From assembly GCA_012295275.1 (NCBI GenBank), contig CM022678.1, positions 12,400,001 through 12,464,000 of the forward strand: a stretch of DNA of 64,000 bases, given 5' to 3'. How positions within the stretch are numbered: the stretch's first letter is position 1; each line of letters opens with the position of its first letter. Both the position numbers and the translations under genes were made by a program. A model generated the notes under the pieces. It did not search any database. It saw nothing but the letters and a program-made list of their open reading frames with translations, and was not told where the DNA came from. The DNA comes from Chrysomallon squamiferum. Taxonomy: Eukaryota; Animalia; Mollusca. Of this stretch, positions 1 through 64,000 are shown piece by piece.

Positions 1-239
1 ATGATGCAAATGGTCACAGTCAGATTTTACGATATTTGGCAGCAAGATTCGCTGATTTGTTTTATGATTTATAGAAACAAAAAAGGTCACTCAGATACTA
101 TTTTTTTGGCAACAAAACATTTTTTTAACATCCCAGTCACCCAAACAGAACTTTGGTAGCATTTGGCGACTGGCCATTACATATTACGTATGTACTTAAA
201 CACATTACTGTTATTTGTTATTATAAAACATACTGATAC

Positions 240-3200
240 CACTGACTTCAGAACAGGTCCCTGCTTTATTGACTTCCTTTGACTGTCTAGTAACAGTATC
301 AGATGAATTTGTCATCTTCAGGAGTTTTTTTTCTCAAAATCACCTGCAGAACCAAAAAGAGATTTATTTTCAGCTTGCACAATCAAGTTTGCAAAACAAG
401 ATTACTTATTCAGCAATTTTGGAAGGAAAGCTGGATCAGCCACAATTAACTAACTCAAAATAGTTTCCAGTTTACAGTTTGTTTTATCTATATTCACTGA
501 GTATATATCTCTCTTTTATTTCCTCTGTCATTTTGAACTTCTACAATGATCTAGCAGACTGTTCTGACAGGCATTATATCTCATAAACAAAAACAAATTT
601 ATAAATAAAAAAAAAGAACGGCATTTAATCCCAAATCTAAACTGATTACTTCTGCTAGTTAGATTCTTCAATGGAATGAAGATCAGATCTATATCTATTA
701 ATTTAAATGTTATGATATACATGCAGAGAAGTTTTGACTGCCAGTATTTAAAAAATTAAATATATAAAATAAAGTAAATATTAAAAAAAAAAATTAAAAA
801 TGAAATATAAATATTCTAGTTAGAAAGATGACAAATATCTCTAAAATAAAGAAGAATTTTTCATCCTGAAACACCTTCAACAAAATTAACATAGATCTGT
901 TTATTTTTATGAACTGATTTCACACATACCTCATTATTATTCCTTAAGCCACATAGTCCTTGTAAACTGTTTTGATTACTCCTAGTACAAATATAATCTA
1001 AAAAGAAATAAAACAATGCTAATGGAAGTATACTAAGTCACCTGCTGCTCAACTTCCAGGCTTTTGTCTTTGCAACTGTCACACACAGCCATCAGAGTTG
1101 TCTGCCAAGTGGTTTCATTTTAATATTTTTCTTTGCCTGGTTTTAGCATGTTCAAATTTTTCAAGTTTTTTCTCCCTGATATTTGACTGTTGAGATTGGT
1201 GACCTGGTGTAAGACTCTCCAACTTAAAATTCTTGTAGTCTGACGTGGTCATCTTCAATGTCCAGGTCACCAAAATTGAGCTCTTCATCAGCAGAACTTT
1301 CAGCAAGTCAGAGTAACATTGATGGGTGTGCACTAGTTTGAGTAAATAAATAAATAAATGAATAAAATACTGTATAAAATATAAAATAAATAAAATATGG
1401 CTAGTACTACATTTACTGCAACACTACATGCTACTTTTATTACAATCATTACTATAACTAAAATGTACTATTATTCTTTATTCAACTAGGATTAGTTATT
1501 GAAATAATACTCCTATTACTAAAATTACTATCCATTAATAATAAAACTGATATTTTTTGCTCTCTTTACTAATAGTCCTATGCCTGTATTTCTTTGTACT
1601 AATATTATTATAATTACTACAACAACAATATGACTACTGTTACAACTACTATCACTACTATCACTGCTGTTACACTACTCTTCTTGTTACATTTATCTGA
1701 AAACAACTACTATCACTACTGCTACTACTACTACCACAACAACCAGTTCTTTTTAATCATCATGAATCTCACAAGATACATTACTATTATAAAGCTATGG
1801 ATCAGTAAAACATCACCAAGATCAATTCTACATCATTATGCAACAAGTATTATTATTATTAATGCTACAAATACTAATGCTGTAACAACTACATTACTAC
1901 AACAATAGCAATGACTAATACTACTACTGTAACAACAACCTCTATAGATGCTCCTGTTCTACCATGTTCTTTGATGACATTTCTCTCCTGTGGTGAGCTC
2001 CCAGAATTAGCTCTTCTTGTGTACAGAGCAGTTTCTGAAAAACAACTGTCTTTTATTTATTTACCTTTCTAGTTATATTTGTATGTGTGTGTGAGAGAGA
2101 GAGAGAGAGAGGTTTAGCATAATGAGAAATAAATAAGAAAACAAACTCAAATTCCTGTTCAGTTTTTTCTTTTCCAGTGGCAGCAGTAGAAACTTTATCC
2201 TTAGTGCTGGACAGCACCTTCTACTGAAACAACTTCACTAGACAACATCAGCACATCAATTATAGATGTATGTGCATTCTGAAAAAAATAAAATAAAGAA
2301 AATAATAAAAATAATAAACTGTTATAAATAAATAAGTAATGTTTCTGATATTATTAAAATTTAAATTTTACTGGTACCAGTTACTGGATTATTCATACAC
2401 AAAGGGGTGCAGAATATTTTTAATATACTTTGTATAATCATTATATTGATAATGATGATAATGATAATAATTTAAATAATTAACAAAACAATAGCAAATA
2501 AATTATTATTATTATGCTATTTTACAATCAGTAAAGAGTTGTTACTATAAAACTTATTTTACTCGCTAAGAAATAAAAATAAGATAAAAACTCACCACTT
2601 GGAATTGTGCAGTCTGCAGTGTTTGTACAGCTGATTCATCCTTCTCCATAACATAAATTCCCTTTCTAGACAGCAACAGAACAATACTGTAATGACCTAC
2701 ATAAAATATTTAACATCAATCCAATGGTAAATAAAGATTTTAGAAATTCCAACATGAACATGATACTTTTTTATTTTTTATCAATCTACATTTGTCTGAT
2801 AAATGCATTTATGTTTTTCTTATTAACATTCATGCAATATTTCTTTCTCACACAGAGTGTATTAACATCTTTTGTGATTATGATTATAAAATATTTGTGT
2901 GTGTGTGTGTATGTATGTGGGTGTGTATGTGTGTGTTTAATATTATTATAACAAATAATTATATTAATATTTTACAATAAAAAATGTCTACATACGAAAT
3001 AACCTGGTCATATTTTTCTTAAATTTTTATTCATCTTTATTAGTTTTTAATGTTAACATAGAGCTATAGGTATTTAGGTCAAATAATATTAAAGCATTTA
3101 GGGCCTCAACCACTATAACTTTTAATATGTTTAAAAAATAATTTAAATATGTTTAATAATTTAACATAAATCTTCAAAAAACTAAATCATAAATAAAACT

Positions 3201-3283
3201 GACGTTGTTTATATTGTTCACATTAGTACAACCACTGGTGAATTTTATTATTAATTGATTGTCGTCATTTGAAAAAAAAAAAA

Positions 3284-3330
<47 letters not shown>

Positions 3331-3545
3331 GAAAGAAAGAAATAATTGTTGTTCCCGAATAAGATGGCTGCCATCATGTGGTATGACTTTTAAATTATAA
3401 TTAAATAAAACCAAAAAAATCCAAACACATTAACAACAATAATAATAAATAGTTATACCTGTCTCCTAAAATGCTTTAAGCAATTTTTTTGTTGGATGAT
3501 AATGCGATAACACCAATTCAGTATAAAATTCTTCAATCTTCAAAT
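240..3545 (-). pseudogene. Decayed multi-exon gene of unknown function, probably continuing beyond the left window edge; shares an exon with the + strand gene relic at 56878-60107
   Basis: GT-AG bounded exons at about 3459-3545, 2596-2696 (MEKDESAVQTLQTAQFQV), 2150-2278, 1963-2034, 1042-1332 (..SADEELNFGDLDIEDD..) and 240-343, with stops and frameshifts. Exon 240-343 aligns in reverse complement with 58230-58296. Confidence 0.5.
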
Positions 3546-3600
3546 ATAAAAGTAAATCGGTAAAGACCGGAAATCATCCCGCATTTTTCCGCAACTACAA
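3540..3600 (-). promoter_or_regulatory. Putative promoter of the left-hand gene relic
   Basis: Local CpG enrichment with an ETS-like CCGGAA near 3567, just upstream of the first splice donor at 3458. A YY1-like AAGATGGC lies at 3361. Confidence 0.3.
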
Positions 3601-3689
3601 TCTTAAAAAAAAAAAAGTTTCAAAACAAATAAAATAAAGGAACATAATAACCTTTATTAAAATATACGTACTAATTATAACTCGATATG

Positions 3690-3723
<34 letters not shown>

Positions 3724-3862
3724 CCGGTGTTATTATTATTCCTTCTTCTTAATTTATTTATGTTAATGCACCGAATGAAATAAAATCACAAAGCTTAGAA
3801 CTCACACTACAATAAGTTGTTTATTATTGTCCAGGAATTTACAACGGTTTGATATAGGTCCG

Positions 3863-3893
<31 letters not shown>

Positions 3894-4327
3894 ATTAAAA
3901 ATAAAAAATTTACAACTATGACAACTCAGAGAGATTGGACATAAATAATAATTTTCCTTTATTTTATCTGTATTGCATTTTAAACTATGTAGTCTCATAG
4001 TCTGTAAGATATCTCATGAAAAATGTGAATGCGTTAAAATAACAAATAATCACATCAAACAATTCATAATGGCACTACATTTAAAGTTTATGTTTCTTAA
4101 AACAAAAATTTGTATTTTATTAAAGTAATTGTCTATTGTGTTAGCGTCTGTAAAGATAAAAACTTCAAAACAAGGGTAAATAAATAAATAATAATAACAA
4201 TAAAATAATAAAAACGACACACACATACAGATACCTAAACTAACATTTATGTTTAATAATACAACAACAGGAAAGTAAAAAAGATATGTACTTAAGTAAG
4301 AAAACAGAGAGTTCCGTGTGGCTGACT

Positions 4328-4595
4328 CAGGGTTCGATTTAATGTGCTTGCCGCCCATACGCTAAAGAAACCCCCTTCTCAAGGCTCAAGTCCCCCTCAC
4401 CCTTCCCACTTAATTTACATAATATGAATGGTTATAACTTATGATCAAGTTGAAAGCAAAAACATGGTTTTACATAATTATTTATTTATAAATCAAACGT
4501 GAAAATACGAATTTATGTAACATAAGCTGTCGCCCCTATCATCCTGCCGCCCTAGGCACTTGCCTAGAAAGCCTGTATGGGGAAATCCGGCTCTG
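4328..4595. mobile_element. Non-autonomous hAT-type MITE, 268 bp
   Basis: Degenerate TIRs CAGGGTTCGATTT...AAATCCGGCTCTG, subterminal GCCGCCC motifs, and a perfect 8-bp target-site duplication GGCTGACT at 4320-4327 and 4596-4603. An 8-bp TSD is characteristic of hAT. Confidence 0.8.
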
Positions 4596-5287
4596 GGCTG
4601 ACTAGATTGATTTCGACTGCGAAAAAAATGGTACAGGTCAACTGGAAGACTACCAAAAACAAATAAATCACACCCCACGTTCACACACAGGTACCCGCAT
4701 TGTCACGAGAGTTGGTAGGAATTAGTCTCACTTTCACTTGTATTGTGATCAATATTTCCTAATTTTCGTTGCTTGTAAAACAACGAAATTCTTTTGATAA
4801 AAACTGTTAAAATAAGCTATCGTTTTCTTCAAAACGATTGCACTTTTCAGCCATTGATATCAATATAAAAATTACGACACTATTTTCAACTAAAAAATTC
4901 CAGTAACATAGAAAGATCGGCGGGAAATATAAATATGTCGTCTAGACATATCTCAGATTCTTGAGAAAATATCAAACCCAGCGTTACACCTATAATTCCC
5001 ATAAATATTTGTAACTACCGTCAATGTTTTGCACACAAACAACCACAGTCGTATACGGAGTCAATTCAAGATATATGTATATATATAAATATCATGATCA
5101 TAATCAATTTAATGTTAAAAAGTGGTACAATAATTCTTCTAGTACTTCAAATAATTTGTTTTAAGAGATAACTCTAGCTGTTATTTAAGAAGCTTTCCAA
5201 GAGAGCTTAGAAATGTAATAATCTGTAACTATCCGCATTATTTTTAATCAACCTTAGAAAAAGAATGGGAAATAAAGATGGCAAAAT

Positions 5288-5334
<47 letters not shown>

Positions 5335-5738
5335 ACACATTTATGTATGTGATTATTTTTACATATTTATGGATATATTTAGAATTAGAAAACGCGTTGG
5401 CTTAGGAATTTTATTTTATTTTAAAAGATAATCATTTTCTAATTTCTCGAATTTATTTAATCTGTATAACAGCTTTAAATCCAATTCGCTAGATCTTCGC
5501 TGTTTTTAACTAAACATTTATTCTACTACATAAAACATTTTAAAACTGTATACAGAAGCATTCGGGATTGTACAGAAATACACTTCTAGATCAATACATT
5601 TATAAATATTTTTAAAACATTTCAAAAACTGTTTCCATAGTATCCTTTTTGTTTTCCTTTTTTTATTTATTTATTTTTTGGTATCTATAAATAAAAGTGT
5701 AACCTCTCAAAATAGGTTTCTAACAAAAACACTACCCG

Positions 5739-5769
<31 letters not shown>

Positions 5770-5874
5770 AACACACACACACACACATTCAGGTTTCATA
5801 ATCTATCTATATTTATAATATCCATAATACACCTACACATACATACACATACATACATACATAGATAGATATGA

Positions 5875-5914
<40 letters not shown>

Positions 5915-7556
5915 ATGTTATTCAATAACAGTTGTTTTGAGGCTGAGGGGAGAGATACCGCACTTGCTGCTACACCGTTTCTATTACCAGAGTTATTTAT
6001 CTTTTATTTATTTATTTATTTATTTACCGATTTCATTGACAATTTCTGCACAAAAATTAGTTTGTTTAGTTGTGTTCTGTAATATTATTAAAACAGATTA
6101 TAATAACAATGCTACTGTCACAGATAGCGAGCTCGTTGTATTATTATTATTTAAAATTGTCACTTATCTTTTTCTTTTAACCGTATTTTGTTTTGCTGCG
6201 AAGTCGATTTCTCCTGCTTTAGCAACAGATACGATTTCATTGAATCTAGCTTTGTTTTTCTGTTTTCGATTATGTTTTGTATACACAAGAATGTATATCG
6301 TCAAAAATAACAATATCGTTTTGTTTTCTATGAAAGAGTTCGCATCATTTAATGACGTTGTATGGAATGGTCTATTAAAGTTGTCTCCCTTGGCAAAAGT
6401 TCAAATTCTTTAGTAATGCAATTATTTATAATTTTAATAATGCCTATGAAACAAATATATTCCTAATAAAAATTTGGATGTATTTCTGATTAATCAAATT
6501 ATTTCTGGAATTAAATAAAACGTCAATTCAAATTTGATAATATTAACTTTTATTAATTAAATTTGACAGACTTCAACTGAGTTAATTTTAGCAGATTTTG
6601 GATATGTCATTAAAAAATAATAATTTAAAACATATTGCCATTTTTTCTGGATCCCATGATGTGCCTCAAACAGACTGACTAGACTTTTATAGAATCCACT
6701 GTTATCTTTCAGGATACCAATCAGTATATTCTGTGGATCAAGCTAATAACTAGTTAGACAGTGATGATGTATAAAAATTAAGCAGCGTAAAATTATCAAT
6801 GTAAATAGTGCATTGTCTTAACAAAAACACTACGTTATTTTTTGCTCAGTAACATATTATTCTGACCTGATGTAGTAAACACAACATAAATTCCGTTGAG
6901 AAATATCACATTAATATCACAGTTGCTAATGAAATGTCATTTTTATCTGGATGCGATATTTTATTCCTGAATATTTACTGTATTTCTCAACTAGAAATTA
7001 AAAGCTGAATATTACTTCATATATAATTAATGATTTGCTAATATTTAACAATGTAACCTCAGCTTTTCAATACACACCTGCCTAGAAAAAGAAAATATTT
7101 AATTATTAATGCAGTTTCAGGTGCAGCTAAAAACTAATCCTGATTTTGTTAGTAACAGAGAATTGGAACCTGGAAGGCCTCTTTATTTCTGAATTTCTCA
7201 ACTATCCTTGAATGAGAAGATGTTTAATTAGTTATACGACAAATTATACTGAAAATGACAGGCATGATTTCACTGTAAACATTCAGAAATATACATGGAG
7301 CTTCCGTGCGTTATAATGTTTATATAAATAACAGTAGCTTTACATGTGACGTCAAAAATATATCGAGAAATAAAGAGGGCGCATCTAGTGTAACATTTTA
7401 TAAACACCAGAATATGTTTCACGGAAAAACTAGGATTAACTTCACACGGCCTTATGAAAATTTCAGTTTTAATATCACTAGTTATATTAGATCTCCTTAT
7501 TGTCTCAACAGAGGTGTGGCGTTAACAAATCGTCGTTATGAAAATAAGCAGCTTAA

Positions 7557-7648
7557 TTACCTGTAAAAAAAAGAAAAAGTGAGAATTATTACCTGTAAAA
7601 AAAAAGGTGAGAAATATTACCTGTAAGAAGAAAAAGGTGAGAATTAAT
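7557..7648. repeat. Triplicated ~30-bp unit TTACCTGTAA(A)n..AAGGTGAGAA
   Basis: Three tandem copies here and a single copy in the inverted homologue at 54490-54518. Confidence 0.8.
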
Positions 7649-8592
7649 TGCTGGTTGAGCGGTGATATTTACAGTTAAGTATGTTGAGAAATATTAATCT
7701 CATATTTTATTAATATCGTACAGGTTACATTTAAACATTTCACGACTGTTTGTACTGATTAGCTGAGAACAAACATGGTTAACATGTTATTTTATTATGC
7801 GAAATTTAATTTTTTCATTACATTCATCAGCGCAAGTTGTATAGTGTGATATACTTTATATTTTCGATTACACATTACATATTAATATAACCTCTCCACC
7901 AGGAAATATAAATATATCAGTTGAGCAGAATACATATTTGTCAGTCCTCTAATGGTCAACAGGTAATAATATGACCTTTATATCGTGCCTTCTCACTGGT
8001 TTATTGTGTGTTTTTTAAATATATTGTTTTAATTTAATTTATTTTTCTGTAAAAACGGAAGCTTCCTATATATGTTTGACGCCATTCTCTTAGTTTCATT
8101 AAAACTATTCTGAGAGCGGATATAAAAATTACTCCTTATTTTTCAGTCTACTGTGTTAATATTACAGCTTCACTTTTACTGCCAATATACTGAGTTCTAT
8201 ACCTAATAACATTACCGAAGAAATGCTAATTTTCAGTGATAACTGTACACAGAATTTTAAAAATTAAATTTTAATGACTTCATTATAATTTTAAAATTAA
8301 TATTTCGTATAAAGAACATACTGATATTTAGATGTGGAGCGGAGATTATAAAGCTTCTATCTTACGTTAACTTCTCAAAAGTATTCACCTATTAAAAATG
8401 ACGTTAATGCCGTTTATAATAAACATATTTCCTTTTTCTGAGGCCTAGAATTCTTTTTGATCAGAGGACGGGTAAAATTCATTAAAAAAAAAAAAAAAAA
8501 TTAAATAAATAAAATAAAAAACAACATTACAGGTGTTGCTTAACATCAAAAATACTGAGAGTTTTTCTTTTATTTGTTAATGGTCATATTAG

Positions 8593-9314
8593 AGTTTATA
8601 AAACGAGAACGTGATACTGAGGCCCCTGTCTTGAACTCACTGGAGGAACTGGTAAAGTGGCTTCAAGGCAGAAAGTGGGGAGATAGACCTGCTGAAGACC
8701 TTCGCTTGAATTCGTCATCGACGGAAGCCAGAATGCGGAACAGAGGATGGAACCGAAATATAGGATGGAAGCGGCCAATTGACATGCCCAGGCATATATA
8801 TATGTCTGTTTCTCTGTGTGTGTGTTTGTGTGTGTGTGTGTCTGTTTCTCTCTGTGTGTGTTTGTGGGTGGGTGTGGGTGTGTGTGAAAAATGAAAACAC
8901 TACTGTATGGTAACACATCTGTATTTTACAGGTAGGACATATCTAAACGAAACAAACTTGGTCTTGATGACAGACTGTGCATCTGCATGGACGTGAAGCA
9001 TTTGACGGGAGATCTCGAGCAGCTGTTGAAGAAATGGGTTGTTTTGTTGTTTTCTTTATTAAATTTATACTCTGTCCAGTTTTTCAAACTTAGAACAAGC
9101 AGGCCTGGACATGCAGGTTGCACATCTGTTTGAATATTTTACAAAAGGTGTTGATCTATAACAGACTTACAAACAAACATTAAATGTAATGTAATATCTT
9201 GTTTTTATGTTACATCATATCACGTGAGTTCGGTGTTTTTGTTAGTATTTACACTTCTTGAAAAACTGAGATATTTATTTATATTGATTTTCCTAATCTT
9301 TATCTATTTCTGGA

Positions 9315-9354
<40 letters not shown>

Positions 9355-10172
9355 TTTTTGTTTATTTATTTATTTATTTTTTTGTTAAAATATCAGATTT
9401 CTGAATAAAGACCAAACATTAATTATACAAGAAAGGGTTTGTCTTAATATTACTACTGAAAAAACATAGAAGGAAAATGTCCCAAAGTAAATAGATGAGT
9501 ATTTTAAAGACGTTATTTGATTCAGGTGGAAATCTTTATATTAATCATATGAGAATTATTTAATCATATTAAAATATATTTAATCATATTAAAATATTAT
9601 TAATCATATCAAAATATACTTAATTATATCAAATATACTTAATTATATTTGTCTTATTTGCTACCATGTAGCCACATACTAACCTTTTAATTAGCGGTTC
9701 TATTTTGTAAAATCTTCAGAACATCAAATATGTATTATAATTTTCTGCAAGTGTAAATACATACATTTAATTCTGTCTGTGTAAAAATGTAAAATTATCC
9801 TATTTCGAATTTTCTGAATATAAATGTGTGAATAAAATGCCTTTTGTAAACTGTGAATGTGAAAAAAGGACTCAATATTTATTACTGAAATGTACGCAGC
9901 AAACTAATAGAAACACATTCCATATATCAGTTCATGTCTTTTGTTTTATGAGACTACTGAATCACATACGGGTTAATACAATGAAAACAGCAAATATATA
10001 AATAATTAGTTACCAGGTGTGTTCAGGGGACACCGACCGTTCCTCAGTTCTGATCTAACAAAATAATCTCCGGGTTTTTATAAGAAAGAAAAAGAACTCG
10101 AGTTATTTGGCGACGTGTTACGAACCTTGCCGCTAGACGTCTGTCGTCAGATCATTCTGTGAAACAAGAACC
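8593..10172 (+). pseudogene. Three orphan coding-like exons of an unidentified gene
   Basis: Exon-like GC-richer segments after AG acceptors at 8593-8791 (FIKRERDTEAPVLNSLEELVKWLQGRKW), 8932-9037 (DISKRNKLGLDDRLCICMDVKHLTGDLEQLLKKW) and 10017-10172 (GVFRGHRPFLSSDLTK*..KELELFGDVLRTLPLDVCRQIIL*), with in-frame stops. Confidence 0.4.
9550..9648. repeat. ~20-bp minisatellite (TAATCATATTAAAATATATT)n, about 5 copies
   Basis: Tandem units read directly; an inverted counterpart lies at 53745-53830. Confidence 0.8.
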
Positions 10173-10229
10173 CGTAACACCACTCTCGAGCTGATCATTA
10201 AAGTATGAATAATAGTTAGTCAAAAAGGA

Positions 10230-10418
10230 AAAGAATAATGAGAACGTTACGACGGCAACGACGGCGGCATTAGCAGAGATAATAATAATATATTTTAGTA
10301 TAGATTAGACACGGAAAGAAAACAAAAATAATACGAATAAAAAACCAAAAGAAATAATGAAGTGTACTGGAATAACGTTAGGAACAACGCCGGTACAACG
10401 GCGACGGCGACATTAATA
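10230..10418 (+). repeat. Two units of a ~110-150 bp satellite-like repeat
   Basis: Core AACGTTAGGAACAACGCCGGTACAACGGCGACGGCGACATTAATA is shared with the array at 52170-52790. Confidence 0.8.
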
Positions 10419-10765
10419 TATACACACACACACAACACATATTTAAAGTTTATATGTGATGTGATTTCATATCATTAAATTTATTATTTTAAATTTTTTT
10501 GCTGTTTTATTGTGTCATAGCTTTTTAAACTTATATTTTTTTTCAGTTATTGTTATTATCAGTTTTACTTTTTCTTTATCTATATTGTTGTTGTTGTTGT
10601 TTGATGTTGTTGGCGGTGTTGTTAGGTACTCAAAAGTAATTTTCAGTTTAGGAAATAAAGGTTGACTACAGTTAACTATAACTAGATCTTTTTATCAAAC
10701 AAAGGTTTTAAAATTGTGAGTCAAATTGTTCGAAGTTATGGATTTTTTTACTATAAAATAAAAAT

Positions 10766-10809
<44 letters not shown>

Positions 10810-11879
10810 TATAGAATTATTAAAAAAATAAATTAGTCTGAGTTTGAACAACTACTCAGAGCGATTTGTTACCCTGTTAACAATTACTAATCGTTAGTAA
10901 CTTTCCCCCTCTTACAAACGTTAAACGTGTTCTGTTTATTCGATAAAAACAGTACATTATTTATTTTTTTATAAGAAATAATTATTCAGCTATTTCTAAT
11001 ACAGTGGAAATCACAACGTTAGTTAACCGAGTCAAACCTGAAATCTCCAATTCAGAAATTATAGCTCGACCAACTCATTTATTATTATTATTACATATGA
11101 TCATTGCTGTCGTTGTTATGAGAGGCTGAGAAATACAGTTAAGGTTATAACTGTCTCATTATTTTAAAGTGTGTACAACAACAACAAAAAAAATTTGTAC
11201 TTGCAAGTTATTATTTTATTGTTTTGGAGAGACTGTCACGGATCGTAAGAAAACATCAGTGAATAAATATTTTAGATTTCTGTTTTACCCTCTGGCATCG
11301 TGTTATGATGGCCAAGTGATTCTGTTTGATTTTATATTTTAATTAATAATTAATTTAGTTGTTGTTATTGTTCTAGCAGTACAATAAGAAGCTTTATTTG
11401 ATTACAGTCGGAACCAGTCGACTCAGGTCTAGTTTAGAAATAGCCGTGTATTTCTTTTTTCTTTTTTTTTTCGGGTTATATATTATTTCTTATGAGTTAA
11501 GATTTATTACAAAGGGTAGAAATATAAAATTAATTAATTATTTAATGAACGATTAAAGAAAAGAAAACATTTCTTAACAGATAAAAAACCAGAGAAAAAT
11601 AATAACAACAACAATCACAATAATAAATAGATAATATTAACAATAAAACAAAATTTACATAATAATTGTGACACATCAGTTTACAAGTGGTTTGATGTCA
11701 ACAACATATACTCTTCAAAAAAGTCGGGAACTCGAATAAGAAATTGCAATTGCTAAACTGGTTTAAGGTTATATTAGCTGCGGGGAATGATAACAGCGAA
11801 TTACTTGGTCAAACATTACAGCTGGTAGTTCAGTGGGTTTTAAAACCTCCAATGACGACTGGGGTCAAAGAAGAAATTT

Positions 11880-12049
11880 GAAATTTGAAATGCTACGACC
11901 ACGATGCATAAGACATTCATTCAGTGGACAAGGTATACTGCGTACAAGTCTCCCAGTGGTCATTTGACAGCATTTGTTCCGCTGCTCTTGCCTCGGTAGT
12001 ACTTCCCAGAGATGACCTTTCTTTGCACAATATGGATTGGATGTACTGT
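11880..12049 (-). pseudogene. Possible decayed terminal exon of a fibrinogen-related domain (FReD) gene
   Basis: After an acceptor at 12050, frames join as (D)STSNPYCAKKG..W / GKYYRGKSSGTNAVK* / HWET..YTLSTE. This resembles the FReD C-terminus (D...CA...GGWW...NGKYY.G...W..W...YSL..TEM) with deletions. Confidence 0.35.
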
Positions 12050-12600
12050 CTGTGTCAAAAATAACTCATATTAACATTAATATTTCAAGTTTCCCCACTT
12101 TTTGTAAATAGTATATATAGGATCTTGTAAACAAAATAAATTATTATGCTAAAGGATTTAATTATAAAATTTAGTTATTAAACTGAGTAATAACGCTGAC
12201 TGGAGACCGATTAGTACAGTGGTAAAACAAAATGTATATATGTTTTTCCTCTTATCATAGTTTTCTTTCCTAATATACTAACCGATCAATTTTTCTTCCA
12301 TTAATATAATTTCTAAAGAAAGTTTCCCCTATTCAATTAGAAAAGCAGTATATTAATTGACTTGCAGGAAAATTCTAATCAAACTGAGTAAAATACTATT
12401 TATTAAAGCTTAATAATTTTTAAACTTTCTTCTTCTTTTTTATAACATTTAACATAAAAAATTTACAAACAATGAAAATAATATTTACATATATTTTCAT
12501 TTTATTATTTGAATATTTTGCTTCATTTTAATAAATATTGTTTTTTCTTTTTTTCTTTTCTTATCTTAATATTTAATTAAATTATTTTTATTTGTTACAT

Positions 12601-13411
12601 ATTTGAAATGAGTTGGTAAGGAAGTTATTGGAACTGTGGCCAAACCTGTGTGAGGAGTGTTTGAGTTGACGTCTGCTCTGGTGAATGCTGTCATAGATTC
12701 CAGTCACAGACAGAACACACCTTGAATCCATCCCCACAGATGTGCTAGGACCATACTGAAAACCAACATCATTTCAGCAGCTGCTGTTCTGTCAATAACA
12801 GTTACTATACAGAAAGGTAATATTCTTTCTCATATATTTTTATATATTAATGATACACAGCACATCTGAGAGAAAACCTGCTCATTTGTTAGCAGAACAT
12901 ACGACATCACACACAGATCTTTTAAACATAACAGTTCTTTAAATTTAATTTTTGGAATATATTTTATGTTTATTTATTTATGTTGTTTGTTGGTTGTTAT
13001 TGTGGGGGGGGGTTTGTTGGAGGATTTGTGTGAATTTTTGTTATTATTATTATTATGTTTTATTTTATTTTATTTCTGATTTCAGATTTTTACATTTAAT
13101 TAATTAATTAATTAATTAATTTTTTATTTATTTATTTATTTATGATATTTATGATATTACTTTGTTTTTGTGTTTATTGTTATTAATACCTATTTAAATT
13201 AAACTGAATTGATTTCAGAAAAAAACATCTAAAATGTTATATCTATTTTCATTTTTATTGCGTGAAGATCAGCTGTGTTGGGTCAGTGCAAGAGAAAATA
13301 AAAATCTCTACATGGATGCTCACAGGAAAATAGGTTTACCTTCTCTTACTGTTTGTTTATAACTCTGTAGCAGACAATATTGTACTTTGGTGTTTATATA
13401 CTTGCAAAACC
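12601..13411 (+). pseudogene. VPS13D: VPS13D-like C-terminal (ATG2_C/PH region) fragment, two decayed exons
   Basis: 12601-12816 reads LK*VGKEVIGTVAKPV*GVFELTSALVNAVIDSS..P*IHPHRCA, matching VPS13D GLGKGLVGTVTKPVAGALDFASETAQAVRD..RVRKPRCC. Acceptor appears mutated (CAT at 12598), donor at 12817. A second segment at about 13245-13411 reads LTGK*VYLL..DNIVL. Confidence 0.75.
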
Positions 13412-14866
13412 GTCAGTTTTAATAAATACTGTTAATTTTTATTGCAGTATTATTTAAAACTATAGGGGATTATTTAATTTTTATGACTGCGAACTTCATG
13501 ACTGAGAAATCAAATCTGAAAATTATATATATATATATATATATGACCAAGGAACAAATTTTTAAATAAATGTAGAACTGTCAAACTGATTTTGTTGTAT
13601 GTGGAAAAGTCCGTGTTTTATTTTTTTCCAAATATTTATATAATCAAATGTTCAAAATATATCTAAATTATGTAATAGTATGTTATATTGCAGCCAGTGC
13701 TGCTACACGTATGATGAGATTTAGTTTTTAACTTTAAAACTTAATAAACTTCAACAGATTTATCAAAGCTGACAGGTAGTTATCATTCAGTTTATTATTT
13801 TAAAAACCAAAATACTTGTTTATTTACACATTTTCTTCTTCTTCTTCTTCTTCTTATTATTATTTATTATCAGAAACATAAAATGAATTTTTCAACTATC
13901 AAATAAAAGATCTCAATCAAAACAAAGAAAATATTAGAACTCAGTCCACTGCAGTTTTTACAGTTACAACAGATTTCAAATAAATACAATGTTTACAATC
14001 ATAGATTTGTAGAGAAATTCTTGAGAACTCACAGAAAGCAAATGGTTTATCTAAAAATAATAACATAACATGAAATAAACTTTAACTGCTTATAGAACAT
14101 GATCCACAGTAAGACGAATCATCAGTCCAAATTTGTGATCCATGCTTACATCAATTCTTCCATCCACTGTTATCTACAGATTCAATAACTGATCCAGTGG
14201 ATCACAGGCATAACACAGCAGAACAAAATATTGTTGAAAACTATTATTCTTTTTAAAACTAAAATTTTATTAAGATTTATTGTGAAATTAATTAACTCCA
14301 AGATAAATTATCCAGAAATAAGTTAATCAGTATTACAAAAATAAAAAAAATAAAAAATAAAATAGTATAAAATAAATTAAAGAAAGCAAATATTTGGGAA
14401 TATAGCTGTAATAGAAAGTAAATAATAATAAATATCTGGTCTTTTCAATATAATAGCTATTGAAACAGCCCTATTAGTTTGTTTATTTATTTATTTATCA
14501 TATTTAAAACAAGAAAAATTAACTTTATAAATATTTAAAGTAAAAATAGTTCTCACACGAACCTAATTTTATTAACTATTTATCAAGTTATTACTCTGTT
14601 TGTTTCTCACAAAAATAATTACATAATTTGTACAAATTAATTGTGGTTTGAGACCAACATGGGGTTTCCTGTCTATTGCCGCAGATCGTCAGATCATCTC
14701 AGGTATGTGTTTACAATTAACCCAGATTCTGCAAATTAGGACAGTTTTAATGTATTCATTTCTGAGCTAAAAATGAAATTAAGAAAAATAACCATAATAA
14801 TTATAAATAAATAACTGCTATAATAATTTTAAAAAATCACGAAAATAGAAAAAGAAATGTTATAAA

Positions 14867-14949
<83 letters not shown>

Positions 14950-15119
14950 AATAAATAAATAAATAAAATAAGTTAAATTATTATTATTTTTTTTTAAATA
15001 CGATTACAAGGACCCATATCTATTTTGAAAAACAAGCAAAAAGAAGATAAAAACAAAACAAAACAATAAAAATAAAAATAACAACAAAACAAACAATACA
15101 AAACAACAATAATTCTTCA

Positions 15120-15320
15120 GCGCAATATATATTCAGGACTCGATAATCTCCGTGTATTCGGCCGGGATAATCCGAATGGTCACGATCAGTTTTACGATGC
15201 TGGGTCAGCGAGTCTCGCGGTTTTGTTTATCAAGACTACAGTTACTATATGCATATCCGGTCTATAAAATGAGTGTTTATAAACATAGAGCCTTAGACTT
15301 AGAGGTGTTCGAAAATTAAG
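15120..15320 (+). promoter_or_regulatory. Orphan CpG-rich promoter-like segment with TATA box and short first exon
   Basis: CpG cluster at 15120-15260, TATAAAA at 15263 and donor AAG|GTAAAG at 15320. No clear downstream CDS. Confidence 0.3.
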
Positions 15321-18300
15321 GTAAAGTCGCATGTGAAGTTGTTTTTTTTTACTTATTATTTTTCAGTTTGTTATGAGTCTGATGATTATTATTATTTTTG
15401 TTGTTATTGTTGTTGTTGCTCTTGTTGTTGTTACCATTTTTGGATCAGTTTATTTATTTGAGAACAATAACAATAACAGCTAATGAACATTAACTGTAAT
15501 AATTGTATCTACGTAAATAAACACATACATACTGACAAAATACCCTCATATACATACATACACATATGTATTTACCCAGATGTACATGCATACCACTGCA
15601 TTCGGATTATTCTCATTGTGCAGTCTAAACGTAACAAGCCAGAATATTGATTCCTATATAAATACATATACGCAAATATATCTATAGCAATATTTACACA
15701 CAAATGTTCATACACAGATAGGAGGCGCGTACACGCACACGCACACACGTGTATTAAACTACTGTTTTAATGTTTGCTTTTCTTCTTATTATTGTCCTAC
15801 TTCATTATTAGTACTACTACTAATACCACCACTACCAATATTATTATTATTATTATTATTAATGACATTGTTAAACAGATATACAGATATCATATAAGGA
15901 TAAACACACACACACACACAAAAGAAAAAAACGATATATTCCTAGATATATACAGAAATGTATACGTAATAGATATACAGACACAAAAGATATACTTCTA
16001 TAGATTATTTTTTATCTGAAAAATCTAAAACAAAAATACCACCAAACTCCTTTTTAGTCACCCTGGTTATTGATCGTGGAATTGTAACAAGAGATGAAAT
16101 ATATTTCCCAATAATTTACAATTGCCGCAACGTTGATGTTGGTAAAATTATGAGCAATATTTTAACTTACAGACTGCTATGAAAAATCCACTAACAGCTC
16201 GTCCCGTCAAAGCTTATAGAAAAATACATTTTAGTCTCTACACCATTTTTGGAATAATACGGGGTTTATGAGTTCATGACTGAACTTAGATAATCAGACG
16301 CACATAAGTCAGAGAAATTTCATTGCTTTAATTCACACATACAAAATGGAATTAAGTTTTGGTTTGTTTACCATCCCCAAATGCTGAACATAAACAGTTG
16401 GAAATATGTTAGATTGGGAAATAAATTTAATTTCGTGACAGAGAATAATAACATTTACTTATTTTGATTTATTACACAGTTTGTGTTTATGTTAATTTAT
16501 ATTATTTCCTATAACCTATTTTCTTTACTTTTTTATTATTATTATTATTATTATAATATGACGTTGATAGAATGAACATAGTTGATCTCTCTCCTGATCG
16601 AGCTAACTCAATCATGCACAATAAAAACACATCAGTGTGGCCCTCCAGTTTGGTTTCCAGTTTAATATCTAGTAACTTTGTAAATCTAGCACAACACATA
16701 CACACATGCACGCATGCTCGCAATCACACACATACTAAAACAGACACAATAATGTTGTTAATAGGTTTTTAACAAGATTTATATTATCTATATGATCATG
16801 ATACTTTTGGTGGGATCTGTAGTGCTGTATTTAACCTGTCAGGACATCTGACCTTTGACCGCGCACAGTGATGAATGACCAATGCACTGTTTTAATGCTT
16901 TAGGTGAGGTAGAAATATGGTCACTCGTATGACACAGTATGTATAATCCGCACTGCATGCTTTATCTTCTAGCCGACTTTTGATGTCTCATTTAAAGTGT
17001 GCCAGCCACAGGCCCACAACTTGAGGCTTGTTTGCTTCAGCTTTTGGTTTGAGGTTTGGTTTGAGTGTTATTTGAGTGTTAGCTTGTATTGAAGAACTTT
17101 TTCAATCCTCACAGTTTAGTTAAAAACAATGTAACAAAAAAAAATAAAAAAATTGAAACACGCTTTAAGATGTTTATAAACAGATAACTGTCTGTTCACA
17201 GCAACAAGGTAAGGCTATCAGTATCACAGCCAATATTCAAGTGTAAAAAGCAAATACAAGAAATCGTGAAACAAAATTTACGAAAAGAAAAGAAACAGAA
17301 TTATGCATAATATTATGGATAACACCATACAAATTGTATTTGACACAAGCAATTATTATTATTTTTTTTAATATGATTCGTTAAATGATTATAAATATAT
17401 GTAACAAAAATTTCAAAATTACTGGTTGTAAATCATAATGAAAATCAAATGAAATTAAGTGAAATGTATATATATATTATATATATTTAAATGCAATACA
17501 AACAATAAGTGGAATCAGAGTGAATTCATATGAAAATTGAGACAGAAAAAGTACATTTTTAATCAATTAAATGCTGTGAAAATGCTTTATGAATGAAAAT
17601 GTGGTGAGAAAAAATAGGGATGGACAAATCAGGATAGGGGAATAACCTACGATGATGATATATCTCACATTTGTACATGTAAGGAAAAATAAATTAAAAT
17701 AATGATAAAATAAATAAAATTAAATATATATATATATATATAAAAATTAAAAATTAAATTAAAAATATTGTGAAACCGCTTTCATTCTATAATATTAACA
17801 TCACTAAAATTAAAAAATAATAATAATTAAAAAAATAAAGAAACAAAAAAAAGGAAAAAAGAATTTTATTAAAAATATTAATCTATGCAGTTATGCAGTC
17901 TATAATAAAGCATAAAACAAACAAGTGTAATATTAGATTTAACTATTACTTTTCTACTAATTATTATTTATTTTATATTCTATTTTTATTTTAAAGAGGT
18001 ATTTTTTCTTATTATATTTTAAAATTTAAAAACAAAATTAATAATCATTATTATTACAATGATGAAGATAGGAATAGTATTTTACAATTGTGCATTCAAA
18101 TATAATAAATAAATAAATATAATAATAAAAATATCATTTTATAATTGTTATTAACTTTTATTCAAAATTAAGAGAATGTTTATTTAACACAGAAAATCAG
18201 TTTTCAGTGACTAAGAAATTAACATTGTTAAAAACAACAAAAAAGAAACAAAAACAAACCCTATTTTTAAACAGATATTTATTAATTAATTCATTCATTC

Positions 18301-18481
18301 ATGTAAAAGATCATTTTTTTAATAGTTGAATGAATGCTTGGTATCATTCTTAAACTAACAATGAGAAAAGCTACATCTGTTCTTGTTATTTTAATTGTGA
18401 CCAAATTTGATAAAATTATAAGGTATTTTATTTTCATTTGTGTCAGAATATAATAAAGTTATAAAAATATTTTATGTTCAG

Positions 18482-19229
18482 TTGTGACAGTGCTGCAGTG
18501 AACAGTTCGTGTGAACAGGGCTGCAGGGTGCATGACACAGTGGAGCAGTGTTTGTGTAGAAATGTTTACCTTGAATTCAGACAAAACATGCTCAGGTGAG
18601 TCAGTTCTATCTGGTTCTCAGGTTAAATTGTTCACTTCAAGCATTCTTAGTTTATTCATATTTTGAGTTTAAAGTGTTATCTCTTTCAATCTGAATGGCC
18701 AGCATTTCTAACATTATTATTATTTTTTTTTTTTCAGTTATTTTTTCGCTGAATGATGTTATGCTCTTTATATATTCAGGAATTCAGTTTGTAGCTTGGG
18801 ACTGCATTAGCAGCTTTTGTGCTATTCAAATAGTTACATTAAACGTTTCATTTCTGGAATTAAGAAAACATTTCAAAGCAGTTAATAGTGTTTAAGAAAC
18901 TTATCAGAATTTATGAATAATTTTAATTTTTATTAATAATAGTTATATCTGTATAACTTAAACTTGACTAATTTTATAAACTGCTCAAAACCTCTCAGAA
19001 TCTATGAATTTTAAATTTCAGTTAATCCATATATTTCTTATAAATAATTTGTGGGTAAATGATATTTGAGTAATTTCAGAAACTTGTCAAAAGTTTAATT
19101 GTTGTTAATGAGTGAGATATGATTTATCTGTTTCTCTCTTTCAGATACAAATGAATGTATTGAAAAATATTATCACAGGTACCTGTATGGATGTTTATAA
19201 ATGGGAAACTGACAAAATTATTTGTAGAG
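18482..19229 (+). pseudogene. Two decayed EGF/cbEGF exons (fibrillin- or mucin-like EGF-repeat gene fragment)
   Basis: 18482-18595 reads CDSAAVNSSCEQGCRVHDTVEQCLCRN/(frameshift)TLNSDKTCS. 19145-19229 reads DTNEC.../GTCMDVYKWETDKIICR (cbEGF start with internal deletion). Splice sites are canonical. Confidence 0.7.
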
Positions 19230-19334
19230 GTATATATAAATATTAATATCACACACATATCAACACATGCAGATGCAAAGATTCACACACATTAAAACAC
19301 ACAAACACAAACCTCCATATACATACATAAACAG

Positions 19335-19620
19335 TGAATTGAATCAAATTAAATCAGTGAAATGAAATTAAATGAAATGAATAAAATGCTGTGCAGAGAA
19401 ATACAATGAAATACAGTAAATGAAATGAAATGAAATAATAATAAAATAAATGAAATGAAATAAAATACAATGAAATACAGTAAATGAACTGTACAAACGT
19501 AACTGAAATAAATTAAATTAACTAATGATAAAATACATAAAAATTAATGAAATAAAATTAAATAAAATACAATAAAATGATTCACAGTGAAATGAAATGA
19601 AATAAATGCAATACAATGCT
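19335..19620. repeat. Degenerate (TGAAA/TAAAA)n pentamer array
   Basis: Runs of ATGAA and ATAAA units read directly. Confidence 0.7.
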
Positions 19621-21013
19621 AATTTAATTTGAATTTATCTGCGGAATAAATGGCTTTTTAACATTAAGTAAAAAAATCATGAAAATAATTAAATCACAAC
19701 CCATCCTATTTGAATCATATCAACCTTCATTTTACATGGTAAATTGTATAATATTGTTTATACAAGTCTTAATATTATTTTAATTTTAATAATAATGTTG
19801 TTGTTTTTTTGTGGGTTTTTTCAGGTTTCTTTATAATAAGCTTGTTTTGAGAATGAAAGAAAAGATGAGAAGTGACATTGATTCTAAGTGACTTGTTGTG
19901 TTTATCTCCAAGTTCGTCAAGTTTTCTCACTGTACTGAACAAACTAAACAGAAGAAACAGCAGAAGATAAAACCACAACAAATATGAAGAACTGAACACT
20001 TGAAGAATATTGAGAATTTCTAGAAAGTTCCACATCAAAAGAATAATTCAGAAACAGTTACTTGTTAAGTGGACATTACTTACTGAATTATTTATAATTA
20101 TTATGTTTTTCTTCAAATTCATTTATTAACCAGGACAGAATGTGTGGACCAGACAGTCAAGTTTGTTGAGGCTTTTTACTAGTATTATCTTTTCATATGA
20201 AAAAGTTGTTTTTTCTTACTGATTACTTTCCAGTTCAAATAAAGTAAATTTTTTATTTTTCCAAATATCTTGTTATTTTTTTATTTTCTGTTTTTTATCA
20301 TTACATATTTTTGTTTTGCAGTGATTCTCAGCACTTTTTTTCAAACATTTTAAATTATTTTTAATTTTAAAGTTCATCAGACTTTATTAGAAACAGCTTC
20401 TTTTTCAATGAAAAAGTTGTTTTGTTCAAATAAATATTTCCAGTTATTTTGGTTTCTATTTTTATTTTTTTAGTGGCGTATATTTTTATTTATATAGTTT
20501 TGAAATAATAGTAGAAGTAATAGATGTAACTGTGGAAGTAGTGATGCAGATAATGTTACACTGGTCATAGCTGAAATAATAGAAGCAAAGTAATAGATGA
20601 AATAGTAGTAGTAGTAGTAATAGAAATAATTGTAGTAATAATAGTAAGAGGTAATACAAATAACAATACCATAAGTAATTCAGTGAGTACTGTAATAATA
20701 AAGGTAGCATTTTTTTTTTTTTTTTTTTGATATGTACATATTCAGTGAATACTGTAAACACTTTGCATAGAGATATATAATGTGGGTGTTTTCTGTTGCA
20801 GAATATAATGAGCAGTACATTTCATATTTGTTTCATTTCTGTGTGTGTGTGTGTTATAAGTAGATATAGGTATGTTTTAACACTGTGTTATAAATAGATT
20901 ATAAGGATGTTTTAGCATTATAATGGAGTTAGAACATTGCAGTAGATGTAAGTTCTATTTGAGGATCAAATCAGGATAGAAAATCATATTTTTTAAGAAA
21001 ATGAGTTTGAATA

Positions 21014-21045
<32 letters not shown>

Positions 21046-21203
21046 AAGAGAGAGAGAGAGATAAATCGTTAAAGTCTAAGACATTATCTTGTTTCAAAAT
21101 AATTATCTCTCAATTACATTCAACAACAATAAAAAGTCTGGTGAAGGATTGGCTAAGGGTAGGTTTACAGTTAGATTTAAGATTTACTATGATTTATAAA
21201 CAA

Positions 21204-21234
<31 letters not shown>

Positions 21235-21350
21235 TACTTATTTTTTGACATATAAAATCTAGGACTGAAAACATATGACATTTTCTCAGTCGTATCAAAA
21301 TAATTTTAGAATGTCCGATATAGAGGAGGGGAGATAATCGAAAATATATC

Positions 21351-22662
21351 AGGTAAAGGAAATAATCACCATAATTATGGGGTTAGGTTCAAACATCGAA
21401 AATCTAAAACAAAACGAGAATTTTATGGTAGCAGATATTCAAGGTTGTCTTTGTTATAAGATTAAAAACGGATATCTATGAAACTGTTTTCAGTAGATAC
21501 ATTTCTCTTCTATTTACTAGCTATAGATATCTTAATATTAAAAGTAATAATGTTTATATGTATATAACCTTAACATTGTGAAGTCTATATATAAAACAGT
21601 GACAATATAAAGCAACTATAAACGCTAGAAAAAACTAGTAATTATAATTATAATAGTAATGTTAGTAATTATAATAAGTAAATAAACTGCGGGTTTTAAA
21701 CTTTGAGAATTCAGATAATTACCTATGACGAGTTTTGGGTAACAAATTGTTTTTAGAATTTTTCATTCTAGGCTGGTTTCTCTTGCTCTTTGAGTTCGAT
21801 ATTTTCATTGACATCTTCAGTAATTTAATAACTTGTAATCTTTGCACAACCCGGCGAACCCTTTTATGAAATAGAGGTCACTGGACCTCGAAAGTTTGGC
21901 CTTGTTTGGATATGCGTTTGACATGGGTTAGGTTTAGATGTGTTCTCACTTGTTGAAATTTTTTGCAGGTGTAACCTTTGTTATTAAAGGCGTATATGTT
22001 TAACACACGAGCTCGTCAGGATTGTCACGCGGTGGTTCTAAGTCATGTGATCAGCTGATTGTTGTCGTTCAGCCAGGATAGAAAAATATTTCTTATCAAT
22101 ATCAGATGCGTACTGAGTTAAATTCTGGTTGCGTGCGCTTACTGTTGTGTACTGAGAGCCGGCGCCAGACTGTCTGGCGTCCAGGCAAGGTTAGATTCGG
22201 TCACCCCCAGGAACATATCCATTTCAAACTTTTAAAACATTTATTTTCAACATCCTATGCGATCTCTAGAGGTAAGATTTTTCTGTCACGGACATTTAAA
22301 TATCCCACACAGTGTGAATTAAATTTCCAAATTACACTTCTTCTTCGGGTATATTTGTCATAATGTATCATTTTTAACAAACTTATTTCTGATAACTTTT
22401 AATAAACATTACTAGAGATAATGTACTACTTTTAATAAACGTGACACTCAAAAGATTTGCACCTAAATTAACCTGACATTGTCAAACAATTAAGAACTGT
22501 TCTCTCGTTCAGGCATGGAAACAAAGAGTATATGTTCAGATTTGTCAACTAATGAAATATACTATAATATACTGAATTAATTAGTTTAAAAACCATATGT
22601 GTGTGTGTTAACAATACTAAACAAAAGTATCTAATACAGAGAGGGAAAATATTATTATTATG

Positions 22663-22742
<80 letters not shown>

Positions 22743-23107
22743 CTTTTAAATTAACAAAGAAAGTTATGTACTACTACTGCTACTACTACTACTACTACTA
22801 CTACTACTATTACTACTACTACTAATAATAATAAGGCCACTCTGTAAACTAATTAAACTTATTCTATAATCACATATTAAGCTATGCGTTATAAAGCATG
22901 GAATAAACAGACAGGGTAAACTCATTTTTGATCTGTATGAAAGGTTTGACCTATCCACTATTGCTGGGTTTCACTGATACAACACTTTAGATGGCCATGA
23001 TCACAACTAGTTGCTTTTTGGTGCAGTATTATTATTATTATTTTATATCAGCGAAAACCAGTGCTTCACGACCGGTATACCAAAGAACGTAGTTAAACAA
23101 ATACACA

Positions 23108-23158
<51 letters not shown>

Positions 23159-23161
23159 TTA

Positions 23162-23204
<43 letters not shown>

Positions 23205-24849
23205 TGATCGTAAAAAAACATTCTGCTAATTGTCACAGGGTCAGGTTTCCAACAAGAGAATTAAAGCATGCAAAAAATGAATAAAGACAAAAAACAAAGA
23301 AAAACAAAAAAAACAAAAAACACGTGCTTCATGGCAAGTGATGAGTACACTCGGTGCATGTTGTCTCAGTGGTCGAGTGATGTTGTCTCAGTGGTCGAGT
23401 GATGTCGTCGTCTGTCTAAGAAGTGCGGGGGAATGGATGTCGTACTTTCCAATCTCGTCAGCGACATCAGGCTTTGTGAGTGGACTTCTGTGCTAGTGCG
23501 TTCCAGATTAGAATCAGACATAGCGTATTCATTCCTAAATGTATACATACATGCATACACATACTCATACAGGTCAGATACACATACACAGATTTAGAAA
23601 TGTATTTTATTGTTCTTATTTTTGTTTACACCCATGAACTCTTTTGTATATAGTTATAAAATGTATCATGTATGTTAAAACAGTGTCGCTTACCTGAAAC
23701 TAAAAAAAAAAAAAAAAATGAAAAAGAGAAAAACTAGTAATAGTAATTTTCTACTACCGAAATTTAACACGGACTAATTAAATGTATATCGACATAATCA
23801 GATTCAAAGAGATGTTGTCCAGATGCTGACTTTAACCATTTTGGGAAAGTAGTTACAGAACCAGAAAATATAGCTTTAAACCCAAAAATAAACTCTAAAG
23901 ACCATAATCCGTCCACTTGTACAAAACTGTTAAGAAATAAGCTCTATTCGTAAAAAGTCTCCAAAAAGTAAATTATTTTTTGTAGAAATAAATTTTTCAA
24001 ATAAACTTTCCGCTAGTCAAGAATTATGTCTAAACACAAATTAATTTGGCCGCTGAAACTTTGAGAGATGAACTTTGTACCTGTGTTCCCAAACAATGAG
24101 TTTGAAGTAATCCATTGGATATACTTAACCTGGTTACGTATCTTAAACGTAAACTAAATTAAGGTAAAGGAAATATCCACCATAATACAGAGTTAGGTTC
24201 AAACATCGAAAATCTAAAACAAAACGAGAATTTTATGGTAGCGGATATTTAAGACTGTCTTTGTTATAACGTTAAAAACGGATATCTATGAAACTGTTTT
24301 TCAATAGATACATTTCTCTTCTCTATACTAGGCATAGATAATCTTAATAAAGTAATAATGTTTATATGTATATAATCTTTTTATTATTATTATTATTAAG
24401 ATTGTAAAGTCTATATATATCATAGAAATATAAATGAACTATAAACAAGAAACAAGTTGTGTGTGTGTGTTTTTTTTTTAGTAATTATAATAAGCAAATA
24501 AACTGCGGTTTTTTTATATAACAAACATACAAAGTTTTAAAATTTAAGAACTGAGACAAAATAGCTATGTCGGGATTTGATTAAGAAACAAATTTTTAAA
24601 ATATGTCAGTCAAGGCTGGCTTTTCTTGCTCTTTGAATTCGATGTTCATTGACATCTGCAGTAATCTAATAATTTGTAATCTTTGCACAGTCCGGTGGGC
24701 CCTTTTATGAAATGGAGGTCTTGTTTTCGTAAGAGTTTGACAGCGGGTTAAGGTTAGATTTTTTCTGACGTGTTGAGAAATTTTGCAGTGTAATCTGTAT
24801 CATTGAGCACTTTAGGCATAGACACCACCACAACAACAACAACAACTAC

Positions 24850-24910
<61 letters not shown>

Positions 24911-25840
24911 GCAATGATAACAAATATTATTATTATAAATTTTCACAAAAGCTGATCTTTTACAAGACTTTTTTTTTTTTTGTTTTTCTTTTGTTTTTTT
25001 GAGGAAACCCACATTCCTCTGTAGTCGATACCCAGCATTAAATTCGATACCTCAGTTTTAAATTAAACAAGATTTATTTGTGATGACGTAGCATTTTACC
25101 CGTGTCACGTGGTGGTTCTGAGTCATGTGATCAGCTGATTGTTGTCGTTCAGCCAGGATAGAAAACACATTTCCTACAAGTATCAGGTCCGTACCCGAGT
25201 TAAATCATAGATGTGGGCTTACTGTTGTGTATTATATGTCATTTCACCACTAATTATTAATGTTTCTAAAGTAATAACATTCAGGATATATGAATGATAA
25301 TAATCACAAACAAAGAGGTTTGACACGAACTGAATAAACATCATCTGCTAACGTATGTTTCTATTTTATCTTGCGAAAAAAATAACACATGGAAAATAAT
25401 AATAAATAAAATAAAATAAAATAAAATAAATAAATAAATAAATAAAATAGCTACTAATATAAATAAATAAATGATTAAATAGCTACTAATATAATAATTA
25501 CTAATAAACGTTATAAAACAATAAATCTATTAAACACTTTTGTTATTTTACTATTTATTTATTTATTTATTTATTTATTTATAATTAAGGCCTCTACTAA
25601 TTAATTTTTGTTTATACATATACTGTCATAGAAAACAAAACATAATGCGTTTGTAACAAAAAACCAGAAAGTAGCGGCAAGATATGTTAAAATAGATTAC
25701 GTTTATTTCTGTGAATTTATTGACGAAGCTGTAGAGTACGAATCAGCTGTACATTATGACCACATTTTATATAATAATTAATATCGGGAAATCAATTTAA
25801 TTATACTGTCATAAAATAATAATTTTACTCAATGAGATTT

Positions 25841-25887
<47 letters not shown>

Positions 25888-26130
25888 ATATGCAAATGTA
25901 TGTCGGAGAGAGATTAGATTAATTACACTTATAAAAAAAATAAAAAAATTAGTATTATTTATAATTACAATTATGCGTGTAGTTTGCGTGTATTTGTGAT
26001 GTTACTTCATTTTTAATCATATCTCTTTGTATCAACTGAATGAACCTGACATTGTTAAACATTCAAGAACTCCTCTCTTTCACGCATATAAACAAAAGTA
26101 TCTTTAGATTAGTGAATTAATGAAATATAT
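21351..26130 (+). repeat. Tandem direct duplication: 21351-22560 and 24162-26130
   Basis: Shared GTTAGGTTCAAACATCGAAAATCTAAAACAAAACGAGAATTTTATGGTAGC, GTCATGTGATCAGCTGATTGTTGTCGTTCAGCCAGGATAGAAAA and ACCTGACATTGT.AAACA blocks occur in the same order. Confidence 0.9.
23329..23534 (-). pseudogene. Orphan terminal-exon-like segment disrupted by a 22-bp tandem duplication
   Basis: Acceptor TTTAG at 23535, then NEYAMSDSNLERTSTEVHSQSLMSLTRLESTTSIPPHFLDRRRHHSTTETT. The duplication ATGTTGTCTCAGTGGTCGAGTG x2 (23358-23401) shifts the frame. Confidence 0.35.
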
Positions 26131-26689
26131 TTAAAACCATATATATATATTTATTTTTTTTGTAAACTGATTTTGGATATATATCTATATATGTATGTTT
26201 ATTATTTATATATGTATGTATGTATGTTTATTATTTATTTTTGAATAAAATGAAATAAGGCTATATAATATAGAGAAGAAATATATATTATTATTATTTT
26301 ATCACTATTGTATATACGTGTCTAAAATCATATATTCACCTTGTAGGCTGTTTTTCATATATCCTACGAAAAAACCTGATACTGCCAGTTCACTATTCAA
26401 GCTTAAACACGATACAATTTTGGCGGTTAAATGTATTATCTTTCTCTGTCCAAATACAAGCCAGCTGCTATCTCCATTATTACTATATATGTTATAGGCT
26501 CTAACCACCATTTTATAAATATATTCAATACACAAACTATGTTAACGTAGTTGTTAATTTAAATCCTGTTTACTTTACCATAAGAATTAAACAATTTCAC
26601 GATTATTTTTTATCAGACGAAACAAAAGTTTAATAGAAAACTTCAAAGCTTCTACCTCTTCTTTACATGAACTGGTATCTTCCCCTCAC

Positions 26690-26776
26690 TAAGTGTCGTC
26701 TGTCAAAACCGGACTTCGCTACTGGAGGAGTATATTGACAGTGCAGACGCACAAGCGGATACTTTTTTTCAGCTAA
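26690..26776 (+). other. Probable non-coding first exon of the TRIM-like gene
   Basis: CpG-containing segment ending in a strong donor AA|GTAAGT at 26777. The coding-exon acceptor CACAG ends at 27501, two bases before the ATG. Confidence 0.5.
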
Positions 26777-26810
26777 GTAAGTCAAATTTATTATTATTAT
26801 TATTATTATT

Positions 26811-26858
<48 letters not shown>

Positions 26859-27438
26859 GGGTGGTGGTGGTGGTGGTGATGATGTTCAAAGATATTTTAA
26901 AATAACGTTTTCAAAGTCAATTCCACGATTACGTGTGAGGTATGTGATTTTCAAAGAACCGTAGTACGTCATATTGCAAGAAACGATTTCTTTTCTAGTG
27001 GTGTGCTAAATTAACTTGCAGCATTCATGGATACTCATATATGTTTAATTTGTTGGTGTTTTTTTGTGAATTTTTCTTTGCTTTCATACAATTTATTACA
27101 GACGACTTCTTTTATTTACAACAGACTGTCGTCTTCATTCTCAAATTAACAGTGACAGGGTTAAATTTAGCAAGTTCATAATGCACTTTTATTTTACGAA
27201 TAAGACTAAATAATTAAACAAACAGTTTATATAGTGTATTTATAAAACAGTGTTACATTCGCAGTTTATATATTTATCATTTCATTTTATTTATTTGTAT
27301 ATACCGTTGGTCGTATGAATTAAGTGGAATTAACATGTAATTTTTACCTCCAGTCAATTGTTTTCAAATATTTTTATTATTATTACTTAGTTATATTTTT
27401 CTTTCCCTGTATTTTCTCTTAGTCTTCCCTGATGTTGC

Positions 27439-27478
<40 letters not shown>

Positions 27479-27503
27479 GTTATTATTATTATTATTCACA
27501 GAT

Positions 27504-28039
27504 ATGGCAACAGCTTCAAACTCGGATGACAGTATTTCGTGTTGTCTGTGTTTGGGAATTTTCGACAAACCAAGAGGACTTTCATGTGGACATTCGTTCT
27601 GCTCTAAATGCCTGCAGAATTACATCAGCAAAAATTACAACAACAACGACACAGAAATCTCCTGCCCGTTCTGCAGGCAGAATGTCCACATCCCTGACAA
27701 CACGAAACCAGTGGAAACATGGGCAGCTCAGTTCTCTATAAACAAGTCACTAGTGGAAGCCATTAACAAAATAGAACATTTAACATTTTGTGAGTCAGCA
27801 GTGTTGCGTTTCGATTCATCATTACAATACAATAATTAAAAAAGAAAGAAAAAAAATACTGTGATCATTTAACTGAACATATTTGTTGTGTATTAACCAT
27901 CGCAGCATAAAAAAATAGAGGACATTTTATCAGTAACATTTTCAGCTCACATTTTACATTTAGTTGATAAAATAAATTCGATAACTGTTTACTCATGTCT
28001 TTATTAATAGTATTAGTACTAATTACTAATTCTATTATT

Positions 28040-28070
<31 letters not shown>

Positions 28071-29494
28071 CAGGTAAAAAGGGAGATATTTCACTTCTGA
28101 GTTCTGTTTGTGAGAGTCTCAAAAACTTTAAAGAAATTCTTCAGACAGAGATGGATGATAAGATTGAGCAGCTTCGCCAAGCCGTCGACATCAACGTCGT
28201 GGACACCACAGAAGAGGTCAGAAGGATTGGTAACACACTAATCACAGATTTCACAGACGCAGTCCACAAAGAACAAGATAGGCTAATAAGAGAAATAGAA
28301 AAATCTCAGAACTTTGTAACCTCAGAAATAGAAAAATTGTTTAGTGAACACAAACATCTGATTGATGAAAATGAAAAGTTTATAAAACTTGGTGAACATT
28401 TGTTAAAAGAAAAATCAGAGTCAGACATAAAAATAAATCTTCCAAAATTCTCCAAATTTCAAAACACAACTTCAGAGTTTCTGTCAAATTCTCTTTCACA
28501 AATAGAAAAAGCAGAATTCAAAATAAATCTCAGAAAATCTGAAAAAAGGAAAGATATTTCTGTACATATTGGTGAAATTACCACAAATATCCAAACAGAC
28601 ACACAGATAAACAGAGTGACAGACACACTCAAACACATAGACACCACTAACACAAAAACACAACACACAGACATACAGATAGACAAACAGAGAGACACAC
28701 TCAAACACACAGACACCATTAACACAAAATCACAAGAAGATAAAAAAAATCCTTTTGTGTTTTCCATCCTGGTGTCAGGTGAGGACAAGAGTAAAATTGT
28801 CGTTAGTGATAGAAACAATAGCTGTGTAAAATGTTTTTGTTTAGAAAGAAAATCACTGATAAACAAACACGTGACTTCCTCTTATCCATGCGGTCTTGCT
28901 GAGTCACGTGATCAGCAGGGTGATGTTGTTGTTGTCGTTGTTCTGCCACGTGAAAGTAAAATATTGTTTTTAAATTTGGAAAACTTCAAACTGATAAAAA
29001 CAATTACAACTGATAAACAGTATAGGTTTATCGCTGTATTACCCGGCAACCGTCTCGCGGTCACTGAGATCTTTAGTCAGTGCTTGGACATACTGTCAGA
29101 CAGTGGTCAGCTCATTAATTCTATCTCAGATGATTTGATCCCCAGACCGTGGCTTCTCACAGTTCACGATCAATTTATGATTGTTGTGACAAAGAGAGAT
29201 TATCTGAACAGTTTATTTTGTGCGACGTCATCAGGTGACGTCAAATGGGAGTCACGTGATTCAGACAAACTGAGAAACTTGACAGGTGTTACATGTGATA
29301 GGGAGGGAAATCTTTTTGTTTGTAGTTTTAGTAGAAATTGTGTTGTTCAGTTGTTACGAGATGGTAGCATTACACGTGACATCCTCACATGCCAGGATGG
29401 ACTGTTTAGTCCTAAGTGTGTCTGTTGTGATGACAACAAACTCTACGTGGAAACTAACAATGAAATAAAAATCTTTACTTGGTTTAAAAAGTAA
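27504..29494 (+). CDS. TRIM-like E3 ubiquitin ligase, RING(C3HC4)-coiled coil-NHL/beta-propeller, no B-box; join(27504..27789,28074..29494), 568 aa
   Basis: Intact RING CCLCLGIFDKPRGLSCGHSFCSKC...CPFCR. Phase-1 intron with donor GTGAG at 27790 and acceptor CAG ending at 28073. Heptad-rich region followed by NHL-like blades (IVVSDRNNSCVKCF, LTGVTCDREGNLFVCSFSRNCVVQL, DGLFSPKCVCCD). No internal stops. AATAAA at 29563 and 29697. Confidence 0.9.
28592..28735 (+). repeat. In-frame 72-bp (24-aa) CA-rich tandem repeat x2 inside the TRIM CDS
   Basis: Units translate as QTDTQINRVTDTLKHIDTTNTKTQ and HTDIQIDKQRDTLKHTDTINTKSQ. Confidence 0.8.
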
Positions 29495-31089
29495 ACTTCA
29501 AACTAAGTTAGTTTCACTTAACTGTTTTGAAGTTGAAAGTCCACAGACATTTCTTTCTGATAAATAAACAGAAAATCAGTTATTTATTTATTGTAAAGTA
29601 ATTCATTTAGTTAATTTGTTTACTTTCTTTATTTTTATTTTTAAATATGTTATTTATTTATTATGAATTACTTTGTTTAACCTTGCTAAATTACAAAATA
29701 AATTTCACTTTGAAACAAAATCTCTCTCTCTCTCTCTCTTTAATCTAAACTATTATTTTGTAAAGTAGTTTATTTCAAATATATTTGTACATATTACAAT
29801 GTAATCAGTCAAAAGTGCAATAAAATATTGATAATAAATAAACTTCTTCTGTCTTCATTTCATTTAAATTTTAAAACTATTTTACGTTGTTTCGTGAACT
29901 CTTTGTCTGTATAGCTTCTATATATTCACCTAAATGTATGTATGTCTGTATAATATAATTAATGTGCATAATATCAGTGTAGAACAAAGTAGTTCACTGA
30001 TGAGTTTTATTATAAATTTAATATTAACAGCTAATACAAATTATTATTTTGGAGATCCCTAGCATTTTCAACATGTGAAAAAGATATGTGACACTTTCCT
30101 CGCGGGTCGGGAGAAATGTTTCAACACGTGCAAAAGGTGCGCGCCGTTGGCCCTCGTGTGGGAAAAAAGTTTCCAACATTAACATTTTTATTCAGCTTGA
30201 CATATTTTATAAATTTCTCTCTTAGACATGAGGTGAAGTTTAATTTTTTTATTATTTATTTTTTAATCCAAAGAAAGAAATAAACAAATAAATGGAAAGA
30301 AGAAAAAAGAGAAACACACACACACACACACACACAAAATAAAAATAAAATCAGAGAAACAACCGCACAAATGAAAACTGCTAAGCCAAGGAAAAAAAAA
30401 AAAAAAAAAATCAAAGAAAGAAAAAACAAACTCACAATCAGTTTTTAAAATGTGACTAAATGTGAAACTGGATACCTCACTTGAGGATTACAAACACGTG
30501 TTTTAAATCCGGGTGTTAGCGATCATGTTTCGTCTTTTTTGTTTGGGATATCTAGATGTATGTGTATATTGTGTTATGTGTGTTTGGTGAGTGTTTGATG
30601 TGTAAGGGGTGTGTATGTGAGTGTATATGTAGGGTATATGTGTGTTTGTTTGTGTGTGTGTGTTGTGTGCGTGCTTTCTCACAACTCAAAAAGTAGAAAG
30701 AAATAAAATTAAGTAAGAAATACCAACATTCCAATATAATGTAATAAAATGTATAAGAAAAAACAAAATTACAAAAATAAATTAGAGTAAACATGTATTT
30801 CAGAAGTGTGTGACTTGTAATAAATAAAATACAAATACACAAGAACAAACAAACCCAGTTATAAATCTGCAAGCTTTTATGAGATCCACAGTGTAAAATT
30901 ATGTGACCACAATTTACATTGTTATTTAGACACAGTATTTCACTATACAGTTATCTTGCCTAGATGAAAAACATTTACTGTAACTCAGTTTATTAAATTT
31001 AGGCAAATACAGATCTATATAAAACTATGCCCTGTATGTAGTAGATTAAAATTATTATCAGCTTAGTATTATTAAAATTATTCATGTAC

Positions 31090-31123
<34 letters not shown>

Positions 31124-31159
31124 AGATAATTAATTTTAAAAGATAGATATTATCTTATT

Positions 31160-31196
<37 letters not shown>

Positions 31197-32408
31197 CATT
31201 ACATTTAGCTAAATGAAACCACATTAATTTAGATGCAAACTGTAAGAAATACATTTTTCTAGATATTCTTTGATTTAGATATAATCTAATATTTCTGTAC
31301 CTATATAACATTGTTTTTTGGGTTAGTATATTTAATAGTATCATCAATCTAAAATTATTCAAAATGATATGTTTTAGAGATTTCTATATGTTTAGATTCT
31401 AACTTGATACTAAAATACTTTTAAAAATTAATTTGTTTTATATATAATCTGTACAGTTATGCATATTCATTCTGCATCCATTAGTATAAAAGTGAAATCA
31501 AATATTAGTTCTATAGCCCTACATTTCTGCAAATTTTCTTAATATATTAATAATATATTTATCTCTTATAAAGGATGAGAGTTTCTTGGTGTATTTAAAA
31601 ATGTATAAAGTTGATTTAGTTTTCTTTATTAATGAAATTGTTGTGAACTGCTGATCATGTGTATTGTAGAGATGTGATTGCTCACCACAGTTTCAAAATA
31701 GTAACTTAAAACTGGTTAATAATAATAATAATAATAATATATTCCTGCCACTAGCTTCTGGTAATCAAAACAGAACATGGTTTTTACTGAAAGAAATGTT
31801 CATGAGTTTTACACATTTTACTTTGAAATATTCTTTTCTTTAACACTTAGCACTGTAGAACTTAAATTCATCATGAAACACAACTCGAAAATTCCAGATG
31901 TGTAAAACACAACTCTTCTTTTTGTAAATAAATAGTCATTTATAATTAAGAAGCAATATACAGAAACACATTATTATAGAATTAAATAAGTTTTGAATGC
32001 AGAAACTGTGATACAGCCTGATTAATCATGTTAAAAATATTTCCCATCTGAAAACACTTGCACCTTCACCTGACAGTGATTTGAAATACGAGTTCATTCT
32101 AGATTTTATTTTACACCCTATGAATTAAAGATCTCAATATTCTGAAAATGATTAATTATTTTAAGCTGATCATTTCTAGATTATATATATCAGAATTTAA
32201 AAAATAAAAATATTTTAAATTAGCATATTTAAACAAGCATCTTTTAACTGGCACATTCAAATTAACATTTTCCCATTGGCATATTTATATTTTAAAGTGG
32301 AAATTTGCTTGTATAAAACTATGATGTTCTAGTCAGCATATTTAAAATCAGCTTTAAAACTGCACAATAAAAGATAAAATTCTTAAAATTCGAGTGTAAG
32401 TACAAAAT

Positions 32409-32472
<64 letters not shown>

Positions 32473-32545
32473 CTTACTACAAAACTAATCTAAATCACAT
32501 TAATTGATACAATGATCATTAAAAGTTGTTTTCTCACATTAGCAG

Positions 32546-33526
32546 GTGAATTGTCTGCTGCTTCATCTCCAGGTTCAAGTAGAAGCTGTAAACTTTCATC
32601 AGCTTCTACAACCACTCAGATCCATCAGCAGCCACATTCAGACTGCGAATCAAATCAGTCTTACCATATGTATGTCTGGGCAGACACAGAAGCTCATCTC
32701 CCTGCAAAACAGAAAAGGAACGATCCACATTTATTCTAGTCACAAGACAGAATGGATGCATTTGATTGTTTTTTTACAGGTGAAGAAGCTTAAAATAATT
32801 TTTTATTTATTTCTTTTTTACTTCATTTTTAAAACAAAACCAAAAGAAATCTTATCATTAAGTTAATTACTTATATAAATCAATTATTAATAATTATGTA
32901 AATAAAAAAAGAGAAAAATTAAAGTATAGTGACTGAAAGAAAAAATCCAAAATAAACAACAACAGAAATAAATAAATAAATAAATAAATAAATAAATATA
33001 TTTCCCATTGCTTTTTATTCTGCCCCTTTTTAAAAACATTTTCATTGTCTTACAATGTGAAAAAGAACTGAGGACATTGTTCCTGTAACCAACCATTTGT
33101 CAATTACCTTCTGAAACCAATAATCCATGTGTGATTATCTCTGATCCATTTTTTTCTAATCACCGATCCATCTTCTAAATACTAATCAGTATATTCTAAC
33201 CGTTTATCAGTATGAGCTAACCACTAATACAACATTTCAGAGACCATCTTCCTTGATACTGTCAGTGCTTATTAGAATATCAGCTTATTAGAATAATAAT
33301 AATCATAATCATAATCATAATATTAATTAATAAATACTTCAGTGGTTTTTTTATAAGCATCTGAACAAGTAATTCTTGCATACATTTAAATGTGGAAAAT
33401 TCCATGCAGTGGATTCAAAGTCACATGGTTTATTGTGAAGATCAGCAAAGAGCTGTTTAGCACAATGTGATGATTTAGTTCAGTTAAAGAGAACATAATG
33501 GAGCATGAATAAATATGTAAGTAAAA
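32546..33526 (+). pseudogene. Orphan exons of an unidentified gene
   Basis: 32546-32779 is a fully open 234-nt phase 0-0 exon (VNCLLLHLQVQVEAVNFHQLLQPL...HKTEWMHLIVFLQ) bounded by CAG and GT. A frameshifted exon-like segment at about 33390-33526 (VENSMQWIQSHMVYCEDQQRAV/LAQCDDLVQL) ends at a GTAAGT donor. Confidence 0.45.
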
Positions 33527-34071
33527 ACTATTAACTGACATATAAACATTATTACTAAACTCTTTCTTTTTTTGGTGGTTTGTTGTTGTTTTCTTAGTTT
33601 TTTTAAAACAATGGATTAAAAAACCCTGCATAATGCAGTCACCAACAAAGAGGTCTTTTTTAGACAGTGTCTGTTTTACTATATTGGAAAATTTGGACTA
33701 TTAACAACAGGATTGCTAATACAGTGACTGCTGTAGCAGATTTAATTGTGTAGTAAATGAACAAAGTAGTGACTAGATATAAATAAGTAGTCAGTGAATA
33801 GAAGCAAATAAGATAAAATTGAAAAACAAGCCAAATATTTAAAAGTGAAATATTTAAAAATAAAAGAACAATACAGGAAATTGTTAAAAATAATAATAAT
33901 AAAATAAAATAGAAAGATGAAAAGAAAGAAAAAAGTTAATAAAATAAATCAATTAATTAATTAATAAAAGTTTGATCTCCACAACAAAATTTGTGTCTAT
34001 GTTATTCTATCATGCAGGAGTTTTATCTAATATTAATTTTAAAATTATTTTTATAATGATGCAGAAAACAC

Positions 34072-34127
<56 letters not shown>

Positions 34128-34336
34128 TTAATGCAACTAAAATTAAGCCTAACAAGACACAAATGTAACAATTTTGACTTTTCTAAAAATAAGACTAAAT
34201 CTTCCGTCAATCTGTTATCAACCTACACCTTCATTTCACAGTGATCATTTTCAAACTGTGAGAAGAGATTTTTAAAACAAGTGAACTGTCACTAAATGAG
34301 GAGGAAATGTGGATGTGTTTTAAATAAAACACTTAC

Positions 34337-34546
34337 AGGAATGACAGGAATCGGCCAGGATCTCAAGACATTTCAGCAAACTCTTCTGCAAGCTCTTTGA
34401 AAGATGGATGGCTTTCTATATCCAACCTGAAAATTTGTTTTATTAATCCCAAAATATCCTGAGTGATTTCAACCATGTAATACTGGACACACACACACAC
34501 ATGCCTTAGAGTATATATGTTTGTAATTAAATGAATTAAGATGCTC

Positions 34547-34609
<63 letters not shown>

Positions 34610-35990
34610 CCTGTGAGTGTGTATGTGTTTGCATGTGTTTTTTCTTACTTAATTAAATTATTACTTATTTACTTTATTTATTATCATTAATATTAGCATT
34701 ATCTTTATCATTATCATTATCGTCATTGTCATTTAATTATTATCATCGTCATTGTCATTTAATTATTATCATCTTCATCATCATTATCGTTATCATCATC
34801 ATTATCATCACTGTAATTATTATTATTATTATTAGTATTACGATGTGTTATAATTTGCTGTTTTCATATACATACATAGATCCAACATCTATACATATGT
34901 ATGGTTATACATAAGATTCAGATCAAAATTTTTGTTTCAGTGTCTTTGCCATGACAATGTTTATGACAAGGCTACTTACACTTGATCATGATGATGTAGA
35001 TGTAGATGGAGCAGATTGGAGGCTGTGGCAGTCACTCTCCACTCTCCAGGAAATGGAGAACTTCGTGGATGTTGTCATATTGTGTTTGACCAAACATAAA
35101 CAGTTCCCACACAGTAACTCCTGAACAACAAAAAAAAAAAAATTAGTTACATCCATCGGTTTCAAATTTGTTTACATTCTGTATCAGTGAAATATTTTCA
35201 CAAAGCAAGACTAGAAAAATTAAGATTCAATATATCGTTAATGAACGTGTAATATTAATTTTCGTACTTTATTATTATTAAAAAATATGAATTTCAATAT
35301 GACTCAGAGAAATGTGTTTAGACTGTTTGCTCTTCTAAGTACACTTTATTATATATATTTTTCATTTTACAAGCAGTGTTAAAATTGATGCATCTTACAT
35401 GAATATCATATTCAAATATCATTTCTGCATTAAAATTATTAAAAAAAGAAGAAAAAAGATAAAAAGGTTATTACCACAATTCCAGACATCAGTTTTGTGT
35501 GTGAATTTTCTGTCGAGAGCTAACCACTTGATTAGCATCTGAAACAGTGAAAAAGAATAAAATCTCGTTTTTCATATATTTTCCAGTTTATAGCATAATA
35601 TATCTCAAATTTAATTTTTTTGAAATTTTAGCATATCAATATTCCCAATTTATAAAAAAAAAAAAATGAATTAAGACTATTCCAAGTTTCAGTTTTTAAC
35701 TTCCCTATTAATAAGAAAATTGAATTTCAACTATTCAGAATTTCAGTTCTTCAGTGTTCCCTGTTAATAAAAAAACAGAATTTAAACCAATTTATCAGTG
35801 TTTTTGATTACTAAGAAATGTGAATTACTACTATTCCATTCACTTTTCCACCACCAGCTTAGTACTCTTCCTCACTGTAATCAAGAAGTTTAGCTAATCC
35901 AAAATCTGTGATCTTCACCTGATTCAGGGTTTGTACTGTACAAAGATAAAAAAAAAAATAAATAATAAAATTTTATTCACAATTTCAGTG

Positions 35991-36071
<81 letters not shown>

Positions 36072-37553
36072 CGTTATTACTTTTATTATTCCTATTATTA
36101 GTACTTTTATTACGTTTATTATTGTTCTATTATTACTGCATGAAATTGTTATAAGTACTATTATTTGAAATCTTGAAAATGTATTTACTTATTTATTATT
36201 TATTGTTTTGTAAAGCTGACTAACAAAGATTCTAATTAACCTTTAAAAGGAAAAAAAATATTTTTTTAAATAGAGGAAGAAAAAAAAAACTACTTTCTAT
36301 TGGATCTAGAAAACAAAACAAAAAATAAACAACTATAAACAAACAAAAAAAAACAAAGCAAACAGACAATCAACAAAATGTGAAATCAAAACTTTATTAA
36401 AATAATTAGTTGACAAAGAATGCTCACCAAGTTCATTTTTAGCAGCTAGATCTCTATGGACAATTCCCCTTTCCTCTAAATAAATCATTCCCTGAAAACA
36501 ACACAGTTTATATGTGTTGTGTATATGTGTGATTAAGCATGTGTTTGTATGTCTCTGTGTGTATCTGTGTGTTGTCTGTATATGTATCTGTGTTGTCTGT
36601 GTGTTGTGTGTGTCTGTGTGTATCTGGGTGTTCTGGGTGTGTCTGTGTGTATATGTCTATGTTGTGTGTTTATGTCTGTGTGTATCTGTCTGTTGTGTGT
36701 ATGTGTCTGTGTGCATCTGTCTGTATCTGTGTTTGTGTGCATTGTGTGTATATGGGTGTGTTGTGTGTATATGGGTGTGTTGTGTGTCTGTGTGTGTGTG
36801 TGATGTGTATCTGTGTGCTGTGTGTGTATATATGGGTGTGTATGGATATATATTTGACAGCACTCACACTGGCTATCTGAGTACATCAGTTGAGGAGGAC
36901 TTTAGATCCAATGTGGTCTTTGTTTTTTCTCACGAGAACACAGCCAAGTGACATCAGCTGAGTGATCAACATCATCTGTGCCGTCATGCACACTGCGAGG
37001 ATTTTGACACAACAGGGAGGCTTCACTGACACCATCACCCATGTCTCCTCCAACAGCTCCTTGATCTGGTTAGGATCATCCTGTAATTCTTTAATAGCTT
37101 CTTGACATTTTCTCATTCTGGTATCCAGTATCCCTGGTTAATAATAATAATAGTAATAACAACAACAACAATAATATAATAGTAATGATAATAATAATAA
37201 CAATAATAATGACAGTAATAATAGTAATAATAATAATAATAAAAGTGAAGGTAATACTAATAACAATAATAATAATAGTAATAGTACTAGTAGCAGTAGT
37301 AGCAACACTAATGATACCAAAGGTAATAATGTAAGTAGTAGTTGTGATAGTAGCTGAAGTTGTAGAAGTATTTTTAGTAGTAACATTATAATTAACATCC
37401 ATCAGCTTGTGGTTGGAGGTAGAAAAAGATATGTAATTTTATTCTCACCTTATATACCATTCCAAATGCTCTGGAGCCAACAATTCCTCCTTGTTTCAGT
37501 TATAATTCTTTTATCAGTTTAAGCTGGGTGGGGTCAGAAACAAACCCCTATAA
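34337..37553 (-). pseudogene. EGFR: Unprocessed EGFR/ErbB tyrosine-kinase-domain pseudogene (7 exons)
   Basis: Exons: 37449-~37553 (LKLIKEL*LKQGGIVGSRAFGMVYK), 36868-37133 (GYWIPE*ENVK/AIKELQ..QLMSLGC..IGSKVLLN*CTQIA), 36428-36491 (GMIYLEERGIVHRDLAAKNEL), 35844-35935 (VKITDFGLAKLLDYSEEEY*AGGGK), 35475-35538 (IKWLALD..FTHKTDVW), 34980-35120 (GVTVWELFMFG..GE*LPQPPICSI..IMIK) and 34337-34426 (HPSFKELAEEFAEMS*DPGRFL). Multiple stops, frameshifts and deletions. Confidence 0.95.
36510..36845. repeat. Degenerate (TG)n/TGTC/TGTA microsatellite in an EGFR-relic intron
   Basis: Read directly; it explains the several spurious V/C- and H/T-rich ORFs in the track. Confidence 0.9.
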
Positions 37554-39400
37554 CTGAGATTATTACAGTTTTCTTCTTTTCATCAGTGTGAAAATAGAAC
37601 AAAACATTCAGAAAATCTGAAACTATGTAAAATGAATATAATACAATAACTAATAATAATAATAATAATAATATAAATAATAATAATAATAATAACAGTA
37701 ACAATAAAAACAAAATAAAAATAATTCCTCATGTAAAAGCTGGTAACGTATTTTCCAAATCCCAGAGCTCCACAGCTGATTTATCAAAGCTGTTTATGAG
37801 AAGGTTCACATAAAATAGCCCTTCCTGCTGATCAGTAAAAACAGACCATGTGTCAGATGGTTTCTACTGTCTCTTATCAGCATCAGGCTTAATATTTAAT
37901 ATTCTCAGTAAACCACTCATTTCACTCACTGAGCAATTTGACATTCAACACTAAATTAACTTGTTAATTAACTAGCTATGTTTTCAGTTAATATTTTAAT
38001 TATGACTGCTTTTGAGTTAAATCCTATGTTAACAAATACCCATTTAGATTTATAATTATCTTAGTTGATAACTTAATGGGAATATAAATATCTTAGTTAA
38101 TTAGTTTTCTTGTTACTCAAGTTAATTAACTCAGTTAATAAGGTTAATCATGTTATTTAGTTAACTGACTAAGATAATAAATGAATTGTTTCAGTTGTAA
38201 AACTTAATTAACTCAGTTAATACGGTGACACAGGGCCCGCACCTTTAAACATCTTGGATGCTTTATTAAGGCTCAGCCTAAGGTAACAAGGTGCTTTAAT
38301 GGCCACCTAACAAGGAATATAAATGATAAATTGACAGAAATCTATGTAACTCAATAAGTCTGTCTATCCACTAGACAAATAAACAGAACACAAGTTAACA
38401 TTCATTCATTCACTCATTCATATAGTTTGTAAAAACAATGGTTATAAAAAATCTCAAAGTTCTCTAAAGATAAGCTTTCATCCCTGTCCATTTCACAAAA
38501 AGAACTGACATAATTTTATAAGCAGATGATATCAATACACATAATTACAAATGAAAGGATTTTTTTTTAATTTTTATTTTTTTTTATCTGTTACCATTAT
38601 TTTTTTTGTTTTTTTATTTTTAATTTTTTATTTTTTTTGTTATATGTGAGCCTTTCCATGAGCATCAACACAAAAACCAACTACTTTATTTAAACCTAGG
38701 TATCATAATTATGTATATACACTTTATGAACAGGGAAAGACAGTGAAAGACAGAAAGAAAGTGAAAGGGAGAATCAGAAAGACTAGGAGAAAATTACAGA
38801 TAGTGAGAGAGAAATAAAAAAGACAATGACATCATAACTAAACCTGACTTTTACCTGCAGTTCTGTACTTTTAACATCATCAACTTTTATGTTAATTCTT
38901 GACACTATGAATGGTTGTCCAAATATCTTAGCCTAGATAACAATAAACACATTTTTTTAATTATTCATAATAACCATTGTTAGTGTTAAAGAACTATGTT
39001 ACAGTTGGGAGAAATATTTACAGAACAAATTGTCAAAACAGATAGATATTTACAGATTATATGTTCAGACATATATATATATATATACATAGATAGATAT
39101 ATAGGTAGATATATAGATAGACAAACAGACTAAGTTACATAAAGTCACAGACTTACAGAGAGACAGAAGGTTAGAAAGATAGACAAATATAAGATAAAAG
39201 AATACAGAGGTACATAGATATATTTATTTAGGAGGTAAAAGTATTTAGAGACTGGTAGATATTGGGTAGATAGGTAGGTTGATAATGTAGACCAACAACA
39301 GACAAACAGACAAAGTAGACCAACAACAGACAGACAGACAAAAGATAGGTTATTGTAGACACTGGTAAACAGATATTTAGTTAATAGGACTAGGCAGACA

Positions 39401-39437
<37 letters not shown>

Positions 39438-40764
39438 CAGAAAGAGCAAGAGAAGCTGACAGATTGGGAGTAGTAGGTAAACCAAATGACATTTATATAT
39501 AATTAATCAAACACTGGTGATTTAAATGGAATACCTCTACTCTGTTGTAATAATCTATAGCCTTGTCTACAGATACACAATCAGACATCAGTGTCCATGC
39601 TATTCCACTGTTTGAATGAGTAACTGGATCCTGGCAAATTGAAACAGTAGCAGTAGTATTAGCAGGAGTGGTAGTAGTAGTAGTAGTAGAGGTAGTAGTA
39701 GTAGTAGTAGTAGTAATAATAGTTTTAGTAATAGCAGTATTAGCAGGAGAGGAGTAGGAGTAGCAGTTGTAACAGAAATAGAAACAATAGTAGTATTTGT
39801 AATAGTTGTAGTTGTAGTAGTATTAGTAATAATAAGAAAAATACATTATAATAAGACTAATAACGATAATAATAATAATAATACAAAAATGTTAAAATAA
39901 TAATCATAATAAGAAATTACATTATATTAACAATAAAAAAGTACAGTGTATGATAATAATACAAAATAAGGTACTAACAATAAAATTCACAATTAAATAA
40001 CAGGATTCTAAAAGAAGAAAAGAATATATATAAATAATAGCTTGCCATTTTAAGGTATTAACAATTAACAATCAAGAATTATAAAGAAACCCAAAAACAA
40101 AAACAAGAACAAGAACAGAGAGAGAGAGAGAGAGAGAGATGAACATAGAGAAGCTTCAAGTGGGAGAGACAAACAAATATAAATATTCATAAATAAGCAG
40201 AATGTGATGTTTATTATTAGATATATAGAAAGATAGATAGATAGCCGTGAACTGTAATTACCACTCACCATAACCTTTCACCATGGTTGCAATGTCAAGG
40301 ACATCACCTAGTGACAGTGTCAGAAGTTGACTGTTCCTTTATCTGTGAGAATAGCTGGACAGTGCATCATATTACCCAGCATTCCTAGAGCAAAATAAAT
40401 AAATAAATAAATGAGATGACAAATTTCAATAAATATTAATGTCAAAAATAAAAACTAACTATAACTGTTTACTGGGATATCCTCCAAGTGCTGTTCCTTT
40501 AATCAGGAAGCTGTCTGCAACTGAAGGGAGACAACTACAAGATGATTCTACTGTTCCTACTGCACCTCTGTTAAAACTACATAGTTGCTATTATTATTAA
40601 TACTACTGCTACTATTACTAAACTAGTTATTATTACTACTGCTGCTACTACTACTATTACTAAACTAGTTATTACTACTGCTGCTACTACTATCTACTAC
40701 AACTACAGCTATACTGACTCCTTTTCTACATTAGCTTTTATTATCACTATCCTACTATGTTAGC

Positions 40765-40821
<57 letters not shown>

Positions 40822-40829
40822 TATTAGGG

Positions 40830-41520
40830 ACTGAACTAAAAGCACAATCTAAAGATACATCAACACCATTATTGTGTCTGAGGTTTTTTCTCGTTGTTTA
40901 CATGTAAAGTGCTTGGGAAATTCCTCCAAGACACATGGGACATTAATATATGGTAAACACTGTCACTGGTGCTTTCTTAAGGAATCCAGGACAGTAATGG
41001 TCTGCCAGTATTGGTCAGGGTGTAAAATGTTATCTGTTTGTCTGAGGTGATAGAGAGTTCAAGAGAGAAGAAAGAATATCAAGCAAGGGAGAAAGATGTT
41101 TGAGACAATTCTCTGCATTGTGATTACTATACTTTTATAAGATTGTACTGTTACTGTATGTCATGAAGTATAATAGCAGAGGAAATAAAGATGTTACTGA
41201 AATGGAACTTGTGTAGTTTTTGTGTGAGGGTGTTGTATTCACAAATGGCATTGCCGACAGGATTGTCAGTTGTTTAAGTTTAGACAATTGTCAAATTTAA
41301 CAATAGACAGTTGGTAAATCTGAAATGAGAACAATCAAGACACAATTAAAGTGTGAGGCAGCTGCACTTTCCAGAAATATGCAGATGAAGACGAAGTGAA
41401 GATGATTGATGGAAAATGAAAGAAAGGGATAATTATCACAGAAAATACATTAATGAACTTAATTGTGACAGAGCCATTACTAATGCAGTAATACTGAGAA
41501 GTATGATGTTTCCTGAATTC
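40830..41520 (-). mobile_element. Possible highly decayed L2/CR1-type LINE fragment
   Basis: GC-richer intronic island whose minus-strand 3' end runs into an (AAT)n tract at 40765-40825. Only faint endonuclease-like translation. Confidence 0.25.
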
Positions 41521-41579
41521 TGAGTTGCAAAGGAACAGAAAAACAAAGAACATTAACACAACAACTGTGGAGAGGGGGG

Positions 41580-41635
<56 letters not shown>

Positions 41636-42128
41636 TATTATGGAATAAACTGCCTGGTGGATAATCAGGATAATTAACAGACTGATTCTGTGATTGTGTT
41701 GCTATTTTGATGTTTTGTTTCTCTTTGTGGTTAAATGTAAATTGCTATTATTGGCAACAAACAGTTCAACACTTGTGGAGAGAGAAGTATTATGACATAA
41801 ACTGCATGATGGATAACATTGACATCATTGTGTTGCTATTTTATTTTACTTCACTTTGTGTTTAAATTGTTGGCCACAAACAATGAAAGGTAGGTGATTG
41901 TGAAATGTTTGAATGTGAACAAATGACAGGTGAGGTATTCATATTACTTAAAGTTTTAGTATTAATTAACTGAACAATACTGGCATTCCCTCAATCAAAC
42001 TGTTTTAACACTGTTTTAACACTATAATATGTAAACTAAAACTGATATTTGTAACTGGAGATTAATGGGAAAATTGTAAAAGTTATGATCTGAGGAATTT
42101 CCCTACAAACTATAATCACATAAAGAGG

Positions 42129-44745
42129 TGTAGCCTGCAACTGTTTTGGGACAGTTGGTGTCTAGAGTTGACTTTCACATGACCAGTTGTTTACAGGTGT
42201 GGACCCAGTGATGTCCAGTGATGGTCAGTAGCCTGGGCTTAGATAACATGTGAGGTAAACAGCCCTGAGTGGCAGCAATTAAGGGCATCTAAATTTAGGA
42301 AGTAAAGTTAAAATAAAGATTCTTGGAGAGATCAGTTATAATCTGATATTAAAAGTTAAAACTTGAAATACTGAATTAAAACAAAGTTAGTAGAATAAAT
42401 GATTTTGTCATTTCATTTAGTGTGTAATAATGAATTCAGAGTAAAGTAAATTTGTAATCACAAAGCACCATAAATTAAAATACTAATTTAAACACAAGTT
42501 TAAATTGACATAAAATATAATACTGGCTGCTGGCATGAGCATGGTATAACTCACTTTTTGTAAGATATCACTGAATTCCCAGCTGACTTTAATTTATAAA
42601 GCTTTGCAAAATGGCAAAAGCAATAAAGCTAAAAGATCATGTTGCAGGCTGCTTTACAGGAAGAAAGGGATGTGACTCAACGATTTAGTGAGGAATTGCT
42701 GAGTCCTAAACAAGGTGAAAGCAGCACCAAAGAGTAATAAATCTCACACCTATGACTCAGTTATTTTATATCGGAAATGAGATAAAGGTGAGTAAATTTA
42801 ATGAGTCAGACAATGGCCTCAGATTTAGAGATTTTCGGGATCAGGTTGAAAGGACATTTCTACATCAGAGCCTTGCAGAAAAGGTGCAGGCTAGTTTTAT
42901 ATTAGCTCACTTAGAAGGTGAAGCGAAAGAAGAAATTAGGTTGAGGTCACAACAAGAGCAAGAGAATCCAGAAGTGGTCTGGGATCAACAGTGCATGAAC
43001 TTCAAAAGTTATTTTTGATCAATCACAGAAGGAAGGCAAATCACTGAGAGAATTCTCTTACGTCTCTCTGAATTATTAGATAGAATGTACAGGAAAAACA
43101 CTGAAAATGTGAGGGACTCAAGTTTGCATTAGTTACAACAGCCCTGACCATTTCACTAGGGATTGCACTAGAAACAGGCAGAGAGTTTCCCAGCGGGTGG
43201 ATAAGTAGAAGAGGAGGAAGTCAGTACCTAGGGGTTCAACAAGAGGACGAGGTTTGGTTGGAGACCAGCAAGAGCAGACAGGAAACTTCGACCCTCTACT
43301 GTTGTGAGTCAGACAGTAGAGGAAAAAGGTTCTGACTTATCTGAGTCTGTTTCCAATCAAGAGTTTGTCAGAACCGTTTCTGACTGTCCTATAGTTCAAG
43401 TGTCTATGGTAGGGGTCCATGTTGATTGGTTGTTAGATACTGGGTCAATAGTAACAACCATAACTGAGGATTTCTTCCACAATAATTCTGTTCCACTTAC
43501 TATTCAGCTCCTTACAAGTCAAGGATGACTCTAACTTAAGGATGCCAATGGATTGGATATTCTCTACTGTGGATATATTGAACTGGACATTGAAGCTCTA
43601 GGCAAATTAGTTCCTGTCAGAGGAATCTTGATGCTGAACAGGCCTAAATCAGACAGGACACCAAGGTTTTGAAAAGAGCATGAGTCTTATTAGAAGATGT
43701 AATGCACAAAGATGTGGAGCAATGGTGTAAAGAGTGTGAAAGGTGTGTGATGGCTAAACTGCCACAACTCAAACTGAAACTACCTTTGAGACCTACTGAA
43801 ATTGTAGCCATGGATTTGACAGTGTTGGAGCCATCTTGAAGTGGCAAAGAAAATGTCTTAGTCATGACTGATGTTTTTACCAAGTTCACTGTGAAAGACC
43901 AGAAGGCAGAAACCACAGCAAAGATACTCGGAGTGGTTTCAGCGACATGGAGTACCAGAACGGTTACACTCTGACCAAGTAGAAACTTTAAATTGAAGGT
44001 AATAAGTAGTTTATGTACTCTTTATGGAGTGAAAAAGAGCAGAACCACTCCATATCACCCTGAAGTAAACGGACAGTGTGAGAGATTATGCAGGACACTG
44101 CATGATCTGCTCTGCACAATTTCCAATGAATGTAAGAAGAAATGGCCTTAGTACATACCTCAGCTTATTTATTACTACAATGCTGCAACTCATTCTACAA
44201 CTGGCTTTTCACCATTTTATCCGAAGTTTGGAAACATCCAGGGCAGGAAAAGCATTCAAGATCACTGGAGAAGTCAAGTGTACAGAGTCACTGAAATGCT
44301 GGATCAAGATGGAAGGTTACACAAAGTTTGTCCTCTGGAAGATGACAAAGACATCAGGGTGGTGAACAGGTCAGAGATGAAACAGAGCCATGTTACACAC
44401 AACCAGAAAGATGATTTGAACAACAGTCAGACAATGCAAGAAATGACAAATCTAACATGATCATCTAGCAAGGATGATGATCAAATCAAGTTTTGTTAAT
44501 GATGTAGCACCACCTTCCCATGCACAAAACCTACCAGGGATCACGATAAGATGGTCTCAGCATGCAACAAAAGGAAAAAATCAAAAAAATATAACCTGCC
44601 AGCAATCAGTAATGAGCAGGTCACAGATGAAAAAGTTTGTCCATCTAATTTATCAAATGAAGATGTTTTGATCAGACTTAGTGCTACATTAATGCAAAAG
44701 GCAATTAAAGAGGTAAGTAGTGCTTTCAATCACAGAGATATCTAA
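42129..44745 (+). mobile_element. Degenerate Ty3/Gypsy LTR retrotransposon (gag, protease, integrase; RT-RNaseH deleted)
   Basis: PNMA-like gag (FILAHLEGEAKEEIR), protease LLDTGS near 43430 plus ANGLDILYCGYIELD, and integrase CKECERC, IVAMDLTVLE, LVMTDVFTKF, GVPERLHSDQ, SRTTPYHPEVNGQCER, YNAATHSTTGFSPF, with stops and frameshifts. LTR boundaries are uncertain and no 3' LTR was seen. Confidence 0.9.
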
Positions 44746-47700
44746 TAACCGTGAGATTCCAAACAAGATAAGCAACTAGATTAAGACAGTAACAAGTCCA
44801 GCTAGTCTGTCATCTGTCTTCAAACCGCTGATTGCTATGGGCCTGGCAATGTCTGACATGAAATGTGCTACTGTCACCACCACATTACATGTTGCTGCTG
44901 ATGTTTTTGGTATTAATTACATCTCTGTCACAATAACAGAACTGAAAACTCTTTACTAATATAAAATACAAGGTGCTATTCAGAAGTGTTATTTTCCCTC
45001 TTCTGTGTGTGTGTGTAGTAATAAAAATAAAATATAATAAACCTGAAAAATATAAAAATAATTTATTACCTACCAAGTTTCACCAATATTCAAGCTCTTT
45101 AACTCAGAGTTGTGTCCCTTCATGGTATAAACAAAGGCTAAGGGCACTGTCAGTTTCAATCTTAAATTTAAATAAAACAGTCCTGAGTATTTTGTACCAA
45201 GCATTTAAACATATAATAGTTATTTACTCACACACACACACACACACACTATTATCAGATAGCAATTATCACTATTGCTTATAGCTATCTATCTATATAA
45301 AAACAATTTGAGAAAAAGACAGAGAAAAAACCAAAAATAAACACAGAATAATAAAAAACATATTTCTGGTGATAATATTGTCAGATTTCTCTCAAGAATT
45401 AAAATAACATTTATAAAAGTATTCTTTATATAATTATAATAATTGCTGGAAATATAGAAATATAAAAATATAGCTAGACCAACAAAACAAACAAGAATAA
45501 ATAAAGAACAACAAAAAAAAAAGAAGAGAAAATAGCATTAATTGTAATGCTAAATAAAGAAAACATACAGCATCATCAAGAACACTAAGTGGGTGTTTCT
45601 TTTGTTTCAACATCGACTCTCAAACTGTGCTATTAACACATCCGTAATCCAACTGGATGAAAGCTTGAGCAGGTGCGCACAATTTCTGATTGCTTGACAG
45701 CAGGGTCCAGGTCTGCATCAGCCAATGAGCAACCTTAAAGCTGTCACATGACTGTTTGGTACAGTTTCTAAAATTAGACAGAGTATCAGAGTCAGTTTAA
45801 CCAAGAAACTTCATTTATAAACTGAATTTATATTTTAAGGAAGTTACTGGTTATACACGTATGTGTGTGTGTTAATTTATTTATATTCATAATACTGAAA
45901 TAATCAAATTTCATAATTACTTAAAAACATTTCCAAAATGAAAATTTTAACAGTTACTTTTAATGAATCAAATGGCTACTACTGACCACAAATGGCTTTC
46001 ACTGCATCTGTACCAGCCATTCTCAACCCATCAAAGTTAATGGTTGCTAGCTGAGTCAGTGACACCATCAAAGGTAATTGTCCAAGAGTACTAGAGTTTA
46101 GTTCTGCTTTTCTTAAATTGACATATTTCAGGTTTGTAAATTTCTCTGTGGCCAGTTTCTTTGGTAGTCAATCAGCTTACATCAGCCTTTCAACAGAACT
46201 TTGATTTGATTTATCGTGATTAAAAAAAAAAAGGAAAAAAAAAAAAAAGATTTCTTATATATATTTGCCTGTAAACACAGATTAGCACAAACATACTCAC
46301 ACATAAAAAAAACAGAGAACATAGCAAATAAAGAAACACAGAAAGAAACACACCCGCTAACCCTAAATACCAACAACAGCTGCCATATACACTGACAGAC
46401 TTCAGACACACACACACACACAGATTGACAAAGAAAATACAGATTGAAGAGAGAATGTTAAGTAGAATGAGGGTGATAAAGATGGATAAAGAAAGAAATC
46501 AGAAAATAAAAACAAAGAGATATTTACAGCTGAATATGCAGAAGATAAGATATGGACTGAAAGAGAGAGACAGTGAAAAGAGTCAGAGATGGAAACAGAG
46601 AGAGAGAGAGAGAGGGAGGGAGGGAGGGAGGGATTATTTAAAAAAATTTAAATTCAAAAAATGTGTTTACTTTAAGTTTAACTAAATCGTCAATGACAGA
46701 TACACAAAGATCAGGATTATTTCCATTGTCCACATCTTTCAAGGAAAGGAATTTTCAGTGGAAACGTTCTTCCAGAAACTCCAACAGCTGGTTGGTTAAA
46801 CAATTGCAGTTCAGACTTAATTCTTGTACAGAACTTGTGTCCGATTTGGATTCTGGAATACCTGAAATAAATGAAAAACAGTATTAAGAAACTTGGCAAC
46901 TATATCTTAACTATCAGCAGAAAAAGAAAAAAGTTCAGAAAATATGATAAATCAATAAATAAATAAATAAGAAAGTTAATAAATTGAAAATATAAATATA
47001 TAAAATGAAAAATGTAGTTAGTAGAAGACATCAGAATGTTTTAACAGTAGTAATAGTAACAGCAGTAGTAGTAGTTGTAGTTGTTAGCAATAGAACTAGT
47101 AGTAACAATGGTACTGTTGGTTATAGTAGTTGACACAGCAGTAGTTGTAGTAGTTTCAATATTAGTAAAAGTATTAGACCTGGTAGCAATAGTAGTAGTT
47201 GTTGTTGTAGTAGTAGTAGTAGAAACAGCAGCAGCAGAATTCGTAGCTGTGGTATTAGTGGTAACAACATAGAAGTAGTAATAATGGTAATAGTTGTAGT
47301 ATTAGTAGTAACAGTACTATTAATAGTAATAGTGATAATAGTTGTATTATTAATACTAACAGTAGTAGTAATAGCACTAGTGGTAATAGTTGTAGTTTTA
47401 GTAGTACCAGTACTAGTAGTAGTAATTGCAGCAGTAATAGTGATAGTGATAACTGTGGTAGAATTAGCTTAGGTTGAATAGTAGTAGTAAATACAATAAG
47501 AGGAGTCAGTTAAAAACTGCAGACACAACAATAGTAGTAGTAGTAGTAGTAGTTATAGTAGAAAAAAATAATAGCATTAACATGTGTAGAAATAGCAGTA
47601 ACAGATATAGTGATAAATCTAGATTGCTAATAGATTTAGTATGTTGAAAGTCACTGTTAGTAACTATTTTTTCAGTAGTAGAATAACAGTGGTAGCAATA

Positions 47701-48841
47701 TTAGTAGCTACTGATAATACTGGACAATTAATAATAACAATAACAATGACAATGACAATAATAATATTAATAATAACAATAACAATAATGACAATAATAA
47801 GAAGAAGAAGAAGAAGAAGAAAAAACATATATATAAATATAAAAATAATTTCTTGTTATTGGGTTTTATTATTATTATTATTATTATTACTACTACCACT
47901 ACTATTATTATTATAAAACATTTTATAACAGTTATAATTAAGATTACTCTCTCAGTGTCTGTTTTGTTGGTGGTGAGGCTAACTAAAATCACTGTTGTGT
48001 TAGAACACATTGCCAGACATTCCAAAACTGTTTCCTGATAAATTTAAAACCTAATTTAAAAATAAATAACTAAACAAAAATAAACGTGTTAATAATTAAT
48101 GAAAACATAGAATACTAAATTATTTCGTAGGTTGTAATATTAAATAAAAAAATAAAAAGATAAATAATAATGAATGTAAATATCCAATATTATGTAATTC
48201 AGTATGATTATATTTTAAATAAATCAAAAATAATAAGAAATTTAATAACTAAATAAATAAATGACACACAGATATATACAGACATTAGATACACAGACAG
48301 AAGATAGAAAGATTCATAAATAAATACAAATAAATAAAATAAAAATAATCAACTGTCTACTAAAACTTATTTATTGATCATTTTTATAAATTAAAACTAT
48401 TAATAAATTTAGAATTATTCAAAAAACTGATTCTTAAGCTATTTATGTTCGGAATTATCAAAAGAGAACTTAAGGAAAGATTATTTAAAATATTTTGTTT
48501 CTTTGTTATACTTCAAAAATAAAAACATAAAGAAAAGAAAGAAAGAAACTTGCTAATTATGAATAAATAAGAAACGATGTAAAGACACAGACTGACATAC
48601 AGAAGGACAAACAGAAAAGTATATAGTAAATAGAGATGTAGCTATATAGACAGATTCTCAGAAAGACAGACATATTTATCTGAACATTTTCAAGGAAAGA
48701 AATACACACAGACAAACAGAAAAGCAGAGAGAGACAGAAATAAAATAAATAAATAGGGAGGCAGACAGAAGGAGAAGCTGACAGATAGACTAAGACATAT
48801 TTACAGACATATTTACCTGAATATTTTTTAAAGATTTTAAA

Positions 48842-48883
48842 ATCTGACTAAGTGGATCTGACTAAGTGGATCTGACTAAGTGG
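48842..48883. repeat. Perfect 14-bp tandem triplication ATCTGACTAAGTGG within an exon
   Basis: Three exact copies. Collapsing them to one restores the frame ALPLSQILKSLKNIQ up to the donor. Confidence 0.9.
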
Positions 48884-49800
48884 TAAAGCTTGTGTCAGTT
48901 TAAGTCTTGGTCTGGCTGCTTTCAACAAAAACTCCAGTTTCACAAGAAGATTAGTCATTCAAGTCAGATAATCAAACTTTTTCTGTGGCTGTGGATCCAT
49001 ATCTTCCTTGCTTGGCACAAGAGTGAGTTTTCAGTGGTTGGTGTGGTGGTGTCAGTTTGTCTTCAGTCTAATGCTGGTGCTGGTTCTGTTGGTGCTGACT
49101 GCTGTTTAATTTAAAATGATGTGAAACCCATGCCAGTTCTGTGGAAATAACAAAAGAGGAAAAAATATATATTAACAGAGGGCAGACCTTGAATACAAGA
49201 GAAAACTTGGTTGCAAATATAAACACAACTGTCAAAAAATATTTTTTTTCCAAATGATTGGTAACTATTTAAAATACACTAATAGTAAGTAACAAACAAG
49301 TTATAAGAATAATACTGGTTCTAAAAAAATCACTAAAATTTTCAGAAAACAAAATATATTGATAAGATAATGACAATACAAGTTTACAACAACATTAATG
49401 TTCCAGTTTGTTTGGCAAATGCTAAAACTATGACATCATCAATGAAAATAGGTTTTGAATTAGGAAGACAGAACATCTACAAAAAGGCATACTGAAATAT
49501 TAATTCTCTGAGATATTACTAGATAACTTGTTTTATTAAAACACTGAATACTGTTGAGATTATTGTAGGAATATTATTATGTTCAGTTTTGTATCTGTTA
49601 AGTGCTGTAACTAAGTGTAAAAACAAATGTGAGCAAAACAAAATTAAAAAGTGCTCACAACTGAAGTGATGTCATGAAAAATAAGTAAATAAAAATAATG
49701 CTAACATAAAAGAATAAGCAGAAACTAGGAAATGAAGAAGAAAAGTAACAAGAATAGTCAGTACCTTCAAAAAAAAAAGAAGAAGTAATAATAAAAAAAA

Positions 49801-49831
<31 letters not shown>

Positions 49832-50539
49832 ATAGTAAAAATAATAAAAATTAAAATTAAGAATTTAAAATATGAAGAAACAAAAAGAAAGAAGAATAAG
49901 AACTATGAACAGAAACTGGGAGACTGAAAAATAATAAGTAAATTGTATATTACAAAAATCTAGCTCATTAAAATAACTGAAAATAAATACAGACAAGAGG
50001 TACAAACAAGACGAAAAAGATTATGAAGAAATTACAATGCAGATAAAAACAAGAAACAATAATCATGATAATTAGGTTAAAAAAAAAAAAAAAATGAAAA
50101 GTAATAAAAACAATATGAAGAAATATGAATAAACACAGGATTAAGAAGAACCAATAAGAATAAAAGACAAGACAGAAGAATCACACACACACACACAGAT
50201 ATTTAAAATAAATTAAATAAATAATGAAAAAATAGAAAAATAGGTGTCATAAAATAAATTATTACTGAAATAGTAACAAGATTATTAGCAGTAGTAGTAG
50301 TAATTTAAATAACAATAATACTAATCATAACACTCATCATGACAATAATAATAATAATAATAATGCTGACAATGATAATAATAATAATGATTATAAATTT
50401 ACAGCAATTTCTACTCAATAATAGATATTACTGTATACGAGGCATTAATTAAACACCATATTTCCGTAATTACTTTTAACAGAATTGACTGCATTATGAA
50501 GGAGTATTTTTTTTAAAGTGTGTAAACAATGATCGGCGT

Positions 50540-50590
50540 TCGACGCTGCCATCTTGGATTTCGATCGGAAGTTTCCGTGTCATCACGAAA
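50540..50590 (-). promoter_or_regulatory. Housekeeping-type promoter and start site of the LRR-RRM gene
   Basis: YY1-like CAAGATGGC overlaps the ATG at 50552, an ETS motif CGGAAGT lies at 50566-50572, and there is a local CpG cluster. Confidence 0.55.
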
Positions 50591-51231
50591 GTTTTTAAAC
50601 TTCCAAATTCAATTATTTTACTTGTTTTCTGAACATTTTATGATTTACACTGATAAGGATGGTTGTTCATGTTATTAAACCGTGATCTTCATTAAACTTT
50701 TCCAAGTGGCTAAAATTCAGTTAACGTCATAGTGAGTAGATAAAATATATAAACTTAGATCCTATACCCGCATTTTACTTTCCACCCAAAGACAATTATT
50801 TTTGGATTTTCTTATTATTTTTCAAGTTACACATTTGTTTAGCAGAATTATCTTGGCGGGATTGTCATTTTTATTATTTAGAGTTACTTCCCCTGGACTG
50901 TCAGTCAAAACTTTTCACTATTTCGACGACAGCTTATTTTGCACACTATCTGACAAGCCAAATGATTAAACGTTCAGGTCTTTTATTTGTTAAATTTTAT
51001 TTGTTGAAATTAATGTGCAATAAAGGCGTGTATGGACACTATAATGTATATTTTAAAAAAAATACGTGAATTTGTTCTTACATTTTTATTTCATCATTCG
51101 CCATTTTCAGGAACTAATTGTATTTCAGGGCTAGCATATCTTAGAAATACGGTAATCAGTATGAGTCTTAGTAAAACGTTATGTACAGGATTTCAAGTTA
51201 TGAACATGTAGACTGTAAAATTAAGACGATA

Positions 51232-51278
<47 letters not shown>

Positions 51279-51637
51279 AAATGATAATGAGTGGCCCGCC
51301 TAATATCACAAGGAAAATAACATTAATTAAAAATTTATAAATTCAATTTTATATCTACTGATATACTAAAACACGTTTTATTATAGCAGTAACTTTTTTT
51401 TTTTAATTTTTTTTTTTCTGAATAGAGATTTGTAACTTAAATATAACTATAAACAGCTGTTTAAGCTGTTTAATATTAATTTCTAAAGTGCAAGGGATAA
51501 TATTACAGTATTTTAGAAATGTAGTCCAATAATATTTAAACTGCTATTATTACTATACTGTGTAGTATCTGTAGAGCCAACAGCAGTAGCAGTAACAGTA
51601 ATAATAGTAGTAATATAATACTTAGAAGAAGTAGTAA

Positions 51638-52090
51638 GTAGTTGTATTGCTGAAGTAAGAGTGGGAGATTACTAGTGATAACAGTTGTATCGCTGAACTA
51701 ACAGTCACAGATTACTAGAAAAAGAGGTTGTATTCCTGAACTAATTGGTTAGAATTGCTGAAGTTATCGATTAGCTCTAAGAGCAGTAGTATTGCTGAAG
51801 TAACAGTGATAGATTAGTAGTAATATCAGTAGTATTGCTGAAGTAACAATGGCAGATTAGTAGTAATATCAGTAGTATTGCTGAAGTAACAGTGACAGAC
51901 TAGTAGTAATAGAAGTAGTATTGCTGAAGTAACAGTGAGAGATAAGTAGTACTAGAAGTAGTATTGCTGAAGTAACAGTGAGAGATAAGTAGTAATAGCA
52001 GTTATATCAGTGAAGTAACAGTGACACATTAGTAGTAATGGCGGTAGTATCGATGAAGTAACAGCGGCAGAGTAGTAGAAATAGCAGAAG
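51638..52090. repeat. 43-bp minisatellite, about 10 copies
   Basis: Unit GTAGTATTGCTGAAGTAACAGTGA.AGATTAGTAGTAATATCA repeated head to tail. Confidence 0.9.
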
Positions 52091-52169
52091 ATTAGTGGTA
52101 ATATCAGTAATAATAATAGTAATTTCAAAATAGGATGTGCACTGTAAGAAAGTAAGAATAATAGTAAAA

Positions 52170-52790
52170 TGTGAAAAAGAATAATGAAAAGTACACCAAC
52201 CAGCGAAGAACAGCGCGGATTTCGACAGTAGCGTCGCCAACGTTCACAGTAATAATAAAGATGTGTTTAATAATATATTTTAATACAGGATGCGTACGCG
52301 CAAAAATAAGAATAATAGGTGATCAAAAGCAAAGAATAATAATGAGAACTACACTAATAACAACGTTAGGAACAATGCCGGTACAACAGCAACGACGGCG
52401 ACATTAATACAAACTACAGTAATACATTTTAATAGCTCAGAAAATCATGACTAATGACTAATAAAAGCGCAAAACAATAATGAGAAGTTACAGCAACTCA
52501 GCTAGGAACAACGACAGCAACTATAGTGATATTAATAGAAATAGTAATAATACATTTTAGAAAAGCATATGAATAATAGTTAATAGAAAGTAAAAGGATA
52601 GTCAGAAGTACACCAGAACGTTGAGAACAACGCCGTTACGACTGTAATGACGGTGACATTAACAGAGATAATAATAATGTAGTTTAATATTTTAAAAACG
52701 AAAAGGAATAATGAGTACACCAATAACGTTAGGAGCAACGCCGGTAGGACGGCGACATTAATAGAAACTAAAATAATATATTTTAATACG
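52170..52790 (+). repeat. About 5 diverged units of a ~110-150 bp satellite-like repeat
   Basis: Recurring AATAATGAG..TACAC..AACGTTAGGAACAACGCCGGTA..GACGGCGACATTAATA..ATATTTTAATA. Confidence 0.85.
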
Positions 52791-53109
52791 TGATGCGCCC
52801 GCTCAGAATGTACGAAGAATAATTAAGATAAATCTGAATGAACTGTTACGAATGCAATAAACATCTCTACCAAAATCTTTGAACACATTTTTGTAACGGT
52901 AATCTAACTAGTCTAGTGAAGAAATTTGTGAATGTTGTTTACAATTTTCATTACACTTTATTAATCTTGAACTCGGTAGTCTGTGTTGGTTAAAGAAGTG
53001 CACACTTCAGCATCAAACCTATCTCTGAAAATGTATCCTTTTTCATAGAACATGATCATTGTAAACACTCGTGTGAAAACAACTGTGATTTCTTCAAGTG
53101 AGGATAATG

Positions 53110-54899
53110 TAAATTATATTAACCCACTTGATCGCTGAATGTAAATTATAAAACAAAAGACCTGAATTGATATAAGGAATGTCTTTTTACTAGTTTGCGT
53201 ACATTTCAATAAAAATATTGAGTCCTTTTTTCACATTCACAGTTTACAAAGGGCACTTTACTTACACATTCATATTCACAAAATAAATTTAAATAGGATA
53301 ATTTTACATGTTTTATGCACACAGATATATATGGATGTATATACACTCGCAGATAATACATCTTTCATGTTCTGAAGATTTTACAAAACAGAACCGTTAA
53401 TTAAAAGGTTAGTAGGCGGATACATGGTAGCAAATAAAACGGTTAAGGCAAATATATTTTGATATTCATTTTGTAAGTCGGAAATTAGTATTACAGGACA
53501 GATTATATTGATAATTACAGATGTAGAGGATATATATAGTTATTCTAAAATGAAATTCCATATTTATACAATAATATAACCGATAATCTCTAATTAATGT
53601 GTATAAATTATGATGACGTTACTTACTTTGATATCAATGGGTAAAATTATCAGTATTAATAGCGGTATGTTTAGCTAAAAATCACTGGTTCTATAGAGGT
53701 TCACGATTTCTCATATAATTATATTATAAATAAATATATATATATATTGATATGATTAAATATATTCTGATATGATTAAATATTCTAATATAATTAAATA
53801 TATTTTGACATGATTAAATAATTTCTCATTAAATTATATTATAAATAAATCAGTTTATTATTATTATTATTATTATCATTATTATATACTTTAAAAATGT
53901 ATTTTGTTTTTATCTCGACGGAAACTGTGATTTCTCTGATAACACTACGCGGCCTAATAAAAAATTAGAAGTAATTTTTATATACGCTCTCAGAACAGTT
54001 CTAATGAAACTTAGAGAATAGCGCCAAACATATATAGGAAGCTTCCGTTTTTACAGAAAAATAAAAACAAAATAAAAAATAAAGATATAACTATTGTTGT
54101 TATTGTTCTGCAGTTGACAAAAACGAGGACAAATATGGTGTCTGCTTCATTGTTATAGTGATAATTACTGGTGGAGCGGTTATATTAATATCTAATGTAA
54201 TAAGAGTACTTCAGGTTTAAGCTGAAATCTAAAGTATATTACACTATACAAATGACGCTGATGTACCCCTTTCTGTGACTAATGACAAAATTCAATTTCA
54301 CATAATAAAATAACGTGTTAAATCGTTTGTTCTCAGCTAATCAGTACACACTATCGTGATTCCAGGGAATTAACTCTGATATTTTTAAATATAACCTGAT
54401 TATAAATATACGATATTAATAAAATGTGATATTAACATTTCTCAACATAACCTACAAACTGTAAATATCATTGCTCAACCAGCAATGAATTCTTACCTTT
54501 TTCTTTTTACAGGTAATTAAACCGCTTATTTTCACAACGCCATGATGAATTATCATTTATAACTGTCAGTAATATCTAATAGATATGGTTATCAATATTT
54601 TCTGTAGAGTATAATATTTAAGTTCCTCGAACAGTAAAATTACACCTTTTTATTATACGATTTAGAATTAGTAAAGTAAAATATCACGTTACGTTTAATA
54701 AAACGGACATTTCTAAGCGGTATCTGAAGTTATAGATAGCGATTAGTGTTATTTATAGACAGCGATAAGTGTTATTTTCATAAAGCCGTGTAAAGTTAAT
54801 CGTAGTTGTTCTGGTGTTTATAACATTTCACTCTAGATACTTTTAATTTTTTAACTTTTTTCTTTAATTTTTTCTTTTCTTTTTTCTTTCTTTCTTTTC

Positions 54900-54959
<60 letters not shown>

Positions 54960-55390
54960 TTTTGTGTTAATTATTGTTATGCTAATTACTATTTTAATTT
55001 TCTGATTTATTTACTACTATATAATGCCAGTTTTGGAATAAGATAAATTTCCAGTTAATAAAGATTTTCTTCAACAGATATCTTAACATGGTTGTTTATG
55101 ATCGTTGCTTGTTACCACCTGTACCATTATACTTCAATGTTTTTCCATTTCATTCCAATTTTTCTTCTTCTTTCTTTCTATTAAAATGATCAATAAATCC
55201 TTCTTTTATTTTAGTCCTTCTGATTCAGATTTTGTTTCGTACATTAAATTGTCCGAAAAGTTTATAATGTAAAATAAAAATAAAAAAATAAAGTTAAGAA
55301 GCTTTTTTTTTAACATGACTTCAAATATATTTTTAAAAATACTGTTCAAAAACCAGAAAGGCAACCCTTCTGGCTCAAAATAAAGGAAAT

Positions 55391-55463
<73 letters not shown>

Positions 55464-58436
55464 ACGTCCAAACAATAACCACTCCCTGCTTACGAGGCAG
55501 TACAGTTCCCTCCCTTGAATCACAATGGCCACCTCCTAGTCTAATTCCACGTGGTTATTTTCGGATTGTTTTTGATTGATTGTGTACTGTTTCAAGCCTT
55601 CTATCAACCATCATCATTATTGTGAATCGAAAACACAGAGGTAGACCTTTGCCATCCCTTTTTTCAGAGGAAATAAGCACTTGAAAGTTGTTATAATTGA
55701 CAGTAAGCGTATTTGTGTACCAAGAAGCAACGAAACTACTGAAAGTAGTGGAAACTAACAGTGCCAAGTGTCAGTGGAATTGAAAATGACATTCCTGAAA
55801 AAGAAAGACCGCACCCACTAGATCTCAGGTGAAAAACGAAGAGCTGTACAAAATAATGAAAGGCAATAACAGTAAATCAGATACTGAAGATGAAACAAGA
55901 GAGTTACAGACTGATTGATGTTGACCTTTTTAGCCGCAACATTTCGTCGCAACTCGTTTGTTATGTTTATCATGGTGGTGTGCAGCTGCTGGAACTAACA
56001 GGATAACGTTTAGATAGTGAATTTTCACATCAATAAAACTGTGGAAGAGCCTGCTTGTTCTGTACAGAAAGAAATCACGTATGCAGGTGTACAATAACTA
56101 ACACAGGGTCTTGTGGCAGTTTGGAGGCCAAAACTGCAAGTGAAATGTTTTCTGTTCTGTAAGTGTAACACAATATAACATTCGCTAACATTTATTTGTC
56201 TTAGGTGTGTACCTAGATAATGAAGTTAAATTTCAAGCACATATGTTTTCTGTTTTCTAAAATGACATATTTTGTTATTGGTGTAGAAACTTTCAGTAGT
56301 ATTTTAATTGTTGATCTTTGTGACTCTACAGGTTTAAGGTTTGTTCCTCTGCTGCTGTGATAGTTGTTGCATTGATGGGAATCATTGTGATTTCAATGAA
56401 CTTTTTGGAAACAGGGCTAGAAAATGTTTTTATTGCCACTCATTGGAGCAAAAACAAATCATATTATATATAATGTTATCAACATTTTTTAAATTGGATT
56501 ATATTTCTTTATTTCTAAATCCAGCTTATACACAAATGATACATATAGCCATACTTTTTTTATTCTAATTATTATGTTTTTAAACCATCAACAGAATATC
56601 AAATACAGTTTTGTTTTTGTACACACATACATATACACACACACCCCTCACTCTCATTTTTTGTAATGCTAGAGAGGGCGAATTTTTTTTATTGAAAACA
56701 GCATCAGTTTATGGATTTTGAAACACTGCAGTTTGTGTTAATGAATTTATTTGTTTTTATATCTATTATTTTAAAAATTATTTTAAATACATTTCTTAGT
56801 AATTCTTTCTGTTTTTCCAAAATATTTAAATTACCTGCTGACTTATTTGATTTATTACTATGTTATTTGTGTTTCAGAATGGATGACAATAAGCCACCTG
56901 AAAATGCAGAGAATGGTTGCAGTGAAAAGGTAAGTAAAGTTTTAATTATGTTTTGTATGGATGTAATGATACAGGAGAAACATGTATTTTCTTTCTTGGA
57001 TGGATAAAGACCAACAAGAGATCTGTTTTTAGACTTAAGTTTTATTTGTATAAGAAACTGTAAATGATAATTAGATTGACAATATACTGTTATCAAGAAA
57101 CAAATTTCTATTTTCTTCTTTTTTCCTTAAATCTTTTCTTAATAGACTGTTGGCAGTTTGTTGGCTAAAATGTTGGTTTTTTTTTTTTGTTCAATAACTC
57201 CAGAAGTAACAATGGTTGTTTGTTGTTGTTGTGGATTTGTTGGTTTTAGTTGTTTGTTTTATTTTTATCATTAATATGCATTTTAACTGTTGAACAATTA
57301 TTTCTTTTTATATCACATTATTATTAGATATTTAAAACTAAATCATTGAGAATATTGTTAACATTTTAGATCTATAACAAACATACCTTCACTTTCTGTG
57401 TTGCCTTCACACATTGGTATTACTAAGAATATTAACTAGCATTACACATTACATATATATTTATTTTCACTCTCCTGTTTTATGATTATGTTTAAAGATG
57501 ATGAATCTAAGGATTAACAGAGAATATGTTTAAAAAACAACAAATATCTTTTCTAATATTTAAAGTTATGTTTAGTTTTTATCTGTATAATTAATTTAAA
57601 TATGTAATGTACTACAGGAAATTAGTAAATCAACATCAATTTTAATGATGTCAATGGATATAACTCTTCAAATATGAGCTCAAGCACAGTTGTTTCCTTT
57701 AATTTGAACATATCTTATTATTAAGACAGTAATAATTAAATTTAATACGGAAATAAATATTCCTTTTTAATATCACATTTTTGTTTTCACTATAAATTAA
57801 TTTATATAATAATGAAAGAAAATATAATTGTTTGATTAATTCCAAGTGATAACTTACTGTAAGATGTTTTTCTTTAATTATTATATATATCATTTTATAT
57901 ATAACAAATTCATAAATACAATTTGTTTTTATTTTGTCCTATGAGATATATTCCTGTCACAGTTTTAGGCTCATCATAAATAATTATTATTAGCCGGCAT
58001 ACCTGCCAAAACAGTCTGCTAGATCATTGTAGAAGTTCAAGATGAAAGAGGAAATAAAAGAGAGAAATGTACTCAGTGAATACAGATGAAACAAACTGTA
58101 AACTGGAAACAATTTTGAGTTTGTTAATTGTGGATGATCCAGCTTTCCTTCCAAAACTGCTAAATAAGTAATTTTGATTTGCAAACTTAATTGTGCAAGC
58201 TGAAAATAAATCTCTTTCTGGTTTTGCAGGTGATTTTGAGAGAAAACCCTGAAGATGACAAATTCATCTGATACGAGAGTAGTCAGACAGTCTGAAGTAA
58301 GTGGTCTGGATATATTTTATAACAATAAATAATAGTAATATGTTTATACATATTTACATATAAATGCAGGGCTCAAAATGGCCTGTCACCAAATGCTACC
58401 AAAGTTCTGTTTGGGTGACAGGGATGTTAAAAAAAA
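53110..58436. repeat. Right arm of the inverted duplication (blocks 53110-53830, 53970-54840, 57910-58436)
   Basis: Reverse-complement matches to 9548-9980, 7380-8133 and 110-605. The ORF track independently shows KITY.A.LEGKLD.PQLTNSK at both 269-463(+) and 57990-58184(-). Confidence 0.9.
55620..56445 (+). mobile_element. Decayed, internally deleted Sola2/Mutator-like (PF20700-type) transposase, apparently with an intron
   Basis: Motifs in order: FRGNKH, SYRLIDVDLF...LVC..H..VQLLE, CLFC..NH.CRCT.TNTGSCGSLEAKTASEMFS, and after an AT-rich GT..AG gap (~56159-56330) GLRF..CD.....K.FYCH. This follows the family pattern YRLID..C..C / C.KN..GSSG.ME...MF.RS..GLRY...GDGDS...K.EC.NH. Confidence 0.65.
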
Positions 58437-58992
58437 AATTTCAGTTCACCAACTTATGAGATGAAGAAATCAAAGTAAGTAAATTTCTGTAATGCATTTA
58501 TTGATAATTTTACTTAAAGATGTGATTTATTTGTTATTTTGGATTAACGATAGCACAATTTGTTTCATTGAAATCCTTCAGTGTGATGAAAAATACTTAT
58601 GTGATAAAAGATTATTTATTCAGTTAGCATAGTTTCTTTGTTTTGGACAGGGTGTATGCTTTTAGTTTTTATTAAATACAATAATAATTCTTCTTTTTCC
58701 ACATTTATGTTAACTTATTATACTAGACAATCTTCACTCAGTTTAGTTTATTATGAAAAGAGATCGGGGCCTGATATTTTACTATTTAAAAAGTTATTTT
58801 ATAGATACAAATGTTAAAACTCACACAAAATATATATCTCATGCAATATACTTAGTCTTTCAGGGATTTTATGGTTTCTGTTTATGAAATGATGTCAAAA
58901 CTAATAAAATGTCTGCTTATTATTTTATTAACATACTTTATAATTTTCAGAGTAATGTCACTTCAGTGTTTTTACATTAGTTTTTGATTGTA

Positions 58993-59024
<32 letters not shown>

Positions 59025-60107
59025 GCATTTATATATTATGCATTTATTTTTGGTATTTTAAATAGACTAAGCTCCTTCAAGATGGACAAATTAACTCTAG
59101 AAGAGAAAAGAGATTGAAGAAAGGTCTTGGGACATTGCTGAAAAGAACATGGACCAAGAACTGCACAACTTAAGTAATGATGTTGAGGTATGTGTGAAAT
59201 CAGTTCATAAAGAAAAACAGATCTATGTTAATTTTGTTGAAGGTGTTTCTGTTAGCTTTAATTATGTGATTCAAATTCATCTTTATTTTAGATATATTTG
59301 TTATCTCTTTAGATTATCTTTCAGTAAATAATTTGAATTGATAACTGCATCATTAGATCTCATTAGAATACAAAACATAAGATTTAGAAAAGGTTATAGT
59401 TCAATTTTTATTTACTATAATTATATTGATTCATGCTGTGTTAATTTATTGAATTGTTTTATAACAAGGAAATGTCAGTATTTACTGAATGACATTCAGA
59501 TCTTTCATCATGTATTATAGAAATTTAAGAAACCAATATACTAAACTGTGGATTTAAACTGTTTATTTTCAGAAGTTAAAATCAGCTAGTTAAGGATAAA
59601 AATATTCAAGAAATTGTTGATAAATACAAAGTCGGATTGACATTTTGGAACAAAGAGCAGCTTGTTTCCAGTAGAGTTGAAGTATTTGGTGCTGTCCAGC
59701 AGGTATTTAAATACATTATTTATTGTAAACCTTTCCATTTTACTTCAATTTTTGACAAAATTCTATGCAAAATATTTTCTCTTATACTGAATTAAGCAGC
59801 CTACATGAAAATATAATACAATAAGGAATAATCATTAAGACAACTCATGAAATGATACAGCAGTTATAAAAATAATGTCCAGATCACACTCTGATTTTAA
59901 GTTCTTTTTACTTTTCTCTATCCTTTTACTTTATTTATTTATTTATTTATTTATAAATATAAAAAGGAGTAATAATTAATAACCAGAGAATTCTACAAAT
60001 AAAAGTGAGGACAAATATATTGTGTGTATTTACAGGAGATGAGACTCAGTTGTACAATGACAATGACTTTATTCTCATAAACTGTAGATTACAGTCCAGA
60101 GAAGAAT
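56878..60107 (+). pseudogene. Decayed multi-exon gene of unknown function, paralogous to the left-end relic
   Basis: Exons 56878-56929 (MDDNKPPENAENGCSEK), 58230-58296, 59066-59187 (LSSFKMDKLTLEEKR/EERSWDIAEKNMDQELHNLSNDVE), 59573-59702 (QLVKDKNIQEIVDKYKVGLTFWNKEQLVSSRVEVFGAVQQ) and 60036-~60107, with frameshifts. Confidence 0.55.
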
Positions 60108-60139
60108 GTATTACAGCTATAAAATAACAAAATTAAAAT

Positions 60140-62745
60140 GTACATATGTAAAAGTTTAACATGGAGGACATTCTTTCACACATAGTTCTTATTAACAAAC
60201 AAAGCTTTTTTAATACAAATATATTTTTACTGTTAAACAAATTGTTACATGAAATTATATTTGGATTTCTCATATACCTTTTCTTGAATTTAAAAACAGG
60301 ATCATCTCCAATTTGTTAAGATTACAGATATGACATGTTCTGTTTTCACTTTGAATAGTAGACTATCGTCCAGTTTCAGTAGGAAGTTTAACATTCATGA
60401 ATCTAAATTTGCATACAGCATTCGCATTCTTTTCAGACAGCAAAGTAAGATAGTTTCCTAATTTCAATCCAACAAGTGATTGAACATGGGCCTTGATTTT
60501 TAAATCTTATCAGATTTGTCTAGCTCTGGGTCTAATTCATTTACACTATGTAGCATAGACCATATTGCTAAGAATCTATCTCTTGTAATAATCTGTGGAA
60601 AAATTGTTCATATCGGTCCTTGTGAATAAGCATTTCCATCACTACTCAACAGCCAAAAAGTGCTTTTATCTCTGTCACAAATCATCATTCCAGAATAATG
60701 TCAAAAAGTCAGCCTGGCTGCTCTCATTATTGATTGGAATATGTTTGGGACTGGAGGGTTCTTTAGGGTTGAATTGTTTTTCACGATGCTCTCTTTTGTC
60801 ATTCATCCACTGACGCTGATCTACATTAGGCTGAGAATTCTGTCACACACCTCAACCACATCCTCAACCACATCCTCTACCACAGTAACACCCACTAACA
60901 GGTTGTAAAACATCACCACCTGGGCTTTGATTATCAGCAGAATCACTTTCACCTTCATTTGTATTCGTGTTATTATTATTTGTATCATTGACAACATCAT
61001 TGTCAATCTTTTCACTTTCAAAATCACTATTATTTCCATATTCCAACACTTCATTCTCATCCTCAGAATCTGACATTATCATTTGTAATGCCTGCTTGGT
61101 TGTCACTTTCTTACCACTCATGTTTATGGCAAAAAATCCTCCAAAAACTGCAATTGTTTGCAAAAACATCATTGAAGCTTCCTGCTGGAAGTATGGCTGA
61201 GTGTACAAGTGGGTATATATACTATATGTTCAGCCAAAAACTGGCTTGGCGGGTTCAAAGGGTTAACATATTCAACCTCTCAAGTTCAAATACATCATCA
61301 GTGATTAAACCACTATATTCTTCCATAATAATAAAATCATTATCATCAGCTGTTGAAGACACCAGTAAGGCAGATCATGTTATACTTATTTAAAAATGAC
61401 AACTATTCATTTTCAAGCTGGACCAAAGCATTGGATGATGAATAATATGAATACAACACCAATTAAAATATTATCATCTGTGTGTAAAAAAACCCACCTT
61501 CTGTGCCCAGCCACATAAAACATTTACACTGATTTGATAATATTTGTATGTTTTAGTAGATAATTTTTTATATATACAACTATACCCCCAGATTTACACT
61601 GAGATAAAGAAACTCTGTTTTTAGCATATATAATAAAGAATACTAATGTATCATAATTAGTGATGGTTTCAAGAAATATAGTATCTCTGAGTTTACTTAC
61701 CAAACCTTACACATTATTTTTAAACTTAAGGAATACTTCTTTATGACTTTTGTTTGGGGTATTTTTACAAATGAGAGAGTTTACTGACATTTGCTCAACA
61801 CTGTTTTCACTTGGTAAAACTTATCCACCTCCGTTGTCCTATTGCACTGAGTGAATTGGCTTTTCTAGATCAGAGTTTAGCCTGTTTTTCTGTCATCTTT
61901 TTGTTTCTGTTGGCCAAGTTGTTATGTTTGTGTTACTGGCTTCTGTAACATACTCTCCTAGTGTAAAGAGCCTGCCCTCGATATACAATATTTTTTCCGT
62001 TTATAGTTGCCTGTGTCTTCCTCATCTTTCTCTGGTATCCAACTAAAGATTAAATTGTCACGCATGAAGTGAGATTTGTAGATCATTGTATTTTGCTCTA
62101 AAGTTTCTAAACTCAGTTTCTAATTTACATATTTGTGGTTCACATACTGTTATTATTATCTCTAAGTTTGCAGTGACAACAGATTTCAAATTTCAGAGAT
62201 CTTTTTTATTCCTTTAAAACTGTTTATTATTGTAATTCATACCTATTTCCATATCTTGCACTTATTTCTTGATATCCATCACTTTACCACTAATGTCTTG
62301 TACAGTTATATCCATACTATTCAGCCATTTCTCAATCAGTTCAAGATTTTTCAATTCATCACACATAACTTTCTAGTCAAAGCATGTGATTTTATACTGA
62401 CGTCTTCATTTTATACTGACATCCGTAATGCTGTCCATGTTGTCCATACTGTGACTGCTGAGACTGTTGAGTTGATGTTGACTGATAAAATGGTGCAGAT
62501 GAACATCCAAGCTCACTGTTCTGTGTATTTGACATCCAGCTTGGCTTTCTCAACTTACATTTTTACTCTTATTTGTTCTCTTTTTACCTTTTTTATTTTC
62601 ATGTTGCATACTCACATATCTTTAGCAATAATTTACATTGAAAAAAACAGATAAAATAACATTTAAAACCATCAAACATTATATATTTTCACAGAGAAAT
62701 GAGAAACACAACTTTCATTTCCATTCACTGTATCAGTAGATGCCC
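60140..62745 (-). mobile_element. Decayed Crack/CR1-type LINE (ORF1, endonuclease and ORF2 C-terminus; RT missing), interrupted by piggyBac
   Basis: ORF1 SHFMRDNLIFSWIPEKDEEDT (~62020-62080). Endonuclease NV*GLVSKLRD..FL..I.NYD, SGGIVVYIK and LTGVFNS (GDFNS-like) at 61270-61720. C-terminal zinc-knuckle region YLTLL..NAVCKFR..VKLPTETGR*..ENRTCHICN at 60150-60468. Confidence 0.85.
60469..61262 (-). mobile_element. piggyBac (PGBD4-like) transposon, 5' half
   Basis: TTAA (61263-61266) is followed on the minus strand by a CCCTTTGAACCC terminus. Acidic N-terminus MSGKKVTTKQALQMIMSDSEDE.., then DFLTLFWNDDL and ITRDRFLAIWSMLH..DKI*KSRPMFNHL. The 3' part is lost. Confidence 0.85.
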
Positions 62746-62759
62746 ACATTACTGCTGCT

Positions 62760-64000
62760 AATTATTTTTATCTCTGTTCTCATTATTTAAACCATCAAGT
62801 TTCAGTTTTGCTATTTCTTTTATAATGTTTGAAGTTCTCTGACCAGGAGCAATCATAGCAGTTTCTTTCCATTTGTTTATTATATGGGATATTTTAGAAA
62901 CTCTTCATCTTTCAGTGATGGATGTGAAATAGTTTCTTCATCATTGCTTAGTGTCATTAAATCTGTGAGGAAGAAACAAGCAGTCATTGTAATGTAACTT
63001 TTGTTAGACACTCCAGGCATCACAACAGATTCTAACAAGATGGAAACAGAACACACTTCTAGCAACTCTGCTGTTTTATTTGGAAACTTAGTTGTAAACA
63101 TCAGAAACAAACAGTCAAACACTAAATAAATGTGTATTTATTGTCACACTGCTTCAAATAGGTACACACATTAATCAGCTGTTTTGTTTGAGTCCAGTGT
63201 TTTCTACACTCAGTCTCACTCTAGCAGTCTTACTAATTTCATTAGGTCACTGTCAAAAGGTGAATCAATGCTGAAACTGCCTTGTTGGAACAAGATCAGC
63301 AGTAGAACCAGGTAATTGATCTCTGAAGGTTTATAATTTTTCCAATTTTCCAGCTGATATGTAACATATTCTACTCAGTTGTTAAAAAATTCAGCTTCTC
63401 TTTTTTTGTGCGTCACATGAGTTAACATAATACACACACACACATCTGAGGAAATCCTAACTGTAGATGAACTGTCAGTGACAGTGTATTTATAATTTAT
63501 AATCATTGTAATATCATTTTGTTCAAGATATTTGTTTATAATTTCTTTCTTTTCATCATAATCCAGACAATAGACATGTCTCTGCAGATCAAGAACATGA
63601 TTCTCATTAAACAGACCAAATTCCTTCAAACTAATTTCACTTTCTGAAAATATTTGTTTTCTTAAAGAAATAATACATTTCAAAAACCATCCTGAACAAG
63701 ATTCCATATCTTTTGAAATTTCATTTTCCATCAGTTATAAAATCTGAAACAAAATTAGTCTTACCAAATATATCATCAATGAGAACAACACATTTCTTAT
63801 TTCTAGAGAGAGAAACAGCTGTAAAAGTCTCTGCAGAAGAAATAGCTGTGATGTTGACTGAGGAATAAACAGCTGTTATTTTAGAAGAAATTGTTGAATT
63901 CTCTTTTATTTTGTCACCCATATTGGCTGACCGGTAAAAAAATAATATGAAACGTGTTATTTAACTCATTTTATTTAATGTTACTGTGGTGAGATGTATA
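62760..64000 (-). pseudogene. nSTAND3-type (novel STAND NTPase 3) gene, decayed, truncated by the window edge
   Basis: Degenerate Walker A (IIFTGQP, ~63925-63945), Walker B VVLIDDIFGK, CIISLRKQIF..LF....LDL..L...EKKEIINKY, GFPQMC, FFN and HPSLKD motifs typical of invertebrate nSTAND3 proteins. Frameshifts and stops. Confidence 0.8.

What the first reader, a model, noticed from the sequence alone, without database searches (positions are those of the whole stretch)
8500..50600. Mosaic of intron-containing fragments from many unrelated genes: a gene-capture or duplication hub
Seen: partial, splice-site-retaining, decayed pieces of VPS13D (2 C-terminal exons), an EGF-repeat gene (2 exons), EGFR (kinase exons only), an LRR-RRM gene, a possible FReD exon and at least three unidentified exon groups, in mixed orientations within ~42 kb, with one intact gene. 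Known: genomic (non-retro) capture of gene fragments is the signature of Helitrons, Pack-type DNA transposons and segmental-duplication hubs. Inference: this is cargo of an undescribed large gene-capturing element or a duplicon sink.
Basis: partly seen in the sequence, partly recalled or inferred. Interest (0 to 1): 0.8.

Follow-up and report, generated by a model that had tools for sequence, protein, structure and literature searches.

The report
Amplified EGFR fragment in snail patchwork
This stretch of a snail genome is a patchwork of decayed, intron-containing gene pieces, and its piece of the growth-factor receptor gene EGFR belongs to a repeated family, likely tens of copies, probably spread by repeated DNA-level duplication rather than by a recognisable jumping gene.

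Summary
The mosaic is partly confirmed. Shown: an 8-exon EGFR piece (kinase and start of the tail, with stops and frameshifts); a decayed LRR-RRM gene of about 11 candidate exons with a Gypsy remnant inside; an EGF-type exon; and an intact 568-aa TRIM gene. VPS13D was not confirmed by any tool, and the FReD exon is not supported. New: public DNA contigs laid on 30,700-36,740 show that the EGFR piece, introns and 3' flank included, is a repeated family. 1,274 and 1,847 contigs lay on it, mostly 90-99% alike, with single contigs at about 6-30 times the depth of the unique-looking ones. RNA contigs show an intact, spliced EGFR elsewhere. Orientation is ordered: the left pieces read +, the right pieces read -, each half beside an inverted copy of the same roughly 2-kb module. 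Scans for Helitron ends and for TIR plus target-site duplication were at chance level. Best reading: a duplicon-type mosaic family (0.5); rival: a giant Helitron-like carrier with eroded ends (0.3). Copy number was tested for only 6 of the 42 kb; no host assembly or long reads were available.

The parts
7383..9982 (+). Left copy of a shared module ('arm'); carries about 1.3 kb that the right copy lacks
   Evidence: 70-85% to 53113-54838, inverted
8590..9040 (+). Two exon-like open frames inside the left arm, absent from the right arm; death-domain-like by eye only
   Evidence: no Pfam or PDB hit
10188..10418 (+). Minisatellite shared with 52050-52830
12615..12818 (+). Decayed exon with a GT donor; VPS13-like from recall only, unconfirmed
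   Evidence: no hit
15137..15250 (+).
18482..19230 (+). Two decayed EGF-type exons (18482-18595; about 19144-19230)
21335..25231 (+). Direct duplicate (21335-22151 versus 24144-25231) upstream of TRIM
   Evidence: 73-85%
27504..29494 (+). Intact TRIM-like gene (RING, coiled coil by eye, NHL; no B-box hit), coding exons 27504-27789 and 28074-29494, 568 aa
30700..36740 (.). Stretch shown to belong to a multi-copy family (EGFR exons, introns and 1.8 kb of 3' flank); its true ends lie outside or at these limits
32538..37546 (-). EGFR piece, 8 exons (about 37449-37546, 36868-37133, 36428-36493, 35844-35935, 35473-35541, 34980-35120, 34337-34426, 32538-32701); at least 5 stops and 2 frameshifts
38856..50560 (-). 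Decayed LRR-RRM gene, about 11 candidate exons from a promoter-like start near 50560; borders approximate
42600..44760 (+). Decayed Gypsy-type retrotransposon remnant (protease and integrase hits below Pfam cut-off) inside the LRR-RRM gene; no LTR pair found
52050..52830 (+). Minisatellite shared with 10188-10418
53113..54838 (-). Right copy of the shared module
120..2696 (-). Exons of an unidentified gene (gene A) reading outward; paralogue of 56878-60100
   Evidence: 81-93% in shared parts
56878..60100 (+). Paralogue of gene A reading outward

Best explanation
The window is a patchwork of intron-containing gene pieces whose EGFR segment belongs to a repeated family, likely tens of copies, and it was likely built by duplicon-type DNA copying (repair-driven copying of distant segments next to a shared core module, followed by repeated segmental duplication) rather than by a transposon with defined ends. 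Steps: (1) shown: an EGFR segment was copied as DNA with its introns while an intact, spliced EGFR persists; (2) shown for 30.7-36.7 kb: the segment exists in many variants 90-99% alike, with subfamilies identical over 140-240 nt; (3) shown: two inverted copies of a gene A + module unit flank different cargo, and the cargo reads inward from each; (4) inferred: the module acts as a core next to which donor segments accumulate, and the two halves are two members of one duplicon family joined tail to tail; (5) inferred: this copy is an old, dead member, since it carries letters, stops and frameshifts that other copies or the parent lack.
For:: 1274 of 5,189,651 (X1) and 1847 of 7,127,126 (X2) contigs lay on 6,041 bases, identity classes 186/401/457/230 and 177/556/800/314. 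27 of 30 bins reach depth 300 in X1 and 500 in X2. Single contigs of 139-243 nt over exons and introns have depth 376-795, against 23-58 (X1) and 36-76 (X2) for long or near-identical contigs, a ratio of about 6-30. RNA contigs join three exon pairs and carry sense codons where the window has a substitution or a stop (tables 5 and 7). Inverted module and gene A paralogy. The copied blocks are 5-12 kb with whole introns, like the flanking donor segments of primate core duplicons (PMC7419210, passages) and far above the 224-bp median of animal Pack-TIR captures (PMC8277862, passages). No element ends above chance.
Against: Depth of Logan contigs is not a copy number (the tool says so), overlapping contigs are summed, and no known single-copy control was laid, so 'tens' is a rough figure. 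Only 6 of 42 kb were laid; nothing shows that the LRR-RRM, EGF or module parts are repeated, or that junctions recur. Tens to perhaps 100 copies with young subfamilies fit a transposon at least as well. The module's homology stops at a CTAG at both outer ends. The TIR scan missed the one small element with a target-site duplication that I found by eye, so it is insensitive to old elements. At 20 of the 40 listed variant sites (of 432) no contig of X1 or X2 carries the window's letter, and no contig spans the stretch, so this exact copy is not independently confirmed.
Confidence: 0.5

Rival explanations
1. The cargo belongs to a giant non-autonomous Helitron-like (rolling-circle) family. The shared module is its terminal part, two elements lie back to back, and each captured different gene pieces step by step.
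For: High copy number with subfamilies. Cargo reads one way relative to each module. Homology of the two modules ends just past a CTAG at both outer ends, and a minisatellite sits beside both. One module holds exon-like filler that the other lacks. Maize Helitrons reach 20.9 kb and carry up to 12 gene fragments (PMC3288121, passages); bat Helitrons amplified host fragments to 12,382 copies (PMC4224331, passages).
Against: No GC-rich hairpin before either CTAG, which is followed by A rather than T. 0 canonical 3' ends against 0-3 in shuffles; hairpins at chance level. No RepHel hit in the stretches scanned. Paralogy continues outside the modules into gene A (81-93%), so the duplicated unit is larger than the supposed element.
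Confidence: 0.3
2. The repeated EGFR segment marks a real expanded gene family (receptor-less EGFR-type kinases, possibly fused to the LRR-RRM gene), of which this copy is a dead member.
For: At several exon sites all laid DNA contigs carry the same letter as the RNA contigs, not the window's (table 3). The EGFR piece lies directly behind the LRR-RRM gene on the same strand. The spliced RNA contigs could come from family members.
Against: Sharing the parent's letters only shows that the window has private changes. The last identified RRM exon ends in phase 0 and the first EGFR exon starts in phase 1 (read), so direct splicing is out of frame. A single RNA contig explains each joint. The protein search returned no full-length chimeric protein among 41 hits.
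Confidence: 0.1
3. The arrangement is an assembly artefact: real repeat-family pieces joined wrongly, or with consensus errors.
For: No contig spans the stretch; the best run holds only 0.36 of the sampled words; 20 of 40 listed sites lack the window's letter in both DNA runs.
Against: Exons are in correct order with introns over 5-12 kb. Contigs with 1-6 differences over 180-410 nt match this copy in X1, X8 and X9 (table 8). The tool says contigs drop rare variants. The window has no N.
Confidence: 0.06
4. One old segmental duplication of a block in which the parent genes lie in this order.
For: Parent positions could not be tested: no assembly is held.
Against: The EGFR segment is multi-copy and lacks about 880 N-terminal and 240 C-terminal residues although neighbouring DNA continues on both sides.
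Confidence: 0.04

Closest known systems
Primate core duplicons and mosaic segmental-duplication blocks (LCR16a/NPIP; PMC7419210, passages read)
   Same: A shared core with different flanking donor segments that hold genes or parts of genes with introns, joined into large mosaics; inverted copies; many copies.
   Different: Here the host is a snail with 29% GC, the module copies are only 70-85% alike, no transcribed core gene is shown, and the EGFR segment may have more copies. Genome-wide structure is untested.
Gene-capturing Helitrons of maize and bats (PMC3288121, PMC4224331, PMC11417382; passages read)
   Same: Several gene pieces, introns kept, amplified to many copies, no target-site duplication.
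   Different: No 5' TC or hairpin-CTRR 3' end, no short TIR or T|T site shown, no RepHel; 42 kb exceeds the 20.9-kb maximum in the maize set; the bat captures shown in the passages are a few hundred bases.
Pack-TIRs of animals and Pack-MULEs (PMC8277862, passages read)
   Same: DNA-level duplication of gene pieces, sometimes multicopy.
   Different: Median capture 224 bp against 5-12 kb here; no TIR and TSD pair found.

Membership tests
Helitron (HLE1) | 3' hairpin followed by CTRR, inserted between A and T | tested here: not met
   0 hits against 0-3 in 10 shuffles; 5 hairpins against 1-8 in 20 shuffles, the only one with CTRR lying in the Gypsy remnant. An old copy could have lost it.
Helitron (HLE1) | 5' TC terminus shared by copies | not testable with these tools
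   Needs aligned genomic copies; no assembly.
Helitron (HLE1/HLE2) | RepHel transposase in the element or an autonomous partner | tested here: inconclusive
   No Pfam hit in the GC-rich stretches scanned; not every base was scanned, and a partner elsewhere cannot be sought.
Helentron / HLE2 | Short asymmetric TIRs, 3' stem-loop, T|T insertion | tested here: inconclusive
   No stem-loop excess; asymmetric TIRs were not scanned separately.
Pack-TIR / Pack-MULE | TIRs flanked by a target-site duplication around the cargo | tested here: not met
   32 pairs against 17-31 in 5 shuffles, 3 of them inside the inverted module. TSDs under 5 bp were not scanned and the scan is insensitive to decayed TIRs.
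Mosaic segmental duplication / core duplicon | Intron-containing pieces of genes with an intact parent elsewhere | tested here: met
   EGFR; spliced intact RNA contigs. Parents of the other pieces untested.
Mosaic segmental duplication / core duplicon | Segment over 1 kb present in several copies at 90% identity or more | tested here: met
   6 kb covered by contigs, 1044 of 1274 and 1533 of 1847 at 90% or more; shown as overlapping short contigs, not as whole copies.
Mosaic segmental duplication / core duplicon | A core shared by many blocks with different flanks | tested here: inconclusive
   Two copies of one module with different cargo in this window; genome-wide count not possible.
Mosaic segmental duplication / core duplicon | Donor loci unlinked from each other | not testable with these tools
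   No assembly.
Processed (retro) pseudogene | Loss of introns | tested here: not met
   All 7 EGFR introns are kept.

The most novel reading that the evidence does not exclude
This snail carries an undescribed family of giant mobile units, 20-40 kb long, built on one terminal module, which pick up multi-exon gene blocks and have spread an EGFR kinase cassette without its ectodomain to tens or more than a hundred copies, some of which may still encode and express a receptor-less EGFR-type kinase.
Probability: 0.2. Interest if true: 0.8.

Novelty: new variant of a known kind. Interest (0 to 1): 0.5.

Why it matters
Mosaic duplicon families are described mainly in primates, and animal transposon captures are mostly a few hundred bases. 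A snail family that amplifies a 5-6 kb, eight-exon EGFR kinase segment would extend large-block gene shuffling to molluscs and gives a directly testable case for telling repair-driven duplication from rolling-circle capture. In practice such copies inflate kinase counts and confuse variant calls at EGFR in this genome. My paper searches (search listings of an open-licence library only) found no report of such a family in a snail; subscription papers and supplements were not seen.

Tried and rejected
No host assembly is held, so parents, junction copies and synteny could not be searched. Pfam was run on chosen GC-rich stretches (99 translations), not on every base. VPS13D: no hit in Pfam, PDB, the protein search (limited to 2000 aa) or a motif search of papers; left unconfirmed, not refuted. 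FReD: rejected; the PTS match at E 0.38 is too weak to adopt. A full-length named parent for the LRR-RRM gene was not found (318 candidates, none passed); 4 of the 5 hits were generic LRR or pentapeptide matches. Metagenome loci L001-L024 are EGFR genes of other animals and match the window only in exons. No viral contig encodes either exon. Rfam: 0 hits. No look-alike windows in earlier findings. RNA-library contigs also cover introns, but their depth follows DNA depth (Spearman 0.72 and 0.61), so transcription of the copies is not claimed. Three bins with little or no depth (34538-34941, 36558-36740) are repeat-rich and are not read as absence. Copy number of the LRR-RRM part and the left half could not be measured.
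Full report
Setting. The window is AT-rich animal DNA (29% GC) full of microsatellites. The best named relative of its EGFR exon is from abalone, and earlier AI notes on this genome call it a snail (unchecked). No assembly is held, so all tests rest on the window, protein libraries and one laying of public contigs.

What is there. EGFR is certain. Eight exons on the minus strand, 37,546 to 32,538, cover Haliotis residues 904-1227 of 1468 in order. A profile of 19 EGFR proteins (chosen from the 41 hits) finds nothing significant outside positions 879-1192 of 1442 in any frame. The breaks at about residues 918, 1012, 1033, 1065, 1090 and 1139 recur in EGFR loci of other animals (for example L002, L004, L006, L020, L022). 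At least five stops and two frameshifts are visible. Upstream on the same strand lie about 11 candidate exons of an LRR-RRM gene, starting at a promoter-like site near 50,560 (borders approximate). One exon matches an unnamed protein at E 4.5e-11 and ends at the same residue; the Atlas calls that homologue's region LRR/FBXL-like and another exon RRM. A Gypsy-type remnant interrupts the gene (hits below Pfam cut-offs). On the plus strand lie an intact 568-aa RING-NHL TRIM gene and an EGF-type exon with the best splice-site score of 42 candidates and the EGF cysteine spacing, though without a library hit. The VPS13D call rests on a recalled resemblance that no tool confirmed. The FReD call is not supported. 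The count of 'many unrelated genes' is therefore three decayed genes with evidence, one intact gene, and several unassigned exon-like islands.

The EGFR piece is repeated. I laid 4 of the 11 runs (two DNA-type, two RNA) on 30,700-36,740 at 80% likeness. 1,274 and 1,847 contigs lay on these 6 kb in the DNA-type runs, most of them 90-99% alike. Depth is high over exons, introns and 1.8 kb beyond the last exon (27 of 30 bins at 300 or more in X1 and at 500 or more in X2). Single contigs of 139-243 nt have depth 376-795, while a long contig that is about 84% alike and ends at an exon start (likely the parent) has 23 and 36, and other low-depth contigs have up to 58 and 76. The ratio is about 6-30 for single contigs and 16-48 for the median listed site. 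The tool warns that contig depth is no copy number, and I laid no single-copy control, so I claim only 'likely tens'. Contigs shared by many copies over 140-240 nt imply young subfamilies, from which this copy differs by 3-13%. RNA contigs join three exon pairs (36,434-35,936; 34,978-34,426; 34,345-32,573), and their loose ends carry sense codons where the window has a substitution or a stop, so an intact EGFR is expressed from elsewhere. Against over-reading: at 20 of the 40 listed variant sites (392 more not shown) neither DNA run carries the window's letter, and no contig spans the stretch. This copy is old, polymorphic or imperfectly assembled; contigs also drop rare variants.

Architecture. 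Self-comparison shows a module at 7,383-9,982 repeated in inverted form at 53,113-54,838 (70-85%), a minisatellite beside each, and outside them paralogues of one unidentified gene reading outward (81-93%). All pieces with an assignable frame read inward from the nearer module: plus on the left, minus on the right. The left module holds about 1.3 kb with two exon-like frames that the right one lacks. The window thus looks like two members of one unit, joined tail to tail, with different cargo. That reading is inference from two copies.

Mechanism. Retroposition is excluded by the introns. For a transposon carrier I found no hallmark above chance: Helitron 3' ends 0 against 0-3, hairpins 5 against 1-8, TIR plus TSD 32 against 17-31. 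These scans are weak on old elements: one search missed a small element with an 8-bp duplication that I found by eye. The modules' homology does end just past a CTAG on both sides, without a hairpin, which keeps a Helitron-like family alive at 0.3. Block size, whole introns and paralogy that runs past the modules favour a duplicon-type family at 0.5. An expanded kinase gene family (0.1), mis-assembly (0.06) and one syntenic duplication (0.04) follow.

Comparison. It works like primate core-duplicon mosaics (PMC7419210, passages) and resembles gene-capturing Helitrons in outcome (PMC3288121, PMC4224331, PMC11417382, passages). It fails the tested end criteria of HLE1 and Pack-TIR, and its blocks are far larger than Pack-TIR captures (PMC8277862, passages). 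Searches (listings only) showed no such family in a snail; supplements were not read. Similar mosaics in camelids appear in earlier AI notes (unchecked).

Verdict. A real but over-counted mosaic with one strong new fact, the amplified EGFR segment. New variant of a known kind; interest 0.5. The carrier question is open and can be settled with the assembly.

Noticed in passing
window 4320-4603: Small element of about 270 bp with imperfect terminal inverted repeats and an exact 8-bp flanking duplication; hAT-type MITE by recalled convention.
   Followed up: partly
window 63378-63939 (-): Broken nSTAND3 NTPase gene (two Pfam hits at E 0.003, below cut-off); with TRIM and death-domain-like pieces this suggests an immune-gene-rich neighbourhood.
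   Followed up: partly
window 60290-61100 (-): piggyBac-type transposase remnant (DDE_Tnp_1_7, E 0.0066), followed by a LINE-like 3' end recognised by eye only.
   Followed up: partly
window 120-2696 and 56878-60100: The two gene A paralogues share exon-intron units in a different order (127-574 versus 57999-58428; 868-948 versus 59169-59249), hinting at a gene built from repeated exon modules.
   Followed up: no
window 27504-29494: The intact TRIM has no B-box hit and contains a translated 72-bp tandem repeat (28595-28735) before the NHL region.
   Followed up: no
window 7556-7646: 28-bp tandem repeat that carries a splice-donor-like motif on each strand, inside the left module.
   Followed up: no
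window 11805-12049 (-), 14090-14215, 19830-20050, 23330-23530: GC-rich exon-like islands that remain unidentified.
   Followed up: partly
window 51590-52120: 43-bp minisatellite of about 7 copies next to the right-hand minisatellite.
   Followed up: no
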